A DNA stretch of 64,000 nucleotides, from positions 4,893,812-4,957,811 of the forward strand of contig NC_092675.1 in NCBI RefSeq assembly GCF_964355755.1, in the 5' to 3' direction. Within the stretch, counting starts at the first letter, position 1; every line of letters starts with the position of its first letter. This document shows positions 1 through 64,000 of this stretch, piece by piece. The DNA is from Antedon mediterranea. Its lineage: Eukaryota > Animalia > Echinodermata. Made by a program: the position numbers and the translations under genes. The notes beneath the pieces were generated by a model, which was given only the letters and a program-made list of their open reading frames with translations, was not told the DNA's origin and made no database searches.

Positions 1-1155
1 GTTTTTCCTCCTCTGGTAAACTCGAAAACGTAGGCTTTTGTATATTCTGTAAGAAGATAGCTAGGTACAAAATACTGCAGCTATGTGTGTCTAAACAAAA
101 TCATAACTATAATAAGTCTATAAATTTTCAATTGAAAAGAAAAGCTTACATACCATGGTATGTTGATTCAGAGAATAGTAAATGTAATATAGGTTAATTT
201 AGCATCCAGGATGTTGGGAAGATTTTGGGTTCTCTCAATACCACCATTAAAAAAATAAAGGGGAGGTTGAGCGCTTAACAAATAAAGATGGTGGTAGGCT
301 CCTTCACATCCATTGTGTACAGATGTATTTTTTTTACGCTAACTTTTTCTTCTAATAGTAGTAGTAGACCTAATAGAAACAAATTATGACACTATACGTT
401 AGATAATTACACCTACGTTGTGTTTAACGGTTTTCATAATAAAAACAACACCCGACGCTAACTGAGTAACGAGCAACAAGCCAAGCATTGTTGAAATGGC
501 ATAGAAAAGCCAAACTCTATTCATTTGAAGTTTGTAGAAAAGGACAATGATGTTGACTGTTTCTGTTATACCTAATCCCTCTAGTGTTCCTGCAGCAATA
601 ATATCAAAACTCCATAGTTGTTCAACTTCCTGTTAATAAAACGAATGCTATTTTTCTTTACAATAAAAAAAATGTTTCGGAACCATTATACCATTTTAAG
701 AAACATTATCATTTGAGGGGAATGGGTTTCGTTTGAATGTAACTGTTTATTTTGTAATTTTTATAAGCGAAATCATCATGTTTTGGCAAAAGTGAATGAC
801 TTTCTAAAAAAACAACAACATTATATTGTTAAGTTTAATTTTGTACATCTTTTAGTTTTTTTCCTAATTTGGGTATCAACGTCTTTCTTTATTTACCAGT
901 ACCGAACAGCCAAGTTATTAATTTTCTCCCATAGGCCTATAATTATGTTTATCACCATTGAAGTTAATAACATCTTCATCACGAAAAGATTGAAGTTCTT
1001 GCACAATTCATATCACAATGCTTGATATCAATATAGGCCTACGATTGACTAAATGTTCTTATCATTAAATTATGACTTACCTTAATACCCTGTTTTGGAA
1101 TAGATATCAGACCTTCTTTTTCTTTGGAGACATATTCAGCACTTCTTTGAGGCAT
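1..1155 (-). CDS. Ninjurin-like two-TM protein, paralog A (3' end runs off the window)
   Basis: Exons 1155-1081 (MPQRSAEYVSKEKEGLISIPKQGIK|gtaagt), 629-417 (EVEQLWSFDIIAAGTLEGLGITETVNIIVLFYKLQMNRVWLFYAISTMLGLLLVTQLASGVVFIMKTVKHN|gtaggt) and 46-1 (NIQKPTFSSLPEEEK...). GT-AG sites, all phase 0, collinear with the complete copy at 5625-6884. Family call rests on recalled ninjurin TM motifs. Confidence 0.7.
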
Positions 1156-3178
1156 GTTTGAATTTTATAGTTTTTATATTGTTAAGTCTATTTTTAATTT
1201 CTTTAAATACCAACATAAATACCAGCAAAATATATATAACGCTGAGCTAAAAACTTTGTTAAATATTAACCATTTATAAATGGACACGACACTCGGCAAA
1301 GCCTTTCCTATCAGTATGCCTACGGTTGGTCCAGTAAGATAACATAAACCAACTTTCTGACAGGACATATTGATTAATTATTAGATTAATCTTCGCATGA
1401 CATCAATTAATAATTTATGAGATTACCAACAAGTATCATTTTAATTAGTCGCAATGATTCTAATAAACTTTTACCTCACATCCCTGTACAAAAAAACAAT
1501 TATAGATAAAGAGCACATTATTAGGCAGTGATTAAAACTAAAACACTATGAATGGTTGTTAACGTTTATGTTTTGTGGACCGAATTTCTTATTATTCATC
1601 GAGAAGTCAGTCGTTATATTTGATCACAACTTAATAAGGACTTATGGTAAGAAATTGCTGATTTACATTTTAGGCCTTTGTTGTTTTTTTACATCCACTA
1701 TACTTGAATCGGAAATGTTGGGGGAATATCAATCGATAAAAAAAATAAAATCTTAAGCAACATCATTTTACTCCTTCGCTAGGTAGGATAGGATAGACAG
1801 ATTCCTTTTTTTTAAACTGTTACTGCTTCAATGTGCTGGAGAACGGAGCGGTGTAAATGGTGCCTCTGCTCTTTTCCATTTTGTTTTGTTTATCTTAGGA
1901 TATTTTATGGATCATTGTTATGTGTAAAGTGCTTAGAAACATTAGTATTATATTAATATTATTCATCTATAATTTAGAATTGAAATTTTACGAGAAATAC
2001 ATTGTGCTTAAATCATTTTAATTCCAATCTAATTGTAATTGCTATATGTACAATTGTTTTTAATTCAAACAATATAGCGTTACTACTATTTGCATACAAC
2101 AGATAACATAAGATATTTAATGTGAAATTACAAATCGTAGTAAAATATAATTTACTAAATACCAAAACCAATAAGTGTTATTTAATTAGACTAAACATCA
2201 CAAATTGATTTATATGATCTGTATACAGTACACGTCGTTTTCCCGAATCCAAACAATGACGGAGCCTATATCTTTGCAAAACTTGTTGACTCAATAATGA
2301 TTATAGCTATAGTGTAATTATGTTTATAGAGAATTACTTCTGGAAGGTTTCAGCGTAATACGTGTAAATAATTCAAAAATTATACTAAATAATTCATACT
2401 TGATGCACTAATTATAAAATAAGTACAATAGACAAGAACTCCTATTAAGAGGACACCACCGGGACCCCAAAAGAGTGTCCCCATATAAAGCAGGCGTTCT
2501 ATTGTAATATAATCACCAAAGTTCACAGTTACAATTTTAATTACATTTACAACAACACCCAACAGTACACCAAAAAGAAGCGATCAGTGCTTGTCAGTTT
2601 AGTGACTATTATTTAAATGCATCTACATGTACATACAACATACAACGAAGTAATGTGTTTATTATAGTTTGAAATTTTTACCTATTTTATATTTGGTGTC
2701 TTATTGCTTATTACTAATTCATTAATTTGTAGACCTGTGTTCGTTCATATTTACAGTGATAATAAAGTAAAAGCTACAAAAGAAAAATCACGTATGGCTG
2801 TACATACACCAGGAACCATGTAAACTCTATGGGCGTACCTCCACGGATAATGCAACTCCACAAGAAAATAAAAGAGGCCTTAAAAGATAATTAAAAAACA
2901 TTTTTAATTTTATAGATAATTTGTTTAATTTATTTCTGAAAAAAGAAAAATTTGTATAATTGTCGCTTAATAATTAAGGATAAATATAAATATACTAAAT
3001 ATTGCTTGATCTTATTACATTTGTGTTGCCTTGTGCGATGTTGCCTTGGACGTTATTCATATTGGTGTACCAACTGCCAAAGGAGTACATGCACATGGAA
3101 TTATTTCTCCATAAACAATTCTATAAACATAACAAAATATGCCTATTTACACATATTACATTTTACATACTAAATATA

Positions 3179-4120
3179 TTAAACATGGTTTAATCTAAAA
3201 TTTGTGCTGCCTTGTTCTCCTGTATTTTTACAACATCCAGCCTGAACAATGTTGATCAATTCAGTTCGGAACTGGGATAAAGAAACCGTATAAATAAATG
3301 GATTAAGAGCAAAATTTAATACTACCAAGTCCACTGCAATATATTGTGCAATAAAATCTTTACTTCCAGAAGATATATCTCCATATAAGAAAACAATAAT
3401 TGGCACAAAGCAAACTATATAGGCCGTGCTCACAGCTATGAACACTTTTAGTGTTTTTACGTGTATGGATGATGTCATTTGATTGCTTACATTATTTTTC
3501 ATTTTAACCAATTCGAAAATGATTCTTGTATAAATAAGTACCAGTATTAATATAGTAGATATACATACAACTGCGATTATATTTATTGTAATTTTAAGTG
3601 CTAACTCTTCCTTTTCCTCTCCATCATAAATAGGCCTACATTGGATATTTTGAGTTATAATCTTATATAATATAATTAGCATTATTGGATTAGACAGAAT
3701 ACCAAGAATCCAAGCAGATACCATCATGATTACAGTTCGTTTTACTGTGTAATTAGTTTCAAACCAAAATGGCTTTATAATCGCGAAGTACCTCTCAACC
3801 GAAATAAATAATACATTTACACTAGATGCCGTCGAGAGTGTAAACGTCGCACAGTAAAACCATAGAGTAATCTCTTAGTACAAACAATCAGAAGGGGAGA
3901 CAGGTAATAATGATAATACAAAGAAAAGTAAACATCCTGTCGCATCGATTAATGATTGGTTGAAAATAAACCAGCGTGTAGTTTTACGAATGAAAACAAC
4001 TCGATTAATAATGAGAAGTGCTACAATATTTACGATGAAACCAAGAACGGACAAGGCACAGCCGATGTTGATCAGTGACTCGACCACGTCCAAACTCGCT
4101 TCTGTAACATTCAAATCCAT
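3179..4120 (-). pseudogene. Class A (rhodopsin-like) orphan GPCR interrupted by one in-frame TAA
   Basis: ORFs 3875-4147 and 3179-3727 are in the same frame. Reading through TAA at 3877-3875 gives ...SDCLY*EITLWFYCATFTLSTASSVNVLFISVERYFAIIKPF..., with the TM1 Asn, TM2 SLID, ERY, TM6 CFVP and TM7 NPFIY. ATG at 4120 follows a pyrimidine tract and AG. Confidence 0.8.
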
Positions 4121-5016
4121 CGTCAGAGAATTTCCTTTGGCAAACAATGAAAGGGGGAGGAAGGTAATAGTAAAAATATTTTCTGAAACGTTCGAAGGTA
4201 AACTCTTATAGATCCAAATCCGAAACGTGACTCATTCAGCCATGTCCAACACTCTGTCCCTGCTAGAACTTTCGACAAATCGGCATATATCTTTTTTCTC
4301 CTTGGGTAGGCCTACATCTATGACCTCAACAGATCAACTTAGAATTCATTGCAGAAACCGTATCAATAGCGCAAATGTTAACTTAATTTAGTCACCTATA
4401 GACTGTAAAGATTTAGAAAGTATATCAAAATACAATTATAATCTACTCCAACACGATTCGTAGGCAACATTCAATTTTCCAATCGCCACACCAAATAAGA
4501 TTTGTATATTTGCTGATTCAGCTTTTATATGCCTTATAGTTTCGAGTTCAGGAAATATAATCATTGTTTTATTTTATTTACACTCAAGGTTTTACCACTG
4601 CAGGAAGTATATCCACTCCTCTATAAACTATTTATAAATCTAGGAAGACGATTTTAAAAAAAAAATTAAAAAAATTGTTAATGTAAAACCAAAACATGTT
4701 TGGCAGATGATAATGAGCACGCGAGTGTTCGAGTATTTCACAACCGTTTTTAAAACAATCAATGTACCTGTAGACCTATTACACGATTCTCAGTGCTCTC
4801 CCCATACAATTTACCCAGTATCTGGCATATTTTGGTAATAGAGGACCTCATTTGTATGTATCACAATGTGGTTCCGTTCCTGTATCTTTTAATGTAAGGT
4901 TAGGCAAAGGTTAGGTTATGGATATAGTTGCAAAAATGTAGAACAGTACCGAGAATCGAGTGTCTATGTTATAATTTGGATACTTTTATCAACCAAGTTT
5001 AGGGAGAGATTTTATT

Positions 5017-5541
5017 ATTACCTCCACCAAGGAGGTTATATTTTCACCCCTGTATGTGTGTGGGTGTGTATGTGAACAGCCTAGAGGCCAAAGTTTTCAT
5101 CCCAATCCGGCCAAATTTTGCCACAATGACTTATGCCCCAAAAGGTCGGACGAGTTCGATTTTGAGGGGAAAAGGTCATAGGTCAAGGTCACAACTAACA
5201 AAAAACTACTTCGCTGCCTAGAGACCACAGTTTTTATTCGATTCTCATCAAACTTAGCCACAATGACCAATGACTCGTCATATAATTGTGGTTATATTTT
5301 GAAGGATCAAAGATCAAGGTCTAAAAAAAAAACCTCAGCGGGAATTGAACCAGCGATCTCAACTGTGAGAGGCTGGACACATAACCATTACACCAAACTC
5401 TCATCCACAACTTAGTCTATTTACACTTAGAACTAATAAAAAAGAAATAAAAAAAATATCTATATTTTCCGGTGACATTTTATGTAGGGGAATTTTACAG
5501 TACTAGGTGGAGGTTTGTACTCTCGGAGTACCCTCTAGTTT
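5017..5541 (+). mobile_element. Non-autonomous Helentron-associated (HINE/DINE-1-like) element
   Basis: Starts ttacctccaccaaggaggtt followed by a (TG)n-like tract. Subterminal inverted repeat acctccacc/ggtggaggt, 3' hairpin gtactc-tcg-gagtac, terminal ctagtt in T-rich flanks. Confidence 0.7.
5331..5400 (-). repeat. Degenerate tRNA-derived cassette (Glu-CTC-like) inside the HINE
   Basis: Minus strand reads gagtt-TGGTGTAATGG (A box)...cagcct-CTC-acagttg...GGTTCAATTCC (B box). The acceptor stem pairs poorly. Confidence 0.5.
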
Positions 5542-5624
5542 TAAAATTCAATAGGAGTGTTTCAACAGAAGTAAGGCGATGAGTGTGTTTAACACGTCAA
5601 TGTTTATATACATTAAATATTGTA

Positions 5625-6884
5625 TTATGGAATAACGTGGTGTTGGAGAGTAATGTGGGCGTGGTGCTCAGGACTAATAATACCAACAGCAGCCAATAAT
5701 AACATATTGCAGGCTGCGACTATGAACACCATTATCAACACTGCTACACTCATTCTATACATAGTCGTTTTAGCTTTCTGTTTTTCCTCCTCTGGTAAAT
5801 TCGAAAATTTACGCATTCGCATATTCTGTAAGAAGATAGACAAATGCAGTAAATAGTGTGTGGATATCATAATCATTAACTAATAGGTCTACAAATTTTT
5901 AAATAAAAAAACAAACAAAAATAGGCTACATACAGCGGTTAAATAATTACGGTATGTTAATGTAGCGGCTGATCAAGGATGTTGGGAAAGTGCCGGGGAA
6001 AGTGCCGGGAAAAGGTTGGAAGTTCTTTATCATCCCTCACCAAGAGGCATTTCACTTAAAACATAACTTGGGGATATGATGAGAGCCAGCTCAGTCTCTT
6101 CAAATTCATGCATTTCGACGGCAATTGAGCCGGTTCTTTTAATAATTAATAGAAAAACACATTCCATAAATAATATTACACTTACGCTTTGTTTAACGGT
6201 TTTCACAATAAACAGGATACCCGACGCCAACTGAGTAACGAGCAACAAGCCAAGAATTGTTGAAATGGCATAGAAAAGCCAAACTCTATTCATTTGAAGT
6301 TTGTAGAAAAGGACAATGATGTTGACTGTTTCTGTTATACCTAATCCCTCTAGTGTTCCTGCAGCAATAATATCAAAACTCCATAACTGTGCAACTTCCT
6401 GTTAATAAACAAATGCTGTTTTCTTTAAAATGAAATGACCACCGCCCCCACCCCCACCCACTATAAAAAAAAAAGGATCAACGTTTCGGAATAATCATGG
6501 AACCATTTCCAAGATTGATTGATAACAAATAAGAACCACCAACGAAGCAGAAGATGATTATAAGATGTACCATTTGGAAAAAGTATACGAGGCTTGATAA
6601 CATGAACATGAGGCTTGATTCTTGAGATAGTTAAGGGTTGTAGGGTCAATATTGATATATGATAAACAATATCATACACATTGTTATACCTTACTCGAAA
6701 AGAAGAAATATATCGTTTCGAGATGGGCTTCTTTGCAGTAGGCCTACTGCAAATTGAAATCTAAAGGTTGAAGATTGAGCTAATAATAATAGTCATTGTT
6801 TTTATGACTTACCTCAATACCCTGTGTTGGAGTAGATATCAGACCTTCTTTCTCTTCTTCTTTGGCGACATATTCAGCAGGCAT
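5625..6884 (-). CDS. Ninjurin-like two-TM protein, paralog B (161 aa)
   Basis: Exons 6884-6813 (MPAEYVAKEEEKEGLISTPTQGIE), 6398-6186 (EVAQLW...LFYAISTILGLLLVTQLASGILFIVKTVKQS) and 5825-5625 (NMRMRKF...MSVAVLIMVFIVAACNMLLLAAVG...HHVIP*). All phase 0 GT-AG. TM1 FY..l..ll..Q..sGil.i and TM2 lVFIv...N.ll.A match the ninjurin pattern and size. Confidence 0.72.
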
Positions 6885-8150
6885 TTTTGTATTTATGGTT
6901 ATGTTATTACAATACTGTCAATTTCAATGCCGACGCTTAAGGCTATACCAGCAGAATATACTAAAACGCATAAGGCTTTGTTAAATATTAACCTTTAAAC
7001 CAAAATGTATAACACTCAATGATTCAATACATAACAGTGTAACAAAATTCCCCATTCTCTACATTGTATCCCCCCCTCCCCCAAATACAAAAACCCCAAA
7101 ACACTTACTATATCAATTAGAAAAGGTGTGGTGAGTTTGGTTGTCAGAAGACGCGTTATAAACTTTTCATTGAAAGGTTGCTAATTAAGCATGAACTAAA
7201 GGCAAACTTTCCACCCTTTTAAAAAAAATTCTCTTATTGGCCATAATTATCTCATCTTAATATTATAGATATTTCATCGAAACGATGGAAATTAGTATAC
7301 TTGAACTCGAGTTACAGTAAACACGTAGCCATCATTACGGGCGGTCTTTCCAGTTTTAGCCTGAACACTTTTTTACTGGACACATCGATAATCATTATAT
7401 TGGAGTCGCATCATATAACATAATAACGTATGCGATTTCCCTATAAGAGGTTCATTAAAATTAGTCTAACGGATTCGATTATTAGCAGCGAGTTCTGCAA
7501 AAATAAACGTTACGTAAAAAAATGATATTTCTTAATGTGCGCTAACATGAGATGCAAGTATACAAAGTGCTAAAATTAACGTTGTCTGCGCAGAATTCTA
7601 TAACATAAGTGACGTCATAAAAATGAAATGATAATACAATTATTCGTCATTCAAGTGGAATCGTTTTTCCATGGTTCAACCATATTGCCTTTTTTCACCT
7701 GCACTTGTTCTTGCGTCAGCGGCGCGTAGCAATTCAAAATCAGGATTGCATCAGTAATCTATTGACATGTTGAAGAAAATTGACAAAGGACAGGCGAGGT
7801 ACGCGCTACTACTTAACTACGCAGAAAGAGACATTCACATTTCAATCATTGGAGGAGCCGATTCAAAAATACAAACTATTGCGCAATGGCGAGGGCAGGT
7901 TTTTTACACGTTTGTAATTGTTTCTAAGTTCATAAAACTAAATCGTATTTATCAAGAACAGAAAGCATAGCAGTGGTAAACGATACTTATTTGGCTACGA
8001 TAGTGCGCATGCGAAAGAGTTTGAAATTTAGTGCTCAGCTCTCCGAGTGACTTCATGAGCATTGTATGACACAAGAAACTGACCCATTATACATTTTAAA
8101 ATATATGTTTTTATTATTACACAAGAAGAATTTCATAAAATTGTGCGTTA

Positions 8151-8309
8151 AGCCGATTTTCCACTAGGCGAATTTGTTCGCGCGAATCGAAAGCGCCAGC
8201 TTGTACGCATGTGTATTCATGTTTACATCTTCCACATCCTTCTCTACGCATGCGTATTAGCTGACGCCTTCGATTCGCGCGAACAAATTCGCCTAGTGGA
8301 AAATCGGCT
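8151..8309. mobile_element. PIF/Harbinger (Tourist)-type MITE
   Basis: Perfect ~41-bp TIR agccgattttccactaggcgaatttgttcgcgcgaatcgaa. TTA target-site duplication at 8148-8150 and 8310-8312. Confidence 0.88.
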
Positions 8310-8654
8310 TTAAGCTACCCTGCACGGCTCGTGAAGTCAAATACAAAATAGTATATACAGTAAATATTTGGCTAAGTTTAGGGTTTAGAGAACGGCTGTT
8401 ACCAAAAAACGAGAAGATGGAAGTATATTTCTTACAATGACACTACCTAGTGTGTATCACCTAATTATTAAGGATGTAGAACACTGACTTTATTTTTTGG
8501 TTATCTTAGTATTACCCGTATGCAAAGTCACTGAATGCCCATTAATCAAGACTGGAAGGTTGACTACTAATTGTTTCAGTTATCACAAAATCATTTAAAA
8601 AAACATACATTTATACATTATTAAACAATTTTAAAAGAGTACAAAATATTTGTA

Positions 8655-10441
8655 TTAGCATACCCGATAGACAAATGTTTCTGAAGTCTGATCGCCTTCC
8701 TGAATATCAGTATGTCTTTCAATTAATTTCCATTTTCCTTCTTCCTCCACTTGTGCCATGTCGCCTTCTAACTTCCCATCTCTGTAACTGGGCTCAACTG
8801 TGAACCACTTCGTCCGCATATTGATTAAGATGTAGCCCCCTTTATAGGTATAAAATAAACAATTAAAAAAAACTCTAAAAATTATGTTTATTTTCTTGGT
8901 TATATTGTTGTTTTAATGTTTAATTTAATCAAAATATATATTCTCGTCGTTTATGAGATTGAGTAATGATGCCTTGTTGTGTTAACCATACTGTAAGTGG
9001 CGAATTTGTGTCTATGTTTTGGTTGATAAATAAACAATAATTATTTTTATAAAATTGAAGAATTGTTGATTTAATCACAGAATTCATAATTAACTCTAGC
9101 CTATACCTGGTTTTACAACTCGAACAAATTCCGGAAAAACATCCGATTTCAATTGGTTGAGCATAAACCCGCCTGCACATACCAATGCATCATAGTTATC
9201 TACAATGTTTAGATAAGAAGATAAACTTATTTTGTTGAAAAAAAAAATGTTTGAAAAACGTACTGGTCCATCTTAAGCCCCTGCCGTGGATCGACAAGCG
9301 TTTAATGGCATGCTGTAACACATGAATAATGTTGTATGTCATCCACACTTGTGCGCCTGTTACGCCCGATATGGAGGTTATTCTCACATCACATACACCA
9401 AATAAACCGGTCCATACTAGATTATGGTATAGTGATGTGATATAAATGTGACTAAATATTTCTGTACATCAAATTGTATATATTGAAGACACTGTAAATG
9501 TATCAGATTTAATTTACTTGAAAATCTACAGATTTTAGTGACATTTACCATCTTTGATACTCAATTTGTTGTCGCCTCCAAGCCATTCGACATATAGGTT
9601 TTTGTAGATGTTCTTTTTACGAGCCACTTCTATACTTGTTTCACTGCCATCCACTGCATCAATGTTAGTATAACCAGTATCAACCAGCTGATAAGGGCAA
9701 ATCAGACGCTACTTTATCTTTAAAAGTTTTTATTTCTATTTTATTTGTATATGGATGTACTATCCAAAATAATGAAAATGAATGAATGAATGAATACAGT
9801 GGTTTGCCATCAATATTTATACTGGAATAAATTTGTTTCCAATCGGAATTAAAAATGGTCACTGTAAGAATGTACGTAACATAATATAAAAAAATTTGAA
9901 CAATCAGAAATACTGTTTATCATAGTAATAATAATATATTGATTATCCTGGTTAATACTTACACATTCACCTACAAGGCCTGTTCCTGCTGCAACATCAA
10001 ATATCCACGCATCTTTTGACTTAACATATTTTTGAAGAAAAGTTGCAATAATAGAAGGACCAACGTATCCAAAAGATTTCACTGCCTAAAATTAAGATGT
10101 ATTAACTTCATGAGTGTAAAGGTTATCATTTTCGGTTACTTTCAAATGACAACACTTTCATATTAAACACAAAATTAATTCTAAACATACATTTGGAGCA
10201 TGAAACTTACATGAGAGTACATATGTATAATATTTAACCACAAATCGACATACAGAAACTAGTCTGGTATATATATTTAATCTTTAATTTATTCTTTAGT
10301 GAAATGGTATTTATTGAAACTCACTTTATCGTAGAATGGAGCAAAACCGTCATAAAATTGTCCTAGTTTTTCATGTGTATTTACTTCTTCCATTGTTGAT
10401 ACATACTCCTTTATTTCTTTTTTAGACCAATCAGCAGCCAT
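8655..10441 (-). CDS. METTL27: METTL27/WBSCR27-like class I SAM-dependent methyltransferase (~218 aa)
   Basis: Exons 10441-10325 (MAADWSK...FYDGFAPFYDK), 10085-9963 (..GYVGP...IFDVAAGTGLVGEC), 9687-9549 (LVDTGYTNIDAVDGS...ARKKNIYKNL), 9199-9107 (NYDALVCAGGF...EFVRVVKPG) and 8839-8655 (GYILINMR...GKWKLI...FVYRVC*). Phases are consistent and motif I DxAAGTG is present. Confidence 0.88.
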
Positions 10442-12972
10442 GGTTATACCAATAACTATTTGAAAGAAATACAAACAACAGTACATAAATAGGAACAGAT
10501 AAAGACAAAATTCTTTAATTCTATTAATTCTTTCTGATTAATTATCATAACAACATCACATGTTTGCAAAGGATTTATATTGCAAATGAACGCGACACCA
10601 ATAAATCGGCAATATGGATATATCTGTATGGACTTTCTATGGGGAATCATTTTAAAGAGTGTGAGCACGCTCGCATGACTCTGGTGCGTTCCTAACAAAT
10701 GAAGGTGAGAAGAAAGAAAATCAAAATAAACCCAGCAAACCTTTTCTATAGAGACTATAATAATTACCACTTGTAATTACCACTTGTCGACAGTGGAGTG
10801 ACATACTCAAATGAATGAATGTTCAAATTAATTAATTAGTTAGTTTAAAAAAAACACTCAATTGTGTATTGGGCGTGGCTTCAATCTGACGTATTTAATT
10901 GGTCGAGGTTGCAGCATTGCCATGAAAGCCATTTAATGCATCCATGTTTGTTTTAATGATTGTTTGATTCTTGAGTTGACAGTTAATGTTTTGAAGTTAG
11001 TCTCTCTGTAATACACTACAAATAACTCAAATATTATGTTCGCAATGTGATCATATGTTGCCTTAACCATAGAGATATTATAATAATCTCTATGCCGAAT
11101 TTATGTAGCTCAGGCCTAAATAATAGCAAGGCAATCAGATTGCCTTGAGTATAAAAGCGGAAATAAGCATAATCCACAATGGTATGGAAGACGATCCCTG
11201 AATTCGCTCTTGCTTTTGTACTATGGTGTAATTATATTACCATCCTCCATGTTTCTGCTAACATTATCTTTGAATTATAGGTAGGCCTATCGTTTTCTGT
11301 ACGATGTATTTTTAGCTTCTTCTTATGGTTAACTATGTTATTTTCTAAATTTTCTATAAATATGTTATGAACATTATTATGACATTCTGAGATAAAAAGA
11401 TTGAATGAATGTTTCAATAATTATTTTGTTTCTTTGCATATGATATATTTTTGTAATTCTAATTTATTCCTGCAATTTTAAGGAGAGTCATTTTATTTCC
11501 CCTTTTTGGAAAAAACAGTATATTATCAATAAACCATGGAACGCCATGACTAAACCATGAAGAGAGGTGTGTTTCATACGTGGATGCACTGTGTAAATAA
11601 TACAGTTTCAGTAGCCTATAAACAAATGGTACATATACTCTATAATAGAATAAGCTAAAAAAAAAACAATCCAAAAAACATAAACTCAATCAGTGTAATA
11701 TTGTTATATTAAAAAAAACACTTTGTCGATAAATAAGACCGGCTGTGTGTAGGCCTAGAGCCTACTTACTGGAATGAATTAAGCATCCTTACACGTAATA
11801 ATACTTACATTTACAATACTATTACTAACAGTGACGGAAGACAGCGTGTTCGGGGTTCGTATACCAGTCGGCGCTAACACAAATAAATACGTCTAATTCT
11901 TTGTGTTTGCAGATGTATAAATACGTACGTCAGATTAGATCGATGATTTCAAAATACAGTGTTTCAATCGTGATGGAAGAAATTACTGTTTTATAGCAAT
12001 GAAGGCGTAATATTTATAGAAATGAATAAACGGGCTCCGGTCACATTGGTTAATTATGAGGTAGTAGTGATCGTATTCGTAATCATGGTGACTTGCCCTT
12101 TCCAATTGACCTTGGTCTGGGAATGTAGTTCAATGGATAAAACGCTACAGTGCACAATAATAGCCTGCAAACAATGGGTCACAATTAATTTCTTACAGTT
12201 CCCCCATAGCTCCGGTTCAACCAAGCAAAACTGGGATTATGGCCATTTTGTTTGCATTTTATGTCCCACCTGACCACCATATCTGACATGCATCAGTTAT
12301 GTCTATCAGTTTTCTAAATTAAATCAGGGAGATGTAAAATAAATTTATTTTAGTTTTTACCGTCCTCCCTGATATCCGATATATTATATGTATAGTTCTA
12401 CTACGTACTACTGTACTAGGCCAAAAAAAGAGCTTTTCGGCCGTAAAAAAGAGCTTTTCGGCCTTTGCCCGCTTGATAGTTCTCATGTTTTACTATTAAT
12501 AGCCAAGATAAATTGTTAATATCGTCCTCTAATTTATGATAATAATGTATTGGTTACTCTCCTTTAAAACGGAGGAACACTCTCGTAACAAGAGGTTCGA
12601 CCCATAAAAAAATGTTTACAAAATATAATCATACAGTAGTTACAATATACAGATACAAAATATGGTTCACAATTACAAAACATCAAGCAGCAAAAATTCA
12701 TATTAAGGGGTGGAAATTTGTTTCAATATTTCAGTCCCATGTGTGTAATAGCTTTAATTAAAAATGATTTACTATTATTGTAAAAAATGGAGCAAATTGT
12801 TTTATCTTTATAATTCGAACATGTTTTCTTAAAACCTCCTAATATTTCATTTTTTCAACTTAAGCTGGTCCCTTTGAATCTATCTATTGTTAGACTACCT
12901 CGTGTCGACCCTGAGGGAAAGTGCAACAGTTGTTTTCAGAACTACCGCAAACTTTATCCTTATAACAAATAA

Positions 12973-13384
12973 ACCAATCATGTTCACTTAATGGAAATAT
13001 ATACTAAAACTGACCAATAACATTAAACTTACTCAACCGTTTGCACCAATCATGTTCACTTAATGGAAATTTATACTAAAACTGACCAATAACATTAAAC
13101 CTACTCAACCGTTTGCACCAATCATGTTCACTTAATGGAAATATATACTAAAACTGACCAATAACATTAAACTTACTCAACCGTTTGCACCAATCATGTT
13201 CACTTAATGGAAATATATACTAAAACTGACCAATAACATTAAACTTACTCAACCGTTTGCACCAATCATGTTCACTTAATGGAAATAGATACTAAAACTG
13301 ACCAATAACATTAAACTTACTCAACCGTTTGCACCAATCATGTTCACTTAATGGAAATATATACTAAAACTGACCCATAACATT
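12973..13384. repeat. 72-bp tandem repeat, ~5.7 near-identical copies; the unit resumes at 14036-14064
   Basis: Unit accaatcatgttcacttaatggaaatatatactaaaactgaccaataacattaaacttactcaaccgtttgc starts at 12973, 13045, 13117 and so on. Confidence 0.95.
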
Positions 13385-13481
13385 CATTCATTCATTCATC
13401 TTTTATTTCGGAAAAAAAAAATTCTCCATAGCTCAGTAACAAATTAGTGTACATTATTGTAAATATAACAAATATATATAT

Positions 13482-13910
13482 ATTAATTAAATTTCAGTAT
13501 ATCACCGGGCGGTTTAGAATTAATGTTCTTTGCCTGATGTATTTATATATATAAAAGTATCTCTTCGGAGATCCCGCCTCGTGAATAAAAATACTGAAAG
13601 ATGAGGGCGTATCAATTTGATCTCTGTTGCGCGTGCGTACAACTGAGGACTAGTGCTGTTCCGCCGTACACCACGCCGAGAGTGTTAAAGAGTCGCTATC
13701 CAATCGAGTTTGAACAATACTGTACCATGAAAGCCCCAGTGGTCTAATGGTTAGGACATCTGCATATCAAGCAGACGGTCTGAGTTCGAGTCTCGGTTGG
13801 GACGAATTTTTCTCATTCTCACAGATTTCCTCATCTTTATTTTCAAATTAATTAATTAAATTTCAGTATATCACCGGGCGGTTTAGAATTAATGTTCTTT
13901 GCCTGATGTA
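13482..13910 (+). mobile_element. tRNA-containing repeat unit bounded by 60-bp direct repeats, within (TA)n
   Basis: Identical 60-mer attaattaaatttcagtatatcaccgggcggtttagaattaatgttctttgcctgatgta at 13482 and 13851. (TA)n lies on both sides and a tRNA-like sequence lies inside. Confidence 0.6.
13733..13804 (+). tRNA. tRNA-like sequence with anticodon ATC (Asp); probably a pseudo-tRNA or repeat-derived
   Basis: GCCCCAG-TGGTCTAATGGTTAGGAC-A-TCTGC-ATATCAA-GCAGA-CGGT-CTGAG-TTCGAGT-CTCGG-TTGGGAC-G folds as a 72-nt cloverleaf. It has one acceptor mismatch and an atypical A32. Confidence 0.45.
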
Positions 13911-13935
13911 AGAATTAATGTTCTGTGCCTGATTT

Positions 13936-13966
<31 letters not shown>

Positions 13967-15312
13967 GATATATAAAAAAAAAACCCTACGCCACATAGTC
14001 ACGTGGTTAGAACAATAGCTTCATCTATCTACTATATTAAACTTACTCAACCGTTTGCACCAATTATTTTCATTAAATGTAATTAGCAAATTGTAACAAA
14101 CTAACAGATTATGGTACCTCTAGATTGGGAGTTTAATCAATTTTTTTTTTATTTAAAAAATAAATTATTGTTTTTATTTTTTATAAAAAAAAAATTAATT
14201 TGAAGATGGGACTTTAAATTTGATATATGTATTTTCTTTTATTTCGGCCACTTCAATCAGGTTATTATATATTAATCATTATTATTAATTTGAAAAAAAA
14301 GATGGTATATTAATTACAGTACAGTATATATTACCAGTCCAGTCCTGATAGGAATTTGGAAGTGTTCTAAACATCAATGTTATTAGATTAATTATTGCTA
14401 AATTAAAGAAAAAGATGGTATTCTACTACGATAACAGTTAAATATTATTACCATTTATTTAGAATAAAGCAATCCTATAATAGGTTTCAGGGATCTAACT
14501 TTTTGTGTTTCTTTTAATTGTAATTAGACCATGGAAGAAAAAAATGAATCAGTTTTTAATGAATGGTTCACAATAACTGTATTGACTAACTTTATTCATT
14601 ACCTCGTGTTAAATATTTATCAAATACGATTATAGATCAGAATCACCTGACATTCAATAGATTTCACGTGAGTTTGTTCCTCTTATCAAAGAATATATAT
14701 ATTATTTGCTATATTATTATTCACAACGTCACATAACTACTGCTGACGTCATCACCTGCAGGTACCAACAAAGTAGTACACTACACTACATTCTACACTG
14801 GTAACAATACAATGCAATAGTTAATAATTGTATTATTAATGTTATATTATGTGACAATAAATTAAATCTTGAATAGAGGTCTGATAATATTATAGTAGAA
14901 AAAACTATTGTGTTTACTACTGTAGATAGAGATTTGCTAAAGAACGTTTAGACAAGACAAGTTTATTACTAGGATCAAAGTCAATTTTCTGATAACATGG
15001 TTTTGTTTTGTGTAAATACACTTAGGCCTACGATTAGAAACTAAATATAGATATGATGTTAACTGTATAATCATACTCTAAAGATTATATTGTTCTCAGT
15101 TCCTTTATATTAAACAACGGCACTCCCTTTGAGGCATACGCTTGCTGTTGTTGCTACATCTTCTGCTATTTCTTCACATTTGGACCGGGACCAGAAAGGG
15201 TACCGTAAACTACAGCCTCCGTTCTTGTTATCATTTTTTTGGTATCCTAAATATATACCTCTGTTTGATTCATCAATTAATTTTCAAATAATCAAGTTTA
15301 TTTTACAAGAAT

Positions 15313-17478
15313 ATGGCAAGTATATTTGTTAAAGAACTAGATGACCGTGTACTGGAGTGTGCTATTTGCATGAACAGATTTAATCGACCGAAAACGCTAC
15401 CATGTCTTCATAGTTTTTGCCAGAAATGTTTGAAGGACTGGGTGGAAAAGAACAATCAGTTAAGTTGTCCCACTTGCATGGATAACTTTGAGATTCCTGA
15501 CGGTGGACTTGAAAGTATTCCCCCAAACACCTTTGTGAATAATCTTCTAGAATATGTAGATCACCTCGAAGGCGGTGAACTTATGTGTTCCTATTGTACA
15601 CTTGCTGCTGTTAAGTTTTGCAAAGACTGCTCTCAAAACTTTTGTGCTACATGCGTTAAAAGTCACAGTGAAGTGGACGTTCTCAAATCACATACCTTAT
15701 ATACGGACGATGAACTCAGAAAATTAACACTAGAACAGCGTCAGTTATTGTCAATGCACTGTAAGAATCACACGGATCAATCCCTTAAATTCTATTGTAA
15801 TACTTGTAAAGAAGCTATCTGCGTCGAATGCATTATCATCGAACATAAAACGTGTCACATTACCGATAATGTTGTAAAGATATTAGATGCATTTGAGGTA
15901 TTCAAGAAAACTGCTGCCGAGTTGATCGATGAAGGGGAAAAACGTGAAACTAAAATTCAAGAGGAGAAGCTGAAGAGGAAGAAGAAGGCTGACCAGCTTA
16001 AATTGGAACGTAGCTTTTGCGAACAAAGAATTAATAGATCCGTGGATGAAGCGATTCTTAAACTACAAGAAGAACGCAAACAGCTTATAGATAGTCTTCA
16101 GACGATGTATGATGGTAAGAAAGTCCCCGTTCTTAAAATGATTGATCAATTTGATGCTGCTAGTAATGATTTTGTACATATAAAGCAGCTTGTTCATCTT
16201 TCTGTCAACAATTCAAACCCGGCGACAGCGTTAGACGCAAAAGATCAACTGTTAGACAAACTAAAGAAAACCGTTCATTCGTACCCAACCGTTGAAGAAC
16301 AAGTTAATGGTGCTCTTTTACATTTTGAAGAGACTCAATCTCTCAAGAAAAGTATTGGACATGTTACTGAAACACTTGAAGTACACAAACTTTTTGAAAT
16401 TAGGAAACAGGATGAAAACATCATTGTTACCAAAAACCAACCATTCTTTGTTGAAATAGCCACTCCAATTTTAGAAAAAGTAGAAGACATTTCAGCATAT
16501 CTGATAACGGTATCTGGAAAGCAAGAAACTCCAGTGGTGTTTCAATATCACGAAAACGGAATTTACCGAGCCGAGTGCAGCTGCTCGGAGCTAAGCGAGT
16601 TACATGTCAAATTTAACGATGTTCTTATAAAGGGATCTCCTTCAGTAATCTGTGTAGAGAACGATGGTTTGGTTCGGACAATCCGTGACTTTGAAAACAT
16701 CGAATTTGAAAACCAACACGGCAAAGCTACAGATGTAATGACTGACGATGGATATCTGTTAGTTTCAATGAATAGTCGGGAAGTTCTGAAGTTTGATTCT
16801 AAAACAGGAAAGCATGTAGATACCATTAACATGCCGCCAAAATGCCACGTTTACATGATGTGTAGAGCCAAGGCAGACGGTTTAATAATATACAGTGACA
16901 GTAGAAATAAATGTGTAACGGTATGTGAAAATGACGGCACTACCATACGATCATTTGGAAAAGGTTTCTTAACGTTTGCCGCAGGCCTTGCTTTGGATGA
17001 GTGTACACGTACTCTGTATGTTGTAGATCGTACTGCCCACTGTGTAGTTAAATTCAATTTCGACAACGGGGAGTTTTTAGAAAAAATTATTTCCAATAAT
17101 GAAGGGGAGTTCTACTTCAATAGACCCTACCGTGCAGCCATGCTTGGCAACGGCATTGTCATAACAGATTGTAGAAACAATCGGCTACAGTTGTTAGATA
17201 AGAACACCAATGTTGTAACAGTTCTTGTGAAACATATTGATAATGATATTAATTTAAAGTGTCCACTTGGTCTAGTAGTTGATGACGATGGGAACATTAT
17301 TGTTTCCGGTCACGGAATGTTACAAGTGTTTAATGGTGATGGAGAGTTTGTTAGAAGAATTGATACTGGAAACGACAATCTTAATATACCGTGTGGTCTA
17401 GCGGTTGTATCATACAGACCTAGACGGGTAGCTGTTGCAAATTATGGCAACAGCTGTGTCAAGATATATAATTATTAA
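15313..17478 (+). CDS. Intronless TRIM-NHL E3 ubiquitin ligase (TRIM2/3/45/56/71-like)
   Basis: 721-aa ORF with RING (CAIC...LPCLHSFCQKC...CPTC), B-box1 (CSYC...CKDC...CATC...H...H), B-box2 (CKNH...FYCNTC...ICVEC...H), coiled coil, degenerate filamin repeat (IKGSP) and NHL repeats (FNRPY, CPLGLVVD, PCGLAV). Confidence 0.93.
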   Translation: MASIFVKELDDRVLECAICMNRFNRPKTLPCLHSFCQKCLKDWVEKNNQLSCPTCMDNFEIPDGGLESIPPNTFVNNLLEYVDHLEGGELMCSYCTLAAVKFCKDCSQNFCATCVKSHSEVDVLKSHTLYTDDELRKLTLEQRQLLSMHCKNHTDQSLKFYCNTCKEAICVECIIIEHKTCHITDNVVKILDAFEVFKKTAAELIDEGEKRETKIQEEKLKRKKKADQLKLERSFCEQRINRSVDEAILKLQEERKQLIDSLQTMYDGKKVPVLKMIDQFDAASNDFVHIKQLVHLSVNNSNPATALDAKDQLLDKLKKTVHSYPTVEEQVNGALLHFEETQSLKKSIGHVTETLEVHKLFEIRKQDENIIVTKNQPFFVEIATPILEKVEDISAYLITVSGKQETPVVFQYHENGIYRAECSCSELSELHVKFNDVLIKGSPSVICVENDGLVRTIRDFENIEFENQHGKATDVMTDDGYLLVSMNSREVLKFDSKTGKHVDTINMPPKCHVYMMCRAKADGLIIYSDSRNKCVTVCENDGTTIRSFGKGFLTFAAGLALDECTRTLYVVDRTAHCVVKFNFDNGEFLEKIISNNEGEFYFNRPYRAAMLGNGIVITDCRNNRLQLLDKNTNVVTVLVKHIDNDINLKCPLGLVVDDDGNIIVSGHGMLQVFNGDGEFVRRIDTGNDNLNIPCGLAVVSYRPRRVAVANYGNSCVKIYNY

Positions 17479-18175
17479 ACAATGATAATTAATGAAGTTC
17501 AGCATTGTTGCACTATATTTCACAATAACAAACGCAAATCATATTTTAAAGAATATTTTCAGAAATTACATTCATTCTTATTGGCTGTACCACTTATGTA
17601 AATATTATAAGGAATTTCATTATACTGTACCGCCTTTTATATATAGAGCCTACTAATCGGTCACGTGACTTTACGTAGAATAGCAGTAACAAACATTTGA
17701 ACATGACATCAATATATAGGAAATTGTTAGTGTTTGAATTCCGTCATTGGTTGCATCCTGTTAACATTAATGGTGTGTGATGTGATTTGATTTATCTATT
17801 CTTAAACGATGATTATTATTATGAAAACTGACAGTAAACCTCAGATACGTAATTCACGCATAGTTTGAACGTACGTGAAGCTTAGATATGATGTCTCTCT
17901 TCCGTTTAAGCCATTTTGTGTTTTAATATTTTTTTTGTATAACTGAAAATCATTTTAGAATTGGGCAACATATTTAGCACTCAAAAAAGGTAAATCATAA
18001 AAATGATGAGTGTATTAGCCCATTGGACATAACAAAATTCTGGATTATTTTTTCAAAATATATTCACATGAAGACAACCAGAGATTGAATTGCATAGTTA
18101 CTTTTTGATGTAAATAAAGTGTTGCCTAAAATATTGCATTTCGCTTTGTATTAATTCAGTGTGTACAATCCGTGT

Positions 18176-18260
18176 TTAGGTGTGACTGAGCTCACTATGT
18201 CGATCGGTTGGTCGGTCGGTAAACAATAACTCATACTTGAGCCATGTATATGGCTTTGTT
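18176..18260 (+). mobile_element. Degenerate mini-HINE fragment
   Basis: gctcactatgtcgatcggttggtcggtcggtaaaca...gccatgtatatggctttgtt matches the copies at 35090 and 57233. Confidence 0.55.
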
Positions 18261-18917
18261 TTCTACCCTAAGTAAGTTCACGTGACCGAATGTCTTCCTT
18301 GAATTAGTTTTGTGGTGAGGTTGTATTCCTCAAATTATGTTATTGTGTTTTTATCAAGAGACACAATGCTCAAAATATTAATTTACATCCGGTTTCAGTT
18401 TTGTTTATTGGAATTTGTCAGACATACCCGGACTGACAACTGAATAACAATACTATATAGATTTGAACCTGGATTTCTATGACGTAAGCTAAACAATTGT
18501 ATTTAACTTAGCTAGCCTTCACTTCTATTGTTTACATAGTTTGAATGCGAGAGAAGATAAAAAAAAAAAACAAAAAAAAAAAAACGTAATGCAAGTTAAA
18601 TTGTAGGCTGTATCAAATCTTCAAACGTTTTTCTCAAGATGATTCTGAGTACATTGTACAGATTATCCTATATTTATATTTCAAAATACAACCGGTAGCA
18701 TGTTGCGATGAAACGATTAGTCTGAAGCTGTTTACCAAATGTTCTAACATGGTCCGGCATGTTTCTTTTTTAAAAGAAAAATTCTCTCTATCATTTCTAT
18801 TGTAAATAACGTTTCATAAAACAAATCTTATGTTGATAGAAAAACCGGATTGATTTGAGTGATACACTTCCGAAACTAAAATGATCTAACTGCTAACTTC
18901 TTAATATATAATAATGC

Positions 18918-20291
18918 TCAATTTCCATTATCAGTATGTATTTCATCTTTGTTTTGTGTATTTTCGTTATTATTATTTAAACTTTCTGTAGATTTATGGA
19001 ACGCTTCCTCACCATGAGTTACAATTAGATAACCAGTGTCATCTTCACTAATAGCAATACTTGAGCATAGCGTCTCGGTACTTTTCATGCTCCACTCCTC
19101 AATAGTTGTATAATTATGCTCACTTCCATCTTCACTAAGCGTAGGCGATATATTGTGATAAATATCTGAGTCCTCATCGTCCGAATCAACACATAGTGAG
19201 AGATAATAATTAGGCTTAGCAGGGAGTTCAAATAATTCTTTTATGTCAGCGTACATATTATCTGAATCATCACTAGTATCACTGGTTTGGGAAGATACAT
19301 CTTCAATATGATGGTATAACCCCTCATCCTGCTTCTTCTCATCGTCATCATCTTCCGACAGTTCATCTATGGTGGAATACCCACATTCATCTGTTTCTGA
19401 TATTCCAGATTCGTTGTTTACTTCATCTTCTTCACTAGTTGCAACAGTGTCATCAGTAGGCGTATTTGCTCCTTCTTCCAATTGTTCAATTGTCTGCTTT
19501 GACTTCATGTCATGGACATTTTGTTCAGTAACGTTGACATTTATTTCGCTATCATCGTTCACCTGCCCATCATTTGTATTTTCTACCATTATTTCAGTAA
19601 GACATAGACCTGTAAATAATTATAATTTGTCATCATTATATCATATTCATAAGGTAAATGTAATATCATTTGGCAAATAAAATTGTGACCAGGATAGCCC
19701 CCAAAAACCAATTACTCAGAGCATTTCCATGGTAACATGAATTTCTGGGCCGAGTAAGTTGTTTCGTATTATTTAATCAACCAAAAAACTGGCAATTCTT
19801 ATATTTAACATTGTCATATAATCAATAGGTACATATTACTTGAAATGACCTGCATTCAAATGGTTTTAAATAAAACTGAAAGTTATATTTTTTTAGTTTA
19901 AAGTTTAGAATACATACTGTACTGCATGCTTAAATAGGCCTATCTAGGATATTAGTGCTTACCGTCGGTTTGATCCGGTAGGTCATCCGACTCATCTTCA
20001 TGCCTAACCGTTTGTTTAATGGTAGTTCGACGAACACAGCATTTAAACACGCCCAATATCACTGAAATTACTGTTGAAATTAGTACCAATATACCAGTAA
20101 ATGTCGCATAATCTGTACGGGAAACAAGGAAGTAAAATAAATATCGTTGTAATCAAACATTACATACGGAAAAGAGAAGTTTTGTTTTAAAATTATAATC
20201 GAAATAAAAAAATAGATTAAAGATACATAGCATGGGATACATTGAACATTATCGACAATAAGGAAATGTTAATTGGCTACCTACCTGACAT
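18918..20291 (-). CDS. Transmembrane-adaptor-like (LAT/PAG-type architecture) single-pass protein, ~282 aa
   Basis: Exons 20291-20285 (ATGTCAG|gtaggt, with an in-frame stop just upstream), 20112-19963 (DYATFTGILVLISTVISVILGVFKCCVRR...QTD|gtaag) and 19609-18918 (GLCLTEI, in frame with the 223-aa acidic ORF). No signal peptide, juxtamembrane CC, seven YxxI/L/V motifs. The first micro-exon is the least certain. Confidence 0.75.
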
Positions 20292-21209
20292 TTTTCAATG
20301 AAGAAAAAGTCATTATAAAATGCATAGGCCTACAGCTACACTTTAACACGTTCTTATGTCCATATTGTATTGTTGATAAAGTGAAATAATCGTTATCACC
20401 AGTTAGACGACATTACCTCTTCCGTTTGAACTGTTGTCTAACAATGACCTCACTTAACTTCCGACGTAGACTTTAAACGACAATTCTTTGAACTAGCACT
20501 ATTATTAAATATTCACTCTTCCCTCCACTGGATCTTCCACTCTTTTGTTGTTGTTTTTTCATGTTTTAGGCATGATCTGAAAGGTCACAATTCGCTGCTA
20601 GTTGCATGTTGCGACCGTCGAGCCAACAGTGAAACCTTGAAAAATACTGAACTACAGGCCTATAATACCTCTCCACATAATACAGTACAAAGTTTAATAA
20701 TCATAACAAAAAAAATCGTTTAGCCTACTTGCGATTTAAATTTCTAGACACTATGCAGTAGCAATTAAGCAATGAAACACATTTCATACACAAAAACCAG
20801 TGATACACACATTGTTATTATTCAATGCCAAAGTTTGTAACACTTTTATATTATGTTAAACTGTTGGACATTATAATTAAAAAATACAACAACATAGCAT
20901 TTATACCTACGGCTTATCATCTAGACACTACTCTAATGACAATTATATAACGAAACATATTTTATACACAGATATATTATTTATACACTGTAGGCCTATT
21001 AGTATTTATTCAACGATTAATTTGACTTAAATTTTAATATTTAACAATTTTATTAGGATGATGACAAAAGCTGTAAACGTCTAACATCTAATATATTACC
21101 ATTATGGACATAAACAAGATTAATAATCAGAATTATATTTTTGATAAGGGCATTATTGATTAATTATCATTATTTGTATTTAATATTAATACAGTACTTT
21201 TATATTATC

Positions 21210-24200
21210 TTAACCCAGAAAGCTCTTAGATGGTATCTCCTTATTTCCCTCAACAGCAACAAGTAGAATCATTTCTTTACTTTCAAGAAGTTTAATGAAA
21301 GCATTAGCCACGTCATCAGTTCTGTAAAAAAAAATCGTTATGTATACATTTTAAAGGAAATATAATACTATATATTAGACTGATGATAAACACAAGGAAA
21401 TAATTATTATATTTGAAATATGATAATACGAACTGAAACATCTTACGATAACTTAGGAGTGGCATCTCGTTTTGCACTGACAAATACTTTTTCACTTTCG
21501 TCGTCAACAACGAAGTCCTCTTTAATAAGCCGTGTAGCAACAAGTGATGGACAAAGAACTTTGATAGTGATTCCATTATCTTTACATTGCACTTGTTCCT
21601 GTTGGACATTAATCATAATATAATATAATTTTATATATTTGAAGCAAACTGATATTGTCACAGACCAGGTTGGATATAAACACGTATATTAAGCATTATC
21701 GGCAACAACATGTTTGTATACGTATCCGGACAACTACCCCCTGGACAATGACCACCTGGACAACTACCACCCGGACAATGACCCCCTAGGACAACTACCA
21801 CCCGGACATTTACCCCCTAGGACAACTATCCTATAGGACAACTACCCAATTAACACAACTCCCACCCGGACAACTACCCCCTAGGACAACTACCCCCTAG
21901 GACCACTACCCCCTAGGACAACTACCCTCTAGGACAACTACCCTCCTAGGATAACTGCTATGCCCCTAGGACAACACCCTCTGAACAACCACACTTATAT
22001 CATGACACCTACACCTTATTAGGTTATAATTACGATCTTGTAAAACTTACTGAACTTCAAAACATAGGGAGAGAGATTGATCTTAAATGAAAGCTTTTGA
22101 ATTTTTTAATATGCGTATCGTCAGCAGTTATTTTACATTAAACGAGAATCGATCAATTATTAAAACGTATTCCAATCTTGAAAAATAAATGGGTGGCTTA
22201 TTTTATTCTTGTGTGACATGAAGATGCCGTATATAAATCTAGGAGCATACAGTTTACCTAGCTGCACCAGTCAATCAAACAGTATTTCATTTGAGATCAA
22301 TCTCTCTCCTTATGTTTTGAAGTTCAGTAAGCTTTACAAGATTGTAATTATAACCTAAGGTGTAGGTGTGGTTGTTCAGAGAGTGTTGTTGTTCTAGAGG
22401 GGTAGCATAGCAGTAAGACTAGAGGGTAGTTGTAAGATAGTGGAGCAGCCCTTTTTATCGATACAATTGGCCCGATTTTGTTCTCTCTTTTCTTTTTCAA
22501 AACAAATGTTTTACCGTAAGAGCTTATTTTATGCTGTTTAATGACATTATACGTTTACTACTACAAGTCCAGTAATAATGGAATATTGGGTTGGCTGTTA
22601 CTACTTCATAGAAGAACTTTAATTAATTTGTTTTTTAAATTTTCTCCCCACTCATGAGAAAATATGACAATAAACGTTTTTAGAACCTAAGAACTTAAAA
22701 AAATAAATATCGCTACAGTTATTACAAATCTTAGGTACGTCGATATTTTAATAATTTCACGTCAAATATTGTTAAATGTATAGTGTGGTACAACGCCCTC
22801 GTAGTCATCTCTTCACACACAATTTGATTTTACAATACAATTGGCACCAAAAGAAGCAGCTTGTTAATTTGGTTACCAATCGTAATTGTCCAAAGCTGTA
22901 GTTGTTCCTAGTGGGTAGCTAGAGAGTAGTTTTCCTAGGGGGTAATTGTCCTAGGGGGTAGTTGTCCTAGAGGGTAGTTGTCCTAGAGGGTAGTTGACCT
23001 AGGGGGTAGTTGTCCTAGAGGGTAATTGTCCTACGCGGGTAGTTGTCCGGGGGTTAGTTGTCCTAGGGGGTAGTTGTCCTAAGAGGATAGTTGTCCTAGG
23101 TGGTAGTTGTCCTAGGAAGGTGATTGTCCAAGGGGTTATTGTCCGGGTGGTAGTTGTCCGGGTGGTAGTTGTCCAGGGGGTAGTTGTCCTAGACCCGTTT
23201 GTATATCCTTGTCAAAATAGTCGATCGGAACAATTTTTTGGGAGATTTATTCACTCATTAAACTACTTCATTATCATTATTGATATAGTAATTAAAAATA
23301 ATTGTTTCCAATGCATGTATAATTGCGTAACATCATGAAAGAATGAATACTGAAAGTAACATATGAATCATACCTGTAGTGCCACAGAGAAGGAGCGTAT
23401 CCCGTGTTTAGTAGCAGTGTAGGCTGCCATGTAAGGAACACACCTTAAACCTAAAACAGTTTAAATGTTAACATAATATCCGTCGAATACTAATCCTCTA
23501 GTAACTGGTGTGGGTTTGTATGAAAACACGGTAAAACATCCAATGTATTGTATTACCGAATATTAGTATGGATCACACTTGGAATGAAGAAGGTCTGTGA
23601 AGGATTTGTCGTACTATTTAGGCTAGGCCTATACTCACTTGCAACCGACGACATATTGACAACAGTTCCACCGTTTCCACCATTCCTAGTTCCCATCATA
23701 TCAATTGCTAGGTAAGTTCCATGCATCACACCTTTCTACAAACAAAAATGATTTTAGTCAGTTCAAGTTGTCTTAGGCTTGGTTCCCACTAGAGACGCAA
23801 CGCAAGGACGTCACGCAACGTTAGTGATTTGACCAATCACAAGCGATGGATTATTCTAACTAGCGCTTGTCATTGGTCAACTCGCTTGCGTCTACGTTCT
23901 TGCGTTGTGTCCTAATGGGAACCACGCTTTAGGGAGCATGACAGCTGATTAGTTTGTTGATCAAGGTGAGAGGGATGGACGGGGAGAAGGTTGAGGGGAT
24001 AATGTTGAACATTTTGGAAAGAATGATTTGGAAAGTTGATAATTGTTATTACTCACCAGGTTTACGTCTATCATGAGAGACCAATTAACCTCATTGACAA
24101 TACCTGCATTATTACAGACAATATCCAGTGTGCCAAAATGTGCCTTAGCCTGTTGAAATGCTTCTGTACAAGAAAAATATTTATTTTTCTGGTTATTGAA

Positions 24201-26201
24201 ATGTTCAAAGCATATACAAAACTTGATTGTAGTGGTAAATGCTTCGTATCTCGAGTGGAAAACTCGCCAGCTCCCCATTTATAAACACGGACATCATATA
24301 TATTTTGTTCACATTAATACACTTTCTGGTATATTTGAAGCTACATGGATGTATATTATATATAAACTACACCATACATATCTAAGCTGCGGTACCATGC
24401 ATATTTAAGCTGCGGTACCATGCTGCTGCACCATGCATATTTAAGCTACCGCGCCATGCATTTTTAAGCTGCTGCACCATGCGTATTTAAGCTGCTGCAC
24501 CATGCGTATTTAAGCTGCTGCACCATGCATATTTAGGCTGTTCACCATGTATATTTAAGCTGCTGCATAAACTTGCCTTTCAACAAAGCTTGTGACGTTA
24601 CGTCACATTTGATGGTAATCGATCGTTCATTTCCAAACTTGTCCTTGATTTCGTCTTCCGTTTTTTTCAAATTGGCTTCGTTGATATCTAAAATAGCTAC
24701 TCCCTGAAAACAGTTAGTACCAAATATTCTGTGAATATTTATTACTTATCCACAACAATATTAAATACACGTACATAGGCCTACATCTATTATATAAATG
24801 TTATCTTTATGTTTTAAAATGTATATTTTATTATCAATCTGTAATTGGTGCATTGCAATGTTGGTTGTAAGAATAAAGAATTAATTAATGCCTAAATCGG
24901 ATTTTTTTCCCTCTGTTTGTAGTGCTTTCTGTCTATGTTTAGACATGTTAGAAAATATGAAAGATTAGCTGTACCTGTAGCCGTGAATTGTGCCTTTCCT
25001 TTATATATATACCGGTAATTTTATAAATTATTCATTGATAATTAAATACCTCATATACCATAATTATTATTTCATATTTTCACTTTTAAGGTCTATGTAG
25101 AACATAGAACAAGCAATCTGAAAATGTTATTATTATGTAAAGAGGCCTGCAAAATATATTAATGACTATTTAATTACAATTCAACTACTTGTATACCGTA
25201 TGGTTAGCCGGTTAGTTGATGTGAAAAGAATTCATTATCATGTTTAGCATACGGTTAAGTACTTTAACCACATTTTCAATGTTTAAAATACAGGATATTA
25301 CCGCATACATTGCTGAATAGCAATATTAAAATACTCGTAGACCCTGCTGCACAGAATGGCGTACCGTACTACAGTATAATGCTTGGTTTATAGCATGGAG
25401 TAAACGTTTATAGACAATCGTTTGTTTATTTTGTTTCAACCTTGAATCAGGAATCATTAAGAATTGTTTCAGTTTGTCAGTAAGCAATACCTGTAGGGGC
25501 TTACTTATACAATCTTACCATTTCATTTAAAAGATATTATTTTATTGTCTACATAGCAAAGATTTGACATCAATAATGTAAAAACAATGTGAAACTATCA
25601 ATTAATAAATTCATATTTTGCATTTTCAAGTTCCATTCAGATTATAGGCGCGGCATCCTGACCATTATTGTATTGCAAGTTCATATAAAGATACGGTTAT
25701 TAAACCTGAATTTAATGGTTAGTAGCGGAACAAATAAGAGAATTAAATAAAGGAGGACTGGAAATAAAACTCTATACAATACGGAACATTAAAAGTGTAA
25801 CAAAAGAACGCAATGCCTGAACAAGAGTGTCGAGATTGAAATATAAAATGCAATTAAAACAGTAAAATGGCGTGCCCAATGTTAAGGTTGGTTCACACAA
25901 GACGCAACGCAATGACGTGTAGATAGCTAAATGCAAGCGATAGTTTAAATCCATCGCAATTGTGATTGTTCAAATCACTCGCGTTGCGCTTCTTATGTCC
26001 TTGCGTTGCGTCTCTAGGGGGACCCAAGCATTAAAAAATGTTATGATGTCATAACTACGCACGTAGTAGTGCTGAGATAATGACGTAATCACCTCATTGA
26101 TTATTTACCTTAGCCTGTTCCTCTAACAGTTTGAAAACGATAGCTTTTCCAATGCCATCGGCACCTCCTGTAACAAGCGCTATCTTCCCAGATACTGCCA
26201 T
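21210..26201 (-). CDS. HPGD: 15-hydroxyprostaglandin dehydrogenase-like SDR (254 aa, 7 exons)
   Basis: Exons 26201-26109 (MAVSGKIALVTGGADGIGKAI), 24703-24577 (GVAILDINE...KCDVT), 24163-24057 (LDIVCNNAGIVNE), 23735-23639 (GGNGGTVVNMSSVA), 23450-23374 (YTATKHG), 21598-21447 (VLCPSLVAT) and 21321-21210. TGxxxGIG, NNAG and YxxxK motifs are present. Exon sizes 93/127/107/97/77 resemble those I recall for vertebrate HPGD. Confidence 0.9.
21721..23197. mobile_element. Foldback/TU-type element with minisatellite-built inverted arms, in HPGD-like intron 5
   Basis: Left arm (ggacaactacccccta)n 21721-21975 and right arm (tagggggtagttgtcc)n ~22885-23197. Non-repetitive inner inverted domain ~21975-22092 pairs with ~22286-22390. 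8-bp TSD tttgtata at 21713-21720 and 23198-23205. Confidence 0.85.
23775..23929. mobile_element. Harbinger-type MITE, family B
   Basis: Imperfect TIR ggcttggttcccactagagacgcaacgcaag / cttgcgttgtgtcctaatgggaaccacgct with TTA-like flanks. Related copies at ~25884-26032 and ~37426-37571. Confidence 0.7.
24374..24568. repeat. 23-bp minisatellite (~8 copies) next to the GC splice donor
   Basis: Unit gcatatttaagctgctgcaccat with variants. Confidence 0.9.
25884..26032. mobile_element. Harbinger-type MITE, family B (inverted relative to the 23775 copy)
   Basis: aggttggttcacacaagacgcaacgcaa...ccttgcgttgcgtctctagggggacccaagc. Confidence 0.65.
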
Positions 26202-26796
26202 GCCTGTTTAGAAAAAACGAAGTTAATAGAATATAGGTGTGTACTGAATCTAATGATTAATCTGAATAAACGAGTGACATACCTTTAAAACAACCGACCC
26301 ACTGATTCACAGGTGTGATTGGCATGTTCCATTTTCCTAATGGGGTTAACACAATTCAGTATAATATAGGCCTATAACTAGTGAAATTGCAAATATTCTG
26401 AGCATTGAGTAAGCCTATGTGTTTAGGACTATAATTGTACAAAAAAAATGTCAACGTGGTTCGTGAGTATACACACAAATATACGCATATATCCATCATA
26501 CTTTCAGGCCTACATAAAACAAATTCAGACCCGCTCAGTAGAAAATTTGGTATAGGAACTTTTACACAAAGGACGCCCTCTATTATTTCAATTATAAAAG
26601 TTATAACTTTCTACGTTTACTCAGAAGTTCCAAAAATCAGATTCATATTGTGGATTACGTAGCCATACATCCATGTTTTAACGCTGGACGAGAACATGAT
26701 GAATTGGTCATTTGATTGGATAATATTCCGAACCTTCAAAAAGAGACAATTACTTTATCTGTAATAAGCATCATCAAACTTAAAAAAGCAACAACA

Positions 26797-29700
26797 ATGA
26801 GGTGGTTTCGAGTACTATGTACATTACTTCTTGTACAGCATTGCAATGCCAATGGTTATGGAGGTACGATTGAAGGTTCTGGAGTGTGCGGATGGTGAGT
26901 AACGTGCAAACTTACGTTCGTTGCACTATGCTATTGTAATATAAAGTTGATAGTTAATGTATTGATTTAACCTTTTTGATGCAAAGTAAGGCTGCACCAA
27001 TTTAAATCGATGCATTATTAGTTTATTTTGGCATCTGAACAATTACGATATCTACAAAAAACCCTTACTACAATTGATTAATCTCAAAGTTGATTGGTGT
27101 CCATTGTTGCAAGCAATTGCTAAAATCTACCTCATAAATTGTATTTGCTTTTGTTAATCTTTTCTCTGATTTTGTCATATTAAGTTCAGTATTGTTCTTG
27201 TTCTTATGAAGCTTGCTTTTAAAAGATGAAATAGTAAAAATAAATATTGTTGGGTCAAAACACACGTCACTGTCCCACAATACAACGGCTCGGTTCCTGT
27301 TAACAAAAGTTCCTGTTGGTATACCTACTATTAAACCTTGTTACAATTTTTAAATAAAAGTATAAATATAGCATTAACAATGGTCAAAGATTTAGAAAAT
27401 TAAATATATTTGCATATTATACACATGTTATTCATTACGATGAAAATTAAATTAGTGAAAATTAGTATAATTAAAAGAGGAAATGAATTGCGCATCATAC
27501 ATTTATTTTATTCTTGCATAACCTTCTTTTCGTTCGTAATTTACAACATGCCAACTATGAAATTAGGTAAAACTAAAATGATTTAAAAGTAAACATTAAT
27601 GTGGAATTAGCCTAAAGTTTTCGGTCTACTCTTCAAGAGATATTATTTCGACAGGAAATATTGCTTTTAAGAGGCCATGAGTAATAGGACATGAGGTAAT
27701 ATCCCCAGATCTCCAATGTATTTTATTATTGAATATGGAAACGCACCAGAGCAATAATAGGATAATAACATAATTCGGCCCAAAACAACTCTTAATCATG
27801 CTCGACGCGACCGATTTAATGATGTGCATGTTACGTTGATAAAAGCTGGATTATAAGTAACATTCAAATGTGTTCCATGACTTTTACAGTACAGCATTAT
27901 GTTTCAACTAAACTACCGCACAAAAAAGTACCGCGAGGTACGTATTCTTGGTATTGCATATTTCACTACGGTGTGTGGTGCTTATTTCGTCAGCCAACAC
28001 TTCATTTATAATAATAAGCGATTGATTGAAACATAACAGTGACATTTGTGCAAGCAAGCGTTTTTTTTCGAACGCTAACTATTGATTATTACAGTTTTAT
28101 GTGTACGTCAACTTAGTGTTCGTGTCATATTATTAGGTGTGGTGTAGAAAAGCTCAAAATGTTACTAAAAGATATCATGTTCATAGATTAACTTTACTTT
28201 TCTGAAATCAACTATAGTGTTTTATAGGGCTTTATGACCGTTGCATTTAAGTCCGATATTTATTCAATATTAGATCATTTACGGTATAACCTATTAATTC
28301 TATGGGAATCGTTGATTACGCTACCAATTCAGCTTAAACCATGGTAGACCCATGATAAGATGAATCAGTAACTATTCTTAATTTAAAAGTAAATGTAAAA
28401 ATAAAACTTGGTCCCGCCGGGATCAGAACCCAAGTCCTTCATCAATATGACGGATGCCATACCGACTGAGCAATAAACCCAATATTACTCCCTAGGTAAT
28501 CTCTATTAGTTTATAATTACTTATACTTATGTTTATATATTTAAAATATCTGCCTTTACAACGATTACACACATGCCTGATTAGAATACAGTTTTTTTCT
28601 TCATAAACTTAAAAAATGGAATAAATACTGTTATTAATAAAACTCACGATATCAAGTATTCTTGAATACAACTAACTACTTTAAATGTTATAAAATCGCT
28701 AAATTGCATTTGACACTATGGGATTATATCGATATGTGTTTCGCCTAAAATTTACTATAATTTTCGTTCTCAAATAGGCATAAGAAAAGGTATAACAACA
28801 GTTAATTCTATAATGATATCAGAGAAAAACTGTCCAGCGACGTAATCCTAAAGAAATAGATAATTACGTGTATTAAGTACAAAATCTGCGTAAAATAAAT
28901 CAAATATAACGTCTAAGTAAGTACCTCACCACTTGAATGGCTAGTGTTGCCCGAAAGCTCTACTAGCTTTTCTGGCTGTTTTACTTTATCGTTTTGATTT
29001 AGCTTTTCGATTTTTTTGTTTGTATCTCCATTGAGATCCAGCCTGATACCCACAGCATTGCCATTTTTCAGTAATTTGCCTTTGGAATCAAATCACGATC
29101 CCACCAGAGACATTTTTTCATACAACTAAAAAATACGGAACTTTCGCAAATGAGTTATGCTCGACGCGATTATGAGATCATGTTCAGAATATGAGCACTG
29201 TTTCTATAATTTGACAGTATGATTTATATACAGTATATATATATATATATTTATTTCTATCCTGATAATAATTAGAGTATAATAATAATAATTGCTCCTA
29301 CATTTTTATTCAAATCCTATTTAAATTTGTAAGTTCTTCAAATGTGATTATTTAAAATAAAAAAACGTAGTAAGTGATAAATCGTTTCAAAATAACGCAA
29401 CAATATGTTTTAATATACATTTTAGTGGATTCACATGTGAAGCTTTTCGTGGTAGCGGTGCAACCACGTGCTACATAATGTATCAGAAGGAGGACGGCAT
29501 GTGGCATCAGGAGGAACATTCACTCATCCACGAAGGGTTCTTAGACCAGAGAGAATGCAACACTGGTAGGTAACGGTTAGGCCTATATATTCTATTTTTA
29601 AAAACGTTATTTATTTATGACAATTCGGAGACACGTCTCTCGGGGAAGCCAGATAGTCACATAGTCGTTAAGTGTCTAATTAGGCGCCCCCCTTAAATTC

Positions 29701-32700
29701 GGTATCTTGAATTAATACAGAAAAACAGTAAAAGAAAAAGAAATCAAATCAGTAAATGTGCTTAAAATAATTCGAAAGGTTGATTTTAAATGATAAAATG
29801 GTTTGTGAATCATACAGATTGAGGTAATTTGCTCCGAAGTGAAATAACAGAGGGATAGTATGATGATTTAAATGCGGCCTTTGTGCGAGAAAACGGAATA
29901 AAAAATGTTTCCGGGTGATGGAAACGTACATATATATTCTGATAAAACTAATAATTAGGAAGCTTTCGATTTGCGACGATCTTAAGAGCTTGTTCACATT
30001 AGGCCTATATGTTAATTCATTTGCGCATACATAATAGGATGCTTCCCTTACTTGATCCCTTGAAACAGTTTCCAACTAATGTCTGGTTAATGATCATTGC
30101 GTATGCTTCATTTTTTTCAACAAGGCACCCACTGTGTACGGAGAATGATGGTGTTAGAAAAAGATACGTGCAAATAGTTATTCCATTTTATTGTAGACCT
30201 ATGGTTTGAAGCCTTTTGGACCGAGAATACGATGTTACTGTTATGTTTATCTAATGCTTGCGTACATTAGTTATTCATCCAGGGCAGGCTGGTGGCTGTG
30301 CTATTTTTAGAAATGAGTAAGAATATAAAACGGATTGGTCATAGGCCTAACAGCCAAAACACGACAATTCCGAAGTAAAATTGTACTATAAATCATCGAC
30401 AAGTTTATACTTCGAAGTTGACGATATTCTAGAGTAAATTATAATAAAACTATTGCCATTTCTCGATAAAAACATTATAAAATGCCCTCCAAAATATCCG
30501 ATGTTATTTAGACAACAGTTAGAAAAGATTTTTCGTATTTTAGTGATAAAATTAGAAAACGATAAATACTGTTATATCAACGTCAATGTGTCATGTCAAG
30601 TAACATAGCAGTCAATGCATTAGCTGTTACAATGTGAAACGTAGTTATAACTATGTGAAAGTTATAAGGTGAAACAATTTACAATTATTGTATTATCTGT
30701 ATCAAGTAAAACGTTATATTTTTAATTCTAAATCAAAGCTTATAAGAATACAAACTCTAATTCGGAGCATGCGCAGAGTAATTTCAATCACTTGAGTATA
30801 TTTTCAATACACATTACATGTTGAAAAACACGTGACACATCTAGAGACTAAAGTGACTTAGTAAACGATAATTCTCGGTTCCTGCAATGCTTTCAAATTA
30901 CTCAATGGATAGAAAAAGTAACATCTTTATTTGTTAGTTTTTTTTCTATTCGAAAATAAATCCCTTTTTGTGTTCGGTCAGTGCTAATTTTTGAAGTTAA
31001 AATAAAGCGATCTGTGTAAATAAATGCATACAAATGATAGAATGTCATTAATATAAATGTACCAATGCTATTGTATTTATTTGTGTTTTATTTAGGATTC
31101 CGTCCACACTGCTATATGTTTATTGCATACCCATCCTACTTACAATTGTCATGTGTTGATTCACATAATCTATGTCGACGTGCAAGCGGAGGTATCGCCA
31201 AGATCGACATGAACCACGAACTTTATGACTTCTCCAGTATCTTAGCAAGTAATCTTGTTACTGATTACCAAATAAAGTATTCTTACAAAACCATAGCTGG
31301 TGATCTATGGTACTATAACTCAGTCATACAGAACAAGTGCATGGATGTGCAGTCCTTAAATGTATATGGTGGTAGTGATGTACAGGCATCTAATTGTAGA
31401 GGGACATTCAAACCAGTGAATTCAATCTTGTGTGAAAACGCACGTAAGTATCATGACGAACACAAGCTATGGACGACGGCGCTGTTTCGTTAACTAATGA
31501 AAAAGCAGGGAAGATTGAAATGGTAATTTCAGTCTTCCATGAATGTATGATATACAAATATGTTTGGTTTCCTTGCCATTCATCAATATTACAAAAATAA
31601 ACATTTTTTACCTGCAATTTATTAATTATTATTATCAATAAGATAATTGATTTTAGCCTAACGGTATACACTTATTAAGAAAACTAACAAACAGGTGTAT
31701 TCTAAAAATAGCTACTACATTTGGTAAGGAAACAGTAATATGTAGCATTCAAAGTTACGATGTATTAATGTAATTAAACATTTTGAATCTGTGAAGGTGT
31801 CAAAACTACATTCATGTATTAAATGGCCTTGTAAAAACAAAAACAAAAACGGAAACTCCTATTTTTTGGTCAAATTAGAAATTTGAACTTGACTTCCACA
31901 AATTGTTTCACTTTGAAAAAAAATACAGGTCAGTTATTTAGACCCATGTGATATTGATTTCCAGGTCCATTTATATTCTTTCGTTATTAATTCAATTAGG
32001 TAAAAGTAGTTTGCTACATAACATTGTACAAAGATCAATTACATAGTTTATAGTAATTAAAACAACACTTGCCATTAATTAATTTACCATTTTGCGATAT
32101 CATTGTGATAATGTAATTTTAAACTGGAATATTTAAAAGTGTATCATAATGGTTATAGCTGATTTAAAGGCCATATAGGTAATATAACTTGAATATTACA
32201 TTTCTGCTATTTTTATTCAACTTCAGATTTTTATTTTCATGATATAGCAAAAATTATCCACCATATATCCACCATATTTTTTCACCTTCTAGGGAGTTAC
32301 AAGACATGTTATTACATTAGGTTAAACTACCTAACTACTGAAAAAACGTCTTCCTGGCTTTTATGGCCGAATTTTGCCAAATTTTGTATTTGACCATATT
32401 AAGGAAAATTCGTCATGATTTCTGTTACAAATATTTGATTTATGTATAATTAACCAGATATTATATTTAAAATTCATGCCTGTACCTGAGCTTTAAGGCC
32501 TAACAAACAAAAAAAGATTATTGTGGTAGGTCCTGAATTGTGGATATAATTATAATATTAGATATGTATATGTTACTATTTCTACATTTCAGCTTTACCA
32601 ATAAATTCATATTGTGCTCCACTGACAGCAAAGCCAACAAAGAAGCCCCGATCTCCTACAACAGTCGTACGAAAAGTAACCCAAGCAATGCCAAAAAGAA

Positions 32701-35700
32701 CACCAAGTAGCCCCAATGCACCAACAGCAAATGTGTTTAACAGACCAAACGTCGGTCCAGGCCTGACTCCACCGCCAACTTGGTGGCCTCAAGACGTTAC
32801 CACGAAAAATGCAGTAACAAAATCAAAATTTAAAAAGAAGAAAATGGTAGTGAATCATCAAGAACCTCACAACAAAAAGAAAAAGAAGGGTAATGTAACA
32901 CATATAGTCACTGGTATATTTTTCGTTGGTACAATAGTTATGGTTGGATTCGCTTTACTGATTGGTTGTTTCTTCAGAAGACGACATGATAATCGAACAG
33001 ACATTTTTAAGTGGTGAGTATTTAGAACACCAGAGAGTTATTTAAATAATTAATGTTTTGTAACTATATTAAACTACTGTGGAGTAGCTTTGCGTCAGGA
33101 AATTGACGATTTTCATACCTCTAGACCACCGAGGTATGAACGCCTGTCTAGTGATCTGGAGGTCGTGAGTTCGAGTCTCACCCGAGAATTACTTACGAAT
33201 TCGCAATTATTCTCAAATGTACTTAGTATGAAGTACAAATTACGTCAGAGTAGGGCAAAACATCTGACCAATTAATGTTTTGTTTTCTTTACTTAGATAT
33301 GTTTGTATGATTGTATAAGCCGATGATTCTTATTTTTGTCAAAATAATATTTAAATAAAGGTAGTGTGTCAGATAGGGCGACCTATAAAGTGTCAAAATC
33401 ATGGTATATGTCAAAAGGGCACGGAGGAATTAACAGCTTAATTTCAAGTTTAAAAATTAAGTTTTCTTTTGAAATTGTTCGGCGTTTTAAATTATTAACT
33501 ATTAAATTACGATCTACTTCGAGTTTTACAGTTTTCACTGTCTTTTGAAATATAATAATAATAATTCAAGTGAATCAAACTCATTTGTATAATTTGCATT
33601 ATGGCTAAAAGTTGACATTCGAATTGTATTCCCACCTTTTACAATAGTTGCATTAGATCTGTATGCTGAGGTCAGCTATTTTTTTTACCTTCTTTCATAA
33701 ACAAACATTTGTTTACACATGTTATCTATAAGAGCATAATTCTAAAAGAAGGCTTAATTGCAACATTGTTTGAAGTCATTTTGCGTCCCTGGAAAAACAT
33801 ATTACTATACGTATTATGCTTTTATATTAATTACGGTTATTAATAGAAAACAGCTCATTCGTTGAGTTAATATATTATAATAATGATTAATAGTTTGGGA
33901 ATAGTGTCAATAAACAGTTATAAACTAGACCCACTAAATATGACCTTTGTTAATGCCCCAATGCCCCATAAATGTTCCTTTACTCACGCACTCTTACAAA
34001 CTTAGTTGTTTGTTGACGTCAATCTTTCGGATGTAGGCTATAGACTGCTCTTCTTGTAGTAGTTGGCGTTTCATAGTATTGTGTCAATGCGTGCCTGTCT
34101 CCAAACACGTTATTTCCCGTGATGACGTATAACAATTTTATTCTATTTGGCAGTATTGCCAAGTACCTTGTTTTGTACTATTTGAATATAATATAACCCA
34201 GAAGGATGTGACCGCCAAATGTGTGTGTAAAGGAAACTGGGGGCTTAGCTTTTGTATTCGATTGCGTATTAGTTAAAAAAAGTTTGCTTTAACCTTCCTA
34301 TTCCTAGTTTCATTAATTATTGTTTGATGTTTATAAAGCATTATGAAGTAAAAATACTAAAAACCGTCCCAGTAGAATAGATGATTTAACTGCATCACCA
34401 CATTCGTTATAATTTCCAAGTGGTTGGTACATGTTTGCACATTGACGTCTGCAATTTCCATGTTATCGTACAGATTTTTTGTTCGCAAATATACACCTAC
34501 CAGGTCTACTAATTTTCAGAAAAATCGACATATGGTGACGCTTATCAAAATATCGAGCTATCTTTATCACTATGGACCGGAATTGTCAGAGTAACTACAA
34601 AGGCAAATTCAAACAGACGAGCGGTAACGGTAAGCGGAAAACCATGTAGCTTGTTCCACGTAGAATCTTTATTTATCTTGAGCGTTGTGTAAATGGTCAT
34701 TAGGAATAACATTTTCTATGTTTTAATTGCTTCAATAGATATACAGATTATTATGTGGAACAAGCTACGCGGTTTTCCGCTTACTGCTATCGCTTGTCTG
34801 TGTGAACTGGCTATTATAGGCACTATACGGTACTCTACATTGGGCTAGTGTTTTTTATTGGTTTCCTAACATTGGGATAGTTGGTAGACATAATTCATCA
34901 ATTTTGTTTTAAATACGAATACACTTGTTAAGTTTCCTTTAATTACCAAGTCTCCTTTTAATTCCAAAAAAATTAAATTGTTTATTTGCTTGACTGTATA
35001 CTACAATGAACACGTTTATTTATAAAATATATAGAAATATTTTATTAATGTTAGCTAGCTTTTTTTAGTGACTTTTCTTTCGTTGATGGTTTTTAGTCGC
35101 GTGCAACGCGACTCTACAGCACACTCTATCGGTCGGTTGGTCGGTCGGTCGGATGGTCGGTCGGTAAACACTAATTCAAATTTGAGCACGCGGCTGCAGC
35201 CATGTATATCGCCTTGTTTCTGTTGTTGCCTTTTTTGTATTATAAAAGTTTGAAAGTTAAAAATAAAGCCTCATTTTAATTAACACGAAATAATTAAAAA
35301 ACTTCTAAAAATGATATAACCACATCACATCGTATTTGTAATCAAACATGTAATAATAATGTTAGACTATTTTACAGGTCAAACGCATCGGAGCTTGCAG
35401 ACAGAACCCAGGAATACGAAGAGGTCGATGCTAGGAATGCTGTAAGTGATCATGTAGACGGATATTCAGTTATAAATACAAAAAGATACCAAAACACACG
35501 AATTGATTCAGTCAGTCAGAAACTTAGTCAGGAGGATTGTAGGCGATACAGGTTATCAAAAGCAATGAGCACTGATGTAAAATACGGTGACGATTTAAAA
35601 GAGTTACACTATCAGCAAGATATAATGAAAGCTCAGAATGCGTCGCCTGGCCGCCTACACAAAACACGCGTGCGCAGTTATGACGTAGACCGAACGAGCA

Positions 35701-35942
35701 GTGGAATATCAGTCTGTGGTTCTTCGAGATCATCTGCTCTGTATGAAATCCGTGGTTTGGAATATGATTACGCCTATACAAGCAATAACCATGTATTTAG
35801 AAGTCCTTTTAATCAACAATACATTGGAAACGTCCAAGAACCGTCATATGATTATGCGTACGCGACATCGAAATGGGTGAAGAAAACGAAGAAAAATAGA
35901 CCAAGAAAAAAACGAGTCCACCATTTACATGGTGATATATGA
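26797..35942 (+). CDS. Receptor R1: type I membrane protein with C-type-lectin-like domain, mucin stalk and Tyr-motif tail (~523 aa)
   Basis: Exons 26797-26894 (signal peptide MRWFRVLCTLLLVQHCNA), 29426-29565 (CGFTCEAF...TCYI...REC), 31096-31443 (HCYMF...LCRRASGGIAKI...E...C...C...ILCE), 32593-33013 (P/T-rich stalk, TM IVTGIFFVGTIVMVGFALLIGCFF-RRR) and 35378-35942 (YEEV, YSVI, YQN, YDYAY twice). All GT-AG, and phases 2/1/1/2 join in frame. Confidence 0.8.
28409..28480 (-). repeat. Degenerate tRNA-derived sequence
   Basis: Minus strand reads ttgctcagtcggta (A-box-like)...gggttctgatccc (B-box-like). The stems are broken. Confidence 0.4.
34601..34813. mobile_element. Palindromic MITE (Harbinger-like) in the last R1 intron
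   Basis: Long imperfect IR gtaagcggaaaaccatgtagcttgttccac / gtggaacaagctacgcggttttccgcttac extending to both ends. Confidence 0.7.
35090..35219 (+). mobile_element. Mini-HINE (DINE-1-like)
   Basis: ttttagtcgcgtgcaacgcgact 5' palindrome, (gtcg)n microsatellite, subTIR cacgcggct, 3' gccatgtatatcgccttgtt. Confidence 0.7.
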
Positions 35943-36664
35943 CGTTGATGACTTTTACCTGCATTATTGATACTATTCCGTTATTCCGTTCAACTGCAAA
36001 AATGTTTAATATAAATCTTAAAGGAGTGCATGGATTTTAGATCAAAATGGTGCTTAGGTGTTACATATACTTTTGATTGAATAAATTGTAATGTTAAGAA
36101 AATATATATTATATTTTTTTTACAATTTGAGTAGGACACAAATTATTATTATTCTTTTTAAAAAATTATTATTTCATCCATTTCCAAAAACACGATAAAT
36201 AGGTCACCAGCTGTGGCAACAATGCAAAAAAGGGTTCAAAATGTATCATTAAAACTTTTAACGGAAAGTTGAACATGTTATATCATTACTTCTGGTGTCC
36301 TCAATACTAATTATTATTACTATATATGAAGAAAGAACGAGGCTCAGTAAATTGTTTTAACGAATGTTCAACTTTAACAGACAACAAAATAAACATTAAT
36401 ATTGAATGAATACATTTAAAGGATAAATAAATAACGTAAATAAATATTTTATGAAGAAATTGTATTTTGATTATTTTAGCAGTGAACTTAGATTAAGAAC
36501 AATAAATAACTTATGTGCATTTGCGTCAACAACACGCAGTACCTTTCTGCTGGTCGTCACTCTATTCAAACCTGTCAAATGTATATGTGCACGGAGAACA
36601 ACATTTAATTATATACAGTATCTTTAATTTCATTTTCTGGTTTTGGTTCTGATATATTATAAAT

Positions 36665-39600
36665 ATGAGTATAAGTATGTAAGTATACTTGATTATTATA
36701 TAGATTATCTATTATTATAATATAAACTACACAGACAGGACATTCTGGCAAAGTATGGTTTTAGTCTTATACGACGAAGCAGCAACAGCAACAACCACTT
36801 ATGCTTGGTTGTGGATATAGCAAGCACACAATAACGGTAACAATAAAAGGAAATGGACGATAGGCCTGAATCAAATGGGGGCCTTGCTTGCTGGAATAAA
36901 ACAAGTGAACCGTCTTTTCTGTTCTAAATTGCGGCAGAAACAGATCGTTGCTCATCGCCTAGACTTCAGCATTAGTTTCAAAATAGAATTGAATAACAGT
37001 TTAGAGTTATAGTGTTCTGTGTTTTATAAAAAAAGCAAATAATTAATTGAATGTTACTTCTCTAGAATAAATATTGTTGAAGGCCTATTCAACTCGGCTC
37101 GTTGGATAAAACAAATCATTGTCATGTTACTGTCTTACTTTTCTTACATAACTTTCCGACTTCTTTCAACACACACATCCTGGTAATAGGCATACACCCA
37201 GCACTACAGCTGTCCCGGGCAAAGAGTCGAATGATAGTATACACGATTGGGTAGGCATCCTTGGAATTGTAATTGCATTGTCTGTAGCCTTAGCTGCCCT
37301 TTACGCTGCAATAAAAAAGAGGTTGGATAAAAGGTATAGTAGTATTTTTACACTATTCACCGTTGATTAACACGATCGCAATTATCACATAACGTCTAAG
37401 TTCTTTGTAACTTGCTATAGTGTGTAGTTTGGTTTCCATATGAAGACAGCGCAATGCCACGCACGTAAATTAATCAATCATGACGCGATAGATCATCTGA
37501 ACTCTCACTTGTGATTGGTTAAGTCACTTGGGCGGCACGACGTGCGTTGCGTCCTAGTGTAAACTAAGCTTATACACCATGTGCAGCTTTTTAGCGTAGT
37601 CAAACGATAGAAGCATGTCGTGAATGAGTTAGAGAGGCATTATTTCTATTTCGACAATAGTCCATTTTTTGTTTTTTTTTATAAAAAAAATTAGGTTTAA
37701 ATGATTACCTAAAACATACGTTTGCGCGTATTAACGTTTAATTTGCTAGTTGTTTTGATATGGAGCTTTCCAATTGCGACAACCAAATGACCAACGTTGA
37801 TAATTTATTGTGTGCAACCGGAGATATTGGGACGTGTTTTCTCACTTCCCACTCAGACACTGGTTTCTAGGTTTGATGATTTCTAGGTCCGGGCGGTGAT
37901 TTTTTTTCCTACATAAGACCTCATGTGAAAGATAGCCGAACTACTCTTCCTAAATATAACTAAACCTAACCCTCTAAATAATCTCTCTCTCACTATAAAG
38001 TAAATGTGATTCGAACCCCATACATTGACATGTAAAGTCCATAGTCTAATCCACTAGACTACACAGACGACTCGACAGAAAGCGTTTGCATAAGCGAATT
38101 GTAGTTACCTCAATTCTTACCTTATGCATATGACTAATGCATATTCATGTTTATTTTGTAACGTTTCACGAGGGGTCTCTAACTTATGTACGAAAAGAAA
38201 TATCGCGTCCGGGCGACGACTGGCGACACATTGATTGACCTGTGACCTTAGGTTGGTATTCGGTCGTCCCAAATCGAAAGCTCCCTTAATAATGTTTAAA
38301 ACAATTGTAATTGGTACGATGTTCTTGTATTTACGAACTAGTGATTACAATGACATGGTGATTAATTATGACGAAGAGGAGGAAGTGGATACCGAATATA
38401 AGCATAGCGCAGGTAAAGACAATTAAAAAAAATTTCCATCGATCTTCTGATAATTAATTTCTTTTCCCGAATACTGTGGCCAGCCGCATCCACAAATTAC
38501 GTCAATATTAAAAGACACTATCCTTGCAATAATGCATATTTTACATAACATGCAGTTTGTAAATTAGATAAAACAAATTCTAGAGATAGGATTACAGAGG
38601 AGACTTATTATATAAACTATGGGAAAATGTTTCCCTTAGCTAGACCCATTTACACTAGGGCGATAACGATCGACGATAAAAAGATAAATATGCATTTTTC
38701 ATACTTAAAACAAAAGAATTTTAAAAAAGTTTTCATGCTAGAACTATAGGATTATCATCTAGGCCTATGCATCTATAATATTTCCACACGTCCAATCAAA
38801 TGACGTCATGATTAGTAAGAGCAATAATATCGTTACAAAACAACGATTTTATTGTTTTATTAATCATGACGTCATTTGATTGGATTTTCAAAAAATATTA
38901 TCTTTATCAAATACAGTATACATGATTATTTTATAGTTCTAGAACGAAAAACTTTTATAATTTCCTTCGTTTTATTCAAGAAGATAATGTTTATCTATTT
39001 ATCGTCGATCGTTATCGCCCTAGTGTAAATGGGCCTTAACGTCGTTTTTAAATCATTTGACCATGACACTTATTGTTTGTATTTTAAAATGGCGATAGTT
39101 AGGAATGCAATGCTTTTAATCAATATACTAATAATAATAAAAACAAATTTTCTGTTGAATTGAAGAATACACAAATGATTACTCGGACATGTACAAGACA
39201 AACTTTGAGGGAGAATACGTGCATTTAAGCCTCCATGATAATGTGGTTACTATCACCACATCGCCTGCAGGTTAGTATTCGTTTATGTTTTCCTGTCTGA
39301 AAAACCCAAACAATTTGTTTTTGAATGCTCCTTCGATTTACATGAGGCTACATAGGCCTAATATAAATAATAAAATAAATACATTTTATTTTCCTGCTCA
39401 GCTTCAACACGAAGAAAAGGAGTCCTGAAGCACACTTGGGGAACTTTTCATTTCGATAAAATACGGTTGCAAATGTTTATTATTAGTGTTAATTAATAAT
39501 AACTTTCAATTTGTGTTAACATATTGTAAAATAATCACTAATATTTATGTATTTTAAGGTGGGCCTATACGATATACTTGATGGATCAATTTAGATTAAT

Positions 39601-40230
39601 AAAGATGACATAAAAGATGTTTGATGTTTGAATACACCCTCTATAATAGCCAAGAAGCTACAGTGTGATAGAGGGCTTCCAAGTGTTAACACAAAAACAC
39701 TTTTACAAATGACATTTGGTTGACACTACGAGGCCAAACATTATTGTATTATTTCTGTTATTATTTTGTTATTATGTAACACGACGTGGCTATTCCATCA
39801 TCCCACCACCAGCGTACTGAGAATTCTGTATATTTCTCGTTAATTCTACCAATTGATTTTTTACGTAACATTTAAATAATTAGTTAGATAAAATTATAGA
39901 TAGATTAAAACTATCTATCACAGAATGAAAAACGTAATTCACAAATTAGGAGGAAAACTGAAACTTTCTCAAAACAAGGTTTTATATGGTAAAATCATAC
40001 TTCTTCTTTTCTTCGATTTCTTTTGTTTAGTTTCACAAGATTCTGATGGTAAAAAGGGCAAAAAAGGCAAAAAAATTAAAAAATCGTCTGCGGATGTTAC
40101 TACCACACCAAATGAAGAGAACGGTAAAAAATACGAGCCGCCGCCATTTGAGTCTGTATATGAATATGGAGTAGTCAATGCTATTTATGATGATGGGATT
40201 TCTGATATTGGCAGATACACGTACACCTAA
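36665..40230 (+). CDS. Second transmembrane-adaptor-like protein (TRAT1/SIT1-type architecture), ~177 aa
   Basis: Exons 36665-36678 (MSISM|gtaagt), 37190-37333 (HTPSTTAVPGKESNDSIHDW-VGILGIVIALSVALAALYAAI-KKR), 38342-38412 (DYNDMVINYDEEEEVDTEY), 39166-39270 (EYTNDYSDMYKTNFEGEYVHL) and 40031-40230 (YEPP, YEYGVV, YDDG, YTYT*). Phases 2/2/1/1 join in frame. The first exon is uncertain. Confidence 0.7.
37426..37571. mobile_element. Degenerate Harbinger-type MITE, family B
   Basis: agtttggtttccata...cttgtgattggt...gcgttgcgtcctagtgtaaactaagct. Confidence 0.5.
38003..38068 (-). repeat. Degenerate tRNA-like cassette within an inverted-repeat-bounded segment (~37890-38215)
   Basis: Minus strand reads TAGTCTAGTGG (A box)...GGTTCGAATC (B box). 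Flanked by the imperfect IR tacataagacctcatgtgaaa / tttcacgaggggtc..cttatgta. Confidence 0.4.
38642..39036. mobile_element. Harbinger-type palindromic MITE (~395 bp)
   Basis: TIR cccatttacactagggcgataacgatcgacgataaa / tttatcgtcgatcgttatcgccctagtgtaaatggg, plus inner IR tccaatcaaatgacgtcatgatta / taatcatgacgtcatttgattgga. Confidence 0.85.
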
Positions 40231-42409
40231 AAATTATGTCTACAATCATGTTTAGTTTTAGCTTGTTTCATAACATAATGTGGGTTTAAAATGTCAGTTG
40301 TTAAATACCATTGAAACTCCAAAGTTTTCAAAATCATGATATGATTGGTTTTTACAGTATATGATCAACTTTTTGTAACTGCACGTTAGAAATTTACAAC
40401 ATTTATTTATTTTACTATTAGTATTATACCTTCCCTTATATTGTATTGTTTGCATGATCCATAATCTTGTTAATGCGGAGTGTTATCGGGTAAGAACCGT
40501 TCCTTTTTATATAAAAAAGAAGAAATTACAAGACGAATACAGAAAACCGCTGCTTTTTGTATAACCTTAACATTTGTACATTCTTTTTTTACAATAACAA
40601 TGGATTCTCTTTTCAATCCGCATCTTGTTTAGTGTTTTTTATGTTGTCTGTTAAAGTGTTGTAGGAATTCCAAATAACTGGATATCGATTGCCATGGTTT
40701 CCGAAGAACAAAAGTGTTCCATCACTTCACTTCATCCATCAATTGAGTGTGATCGAGTAAATAAAGAATGATTGTTTTTCAATTGCTCACTGAAATACAA
40801 CAGTTCTTGTTTATAAGGAGACATGCTATATTTTGAAAAATGTTCGATACAATTCGTAGATTATTAGGTAAGGAAGAAATATAAATAATACAATAGACTG
40901 ATATTATTTATATTTCCTCTGGTGATAAATGTACAGTACTTACATTATATCATAAATTAAATATCATTAGTATCATTTAACTGTCACTATTATCTATTTT
41001 GAGATTTAAGATAAAATGTACAGATTTTTTATCTAGTTGTATTAATTTTCTGATAGATCTATCTTATGGGAAATTGCTTTTCCGTGCAATGTCAATGCAT
41101 GTTTTTATACGTCTATAATGAAATGTTTATCAGCGGACTACCAATGCTATTTTTTTTTGTCTCGAGCAGATAATTTAAAGCAAAAAATGGAAATAAATTG
41201 TTTAAAGTGTTAATTTATAACAAATGGCAACAATAAACCATTAACGATGGAACTAGCTTCTGACATTACTATAACGATCCACTGATCCATTTGTGTAAAG
41301 TAAATCTGTATCAATGGTGTGGGAATTTTTAGCCAGGGATATGGCTAAATCTTTTAATGTAATTAGTTAAGGTAGCACCACTGCAACAATAATAATACAA
41401 GCCACCATACACAACGATTTTAACTCCCCTGCTTGCATTACTGTATGTGACTGCACCCTATTACGCAAAGCAAAGCCGTATTACAAGGACAAGTAAAGAG
41501 AGACACCGTAAATTATTTAAATGTTGCAGATATTTCTGTTTATTTGTTGTTAGATGAAGCTTTAATGAAATAAAGTAAATAAACAAGTGGCAAATTGTAC
41601 ATCATGCTGATGATGATTTAGCTTTTTTAAAAATGTAAACAAGAGTCTTGTATGATGGTCAGTGATTCACCAATTCACAAGTTGTACAACTTGTGAAAAA
41701 GTAAAAACCGTCAATGATTTGTTTCCGTCGGCAAAAATGAATAAAGCAAAAGTAAATACGTATATTGTTATAATTTCCTTTCCTTGAGTTAAACTACTAT
41801 AATGCAAAGTTTGAGGTGACGTTTGTCCATGAGCGGAAACTGGACACAACTATAATAACACAGACTACATATTTAAGCACTATTGGGTAAAAACATAATC
41901 CAAGATTATCAAAGTCAAGAAGCAGGTAAGGCAAAATAACACGTTATTATTACAGGTACTACAAATTGGTATGCTAATTAGATAAAAAATATTAATTTAG
42001 AAAACCAAAGCTAATGCTTTGGAGAGAACCATTGTAGTTTAGGCGATTCTCTCAGGTTGTAATTGTCTTGAGTCGAAGGAGCTGATCCACGATTCTGTAA
42101 AGCCGACACTAAATACTAAATTATGTAACACAGACAGTTAGGTTTAAAATATAGCATTAAGAGGGATGTAAAAAGATTATTTAGCTGTGTAAGTCAACCT
42201 CACTGCTCCTGACCATTCAACCGAGGCAGTGATCAAATATCTTCAATCCTAGCGAACCATCACTGACAATACTTTAGTCCTACTCTGGGGCCTACCGCAT
42301 TTAAGATGGTGCTGATGTTGGTAGTTATGGTATAATATAAATGGTAATTATTCATATCATTTAATCATTCATCTTATTCGTAACTCTATCGTTTTGTTTT
42401 CAGACCACC

Positions 42410-45400
42410 ATGGACATGAGCATATTTTATATCGTATTCATCTCACAAATATTTGTGTTTATCCATAACGTCACATGTAATTTAGTCCCAGATAAGTCAT
42501 TTCCCAATGTGGAACATTTTAGGGAGAAACGCAAACCAGGCGGGCCAGGAGGTGTTAGGTGCGGACCGGGTGAATTAGTCAAACGATGCAAGTAAGATAT
42601 TGTATTTTATTTAAATTCTCTTACATATTCTATAAGGCGAATACAACCAATAAAGCGCAATTCGTTAACAAAATATTATGTATATCTTAAGCCATGTTTC
42701 TAATTGAAAAGAACGTAACAATTAAATTTCGAACCCCAGTTTTAGAAGTATAAGGTCCGGTTGAAGATGCGGTGATAATGATGTAAATGTAGATGTGGGG
42801 GAATAACCTGTGACTTTCAGCCTAACTGGGCTGAATTGCACACATGTATGGACAGCACATACAATAACTTTCTTCCCCCTTAAGTCCATTAAGCTGCTGC
42901 TCGTTCGTCTGTCCACACCGATATGGGATGAATGGACAGTACACCGGGGTAACCCCCTACTCTTCCGAAAGATTAGAGTGCATACGAGTTAGATGTATAC
43001 ACTGGACCTCTAGGTCCTCAGAGAGGACTTGTTATACCACTAGAAAAATGGTACATGGTCGAGGACCTGTTTTAACCAATTGACTCGACGATAGTTCATC
43101 GATCACTGTAAAGTTTAAGAAAAATATTGCCCAAATACACACCATTTATTTTTACCCAGCAACATAATCCTTTAAACATTTCTGGATCATCCTTGAATGT
43201 CTCATTGCACTTTAAAGCAAAGTGAAAAGTTGCAATCTATATACTAAAACGTTAATATTGTTTCCTGCGTGTGTTATTGTCATTCAGTTTCAGTTCTTAA
43301 AACCAAAATGTTGATTTAGCCTTGTAATACCTCCGGGAAACCCTCAGATCAAACATGGTTTTGTTGGGTGGTAAGGGTTGTGGGGGTGGTAAGGGTTGTG
43401 GGGGTGGTAGTGGTTGTTGGTGGGGATAGTTGTTAAATCTAATAGTTAAACATACATTAAACAAAGATTTTTCATGTAGTTTTTAAAAATGTATTCATCA
43501 GTATTCATCATAGAGTGTTGTACAAAATATTTTCATATTTTACTTCACTATGGTTGTTAGAAAGAGGTTTGGAAAGCAATTAAAAAATAATCTGGCTAAG
43601 AAACAAAGTATTGTTTGTATCACTCCAAAGTCATGAATCGGAAATAATAATGATATGCTCAGCCAATCTTTTAAAAGTAATTAAAACAAGCCCTTAGTGT
43701 GTTAATACAGAAACCAATACGGTATTTCAAAACAGATATATTATTATTATTATGTAAAATTAAAATACAATTCAGCTTCAATTCAAAGTAAAATTAATCT
43801 TTCATAACTGAGTAAAAATAACGTATATTTACTCACTCATTCACCACTCCTCACCCCCAAAAAGAAGCAACCCCAAAAATTGTTGTAGGTGTCCAAATGA
43901 GAGAGCGCGCCCCCCATGGATCCCTCTCCTGTCATGTATGTGTGTGTGTACGATGCTAAACCTTACAAAAGGTACCGTGTAAACATAGGCCTACATAAAT
44001 TAAATTCTATTTTTCAGATATGATGTTGATGACAACCAATATTATCGATGGTTGACACTAGGAGAAAGTACGTAAACACTTTTTGCCATCTTTTATACTT
44101 TTATTTACAGCTTACACATATTTTATTTACATTCAATTTATCTTCAATAGATCGCCCGTCATTTGAAGTAAGCATATTCAACTACGACATAACAAAATCG
44201 CAAGCATCTAACAACTGTCCACAAGGCACACGTTTAGCCGTCATCAACGATGCGTGGATACTAGACGAAGCTGTGGCATCGGTATTTGAAAGTTTTGATC
44301 GAGACACGAAATACTGGGTTGATGTTAACGTAGAACTAGACAATATCGATTTCTTTTTAGAGAGAACAGCATGTACTTGCGTTAGTACTGAATTTGCTTT
44401 AAATGGCGAGGAATCCACAGTCATGGAAGTAAAAAGAGATGAATATCAAATTAAGAAAAAGAGGTCGACTGATAAAAGGATGATGAGAGGAGTTATATGT
44501 CAAAAAGAAGGTAGATTTTATATTAAAACTTTACAGTAGGCCTACATATTATTAAGTTGAATCTAAAATATATTTTATGGTTACGTTTTTATAATATATT
44601 ATTTCACAGAGAAAGTTGTTGTTGAGGTTTTCAAATAAATTGGTGGGATCCTGTTATTTCATGTTGCATATTAAAATTAATGTTGCATTTCTTACAGAGG
44701 GAACTACAGCAAAGCCTACTCAATCAACAAAACATACATCAACTTCCTCCAATCCTAGTAGTTCTTCTTCGTTTAGTATGACACCAACGATGAACCAATC
44801 TGTAAGCCTCCCAGTCATGAACCCAACTGCAGAGCCTACATCATCTTTCGATTGGATTATTTTCTTACTTAGCATCATTGCAGTGACGCTATTACTTGGT
44901 TTATTCCTAGGCTGTGTCATTTGCTGTAGAATTAAGTCGCACCAGAAAAATGTAAACCAGTCCGTAGTCTGTGCTGTTGAACCATCTTCAAAAGGTATTA
45001 TTATACACTGTTAATTGGGGCATAGGGTCACCATAAACTAATCTAATGAGAAACCTAAATTTTCATATTCCTTCTTTCAGAATGTGTAGTATCGGTAATT
45101 CCAACAGCACCACCTGCCTATGAATCTAACGACTACCAAGGCCTGATGAGGAATCCTAAAGTTGACAATGTCCACACGAATCCAGATAAGTCTTTCCCAC
45201 AAGAAGGTACCTATATCTACGAAACACCGATGGAAACACCACGTCTATTTCAGCAACCCGCTGGTATTTACAACGGTAGCAGTGGGTATATGGATATTGA
45301 TGGTCCGACTTATAATAATCATCAAAGTACCGATGAATTCGTTTATGATGAGTTAGACACAAATACTACTCCACCAGAATATAGTTATGCATATGCCGAT

Positions 45401-45445
45401 AGAAAGTCTATTGCTGATGAACTACAGAATAAAGTATATCCATAA
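42410..45445 (+). CDS. Receptor R2: type I membrane protein with degenerate C-type-lectin-like domain and Tyr/PPxY tail (~417 aa)
   Basis: Kozak accaccATGG after an acceptor. Exons 42410-42591 (signal peptide, REKR, ...LVKRCK), 44018-44067, 44151-44510 (A..NCPQGTRLAVIND...YWVD...C...GVICQKE), 44698-44994 (S/T stalk, TM WIIFLLSIIAVTLLLGLFLGCVICC) and 45081-45445 (PTAPPAY, YQGL, YETP, YMDI, YDEL, PPEYSYAY). Phases 2/1/1/1. Confidence 0.82.
42870..43060 (-). mobile_element. Partial Deu/Nin-domain SINE
   Basis: Minus strand gaggtccagtgtatacatc...tgcact...tctttcggaagagtagggggttaccccggtgtact matches the core of the copy at 62509. Confidence 0.65.
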
Positions 45446-45983
45446 ACAAATGTTTAATATAGGTTTTCAGGGACCCAGTAAATTAATGGTTTTTGGCGAA
45501 AAGAAACGGAATCAGAATGATTATAGTATACAGTCATGATAACCAAAGTTACGCCAAATTGAATTTATTACTATAATATACCGTGTACATTTTTTAAAGT
45601 TAAAATGTAAGGGCTCTACATAGGCCTATCTATCAATTCATGTTTGCTATTTTTTGTAATGATGTACAGTACAAATAAATGCCTAAATCTACTCATGATT
45701 CAGATCTTATCGTTCTGTTTACTGTATCTATCTTTATCGATCATTAGTTGACACACGTGCATGATCATAAGCATTTTTTAAAATGTCCGCCAAATGTCAC
45801 TTCATGTGTCTCTGATATGTTTTTTGGCTCTATTCCGCCTTTACAGGTTCTGAATAAGATGATTAGCCCATATAAACAATAAACAATATACATATCAATT
45901 CACTTAAGTAATAAGTGATGTTTTCACTAAACCTAATACCAGTGATAGTCCCTTACCACCAGTCTGATAAACATTCCAACAAT

Positions 45984-47555
45984 AACTAGACATGTAACTC
46001 GTCACTTTGACGAGTTTGGTTATCCGCCGCGCAAGTGGTGCAACATTAACATTAAGGGGATAGGTTGAGGACAAAAGGAAGAGGTCACGTTGGCATTATG
46101 ACCTGAACTGAAGAATATGATATGTTGTTATTGCTGAATTTTATCTATATATAAATTTATATATAGTATACACAGTATAATCTGTATCCATATCACATAC
46201 AGTGTAGAATAGGTAAAATTACGGGACCCGCTAATTATTGCAATTTTTAACATGTTGACAGTTTTAAAATGAAACGCGAAGGTAGCAATTCCGAAAGGAA
46301 ATTATTTCAGCAACAACGTATTAGCGTGTAGAAGAAATTTGAATACGTGAAATATTGATGCGCGCTCTTTTAAATGTAATGAATTATGACGCAAAAGATG
46401 AAAATACGACCTTTTTTATTAAACTGGCCATATGATGACGTCACAACATCCGATTGGCAACATTTTTACATAATTTCGTATCTACAATCCAATAGCTTCC
46501 AGAAAAAGTTTTAATCGTGATTATCACATTTTATTCTTACGAGCTATAACAGATTGAAATTTACTGTAAAGATGAAATTGATGCCACACGTGATTTAAAT
46601 TTTTAGGCATGATGACGTCAAAAAAATTAAAATATTTTTAACTCATGCGAAAGATAGTTGATTGACCTAGACAATATCAAAATCGGGGTAAAAATGGAAA
46701 ACGGATAAATGGAGATGCGCTCTATTCAATGTGATGAGCTATGACGAAAGATACAAAAATCCTAAATTTTATATTCGCGTGGCCATACGATGACGTCACA
46801 ATGTCCGGTTAGCCATATTAATACCTGATCCGACATCTACAACTCATCTACTTCTAGAATATGTCATCCACAAAAATTTGACCGTCTAGTTTAGAAATTA
46901 CGACTGTTTAAAAAAAGGCATATTTTAAACGAATTTTTTAACCTTTTCATAAAAAACGCGCGCAAATTGTCCAATTCGACGTGCTGGTATGACGTATCTT
47001 TAAGTCGAAATTGTTTAAAATTTGGTAAAATTACTAGAAAAGGCTGGAAAAACATAAATCACGTGAAAAAACTACGTTTTCAATGCTACGTGCGCACCGC
47101 ACACGTAAAAATGTGCGCACGCGTGGGAATTTTTGACATGCTTAAAACGACATGAAACGCGTAGAAAGTTGATTAGAAATTAATTTTGCGCATTTCAAAA
47201 TTTTAAATGCGCGTGCGCGCGTAACTTTGTGTAAAACACGGAATTTTTTTTCAACAGAAAGTTAGCGCATGATATAAATTAAACTTTTGCAAAGTTTCAA
47301 GTTGAAATGTTATTTGGTTGTCGAGCTATGTTAAATACGACAAAATCGTTAAATCGCGCGTAAGTCACGTTGCGCAATTGTAAACGTCATGAAAAGCTTC
47401 GCTTGACGACGTTACGTAAATGTCAATATGTTAAGATAGTTACCGAAATGTTATGTTTGCGAGTTTTAGAGAAAAGCGTTACACAAAAATCATACAGAAT
47501 GATTTCGTACAATCACAAGAGGTTATCCTGCAACTTCGTTGCGGATAACCAATAA
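45984..47555 (-). mobile_element. ~1.57-kb Helentron-associated non-autonomous element
   Basis: One end has aactaga (reverse complement of tctagtt), hairpin actcgtca-ctt-tgacgagt and subTIR ttggttatccgc. The other end has the inverted partner gcggataaccaa inside a local palindrome. The interior has repeated tgatgacgtcac units and no long ORF. Confidence 0.72.
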
Positions 47556-48123
47556 TCATTTCCTTATAGACATATTTTAGCAAGTCAGCGAAGTCTATAG
47601 TTTGCATTTTATACAGTCATAGCGTCATCGTAGTCCTACACAATACATGTCCTCTATTTGGCTTTAAGTACCGGTAAAGTAAGGTTTATTCATTGTCCTC
47701 ACCAATGACGCATGCAATGAATTTAAATAAAAATAGACAATAATATAACAAGTGTTTTTTGTTCATTTATTCGACACGACTTCAATCGGCTTGTCCAGTT
47801 GCTACAGGTATATAAGTTTACCAGGTAAATTAATTCATTACTATTACATTATAAATAATTTAGCTAATTCGATTTTAAAACCATCGGTTTTATCGTTGAC
47901 GTAGGAAATCACTGGAATCATTTCCTCCATGCATTATTACTTTTTAACGGAAAGAATGGAAGTATTACTCCGGCTCCCGAACTAAAACGTAACTCAAATG
48001 AAGGTTGGTTGACTTTGAATCAAATATGTTATTGTTCTTTACGTACAATAATAAATGATTGTATGAACAGACAGTTTCCGTGTTAATTTAGACTTTACTC
48101 CGTTTTAAAAACTAGATCACAAA

Positions 48124-50482
48124 ATGTCACCAATTAAGTACGTTTGTGCAACAATTTACGTATTTGCAATCGTAACAACAAGTCATGAATCACTATTTCA
48201 AAACCAAGAAAGGCTAGCAAACGAAGGAACATTACTTAATAGACAAAAACGAATGGGTGGTGGCAGTTTGATCAAACGATGTTGGTAAGTGTTCCTTTTT
48301 TCATACCGTAAAGAGATTTTTCAAAAATGTTCAAAGGATCCATACGTACACGTAACAAAGATAAATTAGGAATTCATGCAGTGTTTGGCATATAACATCT
48401 ATACACATTTTAGGCCAACTGAATATTTTGAAGTATTATGATGAACTTTAACTATATTAAAATAGCTAAAATTTCTAAAATGAATTTCTGAAAAATTAAA
48501 AGAATCGCCGATATAATGAAAAATGTTATTTTAAAATTAACATTTCAATGTTGGTACTTTACACTAGCTATAACATAATAGTAGTAAAATAAAATAAAAA
48601 TAAAAATAACGTGAAACTTTACCTAAGAGAGACTGTTGTATGTACCTACTCTTGTAACCATTTTTACTATAATTTGTTTTTCAAAGTAAACCTATTTTAG
48701 AGGGATTTCTTCATAATTTTTTCAAAGTTTTACATTAAAATTTACCATAATATTTTTTTATGACAATCGATTCCAATAATTATTATTTCAGGGAGGATGT
48801 AAATCTACAAAATGGTGACCTAACAAGGCAAGACAAATGTATTAAATATACACAGTGTAAGAGTTCATATGAAGTGATTTGTTTATTATACATTTGATTG
48901 TAATATGACACCATGTAAGTCTGCAGTACTGGTACAATTCAATTCATTAATTTATTTTTCAGATGGGTATACATGCTACACTTTTCTACCATCATCAGAA
49001 AATTATGAAAACTATGAAAATGAATGCAATGGCATTGCCGATCAAGGATATGAGCCCGCAAAAATCAACAGCGTCCTCATACTTGACGCCGTCGCTAAAA
49101 TGATACAATACGAAAGAGATGCAGATGAGTATTGGTTGCAGGTCGACCCCACTTTACAGGATGTACCAGATTTTACCGAAGGCTGCTCTGAGTATAACAT
49201 GGACTTTAATGTCATGGACGACGAAAGTACCGTTATAATGATTAAATCAATGGAGTATGAAATAAATAAAAAAAGGCGTAGTCAAGGGAGTCGCGGCTTT
49301 GTATGTCAAAAGTATAGTAAGTGTAGTAATACCAAACTGTCTTCACAGTGAAATCTGTAAAATCATGGATTACAATACTTTTACAGTAACTTACATCAAA
49401 TCAAATTATGTTCACGTACCACGATAGTACCTCATTGGATATTCCATACTATTCAAATGAAATTTAAAAACATACTACAATAAAATGTGATTGTATGATA
49501 AAGCAGTTCTAATTACGTAAATATGCGTCTAGGTTTATATATTTATTTCATTTTGATATAGGGCCGACAACTGAAACGCCTTTTAAACCAACAACTAACA
49601 CACCAATTCGAGAAACTAGTATAGATCGTGACGTAACTGATGATGAACGAGTGACGTCTAAAGCTACTTTGCAGGAGGAGCAAAAAGGTCAAAGCTCATC
49701 TAAAATGTCGGATGCCGTTATTCCAATTTCGATTGCTCTAGGGGTAGCTATCGTCTGCATTGTCATCTTGGTTGTTTTTATATTGTATAGAAGACGGTCA
49801 TCTCAAGAAGGTGTCGCCACTGAATCAGATCAACCAAAGGAACAAAACAATCTAGGTAAACTTTCTTTCTAAATGTCTCTATTGGTACTATCTGAGTTTC
49901 CATTATCTGATACGAAATAATAATAATATAATAATAACAGGCCAATGTTAATACTTTTCACCAATATCACCCATTTTCCACAGATTCATAAAACTCCAAT
50001 AACACATCAATAATTGCCAGTTGCATGCTTTATAGTAGAAAAAATAATAGGCCAATGTTGATACTTTTCACCAATATCACTCATTTTCTACAGATTCACA
50101 AAACTCCAAAAAGAATGAGCCACGCTACACTGAAACAATAAATGGCGGCGATACAAAAGAACCAGACCTTTATTCAAAGTACAGAACTTCTTTACCAGGA
50201 GACTACGCTTATCTCAGTAAAACTGCAACACAAGATCCAGATTCAATTACCGTAGATAATGAGGTTTATTCTGGTGGGCAATACGAATACCCAACACTCC
50301 CAGTACTTGATACTACCAATGCTAAGCCAACTATTGAAGATGATTTAAATGATTCCTCCTACGATAAGCTTGGTCCTTCCTATTATGTTTTAAATCCGAC
50401 AGACGAGAAGAAAGATGATTATATTGAAATAGCTGAAGATCAGGAGTATTCATATCCGTATACTGACGTTGTTCCCAAGTAA
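48124..50482 (+). CDS. Receptor R3: paralog of R2 with ITIM- and ITAM-like tail (~420 aa)
   Basis: Exons 48124-48284 (signal peptide, RQKR, ...LIKRCW), 48792-48856, 48963-49316 (TCYTF...EC...PAKINS.LILD...YWLQV...ESTV...EYEINKKRRS...GFVCQK), 49562-49855 (T-rich stalk, TM VIPISIALGVAIVCIVILVVFILY-RRR) and 50094-50482 (YAYL, YPTL, SSYDKL, YYVL-x9-YIEI, YSYPYTDV). Phases 2/1/1/1. Confidence 0.82.
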
Positions 50483-51672
50483 CATCATTTGATTTATAAC
50501 AAATGAATGCCATCGTTCCTAATGATAACATCTTGAAGTATTATTCTGATTATTTTGAACAATTCAGTAATGGGATTAGGATTGAAAATTCGAGAGATTG
50601 TAAGGAAGCTGATCATTGATTGAATATAACTGAATCTAATCCTCTGGATAATATCTGTCAACTAATTAAAAGGCATTCATTAAAGTCGATAGGACTCACA
50701 TATTATTCATAGTAATGCTCACTGTTATTATAGGTACTCTAGTGTCCCCTACAATGGGCGCCCTCTCTTTGCTTTGTAGAGGAAGTATATCGAGAAAAAA
50801 TGTTTTCCCGTCCTCTGTTGAAACCGAGACTGGCAGTAAACATTATATTTTATTATTTAAAATTACTAACACAATAGATTTTCTTTTCACTTAAGAATGA
50901 ATATATCTGCTTTCTTTGCTAATGTGCTTTACTACTAATGAATTTGTATCCCGTTTTCTAGAAAGGAAGAAGCGTCAACATAATATACAAATTGAAAGAA
51001 TTATTGTTCACTAAAAGCTGTTTTAGTTTTTGTCCGGTACTGGTCTCAAATTTGATAAAAATGTCATCTTTTATCCTGTACCGGTAACATTGTATATTGA
51101 TTCCTATAGTATGCGCACAAGGCTTTTCCATTTAATAGTGTATTTTATTATGTTGATTTTTGATTTGTTATATTATTGTAACTTTTAGTTTATACTTTTT
51201 TAATATCCTCTGGTGCGTTAGTTATATTTATTTTTGTACATTATTTGCAATATATTCCTAGAGTTTTACAATAAAGAATAAATAAAAAATAAATAAATAA
51301 ATAAAATAAATACCCATAGTAGCAGTTTCATAGTCGACAAGTTTTTAATTTGTAATATACTTTAAACTAATAAAACATATAATATGAATGATATGGAAAA
51401 AGTGTATATTTACATATTATCGAAATCAAACCACGTGATACATAAAATATCCCATATGGTATCAAACGATAATACATTTATGCGTTTTAGTCAAAAAGTT
51501 AGTTGTTATAGGCATAATAAATATTCATTTCCATATCTTTTTAAGGTTTATGTGTCCATTAAACGCCTAGGCTATCAATGCTGAATTAAACGAATGATTA
51601 GATGCCTATGTTTGATTTAGAACTTTAAAATTCGGATACTTATGCCACGACATTTCTTCTTGTCGATGCATG

Positions 51673-51767
51673 TGTTTTACATACGAAACATGACTGTTTT
51701 ACATACGAAACATGACTGTTTTACATACGAAACATGACTGTTTTACATACGAAAGATGACTGTTTTA
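51673..51767. repeat. 22-bp tandem repeat, ~4 copies
   Basis: Unit tgttttacatacgaaacatgac. Confidence 0.9.
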
Positions 51768-52484
51768 CTGGACATAAATAAAAGAAACGTTGAAAGTTCA
51801 AAATCTTTTATTGCAATCAATTAATTGTAATTGAATATTACAATTACATTATTACATAGGATTAGATTAAAACATTAAGGTAAACAAGTTACACAATTAC
51901 AATTAGATATAACATAATACATAGAAATAAATATTATGATAAAAAAGTTACTTGAAATATTATATAAAATGTATACATTGTTGGCCAATGGAACGGGAGA
52001 AGTGAACACCAAAATAAATTGTTCTAGCATTGGTGGAAAACTCCAAAGTTGGTGATGAATGTTTTTGCTCTTTCAATCTTACTTTTAATAAACTGCCTTG
52101 AGGTTCTCAGGTTGTACCAATTGACAAGAGCAGGGGTTTGGAGGTAGTTTAAACGGTGTTTATTTTTTTTCAAAATAGTGTACTTTTTACAGAAATGTAA
52201 TATAGTCAATCTTTAATTACGCGAACTCCAAGAGACATGGCAATCCAGGGAGGATGCATTTCATAGTTCTTTTGTTAATGTGTTTAATTATTTGTTGTTA
52301 CTTAATAGTGCCTGTAAACAAGATAATTTCAGGTAATAACAGTACAACAACTTCAATTGTACTTTATTATTCAAACTTACATTTATTAAGCAAAAGTTTA
52401 GATTACAAATTTACAGAATTATTTTTGCCAAATAACTACACTATTTTTAATTACATTATATTTATAATAATTAACTTAGTACAT

Positions 52485-53453
52485 TTATTTAACTATATCT
52501 CTATCTAGATCGACAGTTGAAACTGGATTGCAAACTTGAAATTTTAGCAACAGTTTACGAAAATGTTTATTAAATTGTTTATTTGTAGTGATGTAGATAA
52601 ACGGATTTGCACAAGAGTTGACAAAACCCAAGAGAACTAGGACATTTTCTAAATTCGATTTAGCGTAACGTTCAAATAGTCCAATTGCATGTATAAAGAA
52701 ACACATTTGTTCGGTACTCCAACACATAATGAATGTAACTGTCACAACAAACACAGTTTTCATTATATCTCTCTTTGCCTGGTGGAGTGTAATTGCAGGG
52801 CTATTTATGGAGCTAGTCTTTCTTCTGAATATATTTACTTGTCGCTTTAAAGAACGTATTATTGTATAATTTGCAGAAATCATAACAACAACAGGAATTG
52901 TGTACTTTGTTAGAAAGTTAAAAATACCAATAAAGGTTCGCCAATATTTTCCTGGCCATCTAACTGTACACGTACAGTTATCGAGTACATTTATCCATAT
53001 GTTAAACGTGTTGAAAATGGCGGCTGAAAACCAAACGATAATAACTAAAATCCAGCATCTTGATCGGGAGAAGGTTTGCTTGTGCTTTGCAGGGTGCAAC
53101 ACGGCACTGTACCGATCTAACGTGAGGATCATCAGTAATAGCGAAGAAGCACATATTGATGTCCATAATAAGTAACCGCTAGAAACAAATCGGCAAAAAT
53201 AGATATTATTTACATCATTATACAGCATATGCAGTGGTAGCATGTTTGCAGATGAGATCAAATCAGCAAAGGCTAAACTTACAATAAAAAATGATGTGGA
53301 CGATTTGTTCATGTTTTTATTTTTGTAAATATGAATCACAAGAAGGTTTCCAACAATACCAATTATGGCTAAGATACACTCAGTCACTGTAAACCACGTG
53401 GCGTTGGAGGGTGTTTCTCTTGAATCACATGGCATAGGCGACGTGGAACTCAT
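52485..53453 (-). CDS. Intronless class A GPCR (galanin/allatostatin-receptor-like orphan), 322 aa
   Basis: ATG at 53453 follows an acceptor. GN (TM1), SLAFAD (TM2), C3.25, DRY, TM4 Trp, ECL2 Cys, YTIP (TM5), CWST (TM6), NSCANPFIY (TM7) and helix 8 are present. Confidence 0.92.
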   Translation of the reverse strand: MSSTSPMPCDSRETPSNATWFTVTECILAIIGIVGNLLVIHIYKNKNMNKSSTSFFIVSLAFADLISSANMLPLHMLYNDVNNIYFCRFVSSGYLLWTSICASSLLLMILTLDRYSAVLHPAKHKQTFSRSRCWILVIIVWFSAAIFNTFNIWINVLDNCTCTVRWPGKYWRTFIGIFNFLTKYTIPVVVMISANYTIIRSLKRQVNIFRRKTSSINSPAITLHQAKRDIMKTVFVVTVTFIMCWSTEQMCFFIHAIGLFERYAKSNLENVLVLLGFVNSCANPFIYITTNKQFNKHFRKLLLKFQVCNPVSTVDLDRDIVK

Positions 53454-56400
53454 CTTGTACACTGGAAAATTAAACCAAGATATAATTTACTTTGCTGCTA
53501 TGAAGGTACTATTAGGCCTACAGATAATGTATACGTTAACATTCATTGTGAAGTTATCAATGAAGAGTTGAATCCACAACCGTTAAAATAGAACGGAAAA
53601 ATAGAACATAGGATTTAAAAAAAATAGATAATAGAAAATCGACTGATAGAACGGTTTTCAATGGGATTGTTATAAAAAAAATACTCTCAGTCCTCGATTA
53701 CATAATATAATACTGGTTCAATCTAAAAAATGAATTGCTATCAGACTATATAATGAAACTGTAATTGGAAATGATTTTAACTACATGCTACTTATACAAC
53801 AAATTTAAAATTAGATAGGCCTACTAGAAAATCCTCAGGTAATCAGATCATCAGATTGCCTTAAAAAAATGAAAAATAACTTACCTACTCTCAAGTTCAC
53901 AGTTACGTGGATATATAGCTAATGAAATCAAAATCCTCTCATACGTTTAAAAGCCTACTAATACATAATATTATTATTATTTTATGATAGTCTATAATAT
54001 TTTACTACTATTTTGTAGTAGTTTTGAAATATGTTTTATGCCATATATCAAGATACGGTACTTTATATTTTTTTATTGGTAAAAACATTTTTTGAACTAA
54101 AGACTGACAATAAACATCTTTTTTTCATAACATCGTTTTTAAGATAATGTTTCACACCATATTTGTTTACTGTTTAAAACATAAAAAAACATGATTATTT
54201 TAAAGGATACGGTAGCCCCGGATTAAAATCGCTTATAAACCTTTGCAACAGCTACTACACTCAGTGCTTAGTATTTAGAGTTACAAAATAAGCAAGGAAT
54301 TATAATCTTTCAAGGAGTTTTGCATCATAATAACACCAAAAGTGTGTAATATAAATGTAATCGCTGCCAACATATAGAGTAGACTTACGTTTTATGCTTG
54401 TTAAATTATACTGTATATCAGCAAGACTTTAAACTCTAAACCACCCAGTGATAATGCTGTAATACAAATAAAATGTGTCGGTACCGGTATAAAAAAAAGT
54501 GAACGACAGCCAAGTTGCATACAATTTTAAGTTTGGTAGTCATCTTTGATTGTCATGTCTTTGATCAGCAAGAGACGAGACAGTGATCATTCCTCTTAAG
54601 CCCAATGAAGAATGGGTGGCAAATGGCCAGGTCCGCTAAAGGCCGAATGGCAACCGGCCAGGAGGAGGCAACGAGAGAAAATTATACATTAACACGGGGC
54701 CTACAATTGGCCTTTTTTTCTTTCTCATCCAAACGTTTCCGGTTTGCGATTCTGTTTCTGCTTTACTTGGTACATTGTAGGCCTACTTTTTACATGTTGT
54801 ACTTTTTATATTAAATTCAAATTAATGCATGTACTATTATATGTTTACTGTTGCCAGCTTATATTAATATTCACCCAGTTGTTTCAAGCTCCATTTATGG
54901 AAAACTGTATTTACAAGGCATTTTATTCATTCTCACATTATTAATACAGTTATATGGCCGTATTAAGAAAACAGCTTTGGGATGTCCCCTTAATCATTGA
55001 CATATTTCCCCTCGTTAGTTTTACAGCAAAAAGTCCCTTGATAGGAGTGTCCAAGCGAGGGGTTCCAATTAAAGCGTAAATGTATCAGCGTTGACTAACA
55101 TGGTATTTGTTTTGAAACATTTAGAAAACGAAACATAAGCTTAATCGAAATAAAATTAAATTAAACTTTTAGGTTCCGTAAATACACAACGTTTCATATT
55201 CCCTGTCTTCCTCTCTTGATGACCTTGATTATTTCAATTTATTTTTTATGACAAATCAAACTTTTTGATATCGAAAATAAAATTTTGATTGAGGTACCAC
55301 ATTTAGGGGTCAGTTTCTATTTTATTCAAGGTCTTTATGTATTTTTAGTGATAGTATTCAGTTCTGGAAAACCCTCCTTTGTCTCATAATCAACCAAGAA
55401 GGTACACATTATAATATTAAAAAGTTAGGTAAACTTTCTTTCCTTACACATGGATTACATTTTAAGATAAGTTAATTCCTTACTGTCACGTAATGCATTA
55501 TCCTGCGCATTAAATTTGCAATAAATGTGAATAACAATTTAATTCATCACTTTGACTAATTATAGGTGATATTTGTGATTTTACTGGCATTTAATTTAAA
55601 AAGACATAAAAACGCAACATGTACGGTATGTCAAATAATGCATGAGGTCGAACAAAAACGTTGACTCCATACTTATCAAGCATAATGTTGAATTGTCTAT
55701 TGTGTTTGAGAATAATTTATATACAGGCATGAAATTACATGACCCACATTATATTCTTTTTTTATGGTATGATGACGTCATCAAAATCAAACTGAAGATG
55801 ACAATTTCGAAAGATAATTGTCAGAACAAAAACTATTAAAATTTGAAGGAATATGGTAAACGTATTTTCTTAACTTATTTATTAATTTCGTTTTCTTTAG
55901 TAGGGTGGCCCTCTCAGTAAAAAAAAATAAACTAAACGTAAACTAAAACTGAAGAATGTTCTTATACAATGTTACTCAATTTGATTTTTTTGTAATGGTC
56001 TCATCTAATAACCGCATGCCAGTACGGTAACTCATGAATAGGCCTATACATACGTGAAACGGTTAATTATTGGTTTATTTATATATTAATAATAAAGGAC
56101 ACGAATAAGGAAAAGAAACACCAGACGGTGGCGAGATGGAATCAGCTTGGGGAGGCCTTCGCCCTGTGTTGATACAACAAGAAACACAAAGTATCTTGCA
56201 ACTTCAAATTATATGTATTTATTATATTAATATGTATGGGTGCTGAATTACGAATATTAATTGTTTAATGTATCAGCTTCAATTTTAGGCAGACCGTTTG
56301 TCACCGTTAGTAGGCCTACAGTAAATATATTACGTAATGTCAATATTATGTCTGTGTCAATTAGTTTAGATTGGCGTCAATAAGAATATTTCAATTTACT

Positions 56401-57232
56401 TTTTAATTTAAGTATAAAAACGACTAAACCTAAATATAATTATTTTGTACAAATTATACTTTCATGTTCAACGCCAAATACTGATCTTTTTGTACAGGTC
56501 AGTTTACCAAGAAACGACTTGTGGTGAAGGTCTATTTCAATCCTGCCGTCAGTCAGTCAATATTGTAGGGCTAACATCCACGCAAGATCTAATTAAGTAT
56601 GGCGAGTCCGAAGGGCACAAACTACTAGCATTGAGTCATTTTGCACTGTAGGAAGACGCAAATTATGACGTCAAAAACTGCAGTCGTCCAAAAGATGTTC
56701 AAATCGTCATAAACTACTGATGTTTCATTTTGTACGTTGAAATGTCCTGAAATGGTTCATGCGAAAGCAACAGAGCAAATTATCAAATAAGGTAAGAATG
56801 TGTTATATTTTCAAATAAAAAATATATCATTTAGATATGAGTTTCAATAGTTAAGAAGATGTATATAATTATTGACAACTTTAAGTACGGTTTTATTTTG
56901 AAAAAAAGAAAATTGTATCATACTTCATACATACAATTCTGACGAATAATGATGAATTGTGTTGTTGTTTAACCGCCCTACTTTGGTAATGGACACAGTT
57001 TTCTTGGTCGTGAATTCATGCAACCATTCGATGCTTTCAAACTAAGTATATGAATCAAGGAGGCAGGCCAACTTGATCTTGTTTGAATAATACAAAATGG
57101 ATGATCTAATGCTATCAAGCAAGGGCTACAGTAGTTCCAATTTTGGTTGTTATTAGGCCTACTTCTTTTTCTCACACATTGTTTCTTATCGTTACGTTTT
57201 CACAGTACTAATTTGATACCATTTTACCAGCT

Positions 57233-57350
57233 TTTTAGTTGCATGCAACGCCACTCTACAGCTCACTATGTCGGTCGGTTAGTTGGTTGGTCGGTCGGTC
57301 GGTAAATATTAACTTAAGCACGCGACTGCAGCCATGTATATGACCTTGTT
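57233..57350 (+). mobile_element. Mini-HINE (DINE-1-like), same family as 35090
   Basis: ttttagttgcatgcaacgccactctacagctcactatgtcggtcgg...cacgcgactgcagccatgtatatgaccttgtt. Confidence 0.7.
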
Positions 57351-58202
57351 CAGTTACGAACTATTCATTTTAATATTATGATATAATAATATATACGTGA
57401 TATAATTAATAATATTAATATAATATAATATTTGTTAAACGGGAGAAAGTATTTCTATAAAAATAAAGCTTCCTATTTATTTAATTCGTGAAATAATTTA
57501 GTATTATAAAACAAAAAATCAATCAAACTATAAAAGTTATTGTATTTTATATATTCTAATTGAATCTTTCAAAAATATCCTTGAAAATAACACTGGAGAT
57601 AAATTGGTTCTGTATGTTTTAAAACCAAATTGACTTGAGCGTGCACAGATAAGAGGAAATAAGATCTAATTATTTTCTGCAGAATTAAGTAGAAGGAAGG
57701 AGATTTGTGGCCCAGAAGTTCAATAATTTGAAACATCCTTTTCCTTCGCAGAATTAGCCCTGACATGAAAAAGAAACGATGAACCATAAATTATTAATTA
57801 TCGAGTATTAGGGGCCTTTTAACGTGCATCAATTCCAGGGTTATCGTATTTAAGAAAGAAAGTATCTATAAATGGGTATAGTTTCTGCCAGCACGAATAT
57901 GAAAGAATTCTAACTTAAAATGTCAATATCAGTCACTATAATTATCTCACTTTCACTTAGGCGAAACATAAAAAAAAAACAACAAAAACGTGACCGATTA
58001 ATAATTATTGATAATAATTAAATCAGTGAAACTCTTATTCGCTCGGTGATGTGGCCAAAAAATACCCAATATAAGCGATTGAAGATGACGGGAATAAATC
58101 GGCGAGATTCAAATTCGGTTCTTCGGCTTTATTAATATAAACCAGTAACAAAAATATTAACATGACGTATAATATAATTGACGATTTACTTTTGTTTTTC
58201 AG

Positions 58203-61200
58203 ATGTATTGGCATAGAATAGTTTTGGTTGTTATTTTCGGCTTATTAATTAAGCGAGTATCATCGTTGGGAGGTCAGGCTGTTAAGTGCACTCCAATTTA
58301 CTCAACTAAACCAAATGCAACGTGTTGGTCAGTATAAGCATTGCTAAACACTCTCAATATGGAATGTCTTTATGCTATGTATACAATAATTTTCGAAAAT
58401 AATCTCATAATAAAGTTTACTATTTAATAATATTCTTAATACATACTGTAATGTAAAATTCTTCTAAAATTAGTATCTAAGGGGTTTCTACGCTTCAGCT
58501 GCATATGCTTACGATATTAACTGATTGTAATGATTAATAATTAAATGATTGTATTCTAATGTTACGTGGTCATTATAAAACGTTCCTTCCTTTCATGTAC
58601 TGTTATTTTATTTTTTCAACTACCACCCAAGGTCTATCTATCTATTTCTAAACAATATTGCATATGACAAGTATTTAGGGACGGAAACATTAATTATTTG
58701 TTTAAACGAGGCCACTGAGGCCTTATTTTTACTTACACAATTAATGTCAGTTATTGTTTTGTCTTTAATAAATGAAAAACATTTTATATTTTTAGGAGGG
58801 AATTTTCAAATTCACCAATGGATGAATGTAGTAAGTATTTTTGTTATTGTTACATATTATAAATAATTCGTGGTGTTATGCAGAGTTATTTGTTTAAAGT
58901 TCTAAATCCTAAACTTCAATCATTTAATATTTAATCTAAACAAATTATGCAATTGTAAAATTTCCATTTCTTTCTCCTTTACTAAACGAGGTATTTGTGC
59001 TATATAATAGGCCTACATGTTAATATCGTAAGCACAATCATTGTTGATGATGTCAATTAAAATTAAATGTATGAGTTGTGATTTAGTATTTTTTTAGATA
59101 TTTATTTTTATTCTACAGGTCACAAATTCTGCTATGATTTGAATGAAGGTACAAACAAATGTTCATCACCATGGAAAAAACCTACAATTCACAGAGAACA
59201 CGAACTAGAACGTATAGCAACTTTGGCCAGAAGCGAATTCGTTACTCAGGCGTCGTGTACAATGAGGCTTAAAGTTAACAAAAACACAAAATCTGGCTTG
59301 CTTTTCTTTAAAAATGATGAAAACTGCCTTGGATTGGAAATGCTAACTTTATCTCAAGACTCGTGCGCTGTGGTTTACTTAAATCGCGCGTTGAGGGGTT
59401 ACTGTATCTGGTATCATAACGAGTGTCCCAAAGTTGCAACAGACGTTACCGTATGCAAAAGAGAAAAATATGTTGGTACAGGTAGGTTATTTTTTTTTAA
59501 ATTTTAAAAACAAGGGCCGGGAAAACAATAAAAGGTATGTGGAGCCATCATACTTTTTACAATCTATTTTGTGTTTTTTATTCTTCAAGAAATACCAACA
59601 AACTCTCCGAGAAAAGCTACAACAGAAGAGCCAATGGATACATCACCAATCAGCATTGAGATTATCATTATCGTAGCAGTTTCTGCTAATTTTCTTATAA
59701 TGATAGTTGTTGCTTTTCTTGTCTCGTTCCTATTGAAACGAGTAAGTTTGAAACAAATATTCTTCTATTTTAATCTATATATATTTGTAATAGAATTCGA
59801 CTGTTTCATGCAATACATTAATTAGATTTCATAAAACAGCTAATATCTAATTTTATATAATTGTAGTATTGTATTTTGTATCAAATTTATACTATATATG
59901 TACCCGGTACATTATATAAATTCACTCAAATTTGTATAAAAAAATAAGATTGTTTTTATAATTTGTGAAAACATTGCCAGTAGGTTTATTATGATACTTT
60001 AAAAGACAAAACCAAATCGAAAACAAATGGTTACAATATACATTTATTAGCATTACTAAACTACATTAATATTTTATTTTTAGTCTAGGATGACAAATGG
60101 TCATAATTCGCTGTCTCGAAACCCATCAAGTGAGTATTTATACATATTCAATTCAGCAGTATTTTAGTATATGACATTATCAAGTTTTAAATTGGAAATA
60201 CAAATAAAACATAGGTTTTCAATGGTTTGTTGAAGATACTAATACAGTTATACATTATTATAAATTATCTGTAGAAGTTTTTGGATGAAAAACTGACATC
60301 AACTTTTTTTGCTGTGACTTACTTTAACATGTCAATGTTTATCAATAACATGATATTACAAGCGGTGAATTATCAATTGCTGAATCTTCATTGTTGAATG
60401 TATTTTTAAAATGCATAATCTTTAATTAATATTATCGTTTTTTAATTCTTATTATTATTCTTATTTATATTATTATTCATAATTTCAGACCGTCCTCTTC
60501 CTAGAGTTCCTAATGAGAAAATTAATCATAGATTTTCAAAAGCTGATAGTGCTGAATTTGATAAATGGAAAGATGAAAGCCACTATATGTACTTAAGTCA
60601 TGAGTCTTTAGACATTCCTCGATACCATAGTATAACCAAGAGTGATATCAGAAAGACATCCGATTATTCTTACCCAGACATGGAGAAAGTTAAACAATCT
60701 TTAGAGGCTACGTCTTCTAAATCAAACTACATGCCTCTCATGAAAGATGGAGGTGAACGAGTCGCAAATGAAGGTAAAGAATTTTCAAAAAATGGAAAAA
60801 ATAGCGAGGTTTCTGTCAAACTACCATGTGTTTCCATAGAGAACGATGGTCAGTCTGGTGACGATGTTGATAACGAAAAAGTGACTCATCACCGAAGTTC
60901 AATAGCATGTTCCGACATAGATGGAGAATACAGTGAGTTAAAACCGGATTATTATGTTCTCGAAGAAAACGATGTGACACATACAGTTACTGCTGAATCT
61001 AAACATGTGGACTGTCCCTCTATTGAAAATAACAAGGATAAACTATCTGATCGTATTGTTGAAAAGTGTGAAGAAAAAACTATTTGTGATCGTACTGTTG
61101 ACAGTTATGAACTGAAATCACTTGACAATCATATCGTTAAAACTTCTGAGCATAAACCCACGAACTATCGTTCTGTTGACACTGATGAAGTTGAACCACA

Positions 61201-61342
61201 TCCACAAAACGACTTGAATCATGATTACTTTCTACTTGAGAAGGACGGTAACGAAACGGAGGAGGTTCCTGAACCTGTTGCACAGGATACTGGCATTCAC
61301 AAGGCTGTTGACAACATAACAGGATCGATACAAAATAGTTAA
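58203..61342 (+). CDS. Receptor R4: type I membrane protein with C-type-lectin-like domain and long ITAM/ITIM/SH3-ligand tail (~524 aa)
   Basis: Exons 58203-58327 (signal peptide MYWHRIVLVVIFGLLIKRVSS...TCW), 58796-58830, 59119-59481 (FCYDL...KC...PTIH.E.E...SCAVV...W...EC...TVCKR), 59590-59741 (stalk, TM IIIIVAVSANFLIMIVVAFLVSFLL-KR), 60084-60129 and 60489-61342 (RPLPRVP, SHYMYL-x9-YHSI, SNYMPL, YSEL, YYVL, YRSV, YFLL). Phases 2/1/1/0/1. Confidence 0.8.
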
Positions 61343-62508
61343 ATAAGCAGTTTGCGAATAGAGGGCGTATGGATCAAGAATTCTCTCTAATGAACTAATG
61401 TTAATAATAATATATATGTTTATAATCTTAAAAAAAAAATGCAATGTCATAATAATATGAACTTGACTATAGTGATATGGCGGATGTGATTTGTAATTTA
61501 AATTAAAAAAAATTGTTGAGGTTGGCAATCTTAAGGATACATTTTTAATCTTCATCAACCTGGATTCCGATTTAAAAAAAATTTAATTAAAAAAAATTAT
61601 TCCCCTATTCTAACGATTATAGTACAGTATGAAATTGTATTCGTCTTCAAAAAAATATAAACATAATGCTTGTTTATAGGCCTACAGCAATTTATAATTA
61701 AAAAGATAATGTACGTACCGGTACATCAGCAAACAAAAGCGACACATATAATAATATTTTCAGTAACACTGTTAAAATATATTAACATACTAATTTACTT
61801 TCAACACTAGTTGTTCCATACATACATACATACTTACTACATACATAGTTAAATTGTACAAATGCCATTTCTGTGTTTTATGTATATAACTTACCTTGTA
61901 AAAAAGTAATGATACTATATGTAAATATATCTACAATTTAATTCAAGTAAAAAGGTAAAAATGAAATGCTGCTGCATTCATTCAAGTGCCTCGTTTGTTT
62001 ATTAAAGTAATGAAAGAAAATTTTATTTGATAGTCATTTTTTGTTGTAATGTTTATTACTCAATGCTCTATATTAAACATAAACGTATTATGACCACAAA
62101 CGTTTAGAAAAATCGGCGACGTGGTTTCCGTATTATATGCATATATTATATGAGCCAAGGACAATGTAAGTTATTCTAACGGAAATGTTTGACTGTTTAG
62201 TTTTTTTCTCTTTTGTGGCGTTAACCACTACTTTTATTTATTTCATTTTCAAATGATCAAAACAATGATTTTATACATCTTCGTAATTTATATATTCCAA
62301 TGTTATTCTTTCCTCAATTATTTTATTATATTTTCTTTCTTATTGTTTAGTTGTCAGCGGACTAGGCAAAACTATTTTGACATTCTACAATTATCAAAAA
62401 AAAAAAAATCATTTACATTAAATTATTTCATTGTATTTCTGTATTCATTTTAATTTGTTTAACTCAAAGCTGATCATGGATTATCTGACGTATCGACAAA
62501 ATAATACA

Positions 62509-62890
62509 CGAGTGAGTGGTGGCCAAGCGGTGAGTGAGTGGTGGCCGGGTGGTTAAGACAGTGGAACCGTAATTACGTAGCCATAACATCGGCAAGGGTT
62601 CGAGGCTCATTCGCTCCATGGTTCTGGTGGTAGAACAAGACTTAAGTCTTCTCGGATAATGACATGAACTGTAGGTCCAGTGTACACATAGCTCATGTGC
62701 ACTTTAAAGAACCTAGTACATCTTTCGAGACGAGCAGGGGGTTACCCGGTGTACTAGTCCACACAAACACAGCCACTGTCGCACACAGCCACTGTGTAAT
62801 TGGGACTGGACCGTTTTATAGGTGTTTACCATGCTGTTGGTCCAGATCCTCCACTAACAGAGTTAGTGAGAAGTTGAATAAATAAATAAA
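62509..62890 (+). mobile_element. tRNA-headed SINE with Deu/Nin-type central domain
   Basis: A box tggccgggtgg (5' end locally duplicated) and B box ggttcgaggct. Core gtaggtccagtgtac...gcactttaaagaacc...tttcgagacgagcagggggttacccggtgt resembles the recalled Deu domain. Ends in an (aata)n tail. Confidence 0.78.
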
Positions 62891-64000
62891 TTAAAAACAA
62901 ATCGAAATGCATTATAATTTATTATATAATAATCATATTTATATGGCTATATTATACTAATACACCATTCAGCACACCGTACAACAAGTATATGAGGAAA
63001 AGTGAAAAGTTAAGAGCCATTGTCTGTAAAAATCAAAGATTTGGTGGCAGATGTAAAAAAATGGATTTCTCTCAAATTTTTACCATGAATAGACATTTCA
63101 ATAAAAAGCATATCTACAACATTCATTTTAATTTTTAGCCTCCGTTGCCATGACAACGGTCAATTATCCAAATTTTGATGTTTTTGCCATTTTTCACAGA
63201 TTTTCTATAGTGAAAAAGTACAAACTTGTATACTTATTTTAACCAAAATTACTTACAGTATACAGTTTTAGTTTATAGCAGTGTAATCAACATGTATTGA
63301 GTTCCATTTAATGTAGAAAAAAAATAAATTACAAAATGGAGTTTGGTTGATACCATTATTTTAAAAAGGGGTGTTTTAAAAAATATTTTTTTTATAAAAG
63401 TATACCTCATAAACGTACCTATAACTTCCAAAGTGGTGTTTTTAAATCAATGAGGTTTTTTAATTTGATAGTCAATAGGTTTGTCAACAATAATAACGAA
63501 AAAAACACTGGGGTAAATTTCGTACATAGGTTTTGTGTTGCCAGGAAAATACGAAAAATACAAAAAATATAACAAAATATCAACAAACAAAACACATGAA
63601 ATACAATTTAAATATGGCTAATCCAATAATAAAATGTATATGTGGCTTGTCATAATGCTACTAGAGTCATACGAATAGTTTAGATAAAATAGGAGAATGT
63701 GTTGCCAGGTTTATTTCAATTAATTGCCAGAAAAACAGTATTTTGCATTGAAATATTTAGTTGATGGAAAATAATGTTAAACTTGGAAATAATTGCGTCA
63801 ATGGTTTTTATAAATTTTTTAATCTATTTTGTGTAAAGAGATACAGAAAGACCTCCCAAAAAATCTGACCTTGTAAATAGGTCATTTGAGGTCAAAAGGG
63901 GTCAGAATGCAAAACAGGACAGGTCCCCACTTTACTACACCTATTAATGTTTGATCAAAATTTACAAGATAGTTCATAACAATTCTCAACAATTTTCATA

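Follow-up and report, generated by a model that had tools for sequence, protein, structure and literature searches.

A crinoid locus of putative lectin-fold receptors with tyrosine-rich tails and a linked transmembrane-adaptor-like gene

Introduction

A window of 64,000 nucleotides from Antedon mediterranea contains what a sequence-only reading took for six spliced genes: four C-type-lectin-like type I receptors with ITAM/ITIM tails (R1–R4) and two transmembrane-adaptor-like genes (A1, A2). The question is whether these genes form a recognition-and-signalling complex and, if so, which of the known receptor systems it resembles. We addressed this through gene models, transcribed contigs, profile and fold comparisons, and orthologs from the crinoid Anneissia japonica.

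Gene models and layout of the locus

R1–R4 lie in the same orientation on the plus strand, starting at 26797, 42410, 48124 and 58203. Every intron in them is GT-AG, and they follow a common plan: exon 1 ends in phase 2 adjoining a Cys, exon 2 is phase 2-to-1 (140, 50, 65 and 35 nt, respectively), exon 3 is phase 1-1 (348, 360, 354 and 363 nt, respectively), and a stalk-plus-TM exon and tail exon(s) follow, the phase series 0-2, 2-1, 1-1 being common to all four. Starts, splice sites, phases and exon lengths thereby bear out the proposal of co-oriented genes with a shared exon plan. The features are as follows:

A1: 18918..20291, minus strand, transmembrane-adaptor-like gene, 282 aa, identical to RefSeq XP_071952617
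A1 coding exons: 20291-20285, 20112-19963, 19609-18918, minus strand, model identical to RefSeq
R1: 26797..35942, plus strand, putative type I CTLD-like receptor, 523 aa, identical to RefSeq XP_071953577
R1 exons: 26797-26894, 29426-29565, 31096-31443, 32593-33013, 35378-35942, plus strand, model identical to RefSeq
R1 exon 3: 31096..31443, plus strand, predicted CTLD-like core, phase 1-1
A2 (unconfirmed): 36665..40230, plus strand, modelled from sequence only, the start at 36665 being a guess
A2 exons: TM exon 37190 or 37210-37333; in-frame Tyr-rich exons 38342-38412, 39166-39270, 40031-40230, plus strand
R2: 42410..45445, plus strand, putative type I CTLD-like receptor, 417 aa, identical to XP_071953300, spliced contig in run X1
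R2 exons: 42410-42591, 44018-44067, 44151-44510, 44698-44994, 45081-45445, plus strand, model identical to RefSeq
R2 exon 3: 44151..44510, plus strand, predicted CTLD-like core, homologous to R3 exon 3 (BLASTP E 2e-16)
R3: 48124..50482, plus strand, putative type I CTLD-like receptor, 420 aa, identical to XP_071952652, spliced contig in run X1
R3 exons: 48124-48284, 48792-48856, 48963-49316, 49562-49855, 50094-50482, plus strand, model identical to RefSeq
R3 exon 3: 48963..49316, plus strand, predicted CTLD-like core with unusually deep allelic divergence
R4: 56759..61342, plus strand, putative type I CTLD-like receptor, 524 aa from the ATG at 58203, XP_071953573
R4 exons: 58203-58327, 58796-58830, 59119-59481, 59590-59741, 60084-60129, 60489-61342, plus strand, XP_071953573
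R4 intron 5: 60130..60488, plus strand, retained in the listed X1 contig (piece 60084-61700 unbroken)

The models of R1, R2, R3 and A1 are identical to proteins that RefSeq lists as 'uncharacterized', and that of R4 is identical to its 535-aa RefSeq protein minus an 11-residue N-terminal extension, which comes with an extra exon upstream (ATG at 56759). The count of six spliced genes therefore stands for R1–R4 and A1 but not for A2 as a separate gene, since a search for a protein record containing its last exon found none. Run X1, which is RNA-like and of unrecorded tissue of origin, bears on R2–R4, all of which are transcribed in it. Its contigs skip the introns between exons 3, 4 and 5 of R2 and R4 by exact exon lengths, and splice those of R3 to within a 3-nt in-frame difference. 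Spliced contigs thus support these junctions of the three genes. Intron 5 of R4 is retained in the listed contig; reading through it would stop the tail after 13 further residues and lose the tyrosine-motif exon. RefSeq also has an isoform X2 of R2 (XP_071953301), with its acceptor at 44911, that is devoid of the stalk and most of the TM. The six genes are non-contiguous: A1 and R1 are separated by a short-chain dehydrogenase, R3 and R4 by a rhodopsin-type GPCR.

A hydrophobic N-terminus, an ectodomain, a TM followed by basic residues and a C-terminal tail succeed one another in R1–R4, making them putative single-pass type I proteins, as first read, and not type II.

The ectodomains are predicted to adopt the C-type lectin fold

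The ectodomains had been described as hardly alignable save for R2/R3, and alignment scores agree: the R2/R3 exon-3 score was reached by 0 of 1000 shuffles, the R1/R4 alignment is marginal (8 of 1000), and the other four pairs are at chance level (154–665 of 1000). All four exon 3s align colinearly, and HHalign places R2/R3 against R4 in register (E 0.0027). A profile built without R1 missed the R1 exon among 1453 window ORFs, so that the case for common descent of R1 comes from its exon phases and the motifs of its tail.

Several lines, each weak by itself, concur on a CTLD fold for R1–R4, as had been proposed. In the Atlas, 26 of 30 matches of R3 are Lectin_C (score 0.94), as are the clusters of 28 of 30 feature matches of R1 residues 19-200, whose top structure row is CD302 (TM 0.49); the scores of 0.91–0.94 come with 137–157 shared features, below the 170 typical of same-family matches. 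The Pfam Lectin_C profile aligns over positions 6-106 of 107 with P0010, an Anneissia relative of R3, at E 4.7e-4, just below the curated cut-off; at the gathering score it detected none of the four window exon 3s and none of the four full R1–R4 proteins. The proposed structural check succeeded for R4, the AlphaFold2 model of whose exon 3 (pLDDT 74), built on an alignment that included CTLD-like paralogs, best matches tetranectin (Z 6.8, below 8; rmsd 3.9, 102 aligned); among 48,161 chains 33 reached Z>=5, and the titles identify nearly all of these as CTLDs. It failed for R3/R2, whose model is of low confidence (pLDDT 32), and Foldseek returned no match at E<=0.001. The assignment of R2 comes from its homology to R3.

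Calcium-dependent sugar-binding C-type lectins are marked by EPN/QPD and WND motifs and a WIGL core. None of these occurs in R1–R4, and the single WND found in an Anneissia R3 falls before the domain, where the exon 1/2 junction would be. The lectin-like domains of R1–R4 are, on sequence, likely non-sugar-binding.

The tails are tyrosine-rich with few canonical motifs

The receptor tails carry 12–15 tyrosines. The claim that all tails are dense in YxxL/I/V/M motifs holds for R3, R4 and A1 (6, 8 and 7 versus 2.1, 2.2 and 1.4 in shuffles) but not for R1, R2 and A2 (2, 3 and 4 versus 2.4, 2.0 and 2.1), which are only Tyr-rich (7.5, 8.4 and 10%). Describing them as canonical ITAM/ITIM tails was an overstatement: strict motifs are few, and the ITAM Yxx[LI]x6-8Yxx[LI] is found in 0 of 9 proteins. 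Under a looser definition, Yxx[LI]x6-9Yxx[LI], given in PMC9546547, R3 (YxxL-x9-YxxI) and R4 have one each, both of spacing 9 (shuffle p 0.04 and 0.015), and none of four Anneissia orthologs has one strictly; the R4 ortholog has V at the last place. A1 has pairs at x11-12, and the A2 model none at x6-12. The ITIM [ILVS]xYxx[ILV] occurs twice in R4, both kept in Anneissia, and once each in R2 and R3, neither kept; its count in Antedon tails is not enriched over shuffles (p 0.10–0.37). Post hoc, we noticed PxYY[LV] in A1, R3 and R4, and [DE]Y[SDEA]Y[APL] in all four Antedon receptor tails. The Anneissia R3 tail has two NPxY. YxxPhi motifs also act in endocytosis.

Orthologs and family size

In Anneissia, orthologs were identified for R2, R3, R4 and A1; none was found for R1 among 335 candidates. 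Exon 3 identity to the ortholog is 72% for R4, 65/120 for R2 and 41/118 for R3. The expected conservation of tail tyrosines is seen in the pooled tails of R2, R3, R4 and A1, with 33/47 Tyr kept versus 319/800 other residues (p 4e-5) and versus 22/48 F/W/C/H (p 0.014), along with 18/24 YxxL/I/V/M motifs. By gene, A1 keeps 8/8 and R4 10/12; R2 (8/12, p 0.13) and R3 (7/15, p 0.24) are not significant singly. Conservation in the R4 and A1 tails is 65–66% at up to 4 residues from a Tyr, versus 31–33% further off.

Among 1.84 billion representatives, all 5 matches of the R2/R3 profile at E<=0.001 are from these two crinoids (2 Antedon and 3 Anneissia clusters), in keeping with a lineage-restricted family; the R1/R4 profile found 3 proteins among the 335 candidates. 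The notion of a fast-diverging, expanded family is not supported, given the R4 identity, orthology that looks close to 1:1 and the recovery of only two R2/R3-type Antedon clusters: as judged from these searches, this is a small and old family, not a fast-expanding array. The Anneissia orthologs are on different records, save R3 with R4; linkage of A1 to the receptors is seen in Antedon and not among the Anneissia records.

Allelic variation at R3

Between run X1 and the window, a comparison of two samples only, R3 exon 3 differs by 17 substitutions (17/340, about 5%) and 12 gap letters. The other seven X1 pieces show 40 differences in 5830 letters (about 0.7%; p 5e-9), with 0/358 substitutions in R2 exon 3 and 3/361 in R4 exon 3. 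Of 13 listed R3 exon 3 differences 11 change an amino acid, at about 0.038 per nonsynonymous versus 0.031 per synonymous site. R3 is the sole gene of the locus seen to be highly polymorphic.

The adaptor-like genes

A1 has an ectodomain of about 4 residues, no signal peptide, a TM, a juxtamembrane CC and an acidic tail with 8 Tyr. The TRAP architecture (few-residue ectodomain, one TM, long multi-tyrosine tail) fits both A1 and its Anneissia ortholog, which has CxC at the TM end; A2 has no such Cys. The A1 cysteines are probably palmitoylated. YxN is a Grb2-type site, and no conserved YxN was found in A1. Adaptors such as DAP12, FcR-gamma and CD3zeta pair an acidic TM residue with a basic one in the receptor TM, and also carry an ITAM. 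The TM cores of A1, R1–R4, the Anneissia orthologs and A2 contain no D/E/K/R, which speaks against DAP12-style coupling; by build, A1 is likely an adaptor of the LAT/PAG type and not the DAP12 type. Of the two adaptor-like genes first named, A1 is retained, while A2, with its modelled 131-residue tail (13 Tyr), stays unconfirmed. By phase, the A2 cassette could also follow R1 exon 3, and it may encode a second, alternative R1 tail rather than a separate gene.

Comparison with known systems

The lectins of the NK gene complex and Dectin-1 cluster have type II topology, and TM charge couples many of them to DAP12/FcR-gamma. Like them, the crinoid genes are clustered and predicted to encode CTLD receptors without classical sugar sites that signal through tyrosine motifs; unlike the NK complex, they are type I, uncharged in the TM, devoid of a canonical ITAM and a small old family. 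CD302/DCL-1 (group XV) is described as type I, with a single CTLD lacking Ca2+-binding residues, a spacer, a TM and a tail tyrosine in one putative internalisation motif (PMC2702671). R1–R4 are predicted to share this layout without the Ca2+ residues; unlike CD302, their tails are long and multi-tyrosine, and sequence-level homology was not found. Oyster CgCLec-TM1 and CgCLec-HTM are described as transmembrane C-type lectins with LPS/bacteria-binding CRDs and one hemITAM, a tail tyrosine motif, and are reported to signal via Syk in haemocytes (PMC13027682), which sets a precedent for such signalling by transmembrane CTLD receptors. The crinoid receptors are likewise invertebrate transmembrane lectin-like proteins with tail tyrosine motifs; unlike the oyster lectins, they fall below Pfam Lectin_C detection, lack sugar motifs, have 12–15 tail tyrosines, and are clustered with a TRAP-like neighbour. 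Botryllus has more than 37 fester and about 53 FcoR loci (PMC11507803), and Hydractinia Alr 41 Ig-fold genes (PMC9546547). In these invertebrates too, type I receptors lie in clusters, carry ITIM/ITAM-like and core tyrosine motifs, have TM-deleting and intron-retaining forms and show allelic polymorphism; unlike the four predicted CTLD genes of the solitary crinoid, of which only R3 is seen to be highly polymorphic, they form large families tied to mapped allorecognition. A1 fits the published TRAP description (LAT, NTAL, PAG, LIME; PMC4861716) in its few-residue ectodomain, single TM, juxtamembrane Cys and 8 conserved tail tyrosines; it differs in being invertebrate and lacking a conserved YxN, and the likeness is one of architecture. 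In the literature searched, we found no report of a LAT/PAG-like membrane scaffold in invertebrates.

Discussion

On balance, the four old crinoid paralogs and A1 likely constitute a recognition-and-signalling module of non-catalytic tyrosine-tailed receptors that would operate much as vertebrate immune receptors do. The ectodomains would recognise a calcium-independent ligand, be it a protein or something else, on a microbe or another cell; on receptor clustering, a Src-family kinase would phosphorylate the acid-flanked tail tyrosines, onto which SH2 proteins (Syk/Shark-type kinase, SHP-type phosphatase, Csk, Crk/Nck-type adaptors) would dock directly. A1 would act as a downstream scaffold and not a charge-paired partner, the TM-less R2 and tail-less R4 isoforms may tune output, and R3 would be the variable, specificity-bearing member.

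R1–R4 might instead be CD302/layilin-like adhesion or endocytic receptors of development, regeneration, nerve or skeleton-forming cells, using tail tyrosines for sorting or the cytoskeleton, with A1 an unrelated neighbour. The CD302-like architecture (PMC2702671), the place of CD302 in the Atlas matches of R1, the NPxY pair, and the 72% conservation of R4 exon 3 and near 1:1 orthology, so unlike arms-race genes, all fit such a role. We nevertheless hold it to be unlikely, given the numerous tail tyrosines, each of which in R4 sits in a conserved island (CD302 is described with one putative motif), the post hoc PxYY[LV] that hints at a common partner of A1, R3 and R4, and the deeply diverged R3 ectodomain alleles.

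Those alleles could also mark R3 as a compatibility locus in gamete or conspecific cell recognition, its CTLD paralogs binding partner-cell ligands and the tails feeding Src-family signalling. Sperm receptors of echinoderms include CTLDs, and their eggs are activated through Src/PLC-gamma SH2 signalling; the confinement of high amino-acid polymorphism to the R3 ectodomain and its low ortholog identity agree with this. Transcription of R2, R3 and R4 together in X1 is silent on whether they are gonad-specific, R4 has diverged little between families, and we consider a gamete role quite improbable. Equally little credence goes to a chance neighbourhood, in which R2/R3 are tandem paralogs, R1, R4, A1 and A2 have independent, unrelated roles, and R3 variation reflects relaxed constraint. 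Four of six exon-3 pairs are indeed no better than shuffles, the dehydrogenase and GPCR break up the array, and the R3 substitution rates are compatible with neutrality; yet the phases are identical in R1–R4, the CTLD calls for R1, R3 and R4 are independent, [DE]Y[SDEA]Y[APL] recurs in all four Antedon tails (post hoc), the R3 and R4 orthologs are linked in Anneissia, and relaxed constraint by itself would not yield sevenfold divergence over UTR-containing pieces.

If the genes do form a signalling module, it would most likely serve in coelomocyte immunity or in telling self from non-self, with chances about evenly balanced; such a role is plausible. It is doubtful that the locus goes further, as a self/non-self complex that would have arrived independently at the NK design, with diverged lectin-fold receptors bearing mixed activating and inhibitory tyrosine tails, ancient balanced polymorphism in the R3 ligand domain, decoy splice forms and a linked LAT/PAG-like scaffold.

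A 2026 review names intracellular signalling by echinoderm lectins as a gap (PMC13027682), for which the locus offers named, conserved and testable crinoid candidates. Should A1 prove to be a working transmembrane adaptor, a non-chordate deuterostome would possess, or have re-invented, the receptor-kinase-membrane-scaffold layout of vertebrate leukocytes. If the deep R3 alleles are balanced, R3 would be a candidate for the locus that confers specificity in allorecognition or pathogen recognition in echinoderms.

Gene structures, transcripts and isoforms

The window has a eukaryotic, AT-rich base composition (GC about 0.30–0.38), and the gene models considered here are located as follows:

18918, - strand: A1, transmembrane-adaptor-like gene
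26797 (start), + strand: R1, type I receptor
36665, + strand: A2, unconfirmed gene model
42410 (start), + strand: R2, type I receptor
48124 (start), + strand: R3, type I receptor
58203 (start), + strand: R4, type I receptor

Single-exon queries retrieved RefSeq proteins of Antedon mediterranea labeled ‘uncharacterized’ at 100% identity. For A1 (282 aa), R1 (523 aa), R2 (417 aa) and R3 (420 aa), the translated exon models and the RefSeq records are identical; for R4, the only difference is an additional 11 residues in the record, contributed by an exon further upstream. An extra R1 exon at 34520 proved unnecessary, as exon 4 runs in frame into 35378 and agrees with RefSeq. The exon plan that the sequence-only reading had attributed to all four receptors was borne out: exons 1–3 have the common phases 0-2, 2-1 and 1-1, and exon 3, the predicted C-type-lectin-like (CTLD-like) core, measures 348, 360, 354 and 363 nt in R1 to R4, respectively.

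Since the contigs of the sequencing run X1 skip introns, this run behaves as RNA, and it was taken as such solely on that basis. These contigs match the exon lengths in R2 and R4, and come within 3 nt in R3, thereby providing RNA support for the junctions of three receptors; R1 is supported by its RefSeq match, and A1 by its RefSeq match and an ortholog. Splice junctions were taken from the coordinates of contig pieces, and a repeat at about 46–47.5 kb swamped the joint tables. RefSeq additionally holds an R2 isoform devoid of the stalk and most of the transmembrane (TM) segment. One listed X1 contig of R4 keeps intron 5, such that the tail would end ahead of the motif exon; unspliced RNA could alternatively be its source. 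The last exon of R3 is preceded by a near-identical acceptor pair from a short local duplication (49940–50010 and 50049–50120), the second of which is used by RefSeq.

The receptor array is broken up by short-chain dehydrogenase and GPCR genes; the neighboring features are:

402–632 and 6033–6401, - strand: hydrophobic coding segment in two near-identical copies ~5.7 kb apart, the second without a Pfam match
3182–4231, - strand: second rhodopsin-type GPCR, ORFs 3878–4231 and 3182–3874 in the same frame, broken by a stop near 3875–3877
about 8100–10400, - strand: exons of a gene resembling SAM-dependent methyltransferases, with a glycine-rich motif within 9852–10085 and a weak Pfam match (E 0.14)
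15313–17475, + strand: TRIM-NHL gene adjoining A1, single ORF of 720 aa (RING, B-box, coiled region, filamin-like, NHL repeats)
about 21240–26201, - strand: multi-exon short-chain dehydrogenase (Pfam adh_short)
about 21700–22400 and 22900–23200: two short-repeat arrays in opposite orientation within the dehydrogenase gene, found by eye
about 45985–47550: high-copy repeat between R2 and R3, with DNA-run depth thousands of times that of its flanks
52488–53486, - strand: rhodopsin-type GPCR, intronless ORF between R3 and R4, in divergent orientation to R4 (Pfam 7tm_1, E 2e-36), covered by X1 contigs

The dehydrogenase, presumably 15-hydroxyprostaglandin-dehydrogenase-like, lies head to head with R1; as their ATGs are ~600 bases apart, the two may have a common promoter. 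To the eye, the short-repeat arrays within it resemble the ends of an inverted-repeat element. The broken GPCR is a pseudogene, an allele or an assembly error, and the hydrophobic pair is likely a membrane-protein gene duplicated in tandem.

Predicted fold of the ectodomains

Several weak but concordant lines of evidence predict a CTLD fold for the ectodomains. Pfam Lectin_C matched none of the window exons or proteins searched; an Anneissia japonica relative of R3 covers nearly the full Lectin_C profile (E 4.7e-4; 21.3 bits, below the cut-off of 22.6). In the Atlas protein feature and structure comparison, 26 of the 30 matches of R3 exon 3 fall in Lectin_C clusters (score 0.94), as do 28/30 for the R1 ectodomain (score 0.91), whose top structure row is CD302 (TM 0.49). 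For R4 exon 3, AlphaFold2 produced a model (pLDDT 74, from an input alignment that included paralogs) that was compared with 48,161 chains: 33 scored Z>=5, by title nearly all CTLDs, with tetranectin being the best match (Z 6.8; rmsd 3.9; 102 aligned). Against the CTLD reading stand the Z below 8 and the paralogs in the input alignment, as well as two further results: Foldseek returned nothing at E<=0.001, though CTLDs occupied its top ranks, and the two-sequence R3/R2 alignment gave no usable AlphaFold2 model. When PDB sequences were searched with phmmer, exon 3 of R4 and of R1 yielded only chance-level rows, the R2/R3 profile gave CTLD rows no better than E 0.26–1.4, and the R4 profile gave none. 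The motifs EPN, QPD, WND and WIGL of C-type lectins are absent from R1–R4; therefore, calcium-dependent sugar binding by these receptors appears unlikely.

A small and old receptor family

Clear sequence homology of exon 3 is restricted to R2/R3 (0/1000 shuffles reach the score), in agreement with the earlier description of the remaining ectodomains as barely alignable. HHalign linked R2/R3 to R4 (E 0.0027), with no significant link of R1 to the other families. Among 1453 window ORFs, a profile built from the other receptors did not recover the R1 exon, and no fifth CTLD exon was found. Due to long branches, the ectodomain tree carries no information on the placement of R1 and R4.

A search of 1.84 billion representatives with the R2/R3 exon 3 profile recovered five matches, all from Antedon or Anneissia. 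R2, R4 and A1 have orthologs, as does R3, which is represented by two records; a search of 335 candidates returned no R1 ortholog, which is weak evidence. Exon 3 is identical to its ortholog at 65/120 positions in R2, 41/118 in R3 and 87/121 in R4. The R3 and R4 orthologs are likely linked in Anneissia, because their locus numbers are near-adjacent and their records are both 377,623 long; those of R2 and A1 are on other records. Together, the few profile matches and the near 1:1 orthology indicate, at the sequence level, a small and old family, a picture at odds with the rapidly diverging receptor cluster originally envisaged.

Tyrosine motifs of the tails

Tail tyrosines are retained in orthologs more often (33/47) than other residues (319/800; p 4e-5) or than F/W/C/H (22/48; p 0.014), and 18 of the 24 YxxL/I/V/M motifs survive. 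This conservation is carried mainly by A1 (8/8) and R4 (10/12); the retention in R2 (8/12) and R3 (7/15) is not individually significant. Of the six tails initially described as dense in such motifs, those of R3, R4 and A1 exceed shuffled sequences and those of R1, R2 and A2 do not. The proposed ITAM/ITIM character goes too far: ITAMs at spacing 6–8 are absent from the nine proteins examined, and the x6–9 definition, used for Alr in the available part of PMC9546547, finds one in R3 and one in R4, neither strictly conserved in Anneissia. R4 has two SxYxxL ITIM-type matches, both retained in Anneissia.

Two further patterns were noticed post hoc, with p-values that are illustrative only: each of the four Antedon receptor tails carries [DE]Y[SDEA]Y[APL], and PxYY[LV] recurs in A1, R3 and R4. 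Homology between the A1 and R4 tails was considered and is unsupported. The tail of P0014, the Anneissia R3 ortholog, ends in ~four tandem 15-residue units with one YxxL motif each, which are absent in Antedon R3; its tyrosine motifs have multiplied through internal repeat expansion.

Adaptor-like genes

A1 has ~four residues outside, a single TM without charge, a juxtamembrane CC (CxC in Anneissia) and an acidic tail, with the last exon comprising 27% D+E. It is unlike the DAP12 adaptors, which are of the charge-paired type. Its build matches that of the transmembrane adaptor proteins, as far as the available part of PMC4861716 describes them; the likeness to LAT or PAG seen here is architectural. 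No invertebrate LAT-type adaptor turned up in the literature searched (titles and abstract openings, with subscription papers thinly covered).

Of the two adaptor-like genes first suggested, A1 holds, with its RefSeq match, ortholog and build, and A2 is less secure, its last exon finding no protein record among 514 candidates. The A2 model comprises a convincing TM exon and three exons that are rich in tyrosine, stay in frame and are bounded by GT-AG, giving a tail of 131 residues with 13 tyrosines. Its 14-nt first exon is a guess and lies ~700 bases downstream of the R1 stop; its TM exon has a second candidate acceptor at 37210, phase-compatible with R1 exon 3. A2 may be either a second adaptor or an alternative TM and tail of R1.

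Allelic variation in R3

R3 exon 3 of X1 differs from the window at 17/340 letters plus 12 gap letters, against 40/5830 for the other seven listed pieces (p 5e-9, a contrast noticed post hoc in two samples); exon 3 of R2 and R4 together shows 3/719. Thirteen of the 17 differences are among the 40 of 375 table rows listed: 11 of these change the amino acid, and all 13 recur in X2, the run from the second sample. In X2 one site is read at 144/295 depth and the total depth equals that of the flanking bins, which identifies the differences as alleles rather than copies from a hidden paralog. The listed changes per site (about 0.038 nonsynonymous, 0.031 synonymous) would fit either balancing selection or weak constraint. 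In the stalk, TM and tail exons of R2 (44698–45445), 7/7 listed X1 coding differences alter the amino acid; R2 exon 3 has none.

Proposed function and known systems

The observed gene structures, transcripts, orthology and tyrosine conservation, with no lectin or TM-charge motifs, suggest a scheme in which a ligand would bring the receptors together in clusters, a Src-family kinase would then phosphorylate the tails, SH2 proteins would dock straight onto the receptors, and A1 would act as a scaffold. Going by the available parts of the sources, the oyster TM lectins CgCLec-TM1/HTM (PMC13027682) are one of the closest working precedents, the likeness to CD302 (PMC2702671) is one of architecture, and that to Botryllus FcoR (PMC11507803) and Hydractinia Alr (PMC9546547) lies in clustered tyrosine-motif receptors. 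On the features compared, the crinoid genes fall outside all of these families, but they likely operate like these systems. The literature searched (titles and abstract openings) revealed no echinoderm locus of this kind, though supplementary gene lists of genome papers might name these genes; it included no paper on a crinoid C-type lectin with an ITAM, and a combined search for CLec-HTM with Syk in invertebrates also found none. The cluster is a candidate for an immune role. Its genes are real and testable, its adaptor is unusual, and one of its ectodomains is strikingly variable.

What the first reader, a model, noticed from the sequence alone, without database searches (positions are those of the whole stretch)
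18918..20291. LAT/PAG-like palmitoylated transmembrane adaptor architecture in an invertebrate
Seen: MSDY, one TM, KCCVRR, then a ~250-aa acidic tail. Seven of its eight tyrosines sit in YxxI/L/V motifs (YSTI, YHHI, YADI, YLSL, YHNI, YTTI, YLIV), mostly preceded by D/E. Four are chained 11-12 residues apart (relaxed ITAM spacing), and TGYLIV fits the ITSM consensus TxYxxV/I. Known: this layout (type III, juxtamembrane Cys for palmitoylation, multi-Tyr disordered tail) defines the raft adaptors LAT, NTAL, PAG and LIME, described mainly in vertebrates. Inference: a convergent or deeply homologous adaptor that sequence-similarity annotation would miss.
Basis: partly seen in the sequence, partly recalled or inferred. 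Interest (0 to 1): 0.8.

Follow-up and report, generated by a model that had tools for sequence, protein, structure and literature searches.

The report
Feather-star PAG-like membrane docking protein
This is a real three-exon feather-star gene for a small protein with one predicted membrane anchor, almost nothing outside the cell and a long acidic tail whose tyrosine motifs are kept in a second feather star, so it likely works as a docking platform for signalling enzymes like the vertebrate adaptor PAG, although it shows no detectable kinship to it.

Summary
Observation confirmed. Three GT-AG exons give a 282-aa protein identical to an uncharacterised Antedon mediterranea RefSeq model. An apparent RNA contig's length and depth fit exactly this splicing, with an in-frame stop just before the ATG and about 200 bp to the upstream gene's transcript, so no ectodomain exon is evident (inferred). 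The Anneissia japonica orthologue also lacks an ectodomain and keeps 8 of 8 tail tyrosines and 7 of 7 YxxI/L/V motifs (69% identity at motifs, 33% elsewhere). Charge asymmetry predicts a cytoplasmic tail. The layout matches PAG/Cbp best, LAT poorly: no conserved Grb2 YxN, no CxxC (CC/CxC instead), the ITSM is not conserved, and the ITAM-like spacers are long. No sequence homology to any vertebrate adaptor or non-crinoid protein was found. Best reading: an independently evolved transmembrane adaptor, likely docking Src-family, SHP2 or Csk SH2 domains. Phosphorylation, palmitoylation and partners are untested. The scan noted similar architectures before in a sea urchin and in arthropods.

The parts
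20285..20522 (-). Exon 1: 5' UTR plus ATG TCA G (CDS 20291-20285); in-frame TGA at 20297-20295; four upstream ATGs. The 5' limit is where the RNA contig is inferred to end, not a mapped start
20113..20284 (-). Intron 1, GT-AG, 172 nt, phase 1 (splits the Asp3 codon); the two Anneissia isoforms diverge at the same residue
19963..20112 (-). Exon 2 (150 nt): membrane anchor, dicysteine, basic cluster
20045..20107 (-). Predicted transmembrane signal-anchor, residues 5-25, no charged residue; flank charge -1 N-terminal, +5 C-terminal (predicted N-out, tail cytoplasmic)
20036..20041 (-). Juxtamembrane Cys27-Cys28, candidate palmitoylation sites (CxC in the orthologue; Cys28 aligned)
   Evidence: palmitoylation not tested
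19610..19962 (-). Intron 2, GT-AG, 353 nt, phase 1
18918..19609 (-). Exon 3 coding part: acidic tail, predicted disordered, ending in TGA
19368..19379 (-). Y130 YSTI, conserved; top 2% for human Src SH2 and SHP2 C-SH2 matrices in both species
19305..19316 (-). Y151 YHHI (YHRI); top 5% for Src kinase and Src SH2 matrices in both species
19242..19253 (-). Y172 YADI (YAVI, a full ITIM in the orthologue); top 5% for Src SH2 and SHP2 C-SH2 in both
19194..19208 (-). Y187-Y188 YYLSL, invariant, at the end of the well-kept linker from Y172
19149..19160 (-). Y203 YHNI (YHRI); the only YxN, not conserved
19101..19112 (-). Y219 YTTI, invariant through +6; top 5% Src SH2 in both
19020..19031 (-). Y246 YLIV (YLVI), Gly at -1 in both; resembles the LAT Y132 YLVV PLC-gamma site; ITSM match not conserved
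18595..18917 (-). 3' UTR covered by the same apparent RNA contig (may run further; AATAAA at 18409)

Best explanation
The gene encodes a 282-residue feather-star protein with a four-residue N-terminus, one predicted membrane anchor and an acidic tail carrying seven conserved YxxI/L/V motifs, which likely acts as a PAG-like transmembrane adaptor. Shown: gene model, orthologue, motif conservation, lack of a catalytic or ligand-binding domain. Predicted: type III topology, disorder, and S-palmitoylation of the juxtamembrane cysteines. Inferred mechanism: having no ligand-binding part, it would be phosphorylated by Src-family kinases after a neighbouring receptor is engaged. Four sites (Y130, Y151, Y172, Y219) would then hold Src-type SH2 domains, three of them (Y130, Y172, Y219) SHP2- or Csk-type SH2 domains, and the two YLx-hydrophobic sites (Y188, Y246) possibly PLC-gamma. 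The likely net effect is to tune or damp Src-family signalling at the membrane. It likely arose independently of the vertebrate adaptors.
For: Protein identical to a RefSeq model; orthologue with the same layout, two isoforms with 4- and 11-residue N-termini. RNA-like contig length and depth fit the three-exon model to the decimal (31.1 and 45.6 predicted and observed) and not three alternatives; the same run fits splicing of the upstream gene (75.0 vs 74.9). 8 of 8 tyrosines and 7 of 7 hydrophobic +3 residues kept; identity 34/49 at motifs vs 67/202 elsewhere in the tail (p=7e-6) and 37/87 elsewhere in the core (p=0.004). Flank charges -1/+5 and -1/+4; sequons at chance level, none shared. 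pLDDT <50 for residues 30-282. The same four sites rank above the 95th percentile for human Src SH2 in both species, and none of the orthologue's other 10 tyrosines do. The PAG description matches point by point: no signal sequence, uncharged 20-aa anchor, dicysteine then basic cluster, pI 4.4 (here 4.05-4.1), 9 of 10 tyrosines in YxxV/L/I, ITAM-like pairs with long spacers. Language-model neighbours of both orthologues include vaccinia A36, SCIMP, LIME1 and GAPT clusters, alongside Opalin and Stannin (0.81-0.91; leads only).
Against: No functional data. Only two species, one RNA-like run from one study, and the splice joints were inferred from arithmetic rather than listed. No CxxC; no PAG-like proline-rich SH3 motifs (Pro under 2%). 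The SH2 matrices are human and driven largely by the +3 residue, so partly circular. Only Y151 ranks in the top 5% for Src kinase in both species; Y188 and Y246 score poorly for Src SH2 in Antedon (64th, 42nd percentile). No Csk matrix was available. YxxI/L/V also serves as a trafficking signal (recalled). Atlas scores near 0.9 occur for 4-10% of shuffled proteins.
Confidence: 0.68

Rival explanations
1. An activating ITAM-type or LAT-type adaptor: the chained tyrosines Y172-Y188-Y203-Y219 would recruit a Syk-like tandem-SH2 kinase and PLC-gamma.
For: Spacers stay at 11-13 in both species and the Y172-Y188 linker is highly conserved with a fixed 12-residue spacer. GYLIV/GYLVI resembles LAT G131-Y132 YLVV. 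PAG's long-spaced pairs bound ZAP70/Syk SH2 domains in vitro, though no direct interaction was seen in cells.
Against: Spacers exceed the canonical 6-8 (recalled) and two of three change length; no charged residue in the anchor to pair with a receptor; no conserved Grb2 YxN or YxxM.
Confidence: 0.12
2. The motifs are sorting signals for clathrin adaptor complexes, and the protein is a trafficking chaperone or endosomal membrane protein.
For: YxxI/L/V is also the sorting consensus, and two motifs have Gly at -1 as in lysosomal signals (recalled; sequence).
Against: Seven motifs lie 100-220 residues from the membrane; +1 residues (S, A, T, H, L) are identical at 7 of 7 sites and acidic -3 residues are largely kept, as expected for kinase and SH2 recognition; no conserved dileucine signal.
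Confidence: 0.08
3. A short isoform or ectodomain-less descendant of an ordinary type I receptor gene, whose multi-tyrosine tail is simply inherited. As an account of origin this is compatible with the best explanation; as an account of the main product it is not.
For: The anchor exon is flanked by phase-1 introns; a cluster of apparent type I receptor genes with tyrosine-rich tails lies 10-41 kb away; Anneissia has two first exons.
Against: In-frame stop two codons before the ATG; the upstream dehydrogenase-like gene ends in its own stop and its contig ends 200 bp from this gene's contig; no longer form among 7,989 candidates of 525-2000 aa (weak evidence); no similarity to the neighbours beyond a TM-level match (best profile E 0.57 among 1,028 window segments, blastp E 0.044).
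Confidence: 0.08
4. The hydrophobic segment is a cleaved signal peptide or type II anchor, and the tail is an extracellular acidic (for example skeletal-matrix) protein with sulfated tyrosines.
For: Very acidic, Ser/Thr-rich tail with tyrosines in acidic context; acidic matrix proteins exist in echinoderms (recalled).
Against: Charges flank the segment the wrong way round in both species; 4 sequons each against 4.1-4.2 expected, none shared; sulfation needs no +3 hydrophobic residue (recalled), yet 7 of 7 keep one.
Confidence: 0.04

Closest known systems
PAG1/Cbp (vertebrate raft adaptor; PMC2213442, PMC3492796, passages read)
   Same: No signal peptide, short N-terminus, uncharged ~20-aa anchor, two juxtamembrane cysteines then basic residues, very acidic tail, nearly all tyrosines in YxxV/L/I, ITAM-like pairs with long spacers; YSTI resembles the Csk site YSSV.
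   Different: CC or CxC instead of CxxC; no proline-rich SH3 motifs; shorter tail (251 vs 397 aa); no detectable sequence homology; Csk binding untested.
LAT and NTAL/LAT2 (PMC3342071, passages read)
   Same: Overall layout; GYLIV/GYLVI resembles LAT's YLVV PLC-gamma site.
   Different: No conserved Grb2 YxN motif (NTAL has five), no CxxC, no homology detected.
LIME1, SCIMP, GAPT, SIT and other transmembrane adaptors
   Same: Short ectodomain, one anchor, tyrosine-motif tail; SCIMP, GAPT and LIME1 clusters are among the language-model neighbours.
   Different: Scores under 0.9 are leads only; no profile match; no extracellular cysteine for SIT-type dimers.
Vaccinia A36 (abstract starts of PMC10883800, PMC9333988 in a search listing)
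   Same: Top language-model neighbour of both orthologues (0.89, 0.91); integral membrane protein phosphorylated by Src/Abl that recruits SH2 adaptors.
   Different: Viral; recruits Nck and Grb2; 157-159 shared features, below the level typical of family members; no Pfam match.
RefSeq XP_071952617.1 (Antedon mediterranea) and XP_033100105.1/XP_033100104.1 (Anneissia japonica LOC117103626)
   Same: The protein itself and its orthologue.
   Different: Annotated only as uncharacterized.

Membership tests
Transmembrane adaptor proteins (architectural class) | Extracellular part of only a few residues | tested here: met
   4 residues in Antedon, 4 or 11 in Anneissia; upstream in-frame stop; topology predicted from flank charge
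Transmembrane adaptor proteins (architectural class) | Single transmembrane segment | tested here: met
   One hydrophobic peak; one confident helix
Transmembrane adaptor proteins (architectural class) | Non-catalytic cytoplasmic tail with several tyrosine motifs | tested here: met
   No credible Pfam or PDB match, predicted disorder, 7 of 7 motifs conserved
Transmembrane adaptor proteins (architectural class) | Phosphorylated by Src/Syk kinases and recruits SH2 proteins | not testable with these tools
   Only matrix scores from human domains
Palmitoylated raft adaptors (LAT, NTAL, PAG, LIME) | Juxtamembrane CxxC motif | tested here: not met
   CC in Antedon, CxC in Anneissia; definition
Palmitoylated raft adaptors (LAT, NTAL, PAG, LIME) | Palmitoylation and raft location | not testable with these tools
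   Two juxtamembrane cysteines in both species make it plausible
LAT, NTAL, PAG, LIME as homology families | Sequence match to family profiles or members | tested here: not met
   No such Pfam family listed at E<=10 for 3 of 3 proteins; profile finds only the two crinoid proteins among 1.84 billion and among 3,380 candidates. Low-complexity tails limit sensitivity.
LAT/NTAL | Multiple Grb2-binding YxN motifs | tested here: not met
   One in Antedon, none in the Anneissia tail
PAG/Cbp | Csk-binding site | tested here: inconclusive
   YSTI, YTTI, YADI/YAVI resemble YSSV; no Csk matrix or assay
PAG/Cbp | Proline-rich SH3-binding segments | tested here: not met
   One PxxP in Antedon, none in Anneissia
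ITAM adaptors (CD3-zeta, FcR-gamma, DAP12) | Charged residue in the anchor and canonical ITAM spacing (both recalled) | tested here: not met
   No charged anchor residue; spacers 11-13 or longer
ITSM-bearing proteins | Conserved TxYxxV/I | tested here: not met
   Present in Antedon only

The most novel reading that the evidence does not exclude
An echinoderm functional counterpart of PAG/Cbp: a palmitoylated, ectodomain-less adaptor that recruits Csk and SHP2 to restrain Src-family signalling beside invertebrate immune-type receptors (perhaps the tyrosine-rich receptor cluster nearby), showing that receptor-independent membrane adaptors arose outside vertebrates, by convergence or from a deuterostome ancestor whose sequence trace is lost.
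Probability: 0.3. Interest if true: 0.75.

Novelty: new variant of a known kind. Interest (0 to 1): 0.5.

Why it matters
The 14 transmembrane adaptors listed in PMC5033326 are proteins of mammalian immunoreceptor signalling, and they share little sequence even with each other (LAT vs NTAL), so homology searches cannot say whether invertebrates have them. [quoted passage not shown] This gene gives a concrete, conserved invertebrate candidate with defined tyrosines and cysteines to mutate. That makes the origin of adaptor-based phosphotyrosine signalling directly testable. It also suggests mining invertebrate proteomes by architecture instead of similarity.

Tried and rejected
No whole genome is held for this window, so paralogues and the presence of Src, Csk, SHP2 and Syk genes in this genome were not checked. 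No run is on record as RNA; X1 was judged RNA from its exon-shaped cover. The candidate's splice joints were not among the joints shown (70 rows hidden), so splicing rests on contig length and depth arithmetic plus the RefSeq models. Longer fused forms: none at E<=10 (weak). Deeper homologues: none. PDB sequences: one chance hit, E 1.1. Pfam: only sub-threshold unrelated hits. Atlas structure search and the AlphaFold model are uninformative beyond disorder, so no fold search was run. Homology to the neighbouring receptor cluster was tested and not found. Alternative first exons: 43 GT donors between 20113 and 21330 were listed; none gave an ATG-led frame resembling an ectodomain. ITSM and Grb2 readings rejected on the orthologue. 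The Grb2 matrix was not scored; the YxN rule was used. YSTIDEL resembles the CagA EPIYA-C motif printed in PMC6953880, a lead only. No complex prediction was sent: no crinoid SH2 partner was at hand. PMC4861716 gave nothing relevant. Literature searches listed no paper on this gene or on an invertebrate transmembrane adaptor by title or abstract start; the library lacks most subscription journals.

Full report
Observation. The window is AT-rich animal DNA. On the minus strand, three exons (20291-20285, 20112-19963, 19609-18918) join at GT-AG, phase-1 introns into a 282-residue protein: MSDY, a 21-residue hydrophobic stretch, KCCVRR and a 251-residue tail with net charge -58 (a first attempt with wrong boundaries was corrected). 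Seven of eight tail tyrosines have I/L/V at +3, against p=2e-5 in 100,000 shuffles of the tail (motif class chosen after the fact). A search with exon 3 returned 2 proteins among 470 candidates: an identical 282-aa Antedon mediterranea RefSeq model (XP_071952617.1) and an Anneissia japonica protein, LOC117103626, 45% identical. Both are named uncharacterized.

Is there a hidden ectodomain? Five runs hold the stretch, none on record as RNA; four were laid. DNA-like runs X2-X4 (one sample) give contigs that run unspliced from 18595 to 20224. Run X1 has a 1,428-nt contig that aligns over 18595-19607 and leaves 390 letters. These equal 2 + 150 (exon 2) + 238, and placing the 238 at 20285-20522 predicts bin depths of 31.1 and 45.6, exactly as observed; three other placements do not fit. 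The same run fits splicing of the upstream gene (75.0 predicted, 74.9 observed; 154 unaligned letters against a 152-nt exon), so X1 behaves as RNA. In that transcript an in-frame TGA lies two codons before the ATG, and the upstream dehydrogenase-like gene (Pfam adh_short on one exon) ends in its own stop, its contig ending 200 bp away. The two Anneissia isoforms differ only before the Asp where Antedon intron 1 falls, with N-termini of 4 and 11 residues. No longer form was found among 7,989 candidates of 525-2000 aa (weak).

Topology. Flank charges are -1/+5 in Antedon and -1/+4 in Anneissia, the anchors hold no charged residue, and tail sequons number 4 in each against 4.1-4.2 expected, none shared. 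This predicts an N-out signal anchor with a cytoplasmic tail and argues against a secreted acidic protein. AlphaFold on the two-sequence alignment gives one helix and pLDDT under 50 for residues 30-282; charge-hydropathy also places the tail in the disordered range.

Conservation. All 8 Antedon tail tyrosines align with tyrosines in Anneissia; all 7 motifs keep a hydrophobic +3 residue and an identical +1 residue. Identity is 34 of 49 in the motif windows (-1 to +5, tyrosine included), 67 of 202 in the rest of the tail (p=7e-6) and 37 of 87 in the rest of the core (p=0.004).

Likely partners. I scored every tail tyrosine with published human matrices (PMC10065799; supplement 2 part 1 and supplement 6 parts 1-2 read) against composition-matched random peptides. 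For Src SH2, Y130, Y151, Y172 and Y219 rank at the 96.7-99.8th percentile and their orthologues at 95.2-99.0; none of the other 4 Antedon or 10 Anneissia tyrosines reaches 95. For SHP2 C-SH2, Y130, Y172, Y219 rank 96.7-98.4 (orthologues 98.1, 98.6, 94.5). For Src kinase only Y151 is above 95 in both species. Y188 and Y246 fit Src SH2 poorly; Y246 with Gly at -1 resembles LAT Y132 YLVV, the PLC-gamma site (passages of PMC3342071 and PMC8965820). The matrices reward the +3 residue heavily, so this is only partly independent of the motif count.

Mechanism. With no ligand-binding or catalytic part, the simplest model is a transmembrane adaptor. Inferred steps: palmitoylation at the juxtamembrane cysteines; phosphorylation by Src-family kinases downstream of another receptor; docking of Src-type, SHP2 or Csk SH2 domains, which would tune or damp signalling. 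Confidence is about 0.68 for an SH2 scaffold and about 0.3 for the specific PAG-like Csk/SHP2 role. Rivals are an ITAM/LAT-type activator (0.12), sorting signals (0.08), a short form of an ordinary receptor (0.08) and an extracellular acidic protein (0.04).

Comparison. The original PAG description (passages of PMC2213442) reads almost as a description of this protein: type III, uncharged 20-aa anchor, dicysteine followed by basic residues, pI 4.4 (here 4.05-4.1), 9 of 10 tyrosines in YxxV/L/I, ITAM-like pairs with long spacers. PAG has four Src SH2 sites and a Csk site YSSV (passages of PMC3492796). It differs in CxxC and proline-rich segments. LAT/NTAL differ in their Grb2 motifs; LIME also has CxxC (passages of PMC2194117). 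Membership by homology fails: no adaptor Pfam family at E<=10, and a profile finds only the two crinoid proteins among 1.84 billion representatives and among 3,380 candidates. Language-model neighbours of both orthologues are vaccinia A36, SCIMP, Opalin, GAPT, LIME1 and Stannin (0.79-0.91), which the tool rates as leads; they fit shared architecture, not kinship. So it works like a transmembrane adaptor, but is not filed as LAT, PAG, NTAL or LIME.

Novelty. ITAM-bearing receptors with ectodomains are known in invertebrates (oyster example, passages of PMC11999971). Seven searches (listings and abstract starts only) showed no paper on this gene or on an ectodomain-less invertebrate adaptor, in a library that lacks most subscription journals. 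Passages of PMC5033326, PMC8666445 and PMC6953880 were also read. The scan has noted similar architectures in a sea urchin (with a short outer stalk) and in arthropods, with no sequence look-alike to this protein; those notes are unchecked, and they suggest the design recurs. Verdict: real, conserved, new variant of a known kind; interest 0.5.

Noticed in passing
window 29000-61400, + strand: Cluster of several apparent type I receptor genes: cysteine-containing ectodomain exons without a Pfam match (44033-44539 and 48878-49351 are 35% identical, E 3e-14), Ser/Thr/Pro stalk plus anchor exons (32562, 44595, 49513) and tyrosine-rich tail exons (35298, 45059, 50051, 60446). One anchor is followed by CVICC. 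No homology to the candidate detected.
   Followed up: partly
window 15292-17478, + strand: Single-ORF RING, B-box, NHL (TRIM-NHL) gene convergent with the candidate; low patchy cover in run X1.
   Followed up: no
window about 20723-24280, - strand: Short-chain dehydrogenase-like gene directly upstream; its contig ends 200 bp from the candidate's 5' end.
   Followed up: partly
window 20413-20313, - strand: Four upstream ATGs in the inferred 5' UTR; two open out-of-frame ORFs (36 and 32 aa) that overlap the main start, a possible translational control.
   Followed up: no
window 3179-3874 and 52485-53486, - strand: Two rhodopsin-family GPCR reading frames.
   Followed up: no
window about 18200-18500 and 21700-24200: High-copy interspersed repeats and a degenerate tandem array inside and near these genes, seen as very high contig depth.
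   Followed up: no
window 18935: Run X1 differs at one coding base in exon 3 (Thr278 to Pro), outside the conserved motifs.
   Followed up: no
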